Source: Octopus sinensis (Eukaryota). Taken from it: a DNA stretch of 64,000 nt. Positions 1 through 64,000 of this stretch are shown one piece after another. The translations under genes and the position numbers were made by a program. The notes below the pieces were generated by a model. The model was given only the letters and a program-made list of their open reading frames with translations, was not told the DNA's origin and searched no databases. Position 1 is the first letter of the stretch. Each line of letters opens with the position of its first letter. Location: the NCBI RefSeq assembly GCF_006345805.1, contig NC_043000.1:138632001-138696000 (forward strand), in the 5' to 3' direction.

Positions 1-214
1 CCATCTACTAAATTCTACTTACAAGGTGTCAGTCAACCTGTGGCTATATAAAAAAAAAATTGCTAGATGTTCCTTGTCATTGGATTGAACTGAGATCACA
101 TGGTTGTAATGCAAAATTAACTACAGAGACTCAACAGCACCTATATACACATGTGTCCGTATATGTGTGTGTGTGTGTATACATGCATACATGCATACAT
201 ATATATATAAAAGC

Positions 215-456
215 TCCAACCGATTGTGACCGATGCCGGACCCCCCCCTACATATATATTGTGCCGGTGGTACGTGAAAAGCACCCACTACACTCGCGGA
301 GTGGTTGGCGTTAGGAAGGGCATCCAGCCGTAGAAACTCTGCCAGATCAGACTGGAGCCTGGAGCAGCCCCTGGCTTCCCAGACCCCGGTCGAACCGTCC
401 AACCCGTGCTAGCATGGAAAACGGACATTAAACGATGATGATGATGATGATGATGA
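215..456 (+). mobile_element. RTE-type LINE 3' tail (family C)
   Basis: gtgccggtggtacgtgaaaagcaccc...gagtggttggcgttaggaagggcatccagc...ggacattaaac(gat)n; the same tail directly follows RTE coding sequence at 7990-8925. Confidence 0.8.
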
Positions 457-481
457 TATATATATATATATATATATGTAT

Positions 482-1034
482 GTGCCCAAAACCAGCAATT
501 TTGTTTGTTAATGAACCCACTGAAATGAAAGTGCTTCATCAGACATCATCAATTTTTGCATAAAATTTGGCTTATTTTGTGCCAATACCTGGATTCTGAC
601 TGTGTATTGGAAACTGTGTTCATAATCCTGGGACTTCAACTGTTGAACCGATTGTATCGCCTTTAGGTCAACATACCTGGATTCTGTTCAATGCTCTCTT
701 GCACTCATTCCCTTGCCTCATTGGCACTGACAGTGTGAAGTCTCCCAGATCATGGGAGCTCACTTACAGCCCATTGTTTTTCAAAATGAAAAAATAAGTT
801 CTTCCTTATGTTTTCACTTGATAGTGCCAATGATATGCTTGCTTTGTTTGAATAATTGACCCTTGATTTTGATAGAACAATTTCACCACTTGAGTGCATT
901 GTGCGGTGCCATATTTTTCCATAATTAATTTTCAGAACCTAGTCCATAAAATGCCTGAAAAGAAAAGAAAAATGTCAAAAAATAAATGAATTATCAAAAA
1001 TTGCAACCACTCAGTGATTTTAGGGCCATCTTGT
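482..1034 (-). mobile_element. Tc1/mariner transposon relic, 5' half (DUF4817/Tc3-like transposase)
   Basis: TIR-like ta|caagatggccctaaaa at 1034; minus-strand fragments KYGTAQCTQVVKLFYQNQGSIIQTKQAY and MSDEA/HFHFSGFINKQNCWFW match the SDEAHFHLxGxVNKQN motif; frameshifted. Confidence 0.75.
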
Positions 1035-1418
1035 ACATACATACATACATACATACATACATGCATACATACATACATACATACATGCATGCATACATAC
1101 ATACATGCATACATACATACATACATACATGCATACATACATACATACATACATGCATGCATGCATGCATGCATGCATGCATGCATACATACATACATAC
1201 ATACATGCATGCATGCATGCATACATACATACATACATACATACATACATACATACATACATACATACATACATACATGCATGCATACATACATACATAC
1301 ATACATACATGCATGCATACATACATACATACATACATACATGCATGCATGCTTGAATACATACATGCATACATACATACATACATACATACATACATAC
1401 ATACATACATACATACAT
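1033..1418. repeat. Compound (TACA)n/(TGCA)n microsatellite
   Basis: Direct reading; explains all YIHT/MYVC ORFs here. Confidence 0.97.
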
Positions 1419-2118
1419 TTGTATGTATATGTACTGTTAACATTAAATTGAGTAGCCTTCTGCAGTGGTTTGCATCTGACAAGCAATTCACACTAAACTC
1501 GGTATGATAATAACCAGAGAACATGGAAAATTATTCATACAAACTTCCTAGAACAGAAACCTTGCTTCTTTCAAGCAAAGATAAAGTACTTAATTTTATG
1601 AAGCGGTAAATTGAATTTCCTTGGAGAGATTGTGTTATGGTTGATGGGCACTATAATCTCCTAACAGTGATTAAAGTGATACTCGAGGCAAAACATTCTT
1701 CTACAGATTGGAAATACTAATATTGATTTTACTTCAATCTTTCATAGTTCAGATTGGAGAACTTATAATTTTTTTCCTGCTAAAGTTACATGCAATTGGT
1801 TCTAAGCTGAATTATCATTTTAAACCTTGAATGGACCGCTGGCAATTTAAAGTGTGCTTGCATGTGGTGCGAATAATTTGGGATACTTGAATTTCCCAGT
1901 GTACATGTAGATAGGCATTCATATGTAGTGAATACAATGCATAATGTATCTATAAATATATATGATTATATATAAAATTATAATTCAGGCTATCTAAGAG
2001 ATACCGCCATGCTGAAAATAGTAGCCAAGATCTGACTCTAAAACCACATTAAATGCCCATACAGCACAAGCAGAGAAGACAAAGAGACAAAATAAAACTG
2101 GTAAAAAATTATTGGATA

Positions 2119-2177
2119 ATTCCAGATCCTGGATTTCTGGCTTTGCATTTAGGAATGCTTTGCCTCATCAGTGGAAT
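2119..2177 (-). ncRNA. Type I hammerhead ribozyme motif (near-canonical)
   Basis: Minus strand: attcca CTGATGA ggc-aaa-gcatt-ccta-aatgc-aaa-gcc a GAAA tcc-a-gga TC tggaat; 6-bp helix I, intact core, AUC cleavage triplet. Confidence 0.8.
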
Positions 2178-2439
2178 ATACACAAAGAGTAACATAAATG
2201 CACACATATACATATATACATACAACATACAAATACTTACATATACGAATGTATACATAAATATATATATGCACGTATGCAAGATGACCAGTTTAAATTG
2301 CCCGCTTCGTAACTCCATCATGCGATATGGTTAAAACATCACCACAGTAAATACAGTGACGAAATAAATTTAAATTTATATAAATACATATGGAGAGAGA
2401 GAGAGAGAGGATGGAGTTTTTCAATGGACATGACATATG

Positions 2440-3370
2440 AGGATTCAGGTTTTAAGTTGAATGACCTGCTCAAATGTATGTACTGCACTCCCTCTGTCAA
2501 TTAGACATTACCTGTGCAGCCAGTACTGGCAGATGGATTTAATAAAGAAAACTCAAAGGTTAAACCAAAATGGAATTTACATATACATACATGCGTACAT
2601 ACATACATGCACGCATGCATCACACTTTGAAGGCTATGTGTTTGCAATTCAGGAACAGGAGATTACCACAAATTACCTGGTGAACCAGCGAGAGAGTGAT
2701 GCTTTTCTAATCCTAAGGTGCAACCACATGTGTAGGCTATGTCATGTTCTGTGGGAGACATTATGTATATGATTAAAAACTGTCCTAACATGTTGTCATG
2801 GTACTACCTCCCTCTGCAGCACGATGATGTTGCTAGAACAATTTACAATGCCATCCACAAAAAAGACTGTCCTGAAATAAACTTAGAAAATCCTTCTGTT
2901 ATAGAATACATTCATAAACACCAACTCAAGGAATACCGGTGGAATATTCCTATCAAATCTTCTGTCAAATTTAAGCATAACAGGCTGTATTGGGACAGAG
3001 GGGTAAAGGTGTGTACCATCATAGAAGACAGCTGTCCTGCAGATATAACTATCTCTTTGAAAATCAAAACAGGACAACTGCTTTGAAACCTCCAGCTTCT
3101 ATATCCAGACTATGAATTCATATTCATACTAATAGTAATTGGATCTCTAGGTTTTGTTAGTAAATGCTTAAAGGAGAATCTGGATAAACTGAGATTTTCA
3201 GAAAGAGAAATCTAACTGGCTTATTCATACATTACAGGTGCAATCTGTGAGTGGAATGGTAAAAATATGTATGACTTTTCTCAAGTACCAAATGTGAATT
3301 TCTCTGTGTTAACTACATTTGTATCTTTGTTGGAAACCAGTTCCCTCCTCAGTGGAAGATTAATAATAAT
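2440..3370 (+). mobile_element. Decayed non-LTR retrotransposon 3' part with zinc knuckle and restriction-like endonuclease (R4/Dong-like)
   Basis: FEGYVFAIQEQEITTNYL, CRLC, YYLPLQHDDVAR (RHD-like), WNIPIK..KHNR..WDR..KVCTIIEDSCPAD, LQLLYPDYEF..IVIGSLG; ends in (TAA)n; stops and frameshifts. Confidence 0.8.
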
Positions 3371-3384
3371 CAAAAAATAGAAGC

Positions 3385-3460
3385 ACCATACATGAATTCT
3401 CATTTGTACCTATCATCAGAGGTGCATTAGTCTGTGTGCCAACAGATTTGCACAAAAGCC
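3385..3460 (+). mobile_element. Second short REL-endonuclease LINE fragment
   Basis: HEFSFVPIIRGALVCVPTDL parallels the YEF..IVIGSLG motif of the upstream element. Confidence 0.45.
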
Positions 3461-3711
3461 AAGCAGTGCAGCATGTCGTTTCCAAATTTCTGGCCGAATG
3501 AATTGCATCATGGTGCTGTTTATCTCACAGACAGTGCCCAACTGATCCTACTATACTGTGTAGTCGACAAAAGCAAAAACAACCAATGCACATGTGCAAA
3601 ATAAAAAGTATAAAATGGTGACAATTTACCCATCACACCATATATATATATATATACATATATAAAATTAGGGATGACTATCTACTTTTGTAATGTTTGT
3701 GTATATGTATA

Positions 3712-4115
3712 GGTGCAGGAGTGGCCGTGTGGTAAGTAGCTTGTTTACCAACCACATGGTTCCGGGTTCAGTCCTACTGCGTGGCACCTTGGGCAAGTGT
3801 CTTCTACTATAGCCTCAGGCCGACCAAAGCCTTGTGAGTGGATTTGGTAGACAGAAACTGAAAGAAGCCCGTCGTGTATATGTATATATATATATGCGTG
3901 TGTGTGTTTGTGTCTGTGTTTGTCCCCCTAGCATTGCTTGACAACCGATGCTGGTGTGTTTATGTCCCTGTTACTTCGCGGTTCGGCAAAAGAGACCGAT
4001 AGAATAAGTACTGGGCTTACAAAAGAATAAGTCCCGGGGTCGAGTTGCTCGATTAAAAGGCGGTGCTCCAGCATGGCCGCAGTCAAATGACTGAAACAAG
4101 TAAAAGAGTAAAAGA
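3712..4115 (+). mobile_element. tRNA-derived SINE family A, full length
   Basis: Box A/B-like head (gtggccgtgtggtaag...ggttcagtcc), ccttgggcaagtg core, internal (TA)n(TG)n, (gtaaaaga)n tail; more than 15 copies in window. Confidence 0.9.
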
Positions 4116-5924
4116 GAGAGAGAGTATGTTGTACATGTGTGCATGTATATTTGTGTGTGTGGATAAATACACATACACACACATGCACACACGCCCACAC
4201 ACGCATAGTTTAATTATGTGAATGTATTTGCAAATTGGGAACAAAAATTCCATGTTAGTATCTTTAATTCGTTAACTGTTGCTGACAATGATATGCACCT
4301 GAATATAATTGATACTTGTTGCCCAAAATAATTTTCCATCAGTAATTGTAAGTAATTCTCTCTCTCACTTTCTGTCTGTCTGTCTCTCTCTCTGTCTATC
4401 TGTCTAGCTTTCTAGCTAGCTATCAGTCTATCTGTTTGTCTGCCTGTCTCTTTATCCGTCTTATTGCTTGTCTGTCTGTCTGTCTGTCTGTCTGACTTCT
4501 TTCACTCCCACTTGAATATGTAAGTAAACACTTTGTGTTGCCAATAATCAACTGCAGCTACCCATGTTGTTTTAGAGTTCATATTGATGACAGGACCTAG
4601 CTATTATTATTATTACTATGGCTGGGTTCCAATCTAGGCCACAGCAACAAAGTCCACTCACCACAATTCTTGGTCCAACATCATTACCTCAAGGTTTTGG
4701 ATACATTCCAGGCCAGCGTCTGCAGTCAAGTTGTCAACGTAAACATGACAACATTTTCTTCTTCTTACATCACCATGAAGTGGGTTCCACAAGTCTAAAT
4801 TGGCTGCTTCCAGTACAGGGTGGCACACACAGTGACCAGATAGTCACAGCCATCTTTCCCTAATCTCCTTGCTAACTTTCTGTAAGACTCCATAAAAGTA
4901 TTCCTTTGTCATATGTTGCTGGCATTTCACATTTAGAGCCATTTGTAGCATCCTTGTGTAGCATCCCTCTAGCCTGTTTGATAATTTCTTTGCCAGTCTA
5001 TTGCAAAGCAACTAAACAGCATACTCAAATACATCCAATTTCGAAGAGAATCTAATTCCATCAATTTTAAATTCGAAAATACTTAACTAGGGCACTATTA
5101 ATTGACCTGTAGACTATAAAAGTTAACTTTAAGAGAATATATACCAATTGGTGACAGAATCAAAAAGCTTTCTATGATATATCTTTGTGTGTATCCGTGT
5201 TGTGTGTGTGCTACTTCAACTCATTTCAAATTTAGATACCACTTACATATGACAACTTTCTGGATACAAATATTGACACATCATAGTCTAAATTCTCATG
5301 GGATTCTGAAAAGAAAAATATCTGTTAGAATTTTATATACACAAACAGGCATATGTGCACTTGTGGTTTTGTGTCTGTAATGTTATGAATGTCAATACAT
5401 GTAATTGAATCTTAAAATATTCAAAACATTAATTGTGGGAGCACTCAACATATTTAAGAAGATCCCATATATTTTATCATAATGACATATTTCAAAGTGA
5501 CAATAATACCTGAATCAAAGACCATTGTCGAGTCTTTGTAACATCAGCTGAAGTCTAATTAGCTCCAATGCATTTTAGATCTGCAAAGGTCTGTTGTAAT
5601 GAATTTGTTGACGTTATCTCTTTGCAAATCATTATTTTGTGCAGACTTCCATATTTTTTTTTTTCACAAACACCTATTAAAACCACTCCCACACAACTAG
5701 AGTCAACCATTCAAACACAGAGCCAGATATTTCTTCTATAGCTAATTTGATGGTAATATGTCATGCTACTACAATTTGATAACCTTAGAAGCACTTACTT
5801 TCTGAATGTCATTTTCATGGTGGGAGTGAGCTAATGTATGACACAACCATTTGATAGCTATAAACAAACGATTTCTGCAGGCTGTTAAACAAGAAATTGC
5901 AGAGCCTTCATTTGTCATATATAT

Positions 5925-6400
5925 CATCATCATCATCATCATCATCGTCGTCGTCATCGTCGTCGTCATCGACAATTTGACTGAGGTCTGGCGAACCAGA
6001 TGGCTGCACCACACTCCAATCTGATCTGGCAGAGTTTCTACAACTGGATGCCCTTCCTAATGTCAACCACTCCAAGTGTGTAGTGGGTGCTTTTACGTGC
6101 CACCTGCACAGGAGCCAGTCAGGCGGTACTGGTAACGGCCATGCTCAAATGGTGCTTTTTATGTGCCACTCGCACAGGAACCAGTCCTGTGGTACTGGCA
6201 ACGACCTCGCTCAAATGTTTTTTTTTCCCGTGCCACCAACACAAGTGCCAGTAAGGCGACGTGGATAACAATCACGCTCAAATGGTGTCTTTTACGTGTC
6301 ATCGGCACAGAGGCTAGCTTGTTGCTCTGGCAACGATCTCACTCATATAGTAATCTTAGCAATCCACTAGCACGGATGCCAGTCATCGATTTCGATTGTA
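5925..6400 (-). mobile_element. RTE 3' tail (family C) with gtgcc-ggt-ggcac subrepeats
   Basis: Reverse complement of family C tail, (CAT)n start. Confidence 0.8.
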
Positions 6401-6834
6401 TATATATATATATATATACACATGTATGATGTATGTATGTTATGGTGTATGCTATTAAGAATGTTGTAGAGTACAGTATAAAGCTAATCTCATCTACCTT
6501 CAGATTTTACCCTGTGCTATTCAGTAGTAGTATTATATGTACTCCCAGGCTTGTGTTTGGACATCTGTCAACTAAATTCAGGACATGACAGACAGAGAGA
6601 ATGCTCTTGAAGCTGAGACTTTGAACTTACAGAGACAATATTTACATGCCGCATGAGAAAACACAACTAAATCTCATAATGCAGGGAAACGGTTACATAA
6701 TCAAGTACCTGCTTGCCTGGAGAACTATGTTGTGTAGAAACTAACGTAGTGATTGAAAAATAAATGTCCAACTGTACTCCTTGTTGACTCCAAATTTTTA
6801 AAATTATGTATGTTTATATATATATATATACAGG

Positions 6835-7580
6835 AAATTGTTTCTCAAATGCCCTGGTGGCTCATAAGAGGTAGTAGATAATTTCTGCTACCTGGGGGAC
6901 CAAATTAGTTAAGGGACAGAATGTACAGAGAATGCAATAGCTAAAGTAAGAATAGGATTGAAGAAATTCAGAGAAATTTTACCTTTGTTGATTATGAAAG
7001 TTTTCTCTCTCCAAGTGAAAGCAAGATTGTATGATACATGTATACAGAAAGAAATCTTACTTGAAAAAGAGATGAGGGCACTGAATGCAGAAAAAATACA
7101 AAGGTTAGAGAGGAATGAGGCTAGAATGCTCAGCTGAATGTGTAATGTAAGTGTACATGTTTGAGAGAGTGCTAATGCATTGATAAAGATGATAGGCATA
7201 AGAGGAATTAGATGCAGTGTGCATGAGAGAAAACTACACTGCTTTGGTCATATGATGCAGGTGGATGCTGACAGCTCCATAAAGAAGTACCAATCTCTCA
7301 AAGTAGATGGAACACATAGAAGAGGCAAACCCAGGAAGATATGGGAGGAAGTACTGAGGGACGACCTCAGGATGCTGAAAATTTCAGATGAGATAACAAA
7401 GGACAAATTATCTGGTACTTTGTTGTACGCAAGAAGACCTATACTCCACAGCAGAAGTGTAAATCCACTGCCCCTGGGGAAGGAGAATAGCCTGGAAGAG
7501 TAGTGCCATGCCAAATCAGAATGGAGCCAGCTCTAGTCAAACTATCCAAACCATGTCAGCATGGGTAATGGTCATTAAAT
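6835..7580 (+). mobile_element. Decayed RTE LINE, RT C-terminal region
   Basis: EVVDNFCYLGDQI, KFREILPLL, VKARLYDTCI, RLERNEARML, GIRGIRCSVHERKLHCFGHMM, RRGKPRKIWEEV; stops present. Confidence 0.85.
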
Positions 7581-7639
7581 ATATATATATATATACAAAC
7601 ACATGCATACATACATGCATACATGCATACATTTATATA

Positions 7640-7985
7640 TCATCATCATCATTTAACGTCTGTTGTCCTTGCTGGTATGGGCTGGATGGTTTGACAGTAC
7701 TGGCATGCTAGAAGGCTGCACCACACTCCATTCTCATCTGGCATGGTTTTATATGGATGCCCTTCTTCACTTCAACTACTCTGCTTTTATGTGCCATTTG
7801 CATGACACAAGGGTGTGTTTACATGCCACCACCATGGGTGCCAATTTGCATAAGACTGGTAACTGCCATGACTGTGATTTTGCTTGGCTTGATGGGTCTT
7901 CTTTTCAAAGGTCTTAGTCATTGCCTCCACGAGGCCCAACACTCGAAAGGAACTCAGACACTTTGTCTCTGTGAGACCAAATGCT
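7640..7985 (-). mobile_element. Diverged RTE tail fragment (family C)
   Basis: catcatcatttaacgtc...ggatgcccttc...gaggcccaacactcgaaagg. Confidence 0.65.
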
Positions 7986-7989
7986 GAAT

Positions 7990-8925
7990 TGTGCATACAC
8001 GACAGAGTGTAAGCACCCTGAGAGAAATATTGGACATAAGAAGCATCAAATGTGGTGTGCAAGAGAGATGACTGCGCTGGTATGGTCATGTACTGTGTAT
8101 GGATGAGGAGAACTGTGTGAAAAGTGTCACACACTAACAGTGGAAGGAACCCATGGAAGAGGGAGATCCAGGAAGGCATAAGGTGGTGAAGCACGACCTT
8201 CAAACGTTGGGCCTCACAGAGGCAATGACAAGAGACCCAGACTTTTGGAGATATGCTGTGATTGAGAAGACCCACAAGTATAGTGAGATCACAGCCATGG
8301 CTGATACCAGTGTTGCATAACCAGCTCATTTCAAAATACCCTTCAATCATCAGGTGATATACTGTGCTAGAGAAGACTTATTGAGTCAAAGGAAATTGAA
8401 TCGTGGCCAATGATTCGGCAAGTAAAGTGAGATTACAGCTGTGGTTGATACCAGCGTTGCACAACCAGCCCACTAAAAGTACCCTTGAATCATCAGGCAA
8501 TACACTGTGCTTGAGAAGACCTATTGAATCAAGTAAAATCAAAATCAAAATGGAAATCGTAGTTGTGGCCGATGCCGGTGCTGCCTGGCTGGCACCTGTG
8601 CTGGTGACATGTAATAAGCACCATTCAAGCATGGTTCAATGCCAGTGCTGCCTGACTGGTTTCCCATGCCAGTAGCATGTAAAAAGTACCATCCAGACGT
8701 GGTCGATGCCAGTGACCCCCCGACTGGCTTCTGTGCCAGTTGCACTTAAAATGCACCATCTGATTGTGCCATCTAGAGTGGTTGGCGTTAGGAAGGGCAT
8801 CCAGCTGTAGAAACCTTGCCAGATCAGATTGGAGCTTGGTGCAGCCTACTGGCTTGCCAGTTCTCAGTCAAACCGTCCAACACATGCCAGCATGGGAAAT
8901 GGACGTTAAGCAATGATGATGATAT
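7990..8925 (+). mobile_element. 5'-truncated RTE LINE: ORF end plus full 3' UTR
   Basis: LRWYGHVLCMDEENCV..RGRSRK coding end, then subrepeated UTR and the family C terminus with (GAT)n. Confidence 0.85.
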
Positions 8926-9599
8926 ATAAGAACGTATGTATATACATATTTACAAACCTACATACACACCAATGGACACATACATTAATACAAACATATA
9001 TATATAAAACAACTTAATAACACTGTAGTCATTCAATCACAACAAACAGAATATACAAACACACATAAATATATGTATATTTGCACGTAGCATATAAAAA
9101 GAATAGGAGAAAAATTACTCAATGTATGGTATAGGCTTTACTAGTATTTATTGAGGTGATGTTGTTTCACAATAATGTATGAGTTATATGAATTCTCAAT
9201 CCATCAAGTTGACATTATTGGCCTATAAGGAAAAATGCTTTAATCTAAGACAGCACCACCACTAACTCTTTCACTGATTAAGACAGGCCAAACAGGCTAA
9301 ACTTAAAGATAAAAAATTAATTAATGAAAATGTTTCCACGAAAATTCACAGAATGATATACATTTTTTTTTTAATATTAGGAGACAACTATTTCAAATTT
9401 TCCACACAATAGTAAGTCTTGACATATATCTTAAATTTTAGCCTGATATTTCCCTTCTATTTCTTAATATGCCATATATCAGCTGGGTTCCACTAGTTTG
9501 GGAAAAAAATTCCAGTGTGACTGAAGATGGTTGAAAGCTTGAAATTTGTTTTACTTTGCATGAAGGCAATAGTAATAATCTTGTCACTTATATTTAATA

Positions 9600-10400
9600 T
9601 ATTATTTGTCCAGGTCAAAATATTAAGTTTTCAAGCTGCACTTTACTGAGAATATTACTGTGGCTTTTATATGCCTTTGTCTTTTATTGTTGCCTATGAT
9701 ATTTCGTTTAATTGCATTTGCCTTTCATTGTAGTGTCAGGAAATTTGCTATCCTCAGGTTTGCATTTTTTGAACCTTTAAATCAAATTCCTTCAAAATGG
9801 AAATTAATGTCCTTTAACCGTAAATGTTATGCCCATTTGCTGTTGGATATGGTGAGTCATTAATTTCTGAGCCATCCTACCCTAATGGATCTTGTTTTAT
9901 TTTTCATGTGTGTAGGATGTTCAAAATCTATGCTCCCTTATTTTTGAAAGTTCTTTTACATTTTTTTTAACCCAAGGGCAATTTTCATAAAATAATAATG
10001 ACTTTCATGCATTCATTATAATGTTAATATCGGTCTTGGTTGTGGTGGTGCATATTTTACCAATTTATAGAGCTTTCACATGAAGCCCTTTATAATGGAA
10101 GAGTCTTCTACAAGATTAATTTTGGTGAATCTGCCTTGAATTTAGCTCTGATGCTGTTAACATAGTTGGTAATGACAGTGCTGGATTTCCAATGTGCCTG
10201 ACTTTTGTGCTTATAGAAGTTAAAATACAATTGCTGATTATCTCCAGTTTGGTCTCTGGTGAGTCTATGTCTTAGATTATCTGTAATGGTCTTTGTAATC
10301 CTTTAATTTTGTGTGTAGTCTACACAGGTTGATGCGATTTCCAGAATGTGCTATGTTTAAGAGTGTTGCTAGGTCTTTCAATTTTGAACTTTTTTACATT
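9600..10400 (-). pseudogene. Possible highly decayed Penelope-like RT/GIY-YIG region
   Basis: Minus-strand scraps LYFNFYKH..HWKSS and KRTFK..REH resemble PLE motifs; lies next to a hammerhead-bearing element; weak. Confidence 0.3.
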
Positions 10401-10484
10401 CTAATCTAATATTATCTGTTGAACCTAAGGCTAAGCATTTAAAAGAAATTATGTACACCCAGTGTGAAGGCTATAAAGTTAATC

Positions 10485-10680
10485 CAAACAAGAAAGCACA
10501 AAAAAACACAACAACGCGAGGACGTGGAACAAATATAGTATTATTGGACGCTCAGGAAAGAAGGAAAGAAAGAGGGTTTAACGTTTTGAGCGGAGCTCTT
10601 CGTCAGTAACATAGGAGGACAGATCCAGAGAAGGGAAGACAGAGGAAAAAAAAATCGCCAACGGTACACACGCGGTCACA
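10485..10680 (-). mobile_element. Penelope-like short element with minimal hammerhead motif (10576-10610)
   Basis: Minus: gtta CTGACGA a gagc tcc gctc AAAA cg TT aaac, then cgtccaataa and a T-rich tail; G12 is mutated. Confidence 0.7.
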
Positions 10681-11595
10681 TCATGAAAAATACATCTGGA
10701 TATATAAACACAAATGAAATACTTTGGGAATAAAACACAAGATAAAAATCAATGTGTTTCTTACTTTCCTTGGTTGTACTGGATTCACAGATTCCCATAA
10801 CTCTGTCATCAGATAATTCTATTATTATGCATTTGAATTGGGTGCTTGAGTCACAGTGAAGAATTTCATTGGATGATTACACAACCATGGACGTCAGTCT
10901 TAGAGATGTGCTGATAGAGGTTGGTGGTCATGGCTGTTGATCTTCTAGGATTCCTCCACACCATTGACTCAGTTGGGCTCTGCTACCTCTTCACAGACCA
11001 TCATCGTAGTATCCCTGGTAGGGTGGCTGAAAGGCAACTCATAACTATGCAGAGCATGGTTGTCACTCCTTGAGGAATTTTCAAAATACCTACAGACTCA
11101 AGTATGTTTATAAACTTTATTAATTACGACTTTTCCTAATTATAATGATAGTGTTGCTAAAGATTTGGTAAGCCATTAATTAATTATATTGTAGATAATT
11201 GGATGATGCCTAATACCTTTCTTCAAGTTTCATGAATTCTTGAGCTACATAATCGATTTGTAATGAAAAATATATTCCAACCCAAGATACTGGACTATAC
11301 AAATTCAGTGTTTAACACAGACCAAGTGTGCCAAGTGTGTCATACGAAATGGGATAATTCACAGCTGAAAAAAAAAAGCATTTTTACAGAAGCCCATTTT
11401 TCCAAGTAGGAAAAGTTAAAATCATTTTATTAAATGCCTTGCTACCTAATGTATCATCTGCAGGTTCAATTGGTCTGAAATTTTGAAATTACATGTGACA
11501 TATGTAGTCTATGTTAAGCGATAAAACATTGTGATTCTTGATATTTTTTACCCTAAACAATCTTAGAAATTAGCAAGCAAATATTGAATTTATAT

Positions 11596-11633
<38 letters not shown>

Positions 11634-11955
11634 TTAACGTCCACTTTCCATGCCAGCATGGGTTGGACAATTTGACTGAGGACTGGTGAACCAGATGGCT
11701 GCACCAGGCTCCAGTCTTGACCTGGCAGAGTTTCTACAGCTGGATGCCCTTCCTGATGCCAACCACTCCGAGAGTGTAGTGGGTGCTTTTACGTGCCACC
11801 AGCACGAGGGCCAGTCAGGTGGTACTGACAACGGCCATGCTCAAATGGTGTTTTTACTTGCCACCTGCACAGGAGCCAGTCCAGTGGCACTGGCAACGAC
11901 CTCGCTTGAATGTTTTTTCATGTGCCACCATCACAAGTGCCAATAAGGCAATGCA
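11596..11955 (-). mobile_element. RTE 3' tail (family C)
   Basis: (CAT)n then ttaacgtccactttccatgccagcatggg...ggatgcccttcct. Confidence 0.85.
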
Positions 11956-12059
11956 CACACACACATACACACACACACACACACACACGCACATATATAT
12001 GTGTGTGTGTTTGTATTTCTGTATGTGTGAATATCATGAATACTCACATGATTTCATTC

Positions 12060-12260
12060 CTTACAGGTACAACGCCAGAAACTGTAGAGAAAACATCGAT
12101 TGTATTGGCTCCAGTATTTTAATGGTACTTTATTTTAACTACCTCAGAAAGATGAAAGTTGAAGTTGACCTCAACAAGATTTGAACTCAGAACACAAAAT
12201 ACCAAAATTAAAATCGCAAGATGTTTTGCTTAATGCTCTAACTACTCTGCCTATCCATCG
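12060..12260 (-). mobile_element. Diverged SINE family B
   Basis: ggtacttt..tttaactacctcagaaagatgaaag..gttgacctc..gatttgaactcagaac. Confidence 0.6.
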
Positions 12261-13070
12261 CAATTTACAGCAGGAATAGTATTAATAAGAATGTCAGTGA
12301 CAATACTATAAGAAAAACAATAACTATAAACATGATCTGAATGAATAGCCGTTTCTTATTCTGAATGAGTAAGCAGGTTGACGGAATTTCTCTATGAATC
12401 TTTTCCCTGATAATGACATTTTCTCCTGTGGTCAACAAGATACTAAAAGTGAGTGATTAGGTCAAGTAAAATGACAAGAGCAACACAAATTCAATTATGG
12501 TAGGAAATTGAAGACGTGAAGCTACAAACTGGATTCATTAATTAAAAGAATAGCCATTGATACAAAATCAAATGACCATTGCCGTGTCTGGCAGTGATAT
12601 AAATGGTTGTCGGTACTGAAATATAAATGGTTCTTCTGTAATACGATATTTTTAGTTGGTTCTGTATATAGCACTGAATTCTGTATCTGGTAGTAGTGAC
12701 AGGAAAACAAACTGCTGGTATGCGATATTTGCACAAGATTTTTAGGACTGCACCAAGCTCTTTAATTTTCTTGTCATTTGAAATGTAAAAGTTTAGAAGT
12801 TTTTCTCACAAACTGAAAAGAGAGTGAGAACAGTACAGAAAGGTTTAAAGACAGAATGATGCAGTTAAATAGTGAATGAGATGAGCAAGAAGAAAAAGAA
12901 AAGTAGAGACAAATTGATGGAAACGTAAAGAAACAAAGAAACAGATTAGATTAGATTAATGGGAACAGATTAAGAAAATAGGATAGGATGTAGCAAAAAA
13001 AAAAACAGGCCTGAAATAAGAGAGATTAAAACATGATGGGAAATGAAGAGAAAAACAGAACAACTGAGAG

Positions 13071-13127
<57 letters not shown>

Positions 13128-13624
13128 ACCATATAAAGCAACGAAGAAATAAATGTGACTGAGGTAGTGGTAATGGTAGTAGTGTGGTGTTAACCATGGT
13201 GGTGGTAACCGTAATGGTACTGATGGTGGCAGTAAGATGAGACACCTGTAACCCCACTCATGAAGGCTCAGTCTTCACAAAATTATTCAAAGAAGGAAGG
13301 AATATATTAAAATGCTTTGCTATGGCCTTCTTCATGTCTGCAGAAGAACATACACTTAGCACTCACAGATTATGAAATGCATATGAATTTCACAAAACTA
13401 TTTCTGCTTTGTACTGTGCACTATGCTATTCTGCAGCATATATTTTGCACAAAGATGGTAAGATGTGCATTGAATGAAATTTGACTGCTATTGTTGCAGA
13501 TCAAGTAACCACATAGAGATTTCTTTGGTTGAAGGGAGCTTCTGAAGTTACTCATCATATCTCCTTCATATCAGATTACCCTATACCATAAGAGAAAACA
13601 ATATATTTAATTATATGATCCAGC

Positions 13625-14110
13625 GAAATCAAATTTGATGACTGGCATCCGTGCTACTGGAGTGCTAAGAGCACCATCCGAGCAGCATCCTTGCCAGAGC
13701 AGCTAACTGGCTTCTGTGCTGGTGGCACGTAAAAAGCACCATTTGAGCGTGATTGTTACCAGCATCGCCTTACTGGTACTTGTGCCAGTAGCACATGAAA
13801 AAGCATTCAAGCAAGGTTGTTGCCAGTGCTGCTGGACTGGCTCCTGTGGAGGTGGCATGTAAAACACACCATTTGAGCGTGGCTGTTGCCAGTACTGCCT
13901 GACTGGCCCTCGTACAGGTGGCACTTAAAAGCACCCACTAAACTCTCGGTGTCGCTGGCATTAGGAAGGGCATCCAGCTGTAGAAACTCTGCCAGATCAA
14001 ATTGGAGCTTGGTGCAGCCATCTGGTTCACCAGTCCTCAGTCAAATCGTCCAACCCATGCTAGCATATGGAAATCAGACGTTAAACAATGATGATGATGA
14101 TGATGATGAT
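13625..14110 (+). mobile_element. RTE 3' UTR (family C) with about 5 tandem 60-bp subrepeats
   Basis: Repeated gtgc.ggtggcacgtaaaaagcaccatttgagcgtg units, then the family C terminus. Confidence 0.85.
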
Positions 14111-14424
14111 GAATATAAATCACTTTGGAAAATGAACAGAATGTATGAGTTGGTCATAAACTAGATAAACTAAGCCATTGCCTAGGTCAGTAAAATCTGG
14201 GGGTGTTGCACAAATTCTAGGTAACTTGAAAAAAACTTTTTAATCCAAGTAAAACCATGTATCTTAGTAATAAAGAAAGCAGATGAGGTTACATCCAGAA
14301 CAAGGGAGCATGAAGGACATAGCTGGTAAAAAGCTGGGAACATGAGAGGATTGCGTAATGTTATGACTTGTTAAGTTGTTTGGTGTGAAGCATTTAAAAT
14401 TTTGTCTGATTTAGCGGATGGTAT

Positions 14425-14685
14425 GTGGAGGCGCATGACTTAGTGGTTAGGGTGTCAGCATCATGATTGTAAGATTGTGGCTTCAATTCCTGGACAGGGC
14501 GACACGTTGTGTTCTGGAGCAAAACACTTCATTTCACGTTGCTCCAGTCCACTCAGCTGGCAAAGATGAGTAACGCTGCGATGGACTGGCGTCCTGTCCA
14601 GCTGGGGAACACATACGCCATTGAAACCTGGAAACAGGGCCCATGAGCCTGGCTAGGCTTTAAAAGGGCGCATTTAAAAAAAATT
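14425..14685 (+). mobile_element. tRNA-derived SINE family D
   Basis: tagtggttag...ttcaattcc head; ctgcgatggactggcgtcctgtccag domain; TSD tttagYggatggtat at 14410-14424 and 14686-14700. Confidence 0.9.
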
Positions 14686-16220
14686 TTTAGTGGATGGTAT
14701 GTATGATATTATGATGCTTTATGCACAAGATATCTTTTGCATAAATTTATTACAAATTTCCAGCTTCACTTTTCAGCTGGTGTAAAGAGATTGGTAGCAG
14801 GAGGAATTTGTAGGGGGGGGGGACTGATAAAGGATATATACAATGTAGGGTTCGGAGAAAGAAAACTGGTAGGAAAAAACACTGGTCGGCTGGGAGAAGA
14901 GGGCACATACTGTAGGTTTTGGAGAAGAGGGAACACATTATAGACTGATTTAAGGTACTGAATATCCTAGGTCCTAAGTCACAGATGACATGCCTTTTGA
15001 CCATATGTCACTTTGATCAGAGCTAGGGGATAAAAGCAACAACTTACTGAGAGCTATGCATATTTAGTGATTGAAAAGTTACATGTCTGGTTACTCATAC
15101 AGAGGAGTGATAATAGCAGAATACAAATTACTGGACTCTAAGGTGGTTGTCCAGTAATGTAAGAATTGGTCATCTTTTATCTCATAATTGTGAAGCAAAT
15201 GAATATAAGTAAAGACTAAGTATAAGAGACAAGGTACATACTAGTGTTTGAAGTGACAATCAGAAATGTAGAAGCAGCTGTCTCACCAGTTTTTAAAATA
15301 TTTTTTTATAATGACATTCTCTAAAGTGGATGTTCACACAAAGTGAAATAATTACAGAATATAGTTAAGAAAAAAAAATGTGTCAATGTAATTAGTTTAA
15401 TATAAGACTGCAAAGAGTAAAAACAAAATTAGTTATGCAAATTATTGCAATTTATTAGAGAGTAATAATCTGAACCCAAATTAATTTGAAACTTTTGTAA
15501 ATTTAGAGTAACTTTCTCATGTGTTGAGAGAATATTTAATAAATTTGTAGGAAGTATTCTTTTGTTAATGATAAATGTATTTTGAGAAACAATAATTGAA
15601 AACTAAAATAAAACTAAATTTTTGTGTTAGATGGGAAAGAAATAAGGAAATCAAAGTAATTATTAAACATATCAATGAGGAAATTATCACTGAAGAAAGA
15701 ATTTAACCTAAAGGTAAAAACTATTGTAACAGCAGATGAAAGAGGAAATATTAGTGTGCTTACAATGAAAATGATGTATAACTTTATTTAATGGATAGTT
15801 CCAAGTAATTATTAATTTCCTATCACTGTTTTACACGCAACAATGGATTTGTAAAACATTTAGATTCTCTCATTGTTGCTTCTTTTTTAAACGACAAAAA
15901 AAAGTATTAATTTTGATGTTAGAATTTTGGAATCTTGATTTATAATTAAATACTTTTGATTAATTTTCTTGAGAACGAGAACTGCATTTTGATAAATGTT
16001 TTGTACTTATAAGACAACAAATAGTCAACAAATAGCATGGCCTCTGTGCAAGGACGGCACACAAATTCACGAAGTGTTTCACATTTCTGAATAAAACAAT
16101 GAGAGAGCCTTTAAGTGATCATTCACTCTTTTTGAAAGAGCAATAAAATTTGTCTCCTGAATGCACACTTATCACTTAGAAAAAGATAAGGGGAACAACT
16201 ACCTGGGATTATATTGAATA

Positions 16221-16370
16221 GGCACAGGAGTGGCTGTGTGGTAAGTAGCTTGCTTACCAACCACATGGTTCCGAGTTCAGCCCCACTGCATGGCAAGTGT
16301 CTTCTACTATAGCCTCGGGCCGCCCAAAGCCTTGGTAGACGGAAACTGAAAGGAGCCTGTCGTATATATG

Positions 16371-16405
<35 letters not shown>

Positions 16406-16622
16406 TTGTGTGTCTGTGTTTGTCCCCCCAACATCGCTTGACAACCGATGCTGGTGTGTTTATGTCTCCCGAAACTTAGCAGTTCGGCAAAAGAGACCGA
16501 TAGAATAAGTACTAGGCTTACAAAGAATAAGTCCTGGGGTTGATTTGCTAGACTAATGGCGGTGCTCCAGCATGGCTACAGTCAAATGACTGAAGCAAGT
16601 AAACGAGTAAAAGAGTAAAAGA
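16221..16622 (+). mobile_element. SINE family A
   Basis: Matches 3712-4115 with small deletions. Confidence 0.9.
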
Positions 16623-17175
16623 ATGTGTTCCCAGGCAGTCTTCAAAAGACAGGATAGTCACAGCTAGAATGTCTGCTCAATCAGAAATTAACAAGAAGGT
16701 TAAACAAAAGCCATGATGGTTATCCACCACTATGTTTAATGACAAATTTCTGACTAGTTGGCTATTTGCTGAAGGATGCAAAGTTAAGTTTACTGCCAAC
16801 CAAATCTGAGTTTATGGTTTTAATTCTCAATTATAGCTAATTCATTTTACTAACAATAGTAATTATACTATGATTAATCTCGTCTTCTACTCCAGACAAA
16901 ATCAAGACAACTGATTTCCAATTTGATTAATTATAAGTGACCAAATATTGAATTCTCATGCATATTGTTGTTATTTAGTATGATGTTAGCCATGATCCAG
17001 CCGACCTATGATCAGAAGAATTAAAGTCATGACCATCCTGTCTTTGTCTCTGGAATGTACATACCCATGGGTTCTTTCGCTTTAAAAGAAGTAGAGTGAA
17101 ATACAGAAATTTGCTGTTACTTTTAGTGGGTTAAATTTTCCTATAGAGTCTTATTTGTTTCTTCATTCTCATACC

Positions 17176-17774
17176 TATATCTTTACTACCCACAAGGGGC
17201 TAAACACAGAGGGGACAAACAAGGACAGACAAACAGATTAAGTCAATTATATCGACCCCAGTACGTAACTGCTACTTATTCAATTGACCCCGAAAGGATG
17301 AAAGGCAAAGTTGACCTCGGCGGAATTTGAACTCAGAACGTAGTGGCAGACGAAATACCTATTTCTTTACTACCCACAAGGGGCTAAACACAGAGAGGAC
17401 AAACAAGGACAGACAAAGGGATTAAGTCGATTATATCGACCCCAGTGCGTAACTGGTACTTATTTGATCGACCCCGAAAGGATGAAAAGCAAAGTCGACT
17501 TCAGCGGAATTTGAACTCAGAACGTAACGACAGACGAAATCCCTTTTTCTTTACTACCCATAAGGGGCTAAACACAGAGCAGACAAACAAGGACGGACAA
17601 ACAGATTAAGTCAATTATATCGACCCCAGTGCGTAACTGGTACTTATTTAATCGACCCCGAAAGGATGAAAGGCAATGTCAACCTCGGTGGAATTTGAAC
17701 TCAGAATGTAGTGGCAGATGAAATACTGCTAAGCATTTCGCCCCGAGTGCTAACGAAACTGCCAGCTTGCTGCC
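17176..17774 (-). mobile_element. SINE family B, head plus three tandem ~185-bp bodies
   Basis: Three copies of ctttactacccacaaggggctaaacac...gaatttgaactcagaacg; one flanking TSD tttcttcattctYatacc (17158-17175, 17775-17792). Confidence 0.9.
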
Positions 17775-18059
17775 TTTCTTCATTCTTATACCCATATGTA
17801 AGCAATGAATGTTTGATTCTTATTTAAATCATTTCATATCCTCTAATACTCTAGCTATTATTTCCAGTGAAAGAAAATGACCTAAGGAGATATTCACTCT
17901 ACAAGACTGTCTCTCTCTCTAGATTCCCTTTTTGAAAATAAGGTATCAACTATAATAGGTACTCATCCCTTTCCAAGCTAATATAATATCAAATTACTGA
18001 TATGTTTGTTGTGCTTACTGCAAATGCATTTAACTTAAAAATGTGTTTGTGTGTGTGTA

Positions 18060-18310
18060 TAAAAGGAATCAAATGCAGCATACAAGAGTGGAGACTACGC
18101 TAGTTTGGACATGTGGTGTGTATGAATGAAAGCAGCTGCATAAAGATGAGCCAGTCATGGAACGTGGATGGTACCTGTGGAAGAGGAAGACCAGGAAGAT
18201 ATGGGATGATGTAGTGAGGACCAATCACAAGATATTGGGACTCATGGAAGAAATGACAGTGGACCAAGATGCCTAATGATATGAAGTTCTAGAGGAGATC
18301 AACACACATC
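18060..18310 (+). mobile_element. Decayed RTE ORF C-terminal fragment
   Basis: RLR*FGHVVCMNES..VDGTCGRGRP..W motif. Confidence 0.7.
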
Positions 18311-18729
18311 AATGAGCCTGAGTTCTAGAAGTGCCGTGTGTTCCACCCACACATAACAATAAAATTTTCACACATCCTCCCCCAACAAACCAAACTACAT
18401 TTCCTCTCCCAAACGATCGCTTCTCTTCCACACATTTCCTCCTTATAAACTATGATTATCTGCCAATCACCAATTCTCACCTCATTGTCCTGCTCACTGC
18501 ATCATTGCTTTCCTACCCACTTCTATATACCCAGTTTCTCATGGTCACAGCATTCCCCACCCCACTCCCTACTTGTACCTGCTTGGCAATACCCTGCTGA
18601 CACCTACCACAATTTATCTCTTACTTCCTTACTCTTCCATCCATTTGATATTTATTTGATGTTGATGTACTTGACACAATAGGTCTCCTCAAGCACAGCA
18701 GGTCAACCTATTATCCAAGGTGAGCACAG

Positions 18730-18905
18730 CAAGAAAAACAAAAGACAAAGGCAGGTGTATGAACAACAAACAGGTGTATTAGTTTTGACACTGGGGAAGG
18801 TGAGAAGGTTTTTTACATTTCGAGCCTACCCTCTTCAACAGAAAGGAACACGAGGAAATAAACAGAGACAGAATACAAAATAAACTTGTGGATGTAGTGG
18901 TCAAT
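18730..18905 (-). mobile_element. Penelope-like short element with variant hammerhead (18809-18845)
   Basis: Minus: cttt CTGTTGA a gag ggtagg ctc GAAA tg TA aaaa; same layout as 10485-10680. Confidence 0.6.
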
Positions 18906-19216
18906 CATATATGTGTGTGTGTGTGTGTGCTTGTATGTATGCATATGTGCAACTTAGCATGTGTGTGTGAGCATACACCCTAGTCCAGATCTCATGTGAT
19001 GGTTATAAAGTTTATAAATGACCATCAATGTCATACAAAGGTGTGCATTTCCAGCCATGTCTTCGGTATAGGAAAATATTACCTTGCTTGAAAGCAGGTG
19101 AGGTTTGATGACAGGAACTGTATCCAGCTGCAGAAAATCTGCGAAGAAAAAAATTCTGACTTATGCGTGCATAAGAAAGTAAACAGTGATGAGAATAATG
19201 TTTCTGTGTGCATGTG

Positions 19217-19262
<46 letters not shown>

Positions 19263-19412
19263 TGTGTATGCATAAATTTCCATTCTATGTTGTCAAACAT
19301 TTGTTCTCTAAATGAGATATAGCAAAAACAAAATTAAAATTAAAATGGCCCTGGGCCAAAAGAATTCTATTTATATGCATATGTCATTGTACAAACTTTA
19401 AACATACATTTC

Positions 19413-19453
<41 letters not shown>

Positions 19454-20069
19454 AAGGGCGAGAGAGTGTCTGAAAATATATAAATGAATACTGTTATAAT
19501 GGAATAAAAGATTAATATCAGTGAAGAATAAATAGCTAGAGAGATTTGTGTATGTCTTCTTATACATGTATGTAGTTATAAATATTGCACACATGTACAC
19601 ACATTAACACATATATGTATCTATTTGTCTATCAGATGATATCTATGTGTATGTGTGTGCATGTGTATGTGTATATGTGTGTGTGTGAGTGTGAGTGCAT
19701 TTGCGTGTGTGTCTATTCTTTGCTTATCGTGAAGAAATCATAATTTATTTTCTCGTTATTCTATCAAATATGTTTTCAAGAACTGTAGATTCTATCAAGA
19801 GATGTTTATTGAACCTTAAAGTCTGCAATGTCGAATGTCATTTAGAACTGGGAAGAATGTAAGAATGTGTGAGTATCATTGAGTAAAATCTTTGATATGA
19901 GATAGCAATAGTATAAACTGTAATTGCCTAACGACCTCATTGTTGACTGCTGTTACTTGCAGATAAAAACTACTTAGGTACGGAATCAATAGCTATCAAT
20001 ATAACAAATGGCCAAATTTATCTTCATACATATGGTGGATAACAGTTGAGATGATGCTGATGTGTACAT

Positions 20070-20152
20070 ACATGTGTACATATGTATATACATACATTCA
20101 TACATATATACATATATACATATGTATGTATATATATACATACAAATATATC

Positions 20153-20188
<36 letters not shown>

Positions 20189-20229
20189 ACATACACACAC
20201 ATATATATGTGTATAAGTGTGTATGTACA

Positions 20230-20271
<42 letters not shown>

Positions 20272-20315
20272 TACATATATGTGTATGTGTGTGTCTGTGT
20301 ATGTATATGTGTGAG
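20070..20315. repeat. (TA)/(CA)/(TG) compound microsatellite
   Basis: Direct reading. Confidence 0.95.
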
Positions 20316-20334
20316 TGTTTGGCTCTTTTTTTTA

Positions 20335-20550
20335 TATGGTGTGATAGCAGTAAATGAATGCCACTGTCATACAAGCCATATTATTCATTTCCAATACTCT
20401 GTGGAAATGTTTTGTCCATGGGGAGATATTACCAATGCTTGGAAATAGGTTAGAGTTGGCAACAGGAAGGGCATACAGCCATAGAATATTTGCATGAATA
20501 AATTCAGTCTGACTTAAGCATATATGGGCAAATGGACATTAAATGAATAT
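20335..20550 (+). mobile_element. Older repeat sharing the family C terminus (related pieces at 19000-19200, 24070-24230)
   Basis: gagttggcaacaggaagggcatacagccatagaa...aatggacattaaatga. Confidence 0.55.
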
Positions 20551-20906
20551 ATATATGTATTTATTTATTTACATATACATACATACATATATATATCATC
20601 ATCATCGTTTAACATCTGTCTTTCATGCTAGCATGATTATATATATATTTAATATGAGCATGTACAATTAATATATGAATTTATGCATGTATAATATTAT
20701 TATGTGTGTCCATGTGAAGAAGATGTTTGCTTTTTTGCAAACTAATGAGTACTCAAGAAATAGAAATAAATAAATATTTGTTTATTAAAGTCTGGCTTAC
20801 AGAGTTATAATTCCTTCTGAAGTTAAACTACTGAAACATAGTATGTGAGAAAATTATTGGCTTATGTAATCAACATTTCGTATGTATCCTTTATATCGTC
20901 TTTTCT

Positions 20907-21139
20907 TATTTCTTTATTGCCCACAAGGAGCTAAACATAGAGGGGACAAACAAGGACAGACAAAGGGATTAAGTCAATTACATCGACCCCAGTGTGTAAC
21001 TTGTACTTAATTTATCAACCCCAAAATGATGAAAGGTAAAGTCGACCTTGGTGGAATTTGAACTCAGAGCGTAGCAGCAGATGAAATACCACTAAGTATT
21101 TCGCCCTGTGTGCTAACGTTTCTGCCAGCTCACCACCTT
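20907..21139 (-). mobile_element. SINE family B monomer
   Basis: Head and body present; TSD tttatatcStcttttct at 20890-20906 and 21140-21156. Confidence 0.9.
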
Positions 21140-21366
21140 TTTATATCCTCTTTTCTATGCAGATTTTGCATGTATGAGCCAGTCCCAATACATGATATGA
21201 TCAGTTTTTGCTGCCCATTGTCATCTCATTTGTCATATCTTAGTATAAAGAGTGATTGTCCAAATTGTGCAATAGAAACTGAGGCAGACTGAGAGAAAAC
21301 GATTACATACATAACAAATACATAGGAATAGATTGCAGTATAAGCATTCGTGAAATTCAATCTATA

Positions 21367-21691
21367 GGTGTAGGAGTGGCTGTGCGGTAAATAGCTGGCT
21401 TATGAACCACATGGTTCTGGGTTCAGTCCCACTGCATGGCAACTTGGGCAAGTCTCTTCTGCTATAGCCTCGTGTATATATGTTTATGTGTCTGTGTTTG
21501 TCTCCCCAACATTGCTTGACAACAGATGCTGGTGTGTTTACGTCCTCGTAACTTAGCGGTTCGGTAAAAGAGACCGATAGAATAAGTACTAGGCTTGCAA
21601 AGAATAGGCCCTGGGGTCCATTTGCTCAACTAAAGGTGATGCTCCAGCATGGCCACAGTCAAATGACTGAAACAAATAGAAAAGTAGAAGA
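21367..21691 (+). mobile_element. SINE family A (internal deletion)
   Basis: Head and tail match family A. Confidence 0.85.
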
Positions 21692-21989
21692 GTATTACCT
21701 GCCCAGATGTTTCACAAAAAATATTTGACAGTCTTTGTTTCCTAGAGGACCCAAGAAACAACTGAATGGCGTCAGGAGTTAAAATTGGATGAGTAAAAAG
21801 GAAGCTTAGCTAACAATTATCTCTGTTTGCAACAAAGGTTCTTTGTCTTTCTCTGAAGGGAAAATTTTATAATGTTTATGTATGAAATGAAATGACATTG
21901 ACCTTTTTTGGAGCAGGGGAGGAGGGAAGTTACCACTGCATAGATTTTCTTTTTGTCTTTGGCTCAAACTGATGACCCCCCCAACACTC

Positions 21990-22648
21990 ATCTTAACCCA
22001 GGAAACATTGAAGAAAACCAGCTGGATCTGCCTCAAACAATGTCAGATTTTCCCACAATGTGATCAGCCTGGTGCACTTTTGATCAGGTGTCAGAAGACT
22101 TAACATCCACCAAGCATAAACCTTCGTCATGCCAAGTTCATTGTGCAGAATATTCTCAACTGTCTCACAGAATATGCTAATAGCATTGGCTGTTTGATTT
22201 ATAGTCAATCACCCATCATCTATCACAATGTGGAGAACAGGATCTATGTTTTTCTTGGTGGCAGCAGTTGCAGGACATCAAGATATTGGGTCATCTTCAA
22301 GAATCTCCGTTCTCCTCTTAAATTTAGCTGCTTACTTTTGCACTGCCGATAAACATGGAGCATCATAACTTAATGTAGCAACCATGTCAGCGTGAATGTC
22401 CTTGGGGATAAACCCTTTTACTGCAGATACTCGGTAATACCACAATGCCAAGCTTTGTTTGCTTTCAAGAGAAGTTTTCACTAGTTTACTTTTGATTTCT
22501 TCTTTGAACAGTTAGATGCTAGTTTACTTTAAAAGAAACAATGCAGTTATTAATAAGAAAAAGAGTTGAAATTAAAGCAAACAACATTTCATAGCTTTAT
22601 CATCAAACCTTCATGTTCAGCCTATGAACTCTTCAGCCCACCCTCATA
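21990..22648 (-). mobile_element. Mariner transposon relic, 5' half
   Basis: TIR-like tatgagggtgggctgaagagttcataggctg; TVENILHNELGMTKVYAWWMLSLLTPDQK matches the KVxARWVPRLLTxxQK region. Confidence 0.8.
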
Positions 22649-22674
22649 TATAGCTGTATGTGTGTGTATGTAAA

Positions 22675-23050
22675 TATGCCACCAGCATGGGACCAGTCAG
22701 CTGGCACTGACATCGACCATGCTCGAAAGCACCATTCGAGCATTGTCAATGCCAGCTGACTGGTCCTGTGCCGGTGGCATCTATAAAACACCAATCGAGT
22801 GTGGTCATTGCCTGGGCTGCCTGATTGGCTTCTGTGCCGATGGCATGTAAAAAGCACCATTCAAGCATGGCCAGTACAAGTACCATCTGACTTGCCCTCA
22901 TGCTGGTGGCACATAAAAATCACCCACTACACTCTTGAAGTGGTTGGCATTAGGAAGGGCATCGAGCTGTAGAAACATTGCCAGATCAGATTGGAACCAG
23001 GTGCAGCCTTCTGGCTCACCAGCCCTCAGTCAAACAGTCCAACCCATGCC
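22675..23050 (+). mobile_element. RTE 3' tail (family C)
   Basis: Subrepeats plus gtggttggcattaggaagggcatc. Confidence 0.8.
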
Positions 23051-24565
23051 TTTCAAGTCCAATGTGGCCAAAGATTTAGTTATAGCCAACATCTGAAGAT
23101 TACTCATAGCTAGGTGGTACTCATTAAAAAATGAGTACTTATCAAAATCATATTTATGAAGTCCCTGTAATAAAAATTATTTTTTGGATAACTGGTTAAT
23201 TCAGCGTTTATTTAATTTCTATGATAATAATGTTATTATGATAATATGTTTTAGAAAGTTTCTCTCTTATAAACTGCATAATGTTTAATTATTAATCTTT
23301 GATTTTTAGTAATGATTGTTATAAATAATTAATGCAATGTAATTTATATTATAATTTACTATTTGACTAGAGATGATAAAGTATTTTAAATATATCATTT
23401 TGCTATTTACCCATAGATAAATAGCGTGCTGCTATTATAATAACATGTATTTTTGAGTAATATGAAAGAATGAAAGGGATATTTTTTATTTCACCATGGT
23501 TTTTTTTTAAATATTAAAAAAATATTCTTAAAAATATTGTTCCTGATATTTAAAAAAAAAACTAATGCACTAAAATATATTTAGATTAAAATACTCAATA
23601 GTATACAAATATATTTTATGACAGTTATATTAGTTTATTTTTCATACTTTACTTTTTATTTTTTATCTTTGCTTTTGTTTTTAATTATTGACGCTCATGC
23701 TTGAAAACATAAGTATATTTAGATTCAGTCTTTTCTTGGATCTGTGAATCCTCATATATCAAAAATTACCCTGAAGAGATTCTTACCCAAAAACAATAGA
23801 TTTTATAATTTTATTATGGGTAAGAATTGAAACAATTGTATGCAATTATAGTTAACATTATTTATTATATTATATTATATTGCGATAAGAATATAATATA
23901 ATTTTATATTATATTCTTATAGAAATATAATATAATATAATACACACACATACACATTCACACATGCACACATTTATGTATATAAATCCTTAAAAATGTT
24001 TTAGCCCGAAGGCCACGGCCATGCAGGAGCACCACCGCTGATATGCATATATGCATATATATATGAGACCGAGTATAAAATTCACTCAGTTTGCTCTCCA
24101 AAATGGTTGGTTTTAGGAAGGTAATCCAACCATGGATATCCTGCAAGACAAAAACCTGCAAGCAAGACATTATCCTCTGACCTATCCAGAAGGAAAAACC
24201 TCCAAATGATTACTTTTTTGGACAGTGATGACCTTCAAAACCCTTGCTACCATGAAGAGTAATATGATGATGATGTTGAATGAGAACAACAACAAAACAA
24301 CAACAACAATGATGATGATGGTAGTGATGATGATGATGATGATGATTAGAATGATGATAGGTTCTCAACAGGCACTGTGTATAACTGTTCTTATATTAAC
24401 AAGCTCAACTTCTTTCTATCCAGTTCCATTTTTGCTGTCACTTAGCCCCAAATCTACTTTGACCAATTCCATCAAAGATGAAATACATTCAAGATAAAAC
24501 TGGTCTATCTATTTAACGTGGTAAAGATGTGTGGCTCCTAATGCTAGAAGAACAAATGGGAACAC

Positions 24566-24738
24566 AAAATCACCTCATTGCTTGAAAAGAAATTGCTGCA
24601 AAATCTCCTCACGGTTTGAAAGCAATTTTACTACAAAAACTGCATGTTGCTTGAACACCACAAATTGCTGAAAAATCTCCTTGTTTTTGAACAAAAAATT
24701 GCTGCAGAATCTTCCCATTACTTCAACACAAATTGCTG
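24566..24738. repeat. Degenerate ~35-bp minisatellite, about 5 copies
   Basis: Recurring aaaatctcctcattgcttgaa....aaattgctgc. Confidence 0.7.
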
Positions 24739-25129
24739 TTGTTTTTCAAACTATCTGTTACATGCATTTTGTGGGATATGTGATAAAAGTAAAAAAAAAA
24801 TGAGCAAACGTTTTCATTTTCCAACTGTTTGTTAATAAATGTTCTCATTTGTCTATGTTGTTTTGCTTTCAATGCATAATGTAAGGTGAATAAAGCTAAG
24901 TTTATTTCCCTAAACCAGTGTGGCTTAACTCAGTGATACACGATAACCCATCTTATATCTCTGAAATAAACACTATGGGAAATATAGGTGAACTGTATAT
25001 ATATACACTCCACACTATGTATGTTGATACCTGTGCATGTGTGCGTGTATCTGAATATATATATTTGCATTCAAGTGCACATATTTGCATATACACTGCT
25101 CTCTCTCTCTCTCTCTCTTTCTGTCTCAC

Positions 25130-25135
25130 GATATG

Positions 25136-25194
<59 letters not shown>

Positions 25195-25286
25195 TGACAT
25201 ACATATATACATCATCATTTAATGTCCATTTCTCATATTGATATAGGTTGGGCGCACACATAAACATACACACACATACATGCATA

Positions 25287-25354
<68 letters not shown>

Positions 25355-25462
25355 CATACATATATATATGCATATATATATATATATATATATATACATA
25401 TGTATATACATACATATATATATAATGTGTGTTTGTGTTTATATATGTGTGCATGTGTGTGC

Positions 25463-25495
<33 letters not shown>

Positions 25496-25500
25496 GACAT
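25130..25500. repeat. (CA)n/(TA)n microsatellite complex
   Basis: Direct reading. Confidence 0.95.
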
Positions 25501-26043
25501 ACAGATTAGTAACACACACATGCATATATATTGAATGAGGGAGAGAGATTTATCAATACAGGTTTGAATGGGGGGAATAGATGACATAAGAGTGTATATG
25601 TAAACATATGCTTGCGTACTGTTTGTGAGAAGTGATATTAAGCAAGAAGCACAACGAAATCTATTACCCTGAATAGACTTCAGAGGAAATGTAGTCTTGT
25701 TAGATTTCAATGGAAAATGGTGAAACTCATGATTTTAACTTATGAAAGTAAATGTATTTGGCCAAAGATTATATGATACTGTGGCCACTAGGATATGGTG
25801 GGAGATTGGCAGATGCACAATAAATGAACGCCTGGTTTACTTCACTACACGTGTAACCTCCAATATCAAAAATAAGACATGTGTTCAATATAGGAAATTG
25901 AATCTTCTTTCTATTGAATATATTGTCCTCCAATATTTGTTTTGCAAATTACCTGTGAAGGTTGGATAATTATAAAGTGGCATTTCTCAACCAACGAGAT
26001 ATCAGTTTGTAATTTCTCTTTTTTTTTTTTTATCTTGTTTCAG

Positions 26044-26060
26044 TAGCTGCCAGGGAAAAA
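26044..26060 (+). other. Candidate 17-nt (or 14-nt) microexon
   Basis: About 28-nt pyrimidine tract + CAG(TAG) | tagctgccagggaaaaa | GTGAGT; no partner exons identified. Confidence 0.35.
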
Positions 26061-26249
26061 GTGAGTAAATATAGTTGGATGCAGGATAAATAATTAGCTC
26101 ATTGCAGCATCTACAATCCTTTTTCCATCGCTTTTTTCTTCTTCCTCATGCGTGTTTTGTACTTGACTGTATGTTTCAAAAAGCATAAACAGATTTACAT
26201 AATCTTAGACTTTGTTTCCTGGCTATTTATTATCACAAATATTACAAAT

Positions 26250-26458
26250 TCACATATATATATACATATTTATATATATATATACATATTTATGTGTATG
26301 CATGTATGTATATATGTATATATATATATATAATATATATATATATATTATATATATGTATATATGTATATATATACATATATACATACATGCATATATA
26401 TATATATTATGTATATATGTATATATGTATATATATATATACATATACATATATATAC

Positions 26459-26540
<82 letters not shown>

Positions 26541-26545
26541 ATATG

Positions 26546-26577
<32 letters not shown>

Positions 26578-26754
26578 ATATATATGTATGTATATATATA
26601 TATATATATACATATATATATGTATATATATATCTATATATATATACATATATACATATATATATATACATATATATATATATGTACATATATACATATA
26701 TACATACATAAACATATATGTATATCTTATATATGAATGAATATATGGATGAAG

Positions 26755-26798
<44 letters not shown>

Positions 26799-26860
26799 AT
26801 ATATATATGTGTGTGTGTATATATATATTTATATATATATATATATATATATTTATATGC
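26250..26860. repeat. Long degenerate (TA)n tract
   Basis: Direct reading. Confidence 0.97.
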
Positions 26861-27498
26861 ACACATTCATCCATATATATGGGATATGTGGCATGTGCAT
26901 CCACTAACCTATGCATGTGTGTGCACATGTAAAAATATATAAACATAGGCATCGAGAAACTGAGAAATATACAGAGAAAGATGCAGGTAGAAAGATAAAT
27001 GGGATTTTGATGATTATTATAATTGTTATTTGCAGTAGCCAAATATGGTAGAACGAAGCTGATTAAACACATATGACCATATCCTTGTTGGAAATATAAT
27101 CAATCTTTATAAGCAACACTCATGCATTCACACACACACACAAACATACTTACTCACATGTATGTATATATTACATCATGTTGATGGTACTTATGATTAT
27201 GAAGCGGTATATGATGAAAGATTTATATAAGAAAAAAAATATATTAGTTTTTCCTTTGCACTCTGAGAAAACTTGCCAGCAGTGAGATTTGTTGTTTGCA
27301 CATTGACTACCTGAAAGTGATGTTATGTGGATAGTTTTATTCCCTAAAGATAACAAACTTTGTTACTGCTAATAGTGTAAAAGTGAAAAAATGAGGTAAA
27401 GAAAAAGAAAACTACAGTTGCTGCACTGGTTACCACTGTTAGCCTGTATTACATAAAAGTGATATAGGATTTGATCATGCAAGATTCATTATAGATAA

Positions 27499-28595
27499 AT
27501 ATTGGGTCATCCCATGAATACTGCAGTTTTTTTTTTCAATTGCATGAACTAAAAGTTGGAGGAGAACGGGATAATCTACCTGCATCAACCTGCTATAAAA
27601 GCAAGTAGTAATTTTACCTTGTCCTTATACTTGGTTCAAGTTTTGAAGAGTACTGTTTGATTTTAACTGTTATTTTTTCAAAGCTTTAATGGAAGTGATA
27701 AAGGAATATATTCAGCATATTTTGCTTTATGAGTTTAATAAAGGCAACAATGCAACAGAAAGTGCAAGGAATATTAATGCAGGATATGAGGATCAAACAA
27801 TAAGCGTAAGCCAGTGTCAACAGTGGTTCCAGAAATTCCAAGCCAGAAACTACAGCCTAGAAGACGAGCCTCATCCTGGAAGATCTGTAGAGATTTATGA
27901 GGACATCTTGCAAGCCCTGGTGGAACGAAATCCCATTGTAACTGTTGAGGAACTAGCAGAGAAGCTTGGATTTTGTCATTCAACTATTCATCGACATCCG
28001 CACAGTGAGAAAATTGGGTCAATGGTTTCTTCACAAACTTTTCGAGTCTAATCACATGCAGAGAGTGAATGAGTGCTCATCTTTGCTCTCATGTCTCACG
28101 AATGAATCTTTTTTGGACCGAATCATGATTGTTGATGAGAAATGGGTTCTCTGTATAAATGTCAAATGCTGAAGACTGTGGGTAGAGAAAAGAGAAACAC
28201 TGGCACGCCAGGCTAAAGGATTTCACCCATGTAAGGTGTTATCTATTTGGTGGGATAAGGAAGAGTTAGTCCATTTTGCACTTTTAAACCAAATGATAAG
28301 AAAGGAGATCTACTGTAAGCAGCTCGAGTGGCTTAAGTCAGCACTAGAAGCAAAATGACCATCTTTGGTTTGAAGACGAAAGGTGCTCTTCCATCAGGAT
28401 AATGCTCAGCCACATGCAGCGAGGATGACATTCCAAAAGCTGGAACAGTTTGATTGGGAGACTATGCCCCACCCACCATATTTGCCTGACATTGCCCCAT
28501 CTGATTATCATTTATTCTGCAGTCTTCAAAATTATTTGGACAGAAAATATATGAATTCTGTAGATGACATCAGAACAGTGGTGGAGGAGTTTTTA
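27499..28595 (+). pseudogene. Mariner (DD34D, Mos1/Hsmar1-like) transposon, frameshifted transposase, 3' end lost
   Basis: 5' TIR ta|ttgggtcatcccatgaata; MEVIKEYIQHILLYEFNKG..LEDEPHPGR, WFLHKL (WVPHEL), DEKW, HQDNAQPH, PYLPDIAPSDYHLF across three ORFs. Confidence 0.92.
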
Positions 28596-28760
28596 TAAAT
28601 CATATATTAGCACTTGCATTGATGGATTCTTCAGATTGAAGAATCCATAAATGCAAGTGCTGATATATGATTTATAAAAACATGTGACATTTCAATAAAA
28701 ATCTGTAAATATAAAACCATCTAAACCCAATGCCTGATTCATTGATCTATTCCTGATGTA
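28589..28760. mobile_element. Fold-back Penelope-like fragment (45-bp arm palindrome) related to 63130-63360
   Basis: Arms 28589-28633 and 28637-28681 with 2 mismatches; shares tttataaaaacatgtgacat...aaaatctgtaa.tataaaaccatc with the 63.2-kb element. Confidence 0.75.
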
Positions 28761-28771
28761 TTTATATAGAT

Positions 28772-28935
28772 TGGAGTGGTTGGCATTAGGAAGGGCATCC
28801 AGCCGTGGAAACCTTGCCATATCAAATCAGAACCTGGTGAAGCCCCGACCCCAGCTTACCAGTCTTCAGTCAAACCATCCAACCCATGCCAGCATAGAAA
28901 TCTGACATTAAACGATGATGAGAATGATGGTGATG
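28772..28935 (+). mobile_element. RTE terminus (family C)
   Basis: gagtggttggcattaggaagggcatccagcc...gacattaaacgatgatg. Confidence 0.8.
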
Positions 28936-28959
28936 ATATATATATATATATATATATAA

Positions 28960-29105
28960 ACAATTGCAACGTGGAAGGTGTTTATAAGCCATTTAAGAAA
29001 CACACAAAAACCGTTAGAGTCACTTCAACATTTAAATTTAATTTGTCAAAATATTTTTGTTGCTTTGAGACCGTGACCTGTTCACTGACAAAACTCCATG
29101 CTGCT
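28960..29105 (-). mobile_element. Short element with G3:C8-type hammerhead-like motif (29042-29092)
   Basis: Minus: tttgtca GTGAACA g gtcac ggtctcaaa gcaac AAA aatatt T tgacaaa; 7-bp helix I, palindromic helix III. Confidence 0.55.
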
Positions 29106-29135
29106 TCTTTCTCTCTCTCTCTCTTTCTTTATATA

Positions 29136-29172
<37 letters not shown>

Positions 29173-29633
29173 GAGTGAGTAGTATAAGAGATAGATTTGG
29201 AGCATTTTGTGGCTATCACAGAAGGCTCTGCTTACTGACTCAACTAACAGTCCACATAGTAATCTAGTACAGAGAAGCAGGAAGTAGAATGTCCATGCAG
29301 CTGGAATCCAGTAGATCTGATCAATGAAATTATTTCATGTGGAGTATATAAGCCATAAAAAGTCAAAAGGTATGAGAGGTGAATATATTTAATTAACCAC
29401 TTGACATCCTTAGGATTATGGCCATTTCACAATCTTCTTTATATAGAACTAATTTCTGTGTGGAATAAATTATGCTTACAGGTTTGCATTTATATGCATA
29501 CTTGACATTACACAATACAATTTTATATTCACTGACCAATGCAAGCTAGCTCATCAGGTCACCAGAATATCACAATTACACCAATGATTCAATTCAAAGT
29601 ATATATGCAAAATATTCTTTCTCTCTCTCTCTC

Positions 29634-29680
<47 letters not shown>

Positions 29681-29683
<3 letters not shown>

Positions 29684-29905
29684 CAAAATAAGCAACAAGA
29701 ATGACTCTGGTAATTTGGTACGATCGTTTTGTACTACATCATTTTATTAAATGTTGTAATACTTACAACATTTAATAAAATGATGTAGTACGAAATGATC
29801 GTACCAAATTACCAGAGTCATTTTGATTATAATCACCCCACGGATTTATATGGATAACTCCATACAGAATTCTGGTGCATCTAAATTAAGTACCATATTC
29901 ATTTG
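29681..29905. mobile_element. Fold-back Penelope-like fragment (60-bp arm palindrome)
   Basis: Arms 29700-29759 and 29763-29822 with 2 mismatches; carry the GAAA-cgatcg-TA hammerhead 3' half and the ttgcttattttgatt tail shared with 36990. Confidence 0.75.
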
Positions 29906-29921
29906 AATCTATATATATATA

Positions 29922-30103
29922 CTTTATTTAAAGCAGCAGAAAATTCAACAAAACCTATTACTCTGAGTTTCCCGTTGCTGTTCATCGGACAGTTTTTGCT
30001 AGTTTTTGAACTGTCTGCTGCTTTAAATAAAGCATATTACTCTACCACTGGTATTTGAGTACTCTTTTTTTCCACCTTTTTTCACGTTTATGTGTTTACT
30101 CCA

Positions 30104-30104
<1 letters not shown>
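29922..30104. mobile_element. Fold-back short element with hammerhead-like motif (29955-29992, minus)
   Basis: 19-bp perfect IR 29922-29940/30014-30032; minus: ctgt CCGATGA acagcaacgg GAAA ctc-a-gag TA atag; flanked by (TA)n. Confidence 0.65.
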
Positions 30105-30140
<36 letters not shown>

Positions 30141-31199
30141 AACAATAATAATATTAGGGAGTATAGCTCCAAACTTACAGGGAAAAATTCAATTTAGTAT
30201 GAAATCAAATTTCACAATATAAATATATAATATATAAATTAGAGAAAAATCACTATTATGCAATTCAAACAATGCTAGACATAAACCAAATTATAAATAA
30301 AAGATAGAATATATTTTTTAAAACATATAACTAGATCTACTTGTTTGGAAATAACTTTGCTACTGTTATACATACACACACAATGCATATATCTGTTCCC
30401 CATTTAATTCATTTGTACTATCTTTTTATATATATTTTTACATGCTTATTTATTTTTATATTTACTTTAACTACTTCACTTCCTCTTTTTATCATCTAGA
30501 ATCTTAATTTCTTAATTTATATGAAACAACCTATCTTCATTTTTACTGACCGAACAAAGCTGATTTAATGTAGTCCCAGCCTCCCATACATCGTAAATAT
30601 GAAGAGAAAATTTTGTGTGTATACTTAAATTTGAATCATTAGTATAACCATAATGTTCTAGCTTTTTTTGTTTGTTGAGATTTGTGAAGATTTTCTTATT
30701 TGCAGTGATTTGCAAAGCATACATATTAATGTAAACATGTAAGCATAATTTCAACCTCATTGAATTTATTGCATGAAAAAGATTATGAAATGGCCATAAT
30801 GAAGTGGTTAAATAAATGTATCCACCTCTCATACTTTCTGGCTTTTTATGGTTTATATACACAGGCATATACGCACACACATGCAAGCATACAAAGATTA
30901 GAAAAGTGGATTTGAAATGAAAGACTACATAGTCAATGATGACGTTTGAATGAAATATAGAAAACGAGTAAAATCTTCTACCGATTACACCTGTATTTTA
31001 ATTAATTCAAGTTAATGTACCTCACCTTGAAAAATGTAAAATTGTTGGCAGTTGACATCTGGGATAATTTTAGCAGCAAACCAAACAGGTAAGATGTATT
31101 AAGAATATGAATTTTAGTGTTTATTCATAATGTTATTGTTTTTACACCTGTTAATTAAATTCACCTGCCCATAAAAGTCAAATTTAGTCAGAAAGATCA

Positions 31200-31389
31200 G
31201 CTAAAATTACATAATTATAAACCACTGGCATATAAGCACCCATTTACAAAGTTTCAAATCTGTATGTAGAAAATTAACAAGGTTACAAAAAAAATATTGT
31301 GAACACCCACTTGAACCCGAATAAATCAAAATTAATGTGAACAGATAAGCATTACATTTGACAAATTAATCTGAACACTAAAGGGTTAA
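31200..31389. mobile_element. TTAA-type (piggyBac-like) MITE end; left boundary uncertain
   Basis: taagcattacatttgac...ctgaacactaaaggg|ttaa; related copy at 49737-49938. Confidence 0.55.
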
Positions 31390-31724
31390 TGTCTGTTTTT
31401 CTACACAAACATGGATTAGATGAAGAGTTATTTGAACCAGGCTTTACACCTTGATGCTCTTACTATCACCAATCCTTACTTGTTTTTCAAGTAAAGGTTT
31501 TATTTTTTTACAGAGACTTTCAAAGCACAAAGTGACAGGCCATAATATCAATAAGAAATGTCAACAACATCACTCTTTTGCTTAAACATAGCATAGGATA
31601 ACAATATTCAACACACATTTGTGCACGCACAAACACACACACACACACAATAGGGTTCTTGCTGTTCCTGTCTACCAAATTCACTTATAAAGATTGGTCA
31701 GCCAAGGGCTACAGTAGAAAATAC

Positions 31725-31760
<36 letters not shown>

Positions 31761-31979
31761 CCACCACCACCACCACCACCATCATCATCTTTTATTTCTA
31801 CGTCTTCCTATTTGCATGTGTTTGGTTGGATCTCTACATTTCTTCACTTATAGCTGTTTCCTATTGTCTCCTTTACGAGCTTCAACAACAACCTTAGCCC
31901 TACTTTTAGCACCGCTACCCATACCTTCCTCAGCTTCCTTGGATCTCCAAATACATCTCTACCCAATGCTCAGCATCCA

Positions 31980-32215
31980 TATGCATCACTTACCTGCACC
32001 AAGGGCAGTTTCCACTGTTGCAAATCACATCCAATTCCTCTTATACTCAACGTTATCCCCCCAAGTTGTGGCCTGTCTTACATCCCACTCTTATCATCAC
32101 ACATCCAGGAGAGCATACTCTTTACAATTCTTCCAGTCCCTGCATGTCCACTACATTAAATACCAATCTTTCACTACCATGTATCATCACACTTGTTTTC
32201 GATATTTTTGTTACT
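31980..32215 (-). mobile_element. Decayed RTE ORF fragment
   Basis: Minus: SVMIHGSE..NVVDMQGLE..MLSWMC..IRGIGCDLQ. Confidence 0.6.
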
Positions 32216-32438
32216 TATGTGTGCTGCACCGTTGCAGATATCAGAACACTATATTAATAGACTCAAAAGCGGATATCACTTGAGAATCACAGGATGTCAG
32301 TAGCTCATCATTAATGAGTTGTTTTTGGCTCGTATATGAAAGCTTACTTGTTTGGAAATAACTTTGCTACTGTTATACTTAAACAGCACCACACCCATGA
32401 TTTTCAAAGATGCTTTTCATGCTCACTGTTGTCAAAGC

Positions 32439-32690
32439 GTGGAGGCGTGTGGTGTAGTGGTTAGGGTGTCAGCATCATGATTGTAAGATTGTGGTTTTGA
32501 TTCCTGGAGTGGGCAACGCATTGTGTTCTTGAGCAAAACACTTCATTTCACATTGCTCCAGTTCACTCAGCTGGCAAAAGTGCTGTGATGGACTGGCATC
32601 CCTTCCAGCTGGGGAACGCATATGCCATTGAAACTGGGAAACCAGGCTCATGAGCCTGGCTAGGCTTTAAAAGGGCAGATTTATTTTTTA
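32439..32690 (+). mobile_element. SINE family D
   Basis: Matches the 14425 copy; TSD ttgtcaaagc at 32429-32438 and 32691-32700. Confidence 0.9.
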
Positions 32691-32980
32691 TTGTCAAAGC
32701 CTGAAATAAACTGTCAAAGCATTGCATCCTTCAAAAATTCCCTGCTTCCTAAAATTGCCCTAAGATTACTCCTGATGTACCTTTGTACTCTTTTCTTTTT
32801 ATGATTGTCTTAATGTTCACTGTTCTGTCTTTTAATCTGCGTGTTGTCCATGTAATAGCAGCTTTCATTACTGTCTTTCTTTACTTGTTTGCTTTCTGTT
32901 CCCTCTTTTTTTAACATTTTCTGATGAGTTACAATGCATGTGAGAGTAAGCTCATCATTATCATTATTATTGTGGATATA

Positions 32981-33224
32981 AGCATAGGAGTGGCTGTCTG
33001 GTAAGTAGCTTTCGAGGGGTTATTAGTCGGCGGGTGCCAGTGCCCCTCCCATTTTTGTTCATCATTATCATCCTCATCTCATTAATGTTTTTGTCCAGCC
33101 CGCAGCTACTCATCTATGTACTGCCCTCGTGGCAAATTCTAATGAAATAAAGTAGCTTGCTTACCAACCACATGGTTCCGGGTTCAGTCCCACTGCATAC
33201 CACCTTGGGCAAGTGTCTTCTACT
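32981..33224 (+). mobile_element. SINE family A 5' part, interrupted by a nested insertion
   Basis: Head stops at 33011 and resumes at 33150. Confidence 0.85.
33012..33149 (+). mobile_element. 138-bp nested insertion, probable 5'-truncated retroelement 3' end
   Basis: 9-bp TSD aagtagctt (33003-33011, 33150-33158); terminal hairpin tgcc-ctcgt-ggca and A-rich end. Confidence 0.7.
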
Positions 33225-33419
33225 AATGTGAGACCATTCAATATCAACATCTAAATTTGTCATAAGGCCATAAAATTTTAAATATCTTTCCAATTTAACT
33301 AGCATTTTATTTTAACGAGGGAACTTCTGTGTGGATACTGGAACTTCCAGAAATAGTAGTGAAATCTCCCCCAAATCACATTCTATTGACTTAATAAAAT
33401 GGAGAGGGGGAGCATTGGA

Positions 33420-33812
33420 TTACTCTTTTACTCTCTCTTTTACTTGTTTCAGTCATTTGACTGCGGCCATGCTGGAGCACCGCCTTTAGTCGAGCAAATC
33501 GACCCCAGGACTTATTCTTTGTAAGCCCAGTACTTATTCTATCGGTCTCTTTTGCTGAACCGCTAAGTGACGGGGACGTAAACAAACCAGCATCGGTTGT
33601 CAAGCAATGCTAGGGGGACAAACACAGACACACAAACATATACACACACACTTATATATATACATATATACGACAGGCTTCTTTCAGTTTCTGTCTACCA
33701 AGTCCACTCACAGGGCATTGGTCGGCCCGGGGCTATAGCAGAAGACACTTGCCCAAGATGCCACACAGTGGGACTGAACCTGGAACCATGTGGTTGGTCA
33801 GCAAGCTATACA
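33420..33812 (-). mobile_element. SINE family A
   Basis: Reverse complement of family A. Confidence 0.9.
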
Positions 33813-34235
33813 GTTTTTGGATATGCTATGCTGGAAAATAAGTGGAAATGATTATAGCAGGGATACCTTTGATCTTATGACTGACCTAGGGCTACACAAC
33901 AGCAACCAAAGAAATATGAAAGTTATAAAGTGAACTTTGGTTGATTTTGAACACAGGGTTTTGAAGAGATGGAAGTTGTAATAAACAGTGGCAGCTACTG
34001 TATTCAGCATTCAACCAATTCTACTATCAACTGCCCTTAAAAAGAATTCTATTAAATAATAAGGCAAATGTTTAAAATATGCACATTAAAATAAAAAAGA
34101 GCTTTAGATAAAAAATTTTAAAAATAGTTTCTCCTGTTTTGAAGAGATTTGAAATTAAGTTTCAATATATCTATAAAAATTGAGTCTAATTAACATATCT
34201 TGTAAACAAGTTTGATAGCTTTCCTTCTTGTCCAT

Positions 34236-34274
<39 letters not shown>

Positions 34275-34599
34275 GTAGTCGTTACCATCATCATCATCGT
34301 CATCATCACCATTATCCTTTACTTTTATTTATTTTCTTTCTTCTTAATGCAAGCTTAATATATTTAATTATGCATAGAAATAGTTTGTATTGAATAGTGA
34401 AATCAATAGAATATGTAGACACAATCATCATCAGTCGTCGTCCTGCTGCAGCTGAAAGAGTTTTAAGAAAACCAAAGAAGAATAACAAAAAACAAAAAAA
34501 AAACAAAACAAGAAGTAAAAATAAAACGTATCTTGGAAGGGAAATATTCAAACAACAAACACAAACAGGTAACAACTGCAATATTACTGTTAACACTGA

Positions 34600-35392
34600 T
34601 GTTGCTGCTGCCATCTCTACCACTACTACTACTACGACGACGACGACGACGATGACGACTATGACTACTATGACTACTACGACGATGACTACTACAACTA
34701 CAACTACTACTACTAATACTACTACTACTACTACTTCTGCTGCTGTTGCTACTACTACCACTACTACTACCACTACTACTACGACGACGACGACTATGAC
34801 TATGACTACTATGACTACTACGACAACGACTACTACGACTACAACTACTACTACTACTACTACTACTTCTGCTGCTTCTGTTGCTACTACTACCACTACT
34901 ACTACTACTACAACTACGACGACGACGACTATGACTACTATGACTACTACTACGACTACTACTACTACTACTATTTCTGCTGCTTCTGTTGCTACTACTA
35001 CCACTACTACTACGACGACGACGACGACGACTATGACTATGACTACTATGACTACTACGACAACGACTACTACGACTACAACTACTACTACTACTACTAC
35101 TACTACTTCTGCTGCTTCTGTTGCTACTACTACCACTACTACTACGACGACGACGACGACGACGACTATGACTATGACTACTATGACTACTACGACAACG
35201 ACTACTACGACTACAACTACTACTACTACTACTACTACTTCTGCTGCTTCTGTTGCTACTACTACCACTACTACTACTACTACGACGACGACGACGACTA
35301 TGACTATGACTACTATGACTACTACGACAACGACTACTACGACTACAACTACTACTACTACTAAAACTTCTGCAGCTGCTACTACTACTGCT
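34600..35392. repeat. Higher-order trinucleotide repeat ((ACT)n/(ACG)n blocks, ~105-130-bp period)
   Basis: About six units delimited by tctgctgcttctgttgct. Confidence 0.92.
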
Positions 35393-35591
35393 TGTCGGGG
35401 GGAAAAAAACCACAACTCAAGTTTTGTCATGTTCAAGAAGACTGATAACAAATTGTAGCCTGATGAGGCATATAACTGATCTAATCATTCCAGTAGATTA
35501 GTCCCTGGTATTCTTGTAAACCCTAATTAATGAGAAACAAAAGTTTGACCCTGTTAAGATAAGATTTCAGTATGTAGAGAAAATAAACTTT

Positions 35592-35760
35592 GTGGCTGTG
35601 TGGTAAGTAGCTTGCTTACGAACCACATGGTTCCGGGTTCAGTCCCACTGCATGGCACCTTGGGCAAGTGTCTTCTACTATAGCCTCGGGCCGACCAAAG
35701 CCTTGTGAGTGGATTTGGTAGACGGAAACTGAAAGGAGCCCGTCGTATATATGTATATAT
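35592..35760 (+). mobile_element. SINE family A 5' half
   Basis: Ends at the internal (TA)n. Confidence 0.85.
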
Positions 35761-35944
35761 ATATATATAAGTAAGTAGTCTTACTGGCTGTCCCTTTCTG
35801 AATGTGATCTATTGGTACAAGAGTGAGAGGGCCGAGAGTATGCCTATGTCTTCTGGCAACTACAAAGTCACTGAAAACACTGAGCAAATGCATGGTACAT
35901 GCTACCAAGTAGTCCTTGATTTCAAGGGATATCTGTAATATCTT

Positions 35945-36057
35945 CTCTCTCTTTACTCTTTACTTGTTTCAGTCATTTGACTGTGGCCATGCTAGAGCAC
36001 CACCTTTAGTCGAGCAAATTGCCCCCAGGACCTATTCTTTGTAAGCTTAGTAAGTTA

Positions 36058-36093
<36 letters not shown>

Positions 36094-36621
36094 CGCACGC
36101 ACACATATATATATATAAATATACATATGTAGATATATATATGTAAAAAAGGTATCGCTCCCTCTCACAATATATATATATGAGTGTGTGTGTAATTGTG
36201 TTTGGGGGTGTGTGTTTGTATATATGTAAAAAGTGTGTATGTTTCTATGTACATATATGTGAGTGTGTATATCATCATTTTATGTCCATTTTTCATGCTG
36301 GCATGAAAGGAATGGTTTGGCAGGATTGGAAAAAAGATGTAAAATGAGAATATACACACTCATACACACACATTTTACATATGTATCTTTAAAATAGCTA
36401 TTTAGTTGTCAAGCGATGTTGGGGGGACAAACACATACATACAAATACATACACACACACATACATATATACATATATACGATGGGCTTCTTTCATTTTC
36501 CGTCTACCAAATCCACTCACAAGGCTTTTGTCGGCCCAAGGCTATAGTAGAAGACACTTGCCCAAGGTGCCACACAGTGGGACTGAACCCGGAACCATGT
36601 GGTTTGTAAGCAAGCTACTTT
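35945..36621 (-). mobile_element. SINE family A split by a ~350-bp insert (36060-36405)
   Basis: Tail at 35945-36058, head at 36406-36621; the insert is an inverted copy of 39156-39530. Confidence 0.85.
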
Positions 36622-36884
36622 TTTTCTACTTGTTCCAGTAATTTGACTGGAGTAATGCTGGGGTATGATCATGCAGAATTTTAGTCACATGACTCAAAAC
36701 CAGTATTTATACATTTCAAGCTTGATACTTATTCTATCATTCTCATTTACCTAACTGCTAAATCATCAGGTCATAAACACACCAACACTGGTTGTCAAGT
36801 GGTGGTAAGAGACAGACACAGACACAAAAACATACATAGATATGTGTGTGTGCATCATCATCATCGTTATTTAACATCTATTAT

Positions 36885-37090
36885 TTGTGCAGCTGATGAT
36901 TGCCCGGCATTTAAATTGATGTAATGACTGCATTGTTCAATTAAATAGAGCTGCTTGAAACGGTCGTACAGAATCACTTCTTGATATCCTGTTGCTTATT
37001 TTGATTTTATTCACCTTACTTTGAACTGGGCAGATAATACTGTACTGACTTTGTGCTTCAACTTAAGTACCTAATTCAACTGAATTTCAG

Positions 37091-37092
<2 letters not shown>
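36885..37092 (+). mobile_element. Penelope-like short element with long hairpin and hammerhead 3' half
   Basis: gcagct..atttaaattga..tcaattaaat..agctgc stem, then GAAA cggtcg TA and the gttgcttattttgatt tail; ends at (TA)n. Confidence 0.55.
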
Positions 37093-37124
<32 letters not shown>

Positions 37125-37295
37125 TGGATTTTACTCACAAGGTATTGGAATCTTATATGTATACCATTCTGGCTAAATAATTGATCTACAAATGCAATAT
37201 CCCTGCATATCTCACATCTGTTCTCATTCCCCCACTTCTCTCTCTATTTCGTATCTTATCTAAATTAATTATCGCTTAACCCTTTTCTCATATCA

Positions 37296-37341
37296 TTTCC
37301 GATGAAGGGATATAATAACTATCCTGGAAACAGCTGTAAGA
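37296..37341 (+). ncRNA. Minimal hammerhead-like motif (U4C core variant)
   Basis: ttt CCGATGA a gggata taataac tatcct g GAAA cagctg TA aga; palindromic helix III acagctgt; helix I weak. Confidence 0.6.
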
Positions 37342-37720
37342 CCTTCTATTCATAGATGTTCTAAAATCTTCACAGCCTTCGTTTTTTATCTCATTCTAAT
37401 AAAAAATTTCTTATATATACACATGCTGATATATAACCTACGTTGGACTCCTTATTTGCATAATCACCAAATCAGGAGCTTAACTATGGTCTATCCATAG
37501 CACTTACTCAGCATTACCTGACATCTTTGGGTCTTAATGACACTATTACCTCTCATAACCTCCCCGCTCTCTCTCTCTATATATATATACATACATACAT
37601 ATATATATATATGTATGTATGCATGTATACATGCACACATGTATGCACACATGCACGCATGCACACACAAATATGTTGATATATATATACATACATATAT
37701 ATATATATATACACACATAT

Positions 37721-37762
<42 letters not shown>

Positions 37763-37789
37763 ATATATATGTATATGTGTGTTGTGTAT

Positions 37790-37905
37790 GTATATATGTA
37801 TATATGTATGTATATTTAGATATGTATGCATATGTAAATGTACAAACACACACATGAACATTTGTATATATATTTGTGTATTTATACAAATATATATAAA
37901 TGTGT

Positions 37906-37950
<45 letters not shown>

Positions 37951-38580
37951 CTCATACTTATCATACAGTAAATGTGTCCCAGAAAGGTAATGTCATAGAT
38001 GATTATGGATGAGATTAAGTGAAGAGCAATGAAATGTCTTAAGAATGTGAAAAAAAAAGAAAAAAAGCTATTAGATAAACGTGCAACAAGCATTTAAATG
38101 AAGGTGAAAAGCAGTTATTCTAATGTCTTACATTTGGAAAAGATTCCCAAGAGAAATTTAAGAAGAATACTTTCGTTACATGTTGTTTGTTCTTTGTTCA
38201 AGAATATGAACTACAAATAGTAATAGATACAAAAACAACATGTTAAAAAAAAAACACTGTGTACAAACACACACATGAACTTTAATGCATGGCAACGAAG
38301 CACTTACCACATTGCTTATAAACAGCATGTTCATGGACTAATATATATATATATATATATATAATCATCTATGACATTACCTTTCTGGGACACATTTACT
38401 GTATGGTAAGTATGAGTCTCTCTCTCTGTCTCTGTCTCTGTCTCTCTTTCTCTCTGTATACATATTTATATATATTTGTATAGATACAGAAATATATATA
38501 CATATGTTCATGTGTGTGTTTGTACATATACATATACATATATATCTAAATATACATGCATACATATATATATTTGTACA
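37790..38580. repeat. Local inverted duplication (37790-38007 vs 38361-38580)
   Basis: gactcatactta.catacagtaaatgtgtcccagaaaggtaatgtcatagatgattat is present in both orientations. Confidence 0.9.
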
Positions 38581-38851
38581 CATATATATATATATATGTA
38601 TCTTTATATATATATATATATATATAATATATATATATATACATATATATACATATATACAACTGATATATATATGTATTTATATATATATATATATACA
38701 TATATATAAATAGATGAGTGTATAAACTCCATTTATTTATTCATATATATATATATATGTATATGTGTGTTTGTGTGTGTGTGTGAGTGTGTGTGCATAG
38801 ACACACACATACACATATACATATTAGATATACAATCTCTCTGTCTTCCTC

Positions 38852-38886
<35 letters not shown>

Positions 38887-39718
38887 CTCTTTCTCTCTTT
38901 CTCCTTGTTTCTCTCATTTCTTCGTCATATCCTCACCAGCTATTAGCAGAAGTTTTATGTTAGCTGTTGTTTCAATATCCATACATAACACATTCGGCTC
39001 GTGGCAATATCAGATAATTTCAAAGATTATACATTTAGGATATTAATATGTATTATACACCTGTTGTTGGTGTCCACCAAGTAGCATTCAGGATGTCATA
39101 GATTTGTCATTTTTTCCCATGGTGGAAAACCATAAACTGTAAGCAATAAACTAGTCTAAATAGCTATTTTAAAGATACATATGTAAAATGTGTATATGAG
39201 TGTGTATATTCTCATTTTACATCTTTTTTTTCTAATCCTGCCAAACCATTCCATTCATGCCAGCATGAAAAATGGACATAAAATGATGATATACACACTC
39301 ACACATATGTACATAGAAACATACACACTTTTTACATATATACAAACACACACTCCCGAACACAATTACACACACACTCATATATATATTTTGAGAGGGA
39401 GAGATACCTTTTTTACATATTATATATCTATATATATATATATATGTTTGTGTGTACACACACACACACATACATATATACATATATATATATTGTGAGA
39501 GGGAGGGAAACCTTTTTTACATATATATATCTATATATGTGTGTGTGTGTGTGTTTGTGTGTCCGTGTGCGTGGGTATACACACACACACACATACATAT
39601 ATATATTGTGAGAGGGAAGGAAACTTTTTTACATATATATATCTATATATATGTGTGTGTGTGTGTGCGTGCGTATACACACACACACACACACACACTA
39701 TATATATATACATATACA

Positions 39719-39826
39719 TTTTACATACGTAGCGGTACATTACTACATATGTATAGATTCATATTTATTTCTGCTTCAGCAGTGTTTTGACCAACTTTCC
39801 CTGTTTAGTTAATGGAGAGAAAGATA

Positions 39827-39874
<48 letters not shown>

Positions 39875-39883
39875 GAGGGAGAA

Positions 39884-39916
<33 letters not shown>

Positions 39917-41038
39917 GTGTGTGTGTGAGTGTGTGTTTTTACAAGATAGAAGGTGAAACAGAGTGGAGAGAAAGAGATTCAACCTGAAATAATGCACTCC
40001 AGATTCCCTAAAGAATTTGGAGAATATCAAAAATAACAAGGTTTATGTAATGATGTATGAACAATGATCACTATCACAAAATACAGAAATATCTCTCTGA
40101 AATTGGACAGAGGTTTTATTGTATATATTTTTTTTTTCCTCTCAGACATGCTATCACATGTAAATATCAGTTTCAAAATTCACTTGCCAAAATAAAATAC
40201 ATATACATACTACATGTGTGCGTGTGTGTGTATGCACGTGTGTATGTGCATGTGTAAATGCATTTGTGTATGCATGTGTATATGTGTGTGCATATATATA
40301 TGTATGTATATATGTATATATATATACTATATATATTTATATGTGTGTGTATATATATATATATAGTATATAATATATATATATACATATATATATTGTG
40401 AGAGGGAGGGAAACCTTTTTTACATACGTAGCGGTACATTACTACATATGTATAGATTCATATTTATTTCTGCTTCAGCAGTGTTTTGACCAACTTTCCC
40501 TGTTTAGTTAATGGAGAGAAAGATAGAGGGAGAGAGAGAGAGAGAGAGGGGGAGAAAGAGAGAGAGAGAGGGGGAGGGAGAAAGAGAGAGAGAGAGACAG
40601 AGAGAGTGTGTGTGTGAGTGTGTGTTTTTACAAGATAGAAGGTGAAACAGAGTGGAGAGAAAGAGATTCAACCTGAAATAATGCACTCCAGATTCCCTAA
40701 AGAATTTGGAGAATATCAAAAATAACAAGGTTTATGTAATGATGTATGAACAATGATCACTATCACAAAATACAGAAATATCTCTCTGAAATTGGACAGA
40801 GGTTTTATTGTATATATTTTTTTTTTCCTCTCAGACATGCTATCACATGTAAATATCAGTTTCAAAATTCACTTGCCAAAATAAAATACATATACATACT
40901 ACATGTGTGCGTGTGTGTGTATGCACGTGTGTATGTGTGTGTGTGCATGTGTAAATGCATTTGTGTATGCATGTGTATATGTGTGTGCATATATATATGT
41001 ATGTATATATGTATATATATATACTATATATATTTATA

Positions 41039-41083
<45 letters not shown>

Positions 41084-41090
41084 TATATAT
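39719..41090 (+). repeat. Tandem duplication, two ~700-bp copies
   Basis: tacatacgtagcggtacatt... starts at 39722 and 40421; duplicate ORFs 40057/40746 and 39809/40504. Confidence 0.93.
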
Positions 41091-41222
41091 ATGTATATTC
41101 ATATATAATATGTATATATATGTATAAATATATATTATATATATACATGTATATACATTTTATATATATTTATATATATATATCTATATGTATATGTACA
41201 TGTATATCTATATCTATATCTT

Positions 41223-41255
<33 letters not shown>

Positions 41256-41777
41256 TTGTGTGTACGCACACACATGCATACGCACATCACATGTATGAGT
41301 GTACATATAAATATATTATAAAGGAGAGGTAAAAGTATCTACAAGTTTGTAAGTTAGCAAAAATATAGTGAGTATTTTAGTCCCAGAAGTCAAAAAAAAA
41401 ATCTCATTTATTTTCAACTAAACCTTATTGATATCATTTCAACAGTTCATATTTTTGTTACAAAATTTCTAAAAATCCACCACATATATATATATATATA
41501 TACATATATACATTCTAACATATATGCATACATGAATGTGTGTGTGTTATCTATCTGATTTCTGTCATTGCACTATGGTTATGTTGGTGTACTGTCTTCA
41601 GATTTCTTAGTAGATCATATGCAACTGAGTGCTGATTCCAGATTGGTACTGATTTTATTGATTTGAATTTACAGACTCTGTAAGTTGTGGGGTATAGGGA
41701 AATGCAGAAATAAAAGATAGCAAGATAATGGACTTAGACATAAGCATTGCTATTGATACAGTTATTTACTCACATGT

Positions 41778-42048
41778 ATCATCATCATCATCATCGTTTA
41801 ACGTCTGCTTTCCATGCTAGCATGGGTTGGACGGTTCAACTGGGGTCTGGGAAGCCCGAAGGCTGCACCAGGCCAGTCAGATCTGGCAGTGTTTCTACAG
41901 CTGGATGCCCTTCCTAACGCCAACCACTCCGTGAGTGTAGTGGGTGCTTTTTACGTGCCACCGACACAGGTGCCAGACGAGGCAGGTGAACGGCCACGCT
42001 CGGATGGTGTTTTTTATGTGCCACCGACACAGGTGCCCGACGAGGCTG
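41778..42048 (-). mobile_element. RTE 3' tail (family C)
   Basis: Reverse complement, CpG-retaining copy. Confidence 0.85.
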
Positions 42049-42097
42049 TATATATATATATATATTATATATATATATGTATATACTTATATATATT

Positions 42098-42133
<36 letters not shown>

Positions 42134-42309
42134 ATCATCGTAATTTTTATTAAAACAATCATGTTTCCATGCTACCATGTATCTGATGAAGTTTATTGTA
42201 GCAAATTTTGTACAGCTGGAAGCTCTTCCTGTTGCCAACACATACTTGTTTCTGAACAATGTAACATTTCTCAAGTTATTCAAACACGAGCAACACAATA
42301 GGCAGATAT

Positions 42310-42621
42310 ATTTTCTTTGTAAGCCTAGTACTTATTCTATCGGTCTCTTTTGCCAAACTGCTAAGTTATGGGGGTCGCAAACACAACGGCATCAGTTGTC
42401 AAGTGATAGTGAGGAGAGACCAAGCACAGACACACATGCACATAAATATACATACCTACATACATACAACTGGCTCCTTTCAGTTTCTGTCGACTAAATC
42501 CACCCACAAGGCATTTATTAGCCTGAAGCTATAGTAGAAGTCACTTTCCCAAGGTACCATGCAGTAGGATTGAATCCAGAACCATGTGGGAAGCAAGCTA
42601 CTTACCACACAGCCACTCCTA
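42310..42621 (-). mobile_element. SINE family A (diverged, tail lost)
   Basis: cttaccacacagccactcct head on minus strand. Confidence 0.8.
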
Positions 42622-42665
<44 letters not shown>

Positions 42666-42666
<1 letters not shown>

Positions 42667-43224
42667 GAGCAAAACGTCCCCCGTCCAATAGACGGTGCTG
42701 AGTTGTCAAACATTTAAGCCAAATTTTCTCAAAACAACTTGTCTGACCATCCCAGAGGCCTCCCGTTTGAGAAACACTGATTTGACTTAAATTTGAGACA
42801 CCAGCAAAAGAAGAAATAAAGACAGACTTTTTTTCTATTCCAAAGAAAAACGATTTTATTCACACAAATATGCAACCGAAGAGTTTAAAGTACCAGTAAT
42901 GATAAGGCTGTTGACTGGAAGAACACAAACATGGTTTAAACAGCAAGCTTGGCAGGAAAGAAACGTGCATTTAAGCAGTACAAAAACAACAAAAAATGGA
43001 AGGTGCAGTTATGTACAGGTTGACGGAAGAAAAACTGAACAAAAACGGCTTTATCGATTGCATTCTCACCTGGAATCGATTTTTGTAAATTTTTCAAGAC
43101 TTATACATGCCCTGATACAGTCGGTATCTACATATCAAATTTGAGCACAATCATATGGAGCATGCCCGAGATCCTAGAAGACACACACACACACTGACAG
43201 ACAGAACGGATTTTATATATTAGA
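42666..43224 (-). mobile_element. Non-autonomous Helitron-like element
   Basis: Minus: A|TCtaatatataaaatccgttctgtctgtc...; subterminal hairpin ccgtc-tattg-gacgg and terminal CTCG|T (CTAG variant); no TSD. Confidence 0.7.
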
Positions 43225-43550
43225 TTATTGTGTATGTAGATAGATGCATGAATGCTATTGTAAATTTCAGAGCTCTGCATATATTAACATCATCTAGTGT
43301 GCTTCTGCTATAGTAGCTGAGCAACTTCTATACTTAGTAGCATTACTAGTCTTGATATACAGAGCAAATTTAGGAATTATGATAAGAAGTAATTTAAATC
43401 ATTTGTTTCAATGTAGATTTCACCATTGTGTTTGCTGGGAACTCTGTACTGGATGTTCCAATTGCGATTGAATGCTTAACTACAGTGGATCCTCATGATA
43501 CACATCATTTTAATGCCTATTTTTCCATGCTTGCATGATTCAGTCTAGAG

Positions 43551-43680
43551 CAGTGGTTTTCAACCAGGGTTCCGCGGAACCTTAGGGTTCCGCCAGTACA
43601 TTCCAGGGGTTCTGCAAGAAGTTACAAAACTGCTAAAATTGGCAGTAATTTTTAATTCTCCTGTGCATAATATAATAAAA
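43551..43680 (+). mobile_element. hAT (Charlie/Buster-type) element end
   Basis: cagtggttttcaacc TIR directly after a gtctagag (NTCTAGAN) target; subterminal gggttccg repeats. Confidence 0.75.
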
Positions 43681-43707
43681 ACCTAATACAAATAAACAAA
43701 CTTAAAC

Positions 43708-43848
43708 GAACTGGTACTTAATTTATCGACCCCGAAAGGATGAAAGGCAAAGTCGACCTGAGCGGAATTTGAACTCGGAACGTAACGACAGACGAAATAG
43801 GGCTACGCATTTCGCCCGGAGTGCTAATGTTTCTGCCAGCTCGCCACC
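43708..43848 (-). mobile_element. SINE family B 5' part
   Basis: aactggtacttaatttatcgaccccgaaagg...tctgccagctcgccacc. Confidence 0.85.
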
Positions 43849-44130
43849 TAGGGATAGAAGATATACTCTATTGTTCGATCTAATATCCAGCACCTGTACT
43901 TTCGGGTGTCTTTAGTGGAGAAGTGAGCATGTGAATGCATAGTTATGAAAATGTTCATGAAATAAAATGAAGCTGAGTTATGAGCATGGATAGTGATATC
44001 ATCGTTTGTGGTTGTACTATACTGGTGCAGTTTGCTGACATTTCTACTGCAAAGCATTCTGACTATTTTTGTAATTTGAGTATATCTCCAGCCACCACCA
44101 TCTCTACCATCAGCAACAACAACAGCAACT

Positions 44131-44610
44131 GTGGAGGCACAATGGCCCAGTGGTTAGGGCAGTGGACCCGCGGTCGTAAGAGCGCAGTTTCAATTCCCAG
44201 ACCGGGCATTGTGAGTGTTTATTGAGCAAAAACACCTAAGCTCCACAAGGTGAGGGGTGAACCCCGCTGTACTCTTTCACCACAACTTTCTCTCACTCTT
44301 TCTTCCTACTTCTGCTACAAAGCAGAGGAACCATGGTATACCCCACTATGGTGTGGTAAACTTTCAGACCCTAGTCTAGATTGTGAATCCTCTGTACCCC
44401 AGGATGGTTCAGCCCCCCCTCCCCCATTAAAAGCCACCGTTTACGGAATGAGGATAACAACGTAGCTTTCACACCCGTGCAATTGCCAGTCTATTGCATG
44501 TGGTGGGTGGATCTTCAAGTTGCCGCACGCATTCTTAGTAGCATAGGGTAGGCTCAAATTAGAGATTATTCTTTGTGGCTAAAGGCATGAGTCCTGATTG
44601 GAAGAAGAAG
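44131..44610 (+). mobile_element. tRNA-headed SINE family E with (GAA)n tail
   Basis: tggcccagtggttagggc..gtttcaattccc head; colinear with 52663-53350. Confidence 0.85.
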
Positions 44611-45268
44611 ACAACAGAAACTGCACACATATTTCACATAGCTACGATTGTGTTGTCACAGTGACCGAGCTTCTATCTAGTATTTAGAAAATATCATCAC
44701 TCTGAGTAGCTATTGCTATTGACACTAGGCTAACTATGAATATACTTGAAGCTAAAAAAGTGTACTCTTCATACAGCTGAGCTGATGCACTTATAAAACT
44801 CATATGAATATCCTCAACAATATTTTTGTCACAATCTGTCAGACCAATTCATGAAACTTTAGTCATGAAAATTCCACCATTTGACCATCATTAAATATGT
44901 TCCTTTCTGCTTATCTTTCTATTTCTAAGACTGTCTCTGCTCTGCTGAACTTGCTAAATGGTTAACTGTTACATTAATTTTAACCTTTTTAATCTACTCA
45001 TCTTTTTTTTTTTCACTCATTCCATCTATTGGCTCATGTATTCTTGATGTTATACTGAAAGGTCGGTCAATATCTATTCCCCAGAAACACATTGCATTAA
45101 ACAGAAATTAGTGTTTTCTGAAATGAGGAAACATTAGAGAGTAAGTAAACCTTTCCTAGAAAAAAGCATAGCCAAAACAAAAGCTTTAGAGGGAAAAGAT
45201 AAATAGCTTAATAAGCTGCCATGTGAGACACGTACCTCTAGGAAGTTATTTTACAAAATCAATCCTAC

Positions 45269-45306
45269 GACCATAGATTTAGGTGACACCCTTTTCATCA
45301 GTGGTC
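45269..45306 (-). ncRNA. Degenerate minimal hammerhead-like motif
   Basis: Minus: gacca CTGATGA aa agg gtgtca cct AAA tc TA tggtc; perfect 5-bp helix I, G12 missing. Confidence 0.5.
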
Positions 45307-46599
45307 ACAACAATAAAGACAATCATAAGAGAATATTTGGAATTAGCATTACAAATAGTATTTGACAATGCAGACTTCCTGAATATCAATATAATTGCCA
45401 ATAAATGGACTCAGGGGAAGATTTGCAAATACCACTAAAATAATGCTGAACTATAGCATAGATGTCTAACTGAAGTGAAGAAACCACACGTGGTGATTAT
45501 CTCTCAACGGAATTATTTTTTACTGTTTTGCTTTTTTGTTTTGCTGGCCATCATGAATATGAGAAGCATATATTTTTACTTCAAAAACACACAGATGCAT
45601 ACTCACATAAACACAAACATATGTACAAATGCAAACACATACACACGCTTAAACTACATATAAGTGATATTTGAAAGGGAAAGAAAGAAAAAAAAAAGAC
45701 AAATGTATTTATAATTACCAAGTTTTCCATGATAATTTGTCTTGGTTGAATTGCTTTAATACAAGTATTTAAGAGTAATGGATTCATAATTAATGTTTTA
45801 AGTGAGTTCTTGGATAAATTGAATAAACGTTGTATTATGGAGCTATCTAATAATAGAATTATAAGGTTTAATGAAGCATAGAGATATGGATTTAATACCA
45901 TATCATGCTGAGTTTACTCTAGTGATAAACAAGCATTTATTTAAGGAAATTTTACTTGAAACAATAGAAATATTACAAAAGTTTCGAAAATAATTCAGGA
46001 ATCACATAGAACATCTTTCAAATAATCATAAACACACAGACAATTATTATGAGCAAATTAGTCTTTTAGTTTCAGGATATTTTCTTTATTATGTATATAA
46101 AATAAGTAATTAGTTTTAAGATTGAATTTAGGAAGCAAGATTATTTTTAAAGATTTATTTATTAATAATTCACTTTTACAAAAGCCTACAGAAAACCATT
46201 ATGATTAAATATAAAGAAATTTTAATTGGCCATATTTAACTTGAATAAGTCATGCTGAGTTCAAAATTGAATAATGTGTGTACTTTCAGTATCTTGAAAG
46301 ATAATATCTTAGGTTTAAGAGCTTGCAGGTATTCCTTTTTAATTTGAAAATAATCTTTGATATATGCACTGTATTTAGACAGTCTGTAATGATAATAATA
46401 ATTTGTAGAGTGATTTTATTTATTTTGCTTCTAAGGTTGGAGACGGTCTAAATTTATAAAGGTTAATTGAAGGTTTAATGTGACCACCTGCAGAAATATT
46501 ATAAAAGAAACTAGTTTACTTGTGGTATCTCTGTAATGAAATACTGCACCTCTTTCATGATAATATAAACCAGATATTTCTTTTACCTTTTATCTCTTA

Positions 46600-46985
46600 T
46601 CTTTTACTTTTTACAGTTCTGCGGCTAAGTCCATGATGGGGTATGGCCTTGAAAGATTTTCCTAAACAAATCAACATCAGTACGTAATTTTTAAAGTCTG
46701 GGTGGACTCCTTTGCTGTACTGCAAAGTTACAGGGTCATTAACAAACTAACACCAGTTGTCAGATGATGGGAGGGACAAACATAAACATAAATACACACA
46801 CACACATATATATATATACATATCTAAACATATATACAATGGACTTCCATACAGTTTGTCTTTACAAAATCCACTCATTGGTTGGACTGAATGTTATTGT
46901 GAAAGCCATTTGCCTGAGGTGCTGCAAAGTGGGACTGAACCCAAAACCACATCGTTCTGAAGCAAGCTTCTTAGCTACACACACT
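46600..46985 (-). mobile_element. Old diverged SINE family A
   Basis: caccagttgtc..gggacaaac..aatccactca..gtgggactgaaccc. Confidence 0.7.
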
Positions 46986-47662
46986 TGACCACCCCATCTT
47001 TTGTATATCAGTGACTACAGTGTCGAATGTATTCTTCTGGACTTGAGAAAGTCAGATGTGATTTAAGGGACATATAGCTACTATTTCTAGAGGTTCCACT
47101 ATAGACTCCTGTAATGGTAATGTTGTATCTTTTGATTACAAATATATATATTGTCTTACAAACACAAGTCTTTTTGTAAACACTTTATTATGGATTATCA
47201 AATATTGTATTTTTGCACTAAAATTTTTATGACAATTATAATCTTAATTGGAAAAATTGTAAAATGGTTATTTCTGGTTACAACAATAGTGAAAATTTAG
47301 AAGAACAAAAACAAAAGACAAAAAGAGACATACTATTTACTAGTTTAAATCTGCTTTTCAGCTTGCATGAATGGATTTAATTTGCAAAATTGAATTCCTA
47401 TGCACTAGGGCATACTAATTTCAGAATGTTTTATTTATAACAATTTCAATCCCCATTTTTATCTTTTTCACTGTTTTATCTAATCTTCCACACTATTATG
47501 AGTGGAATTTCTTTCTCTTTTTAAAACTTGATCATTAATATATTTTAAAAATTGAATGCGTAGTAATGGAACTTGTTTGTCTGCCATGTAAACTGAGGTA
47601 AGAGAGCTATGTAATTTGTGCCCACTCACAGCAAAAATGCTATTGTAATAACATTTAAAACA

Positions 47663-48078
47663 GGGTGGAAAGCTGGCAAAATCGTTAGAATGCTGGCGAA
47701 ATGCTTAACAGTATTTCATCTGCCATTACGTTGTGAGTTCAAATTCCGCCGAGGTCGACTTTGCCTTTCATCCTTTCGGGGTCGATAAATTAAGCACCAG
47801 TTACGCACTAGGGTCGATATAATCGACTTAATACCTATGTCTGTCCTTGTTTGTCCCCTCTAAGTTTAGCCCCTTGTGGGTAATAAAGAAATAAGTATTT
47901 CATCTGCTGTTATGTTTTGAGTTCAAATTTCGCCAAAGTTGACTTTACCTTTCATCCTTTCAGTGTCAATTAAAATAAGTACCAGTTATGCACTGGAGTC
48001 GATGTAATCAACTTAATCCCTTTATTTGTCCTTGTTTGTCCCCTCTATGTTTAGCCCCCTGTGGGCAATAATGAAATA
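47663..48078 (+). mobile_element. SINE family B dimer
   Basis: Head plus two bodies; TSD aataacatttaaaaca at 47647-47662 and 48079-48094. Confidence 0.9.
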
Positions 48079-48094
48079 AATAACATTTAAAACA

Positions 48095-48286
48095 ATTCTT
48101 TTCTACTCTAGGCACAAGGTCCAAAATTTGTGGAGTGGGGGAAGGAGGCCAGTCGATTAGATCGACCCCAGTGTGTAACTAGTACTTAACTTATCGACTC
48201 CAAAAGATGAAAGACAAAGTTGACCTTGGTGGAATTCGAACTCAGAATGTAAAGACATGAAATACTACTAAGCATTTCACCTGGCA
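48095..48286 (-). mobile_element. SINE family B variant with a different tail
   Basis: Shared core gatcgaccccagtg..gaactcagaa; tail ctactctaggcacaagg differs. Confidence 0.75.
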
Positions 48287-48702
48287 TACTCTTTTACTCT
48301 CTCTTTTACTCTTTTACGTGTTTCAGTCATTTGACTGTGGCCATGCTGGAGCACCACCTTTAGTCAAGCAAATCGACCCTAGGACTTATTCTTTGTAAGA
48401 CTTGTTCTTATTCTATCAGTCTCTTTGCCGAACCAATAAGTTACAGGGATGTAAACACACAAACATCGGTTGTCAAGCGATGTTGAGGGGACAAACACAG
48501 ACACACAAACACACACATATATATATATATACATATACATATATACGACGGGCTTCTTTCAATTTCCGTCTACCAAATCCACTCACAAGGCTTTGGTTGG
48601 CCCAAGGCTATAGTAGAAGACACTTGCCCAAGATGCCATGCAATGGGACTGAACCCGGAACCATGTGGTTGGTAAGCAAGCTACTTACCACACAGCCACT
48701 CC
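48287..48702 (-). mobile_element. SINE family A
   Basis: Full-length reverse complement. Confidence 0.9.
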
Positions 48703-49004
48703 TGGGCCTATGTTGTTCAGAATCTAATGAAGAATGTTTCAAATTATATGTATAAAAAGTCATTACAGAACAATTTCCTCTTATTTTTCCAACAGGAGCA
48801 ATGAAGATGCCTTTCCAGGTTACTTAACTTGCTAGAAATACAACCAGGCTATCTTACAAAAAAAAGATGGAAAGTGCCTTGAGCACTTTTGACAGAGTTG
48901 TAGGGATGACATCCTGACACCATATGGCTTCACTTGAGCATTTAAACCTTGCAGAACACTTATTAGACTACAATTAGTTTCTTTCAGTTAAGAAATAGAA
49001 TGGA

Positions 49005-49307
49005 AGGGCAGAGAGAGAGGGAGAGAGAGGGGAGGAGAGGGAGAGGGGGAGAGAGAGAGAGAAGAAGAAGAAGAAGAAGAAGACGAAGGAGATGAAGGAG
49101 AAGACGAAGAAAACGAAGAAGAAGAAGAAGAAGAAGACGAAGGAGAAGAAGAAGAAGAAGAAGAAGAAGAAGAAGAAGAAGAAGAAGAAGAAGACGAAGA
49201 AGAAGAAGACGAAGAAGAAGAAGAAGAAGAAGAAGAAGAAGAAGACGAAGAAGAAGAAGACGAGAAGAAGAAGAAGAAGAAGAAGAAGAAGAAGAAGAAG
49301 AAGAAGA
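49005..49307. repeat. (GA)n plus (GAA)n polypurine microsatellite
   Basis: Direct reading. Confidence 0.97.
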
Positions 49308-49467
49308 TGTCAGTATTGATATTTTATTTACTGACACTGGAAAGAAAATCTCAGCAGGATTTGAACCAAGTGTGCAGAGATCTAGAACGAATGCAACACA
49401 CCATTCGATGCTTTAGTGACTAGAAACTAAGATGAGGAGGTCACAGATGGTATTCTTTTGAAGATAA

Positions 49468-49690
49468 GGTGGCGAGCTGGCAGAAACGTTAGCAGGCCGT
49501 GCGAAATGCTTAGCGGTATTTCGTCCGCCGCTATGTTCTGAGTTCAAATTCCGCTGAGGTCGACTTTGCCTTTCATCCTTTTGGGGTCGATTAAATAAGT
49601 ACTAGTTACGCACTGGGGTCGATATAATCGACTTAATCCATTTGTTTGTCCTCTCTGTGTTTAGCCCCTTGTGGGTAGTAAAGAAATAGA
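49468..49690 (+). mobile_element. SINE family B monomer
   Basis: TSD tattcttttgaagataa at 49451-49467 and 49691-49707. Confidence 0.92.
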
Positions 49691-49736
49691 TATTCTTTTG
49701 AAGATAAGTCTGCGGAAACAGGGTTGATCTGATTTC

Positions 49737-49938
49737 CCCCTTCAGCATTTAAACTGGTCATATCCTGCCAAATTATTCTTCCTGTTTTATCTTCATACTA
49801 ACCAGATCTGACCTCTCACACTTACCCTACAATATTATGCTAAAAATAAATAATCATGTCCCTGGAATTTCAAAGCTACAAGGTAATTCAATGTGAATAA
49901 ATAAGCATTACATTTGACAGAGAAACCTGAATGCTAAA
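49737..49938. mobile_element. Decayed TTAA-type MITE
   Basis: cccttcagcattt start, ctgaatgctaaa end; shares taagcattacatttgaca with 31346. Confidence 0.55.
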
Positions 49939-50052
49939 CAACAACAACACTCTTTCCAAGCTAAGATGCCTCTTTCTAGAAATAGAAGCAAAATATCCCT
50001 CAAACAGCACTCTTAAGTTAGAATGAATATATTGGATAATCTGAAGATAAAC

Positions 50053-50309
50053 AAAGGTAATGTTACTTTCTTGAGTCGTACTGACTCATAAGGGCCAGTT
50101 TCTTAGTTTCATGATGTATATATTCCCCACTTGCATGGGATGTTCTGGTCCATCACAGAATTATTTATTTTTGCCAGCTGAGTGGACTGGAGCAAAGTGA
50201 AATGAAGTATTTTGCTCAAAAACACGACACATCATCTGGTCCAGGAATCAAAACCACAATCTTACAATCATGAGTCTAGCACTCCAACCACTGAGCCATG
50301 TACCTCCAC
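50053..50309 (-). mobile_element. SINE family D variant (different tail)
   Basis: tttgccagctgagtggactggagcaa..tttgctcaa..accacaatcttacaatcatga..cctccac. Confidence 0.8.
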
Positions 50310-50384
50310 AATCGGAAAATATCTAGTCCTAGATATTTCTAAAATAATAGGATGGTCAAGGCTGGAATATATTTGATTCCTCCT

Positions 50385-50970
50385 CCTCATCATTATTGTT
50401 ATTTAACGTCTGGCATGGGTTGGACAGTTTAACTGGGCTTGCACACAGAAAGGCTGTACTAGACTCCAGTCTGATTTGGCATGGTTTTCTATAGCTAGAT
50501 GCCCTTCTTAATGCCAACCACTCTGAGAGTGTTATGGGTGCTTTTACGTGCAATATGTGTGCCACCGATATCTGTTATAACTGCAAATTTGCTCAGCTTG
50601 ATGAGTCTTCTTCCCAAGCACAACATAATGCCAAAAATCTTGGTCATTGCCTCCATGAGGCCCAACACTCGAAAGGAACTTTACCTCCGTGATGCCCAAT
50701 GCCCAAAAGGTATTCTTTATGTACCACCAGCAAAGGTGCCAGTTCCCACAACTATGATTTCACTTGGCTTGACTGGTCCTCTCTAGCAGAGCACATCACC
50801 AAAGGTCTCAGTCACTAGTCATTGCCTCTGTGAGGCTCAAAGTCCAAAGATTATGCTTCACCACCTCATCCCATGTCTTCTTGGGTCTACTTCTACCACA
50901 AGTTCCCTCCACAGTTAGAGTTCGGCACTTCTTTACACAGCTGTCCTCATCCATATGCATTACATGACCA
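50385..50970 (-). mobile_element. RTE fragment (ORF end plus tail)
   Basis: Minus: GHVMHMDEDSCVKKCRTLTVEGTCGRSRPKKTWDEVVKH. Confidence 0.85.
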
Positions 50971-51495
50971 TATTATTTATATATATATATATATATATTG
51001 TATGTTGAGCTGGGACAGAGTGACCCAGGATTAAATGACATTTTTATTTAATTTTAGATGATTAATCTACAAGAATACAAGATTAGAATTTTTTGATGGA
51101 AGTCACAAATTATAACGTCAGCAAAAATACCCAAGTGAATCAGCTTCTTTTTTTTAATTCACTTAACGAGATTAATGTTTCTTTAGCCAGGATTTAAAAC
51201 ATACTTAAAAGATATCAGTGAGATACAAGAAAAACAAATTAGACATCCTAAAACTGATGTTCTTTATTTTATTGTTTAAGAACAATTTTCTTTGAGAGTT
51301 TTTTTTTTTGTTTTTCTAGTGATTCTCTTTGACTGAAAAGAATATATCCAGTCATAAAACTTTTAAATTATAAATGTTTATGCCAATCTGTAGAATGTTC
51401 TTCACACCTTGTTGGGGGTCCTTAAAAGTATTTTGAGCAATGCCTTAGGAAGTGATAAGTTCTATATCCATTATACAAAACTAATAGTATCTGAT

Positions 51496-51753
51496 TGGAG
51501 ACATGTAGCTTAGTGGTTAGGGTGTCAGCATCATGATCATAAGATTGTGGTTTCGATTCCTGGACTGGGCGATGTGTTGTGTTCTTGCACAAAACATTTC
51601 ATTTTACATTGCTCCAGTCCATTCACCTGGCAAAAATGAGTAACACTGCGATGGACTGGTGTCCTATCCAGCTGGGGAACACATACACCATAGAAACTGG
51701 GAAACAGGGTCCATAAGCCTGGCTAGGCTTTAAAAGGACGTATTTATTTATTT
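51496..51753 (+). mobile_element. SINE family D
   Basis: TSD taatagtatctg at 51482-51493 and 51754-51765. Confidence 0.9.
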
Positions 51754-52473
51754 TAATAGTATCTGCAGTTGCTATTTATCATAGTCATTGACAACATTTA
51801 GTACTTGAAGTGACACTTGAGGAATCTAAGTAAAATCTTTGTCATCCATACATACAGGCCTATCCTTTACAGGTGTCACATAAAATACACTCAAGCTGGT
51901 GCGGTGTAAATACACCTGTGCCAGAGACATGTAAAATGCACCCAGCACATTCTGTAAAGTGGTTGGCATTAGGAAAGGCATTCAGTTGCAGAAGCCATGC
52001 CACAACAGATAATTGGAGGTGATGATGAGTCCACCTTGGCATGGGTTGGACAGCTTGACAGATTGTAATTGGTACATCTTGCCACCCTTAGTCTTCCACC
52101 ACCAGCATTAGTAACGGTGTCACTAACACTGCTTCACCACTATTACCTGAATTCTACAACCACCACCACCAAAGCACCTCAAACAGCCTCATAAGCCAAC
52201 AAGAGAATCTCTATGTGTTTGAACAACCGGCAAGAAGTAGGACATAAGTCTCTTTCATAGAATACCTTACCATCTTAGAAAGAGGATGGCATTGAATAAT
52301 GTGTTTCTAGATGCACTGGTTCTGGGAAAATAAATGATGTTTACGTCTGGCACCCCATCCATTCCTAGGTTTGCTTGATCAGAGTTGACTTGAGACTAAT
52401 CACCACCACCACCACCACCAAGAACAGCAACACCAGCAGCCGTCCAATAATTTGGACCTGGAGATTTCCACTT

Positions 52474-52530
52474 GCAGCGACTTCGAGGGCCACCTTCCAG
52501 TGGTGTCGGGCATCAACGAAGAGCCCTCGA
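52474..52530 (+). ncRNA. Candidate degenerate HDV-like ribozyme fold
   Basis: Order cgac / tcgagggc / acc-ttccagt-ggt / gtcg / gg / cgaa / gccctcga fits P1-P2-P3-L3-P1-P1.1-J4/2-P2; P1 is only 4 bp. Confidence 0.35.
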
Positions 52531-52662
52531 CTACAACAAAACAACCAAAGTTTTTTTTCCAAGGTCTGGGGTCTCCTGCCCCTAAGCCCTAGACCATCAC
52601 CTAATCCCCCTTACCTGTCTTGTTGCTTAACAACAACAACAACAAAAGCAACAACAATAGCA

Positions 52663-53350
52663 GTGGAGGTGCAATGGCCCAGTAGTTAGGGCAGCGGACT
52701 CGCAGTCATAAGAATGCGGTTTCGATTCCCAGACCGAGCATTGTCAGTGTTTATTGAGCAAAAAACACCTAAGCTCCACGAGGCTCCAGCGAGGCGGGAT
52801 GAACCCCACTGTACTCTTTCACCACAACTTTCTCTCACTCTTTCTTCCTACTTCTGCCACAAAGCAGAGGAACCATGCCGTAACCCACTATGGAGTGGTA
52901 AACTTTCAGACCCTGGCGTAGATTGCGAATCCACTGTACCCCAGGATGGTTCAGCTCTCCACTCGTTAAAAGCCACCGTTTAAGGAATGAGGATAACAAC
53001 GTAGCTTTCGTGCCCATGCAACCGCCAGTCTATCGTGTGTGGTGGGTGGATCTTCACGTTGCCATATGCATTCTTAGTAGCTTAGAGTAGGCTCAAATTA
53101 GAGATTATTCTTTGTGGCAAATGGCGTGAGTCCTGATTAGAAGAAGAAGAAGAAGAAGAAGAAGAAGAAGAAGAAGAAGAAGAAGAAAAAGAAGAAGAAG
53201 AAGACGAGGAGAGGAGGAAAAAGAAGAAGAGGAGGAGGAGGAAGAAGAAGAAGAAGAAGAAGAGGAGGAGGAAGAAGAAGAAGAGAGGAGGAGGAGGAAG
53301 AAGAAGAACAAGAAAAAGAAGAGGAGGAGGAGGAAGAAGAAGAAGAAGAA
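52663..53350 (+). mobile_element. SINE family E with expanded (GAA)n/(GAG)n tail
   Basis: Colinear with 44131-44610. Confidence 0.85.
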
Positions 53351-53644
53351 AACAGCAGCAGCAGCAGCCGCACAAATTTCATTTATATAACATATTTTCT
53401 AAGAAATAAGCAGAATACAAAGGCAAAATTTTAAAAAATTATCTCTAAATTATTCTTCATTCTACGATACTGTAATTCTGGCTTCTTTTTGTTCAGAAAT
53501 AAAGATTAGAGCAGTATGCCAACAACATTTATACTTATTTCTATGTCAATGCTGATCACATGAGGTTGAAGTGTCAAAGAGAAATTCTTATTTAATTGCT
53601 GAATCATAATTTTGAGAATAATAAAATAAAATACCTTAATGAGG

Positions 53645-53804
53645 AGGAGTGGCTGTGTGGTAAGTAGCTTGCTAACCATCCACATGGTTCCAGGTTCAGT
53701 CCAACTGCGTGGCATCTTGGGCAAGTGTCTTCTGCTATAGCCCCGGGCCGACCAATGCCTTGTGAGTGGATTTGGTAGACAGAAACTGAAAGAAGCCTGT
53801 CGTA

Positions 53805-53855
<51 letters not shown>

Positions 53856-54071
53856 ATGTGTGAGTGTTTGTGTGTTTGTCTCCCTAGCATTGCTTGACAA
53901 CCGATGCTGGTGTGTTTACGTCCCCGTCACCTAGCGGTTCGGCAAAAGAGACTGATTGAATAAGTACTGGGCTTACAAAGAATAAGTCCCGGGGTCGATT
54001 TGTTCGACTAAAGGCGGTGCTCCAGCATGGCCGCAGTCAAATGACTGAAACAAGTAAAAGAGTAAAAGAGT
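53645..54071 (+). mobile_element. SINE family A
   Basis: Full length. Confidence 0.9.
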
Positions 54072-54229
54072 AATGAATTTTTTTTCTTTATCATCTGTCA
54101 TGTCCAGTATTCTTACTTTCCTATTTTTATGTTCAAAGAGTCATTTTTTTGTAGATATTACCATTTTTGTTGGTTTTTTTTCCTGGGCTTTGAAACAGAA
54201 TTTATCAACATTTTCCTCTTTATAAGATA

Positions 54230-54624
54230 CTAGCAGTATCGCCCGGCGTTGCTCGGGTTTGTAAAGGAAATAACTATATAAGCATTTTTAGAGATGTAAA
54301 GTATAATAGCCATTTCAATATGGTTAACCACAAAGGGGGGTGTTACTGTAGCTTTTTACGTTCTGAGATTTAATAATAAATTTTTAGAGAGTTACTTCCC
54401 TTATATATGCCAAAAATGCATTAAAAATGGGAAAAATTGATGGTAAATTTTTTTTTTAATCGTAGACTCATTGTAGACACGCGCTAATACCCAGAAGGGC
54501 TCGATATGAATCACGACTATAAGATACCCGGTTTTGGTTAAACTGCACCGCAATATGTGGGAGTAGTTAGGAATCTAATTCAGAGGAGACAGACAGCACA
54601 CAACCTCACTTTTATATATAAAGA
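54230..54624 (-). mobile_element. Non-autonomous Helitron
   Basis: Minus: A|TCtttatatataaaag ... hairpin cccgagcaacgccggg then CTAG|T; no TSD. Confidence 0.88.
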
Positions 54625-54835
54625 TTTCTTTCCTTTGGAGCTTGTTTCATTAAGGTGATAGTTATTCATATTGTTTACAAAACTATTGATTTTCCCAAAT
54701 ATTTCTCTGTGAACAAAATTTGTTGATTACTCCATCTATGGGGTGATGGCATGGAGACTGAGGCCTAGTTTTATTATTCAGTTTCAAACTGGTTCTGTTC
54801 TGTTAGCAAATGACATTTGAACAATGCATGAATAT

Positions 54836-55885
54836 TACACGATGTCTGATCAATAAGTATCCAGACTGTTGACATAGTAACGAAGCTAAAATACACAGAG
54901 TGGGAGTTTAGTCATGCGGTAACTTCGTTATACTAATATACTAGATGTCTTAGTGAAAGGTGTTTCAATCCTATGTAACCGCATCGCCGACTTTCGCATC
55001 TGTTCTTCTCCACCTTTAATGGCGGTGCCCCAGCATGGCCACAGCTTGTGAGCTGAAACTAAAAAAATATTTTAAAAAATATAAAAAAGCATAAAGCTGC
55101 TTGGCAAAGATGCTGTGCATGCACACTGAGTTTTAACATTCTAGCTCACTTCCACTGTTTACAGCAGTGTTTGGAAGGAAGGTGTGTAGCATGTGATCTT
55201 CACATTGACCATGACAGAGAAAATTGTCAAAGTGATACCTGCTCAGAGGCCTATGCAAAGTTGTGCAAAGTGTATGGAGAGGTATGTATGTGCCACATAC
55301 ATGTGTATGAGTGGTTCAGACATTTCCAAGATGGCTGAAAAATATTGATATTGATGAACAACTAGCAGAACTGAGAAAAACATTGCAGATGGGCATGCAG
55401 CTATGAAGAGAAATCGTCGAATCATCACCCATGAGTTATCAGAGGATGTGCAGATTAGTTACGGTTCAGTTCAGTCCATTATCCCTGAAGATTTAGGCTT
55501 AAGATACGTGTCTGCCAAGTTTGTGCCAAAATTGCTTTCAGCTGACCAAAAAGACACTCGAGTTTCAGTCGCACAAGGTCTCCTTGATTGTGCTGAGAAT
55601 GAAGAAAACTTTGCTTAGGCCTCTGAACAGGTATCGCTAAGTTTTTGACAAAATTTGATGCAGATTCTCTGCTCAACTTTATCTGCTATAGTCAATGCAG
55701 CAATTACACACTACACACCTTTCTTCCAAGCACTGTTGTAAACAGAAGAAATGAGCTAGAATGTTAAAACTTGTTGTGCATGCACAGCAGAGCTGAAGGT
55801 CAATCTGTGCTGAGCAGCTTTACTCTGCATGCTTTAGGTTTGTTACTATAGCAACCGTCCTGAAACTTATTGATCAGACCACGTA
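54836..55885 (+). mobile_element. Mariner derivative with long inverted arms (both ends from the 5' end)
   Basis: tctgatcaataagt at 54845 vs acttattgatcaga at 55865; the right arm carries the inverted ORF start DKVEQRICIKFCQKL; middle ORF NRRIITHELSEDVQISYGSVQSII.EDLGLRYVSAKFVPKLLSADQK. Confidence 0.88.
54902..55090 (+). mobile_element. Nested retroelement 3' end sharing the SINE A terminal module
   Basis: ggcggtgccccagcatggccacagcttgtgagctgaaact plus A-rich tail; interrupts the left mariner arm. Confidence 0.7.
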
Positions 55886-56285
55886 GTTTTCAAATGCTCT
55901 TACCCTATATATCTTATTTATTTCTGTTATTTGAAACAGGTTTAGTATAACAAACCATAGAAATAGAACTCAGTACATGTGTATATATACATTTTTATTT
56001 TTAATTGGTTCAAAGTTACAAAAGTTACACAAGGGCCAAGAGTTTTGAGCATGGTACTTATCAGATTGACTTCAAAGCTGATAACTCTGGAATGCTGGGT
56101 TAAAAGTTAATATCAGTGGCTCACTTGAGAATGGCATATTTTAAAATAGTTTGCCCATTAAACAGAGATGCTTTTCAATATGAGTGTATGCAAATCAGGA
56201 TCCACAAGAAAATCAAAGGTATGAATGGCATTCTTAAGAGTTGATTCATGGAAAAAGAAAAAAATGTGTATTATGTAGATGGTAA

Positions 56286-56520
56286 GGCGGTGAGCTGGCA
56301 GAAACGTTAGCACACCGGGCGAAATGCTTAGCGGTATTTCACCTGCGTTACGTTGTGAGTTCGAATTCCGCCGAGGTCGACTTTGCCTTTCATCCTTTCG
56401 GAGTCGATAAATTAAGTACCAGTTATGCACTGGGGTCGATGTAATCGACTTAATACCTATGTCTGTCCTTGTTTGTCCCCTCTGTGTTTAGCCCCTTGTG
56501 GGTAATAAAGAAATAGGTAT
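56286..56520 (+). mobile_element. SINE family B monomer
   Basis: ggcggtgagctggcagaaacgttagc...aaagaaataggtat. Confidence 0.9.
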
Positions 56521-57529
56521 GAGGTCAATAGGAATGCAATAGAAATGATGAAAGGAGGAGGAGAGACTTAGAAGATGTGCTATGCAACTTACTAATTCCA
56601 TAGAACAAAGGCCATATATTTTTCTTCTGGTGTGTGTGTGTATTTGTGTTTGAGAGGTTCCCCTATAGATTCTATCACTGAAATTGTTGCAGTCATTCAG
56701 TCAACATGAAGCTGCAGTGGAAGGTACTATTTGACCAAGGGTACAGTATCATGAAATCCAGAAGCACATCACTGCAATTAAAAATTCTTACCCACAATTA
56801 TAATTACATGTTTTTTTTTAAAATTTATTATCTATAATGAGTTTTAAAATTTAATACTGATAGCTTCGTCTGTTTATAGAGATGGATACAGAGAAATCAG
56901 AATACTCTTTATTTAGTAGTCCATTTTGCTGAAAGAAAAAGACTAAATCTAATATTGCATCATGTCCAATCATGTGTAACCAGATGAGGCTTAATTAGGA
57001 TAAAGAAATTTCAATGAACTAAGTTTTTGTAAAAATGTATCTTGTATCAGCAAATTGTCTACTTCAAATCACAACACATCATGTCAATTGAAACTTATTT
57101 AAAATAGTCTGGTTTAGTCTTCTGATTAAAGGAGAGCAAACTATAAGGTAGATTAATTCTCTGAAACCAAAACAATAATTTTCTAGAAACTTTAAGATAG
57201 CAAATTTAATAATCAACAATTTATGCGAACTTTCACACATATCACTTACCTAAGCATTGGGAATAATAGATTAATGATGGCTTGGGAAAAAAACCCCAGC
57301 AAATCTGAGCAGGGACCTTTTTATAAATTGTATTTGTATTTTGATCCTGCATTAGCAATACCAAGCTCCATTAAGGTATTTATAGCCTTTATATTTCATA
57401 TCGTATTTAGTAGATACCTGTTTTCTGTAATACTATCTGGATAATTCTGAAAAGTAATAAAGCAAGTGAAGTTTTTGGAGAAAAGCAAATAGGATCAGAA
57501 GAAAGAATGTTGCCTTTCTTATGTTTTAC

Positions 57530-58077
57530 TTCTAATTGCGAAGATCTGTTGAGGCAAGTGAAATCGAAATTGAATTCAAAATCGAACCACATCCGATGAC
57601 TGGCACCCATGCCAACCTCCTTTCATTGGACACTAAACTCTGCTTGTGAAGACCTGTTGGGGCAAGTGATATCGAAATTGAACAAAATTCAATGACTGGC
57701 ATCCAGTTGTTGCCAGTACCACTGGACTGACTCCTGTGCAGGTGGCAAGTAAAGAAACACCGTTTCGACCCTGTGCTTGAGGAGACCTATTGAGTCAAGT
57801 ATATAAACATCAAAAATCAATGGAAATTGTAGTTGTGATCCCTGTGCTGGTGGCACGTGAAAAGCACCATCCGAACGTGGCTGATGCCAGTGCCACTTTG
57901 ACTGCCTTCTGTGCCGGTGGCACGTAAAAAGCACCCACTACATTCACGGAGTGGTTGGCGTTAGGAAGGGTATCCAGCTGTAGAAACACTGCCAGATCAG
58001 ATTGGAGCCTGGTGCAGGCTTCTGGCTTCCCAACCCATGCTAGCATGGAAAATGGACGTTAAACGATGATGATGAAG
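57530..58077 (+). mobile_element. RTE 3' UTR (family C)
   Basis: Subrepeats and terminus with (GAT)n. Confidence 0.85.
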
Positions 58078-58354
58078 ATATATGTGGTTTTGAAGAAAAT
58101 TTGTTTGTGATGTTAGTTTAAAAATTTTTTATGAAATAAATAGGAAATTTTTATTTGTGTGTTTTAGAGCAATGTCAGTGAGAAGAGTTGTTACAAGTCT
58201 TGATGCAGGAGTGATTATTACTGGAAATAAATTCAACAATGATCAACCTTAAATAATTTTCCTATGATAATCTCTAAATTATCCTTTGCAATCTTGAAAT
58301 CTTCACCTGGTTAACAATTGCAAATAAAAGCATATTATACAAATAGAAGACATG

Positions 58355-58562
58355 ATTCATCATCATCATCATAATTGTCATCATAATTGTTTGATGTCCA
58401 CTTTTCTTGCTAGCATGGGTTGGACGGTTTGGGTGAGGACTGGTAAGCCAGGAGGCTGCACCAGGTTTTCGATCTGATCTAACAAGGTTTCTGCAGCTGG
58501 ATGCTCTTCCTAATGCCAACCACTCCGAGGGTACAGTGGGCGCCTTTTACATGCCACTGGCA
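58355..58562 (-). mobile_element. RTE terminus (family C)
   Basis: Reverse complement of the tail. Confidence 0.8.
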
Positions 58563-59453
58563 TGATTATACTTATACTGGTAACTGTAGTCCCTGTGAGC
58601 ATTTTTGTATAACTCTTCACTGACAGAATGATTAACACTGTGTTAACAGTTATATCCAGTCGAGTACAAGAATAATTTTTTCTTATATACCTTGTCGTAT
58701 TATAATTTGGATCCCATTTATTGCTATTCTGCTGACATATGTGGAGAATTTTATATTCTGTGGAAATTAATTGTTTGAAAATAACAAGGTTACATTATTG
58801 AAAATGAAATTTAAAATAAGAATTCATGAGATTGGAATATTCAAATACTTTAAAATTGAATATCAATCAATCCCAGAATGGAATTATTATAGATCAAGAG
58901 TTATAAATATCATCAATATCTACAATAGAAATAATGAAAGAAAAGCCACTGAGGGAAATGACAAGTTAATTGAAGATGGGAAAACTTAATTAAAAAGATT
59001 TGCCTCTCAGATAATGAGCATATCTAAACAGACTGATCCAGATGTATCATTTGATGTCTGTAGAATGAGAAATAATGGGAACATTCTAGAATAGAGATCC
59101 TGTTTGAAGCTAATAAAGCATTATCAAAGCTTAAACCCCAGTAAGGTTCCATATAATATCTAAAGTTAGGAAAAACCTTCTTATCTGGATATCATCAGCT
59201 ATTTGATGCTTGGGAGATGACTTGACACAATGTTGTTGTAACATGTTTATCAGAGGTAATATGAACAAGATAGTAGCAATTTATTAGACACCAAAAAAAT
59301 CTAGATCAAAGAACCTGCACTCACCAAAGCAGCTGATACTAGTATTTTAGTAGTTGATATCACTTTTGAGATATTCTATCTTTCAAGATTATCAGAATTA
59401 TTCTACAAACTTGACATCTCATCATTTGTATGAAACTTATATTATTATTGCTT

Positions 59454-59587
59454 GTGGCTGTGTGGTAAGTAGCTTGTTTACTAACCGCTGCATGGTACAT
59501 TGAGCAAGTGTCTTCTACTATAGCCTCGGGCCGACCAAAGCCTTGTGAATGAATTTGGCAGACGGAAGCTGAAAGAAGCCCGTTGTA

Positions 59588-59631
<44 letters not shown>

Positions 59632-59876
59632 TGTTTGTGTATATGTATATATATATGCATATGTGTGTATATGTTTGTGTGTCTACGTTTGTCCACCCAA
59701 CATTGCTTGACAACTGATACTGGTGTGTTTATGTCCCCGTAACTTAGTGGTTCAGCAAAAGAGACTGATAGAATAAGTACTAGGCTTACAAACAATAAGT
59801 CCTGGGGTTGATTTTCTCAAATAAAGGTGGGGCTCCAGCATGGCCACAGTCACATGATGGAAACAAGTAAAAGAGT
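59454..59876 (+). mobile_element. SINE family A
   Basis: Head partly deleted. Confidence 0.88.
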
Positions 59877-60650
59877 AACCCTCTCAGACCTGAGCCCTTG
59901 TATCTAACTTTACCATCTACCTGGGCTCCTGAAAAAAAAAATGTATACACAGCTCAAGAGTAATGATTGCAAGCAGAGAAACGGATAGAATCAGAAAAAA
60001 TTCAGAATATCATTAAAAGACCTATATTTCAACTACTGTATTTCTTCACCTAAATCACTACTTCCAGCACCACTTTCACTAATTTCACTGTTTGAATCAG
60101 TCTCATTGTCTCTGTAAGGGTAAACTCTTTGTCCAGAGAATAAATATCACCAATAATTTCCTCAACTGTAAGAGTCTAGGCCTTGCTCATTTACCAGACA
60201 AAGTGATGCATTCATCACATACTCATTTCATTGCAAAAGAAACCGTTTTTCAAAACAAAAACAAAGGTTAATAATTGCTATGGGGGATGCCATTCACAAT
60301 GAATAACAAACACACTTGACTACAAAGGTGAATGGTGACTGGTTGCCTATTTTTAATATTTATCTTGTTTTTCTATGTGTGTTGTTCATTACCACTTTAA
60401 CAACAATCCAGAAGAGACTATGTTTGGGTTATTCCCACTATACTGGAAACACAGTACGATAAGGTTGTTGGGTAAGCACAGAAAATGATGATCATCAAGT
60501 AAGTTAAAGTGAAATGGATTAGAGAATGGGTGCAGATATCATTCGAACAGAGGGAGGGGCTTCTGAGATTCTGAGAGATACATTATACAACTGAACATTC
60601 TTAGTGTTTGCCCTATATATAATAAAACTTTAGACAATAGTTTCAGAGAC

Positions 60651-61030
60651 GGCTGTGTGGTAAGTAGCTTGCTTACCAAACACATGGTTCCGGGTTCAGT
60701 CCCACTGCGTGGCATCTTGGGCAAGTGTCTTCTGCTATTGCCCCGGGCCAACCAATGCCTTGTGAGTGGATTTGGTAGACGGAAACTGAAAGAAACCTGT
60801 CGTATATATATTTATATATATGTATGTGTGTGTTTGTCCCACTAGCATTGCTTGACAACCGATGCTGGTGTGTTTATGTCCCCGTTACCTAGCGGTTCGG
60901 CAAAAAAGACCGATAGAATAAGTACTGGGCTTACAAAAAGAATAAGTCCCGGGGTCGAGTTGCTGGATTGAAGGCGGTGCTCCAGCATGGCCGCAGTCAA
61001 ATGACTGAAACAAGTAAAAGAGTAAAAGAG
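60651..61030 (+). mobile_element. SINE family A
   Basis: Near full length. Confidence 0.9.
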
Positions 61031-61052
61031 TATTTTATTTGCTTGTGATTAT

Positions 61053-61411
61053 CTTTTATTTGTTTCAGTTATTAGACTGTGGCCATGCTGGAACACTGCC
61101 TTGAAGAATTTTTAGTCAAATGTATTGACCCCAGTACTTTTATTTTTTAAACCTGGCACTTCATTGATCACTATTGCTGAACCACTAAGTTACAGGGGCA
61201 TAAACACCCCCCTCCACCTGTTGTCAAGTAGTGGTGAGGGATAAACACATACACACACATGACTGTTTTTTTTTCAGTTTCTGTCAACCACTTACAAGGC
61301 TTAGGTCAGCCTGAGGTTATAAGCGAGAGAAGACACTTAACCAAGATGCCACACTGTGGGACTGAACCTGGAACCATGTGGTTGAGAAACAAGCTTCTTA
61401 CCACACAACCA
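61053..61411 (-). mobile_element. Older SINE family A, inverted next to the previous copy
   Basis: tgtttcagttattagactgtggccatgctgg...cttaccacacaaccac. Confidence 0.8.
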
Positions 61412-61797
61412 CGATTAGTTTAAAGATTTTCAATTTGTTGGTAATATCCTTAGAATGCTTTGTATATAGAACACTATCTAAACCATTATATGATTTTCTC
61501 AACAACAGATTCAGAAATTGTAACTGCAAAGCTAAGAGGGGCCACTAGCAGCACTTATGTGTGACTTATTTCACTTTTGCTTACACACAGCACTTATCTA
61601 AAATAGAGTGATCGTTTTATAAATGACTAATTACTGGGAAAAAATTTAGCTAATTTGGTACTTGTTTTATGCTATTCAATGAATATAAAAAGAAATCTCT
61701 AAAAAGTCTTCCAGTCCCTCCTTATCGTCTATGATAGTTACTGGAGTGAAGGGGTGCAGAATTAAGTGTATTTATCAAATATTTATAACAAAATATA

Positions 61798-62178
61798 GGC
61801 GCAGGAGTGGCTGTGTGGTAAGTAGCTTGTTTACCAACCACATGGTTCCGGGTTCAGTCCCACTGCATGGCACCTGGGCCGTCCAAAGCCTTGTGAGTGG
61901 ATTTGGCAGACGGAAACTGAAAGAAGCCCGTCGTATATATGTATATATATGCGTTTGTGTGTCTGTGTTTGTCCCCCTAGCATTGCTTGACAACCGATGC
62001 TGGTGTGTTTATGTCCCCGTTACTTAATGGTTCGGCAAAAGAGACTGATAGAATAAGTACTGGGCTTACAAAAGAATAAGTCCCAGGGTCGAGTTGCTCG
62101 ACTAAAGGCGGTGCTCCAGCATGGCCGCAGTCAAATGACTGAAACAAGTAAAAGAGTGAAAGAGAGAGTAAGAGTAAA
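61798..62178 (+). mobile_element. SINE family A
   Basis: Full length with a small deletion. Confidence 0.9.
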
Positions 62179-63129
62179 ATACTAGAATAATATTTGAACT
62201 CAAAACATATGATCTATTAATCTAGTTCCTTATCCACTGATCCACTGCAGCAAGGAATCACATAATTGAATGCATTGAATGTTTTCTGCAGAATTTATAA
62301 AAAGCAAGAAATAAAGGAAAGAAATATTAATTGTGGAATGGTTCTATTCACAGACATAACAATGTATTAACATTTGTATTTTCAAAGGGCTGAATCTATT
62401 TTGGAAATTACTCAGAAAAAAATTATGAACCAGCATATATTTCTAATATAAGATCAATTTCATACAATGGATAGAAAGCTATACCTTTAAGATGCAAAGG
62501 TTTAAAAGAAAGTAATACAAAATTCCATTTCGTTTTACAACATTAATGAAAAATGGAGATAGCATACATAACAGTATTCAGAAGGAAGCCATCGTAGATT
62601 TATAAATTATCTATATTAAGCTGCAAGACAACAGCCAATGCAAAACATGATTTCATCATAAGATTATACTTCACATATTAGATTTTAATCAAAGAAATTG
62701 TAAAAGAAGAAATAACTGAAAAAAAGTACTAAAGTATGATAGGGTGATTAGAAAGATATGAGAACCCTAATTCTGGTTTGTAATAAAAATTAAATTTATT
62801 TCTGTCAAACTAAACTGAATACAATTTCTTTTTAAAAAAAAAAGTGATTTAGACATTTGAATTTGATCTTTACATGCATTATCTCTTACTGAATTGGTTT
62901 CAATGTTACATGATGTATGCTATGTCATGCATATATATATATATATATATGTATACATACGTACTTCTAATATACAGATAAAATTTTATTAAAAATTTTG
63001 TCAGTGGCCAGCATATGAAAAATACCTTTTAAGGTGAAAATTTTAATACAATTATAAATAAGGGGCAAAAAGAAAAATTTTCTTTGCCAATATACTAAAA
63101 AACAGATGCTAAATCATCTAACCACATAA

Positions 63130-63360
63130 AATATTTTCACTTATATTATTACACCATATATATATATATATATATATAAATATTTATATATTAGAAGGTT
63201 TGGAGATGATGCATAGGTATTATATATTAGAAGAAATAAGGTACTAAAAAATCTGGATGGTTTTATAGTTACAGATTTTTTTAATATGTCACATGTTTTT
63301 ATAAACCATACATTAACGCTTGCATCCACTCTAGTGGATTCTTCAGATTGAATTTTTGAG
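63130..63360 (-). mobile_element. Penelope-like short element with hammerhead-like motif (63311-63350)
   Basis: Minus: caat CTGAAGA atccac taga gtggat GCAA gcgt TA at; perfect 6-bp helix II; among (TA)n tracts. Confidence 0.6.
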
Positions 63361-64000
63361 AAAATTCATCTCTTTTTATAGTATTATATATATATATATA
63401 TATAATATATATATATATATTATATATATATATATTCATTCATTTGTTTATTATACACACATGTATACACTCACATACACAAACACACACACACATACAC
63501 ACGTTAATAAAGATATTTTATATTCTAAACATTTACATCCTTCGTATATGTCATTCTCATATATGTAGTTCTATTGTGTACCATTATAAAAATGCATGAG
63601 TACCTGTGCATGTGAATGCCAAGCATGAATATGTGTTCTGTTATAACCGGAATGAAATTCGGAATATCCTGGACATTAGTTGGAAGAAATTAATTTGCAT
63701 AGTCAATGAACAATCTGTAGCAATATATAAATATATAATTAAAGAAACTGAATAGAATTTGTTGATTGATATTCAAGTTTGAAAGTTTTGCATATTATTT
63801 ATATATTACAAAGTAATATACAAGGTAAAGGGGCTCCTAAAGGAGTCTCAGGGAGTAGAATCCCTGCCTTTCTGAGCTAGTTTTCTCCTACATTTGTTAA
63901 AAATTGTGGTCGAGGCCTAGGTCTCATGACCACTCATGTCTAGAAACTGAGGTTGGGGGTAAGCAAGAGCATGCTCCCTGTAGAAAATTCAGCCCCCAAA

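Follow-up and report, generated by a model that had tools for sequence, protein, structure and literature searches.

Type I hammerhead ribozymes share the core C3 U4 G5 A6 N7 G8 A9 / G12 A13 A14 A15.1 / U16.1 H17 (PMC3088659), and published work has shown since 2014 that Penelope-like elements (PLEs) harbour massive, heterogeneous sets of minimal hammerheads which strict descriptors miss (PMC4209133). The metazoan pseudo-LTR hammerheads of that report have in common with those studied here the short helix I, the extra nucleotide beside stem II, the palindromic helix III, the many heterogeneous families per genome, mostly present as single truncated copies, the opposite-strand pairs and the U3-A8 variant. 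Its text gives U3-A8 as the sole core change, whereas here there are families fixed for U4C, for A6U, for A13C and for G3-C8. The U3-A8 covariation was also published as a natural core variant by Perreault et al. 2011 (PMC3088659; also PMC4209133), together with a viable U4C in a viroid hammerhead and the A6C of a phage, activity being reduced. These counterparts of our variants are rare single cases, and no mention of G3-C8, A6U or A13C was found there. In a limited literature search no natural example of G3-C8, A6U or A13C came to light; PLE hammerheads, the density of PLE stubs, U3-A8 and the viroid U4C were known already.

The Hydra-clade and Neptune/Nematis-type PLEs of Craig et al. 2021 (PMC8557442) resemble the present elements in the RWK, DKT and CxCX5C marks (Hydra), the CX2-5CxxC linker, the (TA)n targeting, the inverted 5'-truncated copy and the optional tail. 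The Hydra elements described there carry canonical hammerheads, whereas the young Hydra family found here carries U4C, and the tails of our G3-C8 and 29955 families measure about 60-70 nt as against 30-40 bp. In the anole Poseidon PLE (Frangieh et al. 2024, PMC11167929), which likewise has a hammerhead and an internal reverse transcription start explaining the tail, cleavage needs protein and insertion does not need cleavage; its C3G/G8C is a laboratory mutant with partial rescue, whereas G3-C8 is here the natural state of a family. Non-LTR retrozymes are similar in being short, non-coding and PLE-related and in having a type I hammerhead, but they are tandem, form circles and possess canonical hammerheads with tertiary contacts, while here dispersed stubs with minimal hammerheads are seen (PMC7229834; 10.64898/2026.07.22.740005).

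Results

Hammerhead-bearing ends in the window

The window is the whole stretch of 64,000 nucleotides of Octopus sinensis DNA that was analysed. Ten of the eleven loci listed in it by the initial annotation are end-pieces of nine retroelement repeat families (Table 1; families are called by the position of their locus), and all nine are probably PLEs. The layout helix I - core - helix II - GAAA - palindromic helix III - UH - helix I was found chiefly on the minus strand, with the three helices placed round the core in the strand order I-II-III-I, as in type I. Each of the nine families carries this minimal fold, whole or half, from which cutting is predicted, and in all nine the palindromic helix III is able to pair between two copies. 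The eleventh locus, 45269, was rejected as a member of the system; it is likely a chance look-alike, since the genome search with it matched only itself and GAAA is absent. Both 29790 and 36957 had been taken for half elements. This is right for 29790, the copies of which end within stem II with the GAAA-helix III halves remaining, and wrong for 36957, which is a whole hammerhead. The view that there are many unrelated families was borne out.

In searches of the same genome, 40 of 40 scored candidates were matches in case of six families, the first-look candidates numbering 832-2,679, and 3,519 first-look candidates were obtained for the 36957 family. Relatives of 2119 (L059, 87%; L050, L052) and of 29790 (with an intact one, L054, having a canonical core) were present among the fetched loci. 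Decay has affected several of the copies in the window; in 10576 and 29042 GAAA has become AAAA, a change at G12. No tRNA was found in the window.

Table 1. Elements and hammerhead-like motifs of the window
Feature	Position	Strand	Details
Whole type I hammerhead	2119..2177	-	core CUGAUGA, canonical; helix III AUCC-A-GGAU; older repeat family
~205-nt element, 5' end fairly fixed	10475..10680	-	hammerhead 10576-10610; family core CCGACGA (U4C), here CUGACGA and AAAA through decay
Neptune/Nematis-type PLE 3' end (pseudo-LTR)	18730..18890 (ends approximate)	-	hammerhead 18810-18845, core CUGUUGA (A6U)
Head-to-head inverted pair of 5'-truncated 63311 (A13C) family copies	28589..28721	both	DNA palindrome; hammerheads 28600-28640(-) and twin 28632-28670(+)
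Tail-less copy of the ~205-nt G3-C8 element	28955..29105	-	hammerhead 29042-29092, core GUGAACA, helix III AAUAUU, U17; G12 lost to decay in this copy
Inverted pair of copies truncated inside stem II	29671..29900 (ends approximate)	both	only the 3' halves (GAAA and helix III) left: 29716-29734(-) and 29788-29806(+)
Hydra-type PLE 3' end, abutting inverted copy and tail	29917..30104	-	hammerhead 29955-29992, core CCGAUGA (U4C), helix III ACUC-A-GAGU
Whole hammerhead in a repeat of variable 5' length	36887..37090 (end approximate)	+	hammerhead 36887-36974, canonical core, ~60-nt stem II
Part of a repeat of variable 5' length	37250..37420	+	hammerhead 37295-37342, core CCGAUGA (U4C), helix III ACAGCUGU
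CUGAUGA beside a 5-bp stem, without GAAA	45269..45306	-	single-copy; outside the system
Neptune/Nematis-type PLE 3' end	63250..63372	-	hammerhead-like motif 63306-63352, core CUGAAGA, A13C (GCAA replacing GAAA), 2-bp helix I with a bulge, helix III AGCGCU

Core variants of the families

The cores were counted in the top 24-29 matches per family with the window copy left out; such top matches lean toward the query. The 2119, 29790 and 36957 families match the consensus, while the other six have one fixed departure each, so that in six families most copies deviate at a core position generally regarded as invariant. C4 (U4C) was present in 22/29 copies of the 29955 family, 27/29 of the 10576 family (9/15 among its incidental copies) and 22/24 of the 37296 family. 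U6 (A6U) was read in all 29 copies of the 18809 family, C13 (A13C) in 28 of the 29 copies of the 28601/63311 family, and GUGAACA, with the swapped G3-C8 pair, in 28/29 copies of the 29042 family. A13C is known from this one family, with a weak helix I. By hand count, relatives that the A6U family's own query had not selected (73-84% identity) had U6 in 16 of 18 and A6 in none, and their N7 takes all four bases. In the 36957 family N7 was G in 13, U in 10, A in 5 and C in 1 of the 29 copies.

The variant cores are family-wide and do not reflect decay: the reversion of the consensus to canonical cores, which the initial annotation had considered, was not observed for U4C, A6U, A13C and G3-C8, and the family majorities keep the variants. 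From the six cores it had listed as variants, CCGAUGA, CUGUUGA and GUGAACA are indeed such, whereas CUGAUGA is canonical and, since N7 is free, CUGACGA and CUGAAGA are canonical as well. The CUGACGA of the window is the product of CpG decay of the family core CCGACGA. The A13C change (GCAA) was absent from that list.

Links to Penelope-like coding sequences

Reverse transcriptase (RT), a CX4CxxC linker and GIY-YIG were found upstream on the same strand in the 63311 family (L243, L244, L260) and in the 18809 family (L252), the Pfam value of GIY-YIG for the ORF-linked loci being only E 0.009, below the cut-off. In the 29955 family a Hydra-like ORF lies 1.05 kb upstream of the hammerhead end (L256). 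No ORF link was found in the fetched loci for the 2119, 10576, 29042, 29790, 36957 and 37296 families; in L255 an ORF follows a 36957 copy, but the element of this ORF ends in a different hammerhead. A link to PLE coding sequences, the search for which had been suggested as a check, was obtained for three families and, in the loci fetched, not for the other six. The insertion signature of PLEs (optional tail, abutting inverted copy, 5' truncation, AT-rich or (TA)n target) was also found, and inverted partners were present in 28/59, 13/29 and 11/24 loci of three family sets. The proposed Penelope origin is therefore supported: in three families remnants of RT and GIY-YIG lie immediately upstream, and elsewhere there are tails, inversions at the 5' end and (TA)n targets. 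RT matches of the PF00078 genome search were kept out of the later counts.

A young Hydra-type PLE has the layout pLTR-tail-ORF-pLTR, open frames of up to 717 codons and C4 (U4C) in 30/30 loci, and 48 of its 150 scored matches are at 100% (rounded) over 200 aa. Its ORF has the Hydra marks RWK, DKT and CxCX5C, as given in PMC8557442 and read by eye; the family is a short element with a (TA)n target, as in the Hydra clade. Pfam did not recognise the Hydra ORF, so the assignment to clades is based on visual inspection of motifs, and the homologues of this ORF carry no informative names. Since three families lie 3' of RT/GIY-YIG remnants and a young, ORF-intact Hydra-clade PLE bears U4C, the loci are mostly pseudo-LTR ends of truncated PLEs rather than tandem retrozymes.

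The G3-C8 element

A discrete unit of ~205 nt, this element has 409 exact 45-nt copies genome-wide (control: 0). The 5' starts cluster 57-62 nt before the predicted cut, a full tail is present in 15/26 copies and an inversion in 14/26. Twelve non-inverted, ribozyme-selected copies shared no upstream sequence, neither an ORF-bearing master nor an ORF link was found across 59 loci, and no copy had its 3' end directly ahead of its own 5' end. A 1,282-bp direct pair (L335/L336) met in the master search was rejected as a local duplication. Contigs of sequencing runs without an RNA record, a weak source in this respect, contained no circular joint, opposite-strand joints alone being listed, and the fold of the whole element was no better than that of shuffles (z -0.37). 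In all likelihood we are dealing with a pseudo-LTR unit, solo or non-autonomous, whose RNA template has a fixed 5' end. The 5' starts of the 10576 family are clustered, too.

Dimer folding and copy starts at the predicted cut

The predicted dimeric fold was more stable than two monomers in 5/7 families tested, the dimer being not better in the two ACGU families, and only 1/7 had the dimeric hammerhead as its cofold of lowest energy. Copies starting at the predicted cut amounted to 3/31 in the variant families vs. a chance expectation of ~2.3 (hand sum, small sample), 0/11 in case of G3-C8 and 3/8 in the canonical families, where two of the three are one duplication; a first, looser count outside G3-C8 had given 5/25 within 0..+2 of the cut. 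The 29955 family, whose query ran into (TA)n, was left out of the cut-site count. Sequencing-run contigs over the young Hydra end and the G3-C8 unit had no core change and no usable ends listed.

Chance controls and abundance

A loose descriptor gave 4 matches in the window alone; 20 shuffles averaged 0.95 and reached 4 at most, two of them equalling the real count. With canonical cores it gave 1 match vs. 0 in 20 shuffles. An intermediate descriptor, applied to 800 kb of evenly spaced genome, gave 18 matches vs. 0-1 per shuffle (1 over 10 shuffles). The comparison with shuffles proposed earlier thus separated poorly in the window alone and clearly in the larger sample. The dense cluster claimed for the window was not confirmed, as it has 2 intact descriptor matches vs. 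~1.4 per 64 kb expected from the genome sample.

Strict searches do miss such cores, as had been anticipated. A strict descriptor, under which decayed copies are lost, had no match in the window or in shuffles and 3 in 400 kb, and the best 150 of 263 Rfam matches in the window were microsatellite-driven miRNA matches and a U6-like match, with no hammerhead family above the gathering threshold among them. RF00163 gave 7 other loci among 74 scored candidates. Since half of the intact motifs in the sampled 800 kb (9/18) are non-canonical, canonical descriptors undercount.

Discussion

It is probable, in our judgement, that these loci are PLE ends with minimal type I hammerheads under a loose core constraint, the cutting of which is predicted to be weak, dimeric and likely protein-helped. 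The hammerhead would cut its own RNA weakly, as a dimer, likely aided by the protein of the element. This protein would nick AT-rich DNA and reverse-transcribe the uncleaved RNA from an internal start, and reverse transcription would usually stop early, leaving short hammerhead-bearing stubs scattered. Since transposition seems not to need cleavage, the constraint on the core may be loose, and each lineage could fix a tolerated core change while the helices and the palindromic helix III are kept; G3-C8 and U3-A8 would keep the 3-8 pair, and U4C is known as slow but viable. A stronger proposal, by which dimers of G3-C8, U4C, A6U and A13C would all cut in vivo with the aid of the PLE protein and this protein would relax the 'invariant' core, appears rather unlikely.

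It is quite possible, if on balance doubtful, that some of the variant cores, chiefly A13C and perhaps A6U, have no catalytic activity and spread as hitchhikers after fixation in a master copy, which insertion without need of cleavage would permit, the helices persisting through inheritance or as a protein-binding shape. The anole PLE points this way, where hammerhead mutants had no effect on insertion in vitro and no RNA ends were reported at the cut site (PMC11167929), as do the slow A6C (PMC3088659), the lack of an excess of copies starting at the cut and the helix I of only 2 bp in the A13C family. Dead cores do not readily explain G3-C8, however, which needs two changes restoring the 3-8 pair and has a U17 that, judging from PMC3884650, would avoid a G3-C17 mispair. 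Nor do they account for the A6U clade, in which U6, the helices and ACGU are kept across subfamilies 73-89% alike and N7 alone drifts, or for U4C, which is found in four separate families despite giving rise to a CpG that decays fast.

The model of the initial annotation, non-autonomous retrozymes making circular RNAs and borrowing PLE proteins, seems distinctly improbable. The G3-C8 element with its fixed ends and lacking ORF link and the clustered 5' starts of the 10576 family agree with it, and animal retrozymes were proposed to derive from PLE pLTRs (10.64898/2026.07.22.740005). Non-LTR retrozymes are, however, tandem repeats with canonical hammerheads (PMC7229834), whereas our copies are dispersed, have direct-repeat partners within 1.5 kb in 1-2 per 24-59 loci and do not form the 170-400-nt head-to-tail unit of retrozymes. 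Moreover, three families run into coding sequence; the absence of protein coding holds for the G3-C8 unit in 59 loci and fails for the three ORF-linked families. 'Non-autonomous, retrozyme-like' is thus inadequate as a general label, several families being 5'-truncated ends of protein-coding PLEs, but it may hold for G3-C8 and perhaps for 10576, with their fixed 5' ends. Chance resemblance, arising in DNA that is AT-rich and full of repeats, likely accounts for 45269 and agrees with the shuffles equalling the loose count in the window; as a general explanation of the motifs it has hardly any probability. Unrelated helices surround the same core in ~30 clusters, the position at PLE ends is fixed, and for the ten loci chance is refuted by these clusters, the family counts and the 800-kb descriptor.

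PLE ends with loosely constrained hammerheads touch the question why PLEs keep hammerheads that cut poorly in vitro and are dispensable for insertion in one reconstituted system. Sister families of one genome carry different fixed core changes, one of them on a very young open-frame element, and would therefore offer matched natural substrates and a cognate protein for testing cleavage vs. fold selection; the six variant families are likely a natural test panel for hammerhead tolerance. If all variants cut in vivo, the ~60,000 intact-looking motifs of this genome, about half of them non-canonical, would amount to a natural mutational scan, and the published censuses would miss a large share of animal hammerheads. 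Apart from the variants described above, U3-A8 is also present elsewhere in the genome.

Hammerhead motifs in the window and the genome

Hammerhead motifs were found at the sites of the initial annotation, most of them on the minus strand, in an AT-rich sequence rich in microsatellites and with no prominent long host ORF; the genome comprises 2.72 Gb in 13,516 contigs. The order was that of type I hammerheads: helix I is followed by a core of 7 nt, in many cases with one additional base, and then come helix II, GAAA, helix III (self-complementary), UH and helix I again. This proposed layout was borne out in the main; 45269 is without GAAA, and its sole genome match was itself. When seven window queries were compared with the DNA of the same genome, 40 out of 40 scored candidates were matches for each (832 to 3,519 first-look candidates), and relatives of loci 2119 and 29790 were present among the loci fetched from this genome (L-numbers). 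The motifs represent nine families, 28601 and 63311 counting as one. Two loci had been described as halves: 29790 is a genuine half, broken inside stem II and inverted, with an intact relative carrying a canonical core, while 36957 is a complete hammerhead with a long stem II.

With a loose descriptor the window alone gave 4 hits (shuffle mean 0.95), and since 4 were reached in 2 of 20 shuffles, it is weak evidence by itself. In a random-genome sample of 80 evenly spaced 10-kb stretches (800 kb), the 18 hits were far ahead of shuffled sequence (1 in ten shuffles). They comprised 9 canonical, 3 A6U, 3 U3-A8, 1 G3-C8, 1 A13G and 1 U4A motifs, which extrapolates roughly to 60,000 intact-looking motifs in the genome. 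Loci enriched for the window families (1.23 Mb) gave 145 hits in 33 clusters versus 3-4 in shuffles. The 800-kb sample held 29 copies of the nine families; the higher copy count of the window is partly due to the queries having come from it.

Fixation of the variant cores

Core counts were taken among other top hits, which lean toward the query. C4 (U4C) was present in 22/29 hits of the 29955 family, 27/29 of 10576 and 22/24 of 37296, U6 (A6U) in 29/29 of 18809, C13 (A13C) in 28/29 of 63311, and the GUGAACA core (G3-C8) in 28/29 of 29042. The variant cores are fixed in their families, a majority of top hits carrying the U4C, A6U, A13C or G3-C8 change. Because of the lean toward the query, incidental copies were also counted by hand: C4 occurred in 9 of 15 copies of the 10576 family (the remainder being mostly one diverged subfamily), and in the 18809 clade U6 occurred in 16 of 18 and A6 in none, with all four bases at N7. 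For the G3-C8 ribozyme, a single 45-nt form had 409 exact occurrences (reversed control, 0). Decay proceeds toward the canonical core: since U4C creates a CpG, CCGACGA decays to the CUGACGA of the window. CUGACGA and CUGAAGA, previously listed as variants, are canonical, N7 being free in the consensus as given in PMC3088659.

Coding sequences linked to the hammerhead ends

Coding remnants of the kind anticipated, from Penelope-like retroelements (PLEs) with reverse transcriptase (RT) and GIY-YIG domains, were found upstream of two ends. Long copies of the 63311 family (L243, L244, L260) have RT, a CX4CxxC linker and GIY-YIG upstream, as has the 18809 family (L252); the Pfam GIY-YIG match was weak (E 0.009). 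Such a linker is reported as a mark of Neptune and Nematis PLEs (PMC8557442, in part). In L256 a Hydra-like ORF lies 1.05 kb ahead of a 29955 end, with an inverted copy on the far side. The suggested Penelope origin stands on a coding link in three families and on PLE habits in all families: flanks that are AT-rich or (TA)n, a tail that may be present or absent, and inverted copies that abut the element; for the other six (2119, 10576, 29042, 29790, 36957, 37296) no ORF link was found in the fetched loci.

A very young neighbouring element belongs to the Hydra clade by its RWK, DKT and CxCX5C motifs. Since 48 of 150 scored matches were 100% identical (rounded) over 200 aa, frames are open to 717 codons, and C4 was present in 30/30 loci, U4C is carried by a recently active protein-coding element. 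Its layout in L364 is pseudo-LTR (pLTR), tail, ORF, pLTR, and the element is well suited to in vitro study. Two further ORFs, of Neptune type, end in U3-A8 hammerheads; the U3-A8 families (core UUGAAAA, helix III ACCGGU) are common, with 3 of the 18 hits in random DNA.

The G3-C8 element

The 5' starts lay 57-62 nt ahead of the predicted cleavage site (3' of H17) in 44 of 87 alignments. Among 26 copies chosen on the ribozyme alone, 14 had an abutting inversion and 15 the full tail, and no upstream sequence common to any of the 12 non-inverted copies was found. In its behaviour the element is a self-contained unit about 205 nt long. It may be non-autonomous, or it may be a solo pLTR whose copying reached back to a transcription start, the latter in view of the internal RT start reported for a reconstituted PLE (PMC11167929, in part). 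It is not tandem: a direct partner was seen in just 2 of 59 loci, both from one local duplication. For the loci as a whole the retrozyme label lacks support, three families being ORF-linked. The element starts with GAGAUG and ends near CAUCUC; these ends are pairable over 6 bp and pair in the MFE fold, and the whole-element fold was no better than shuffles.

Proposed mechanism and comparison with known hammerheads

Helices III of ACGU and AAUAUU are too short for closure within one molecule. By prediction, pairing of two molecules gave a more stable fold than the separate monomers for 5 of the 7 families, but it was the best cofold in only 1 of 7. These energetics fit published descriptions of weak cleavage of minimal PLE hammerheads as dimers (PMC4209133) and of cleavage that needs the element's protein, insertion not needing cleavage (PMC11167929); in the latter system an engineered C3G/G8C pair partly restored cleavage. 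As insertion does not seem to need cleavage, the core would be loosely constrained, and each lineage may then fix its own tolerated change. There are signs in the sequences that some constraint persists: the 3-8 pair is retained as C-G, U-A or G-C; G3 is accompanied by U17, which would avoid a G3-C17 mispair (judging from part of PMC3884650); U4C recurs in four families; and N7 drifts while U6 stays. Against constraint, A13C comes from a single family with a 2-bp helix I, and copies of the variant families starting at the predicted cut were not in excess (3/31, about 2.3 expected).

The window motifs are PLE pLTR hammerheads, a real and known kind, of which thousands of highly varied minimal examples in PLE ends are described (PMC4209133, in part); the fixed core variants are new or little-described. 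U3-A8, also present here, is already known from PLE hammerheads (same source). Earlier reports of U4C and A6C concern a viroid and a phage, respectively (PMC3088659, in part), whereas here U4C is fixed in PLE-type repeat families and the change at A6 is A6U. No natural G3-C8 hammerhead was found in literature searches, and neither A6U nor A13C in a more limited check, so that their novelty is less well tested; figures, supplements or Lunse et al. 2017 (PLE hammerhead variants) may list any of them. The window contributes a panel in which four distinct core changes, each of them fixed, occur side by side. It also contributes the ORF links of three families and the finding of U4C on an autonomous element of young age.

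Other observations

Differing hammerhead families are inserted in each other's (TA)n flanks at many loci (e.g. L021, L046, L099, L169, L258).

Features located in the window and in fetched loci of the same genome
Location	Strand	Feature	Remarks
9939-10268	-	Decayed Hydra-like RT remnant	Lies directly downstream of 10576; tblastn E 4e-8 at best; apparently a separate, older element
15992-16088	+	U6 snRNA-like	41.5 bits (gathering score 44); likely pseudogene
27647-28051	+	Frame of 134 codons	Presumably resembles mariner transposase N-terminus
28589-30104		Four hammerhead families	Inside 1.6 kb
28589-28721, 29700-29822, 29917-30104		Palindromes	Due to abutting inverted PLE copies
28955-29105; L126:1499-1705		G3-C8 element	Tail-less copy at 28955-29105
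34500-35400, 48980-49400, 53100-53350		Long trinucleotide-type tandem tracts	Cause spurious Thr-, Glu- or Ser-rich frames
G000:C5:61735463-61736062 (contig; L276, L364); L263-L292		Young Hydra-clade PLE	U4C hammerhead
L255:~4990-5050, L258:~5650-5680		U3-A8 hammerheads	Ends of Neptune-type ORFs
L326		Two identical inverted U3-A8 copies	4.7 kb apart
L177:1970, L030:1219, L037:995, L149:1945		Lone descriptor hits	Strong helices; other cores (U4G; U3-A8 with U7; another U4C lineage)
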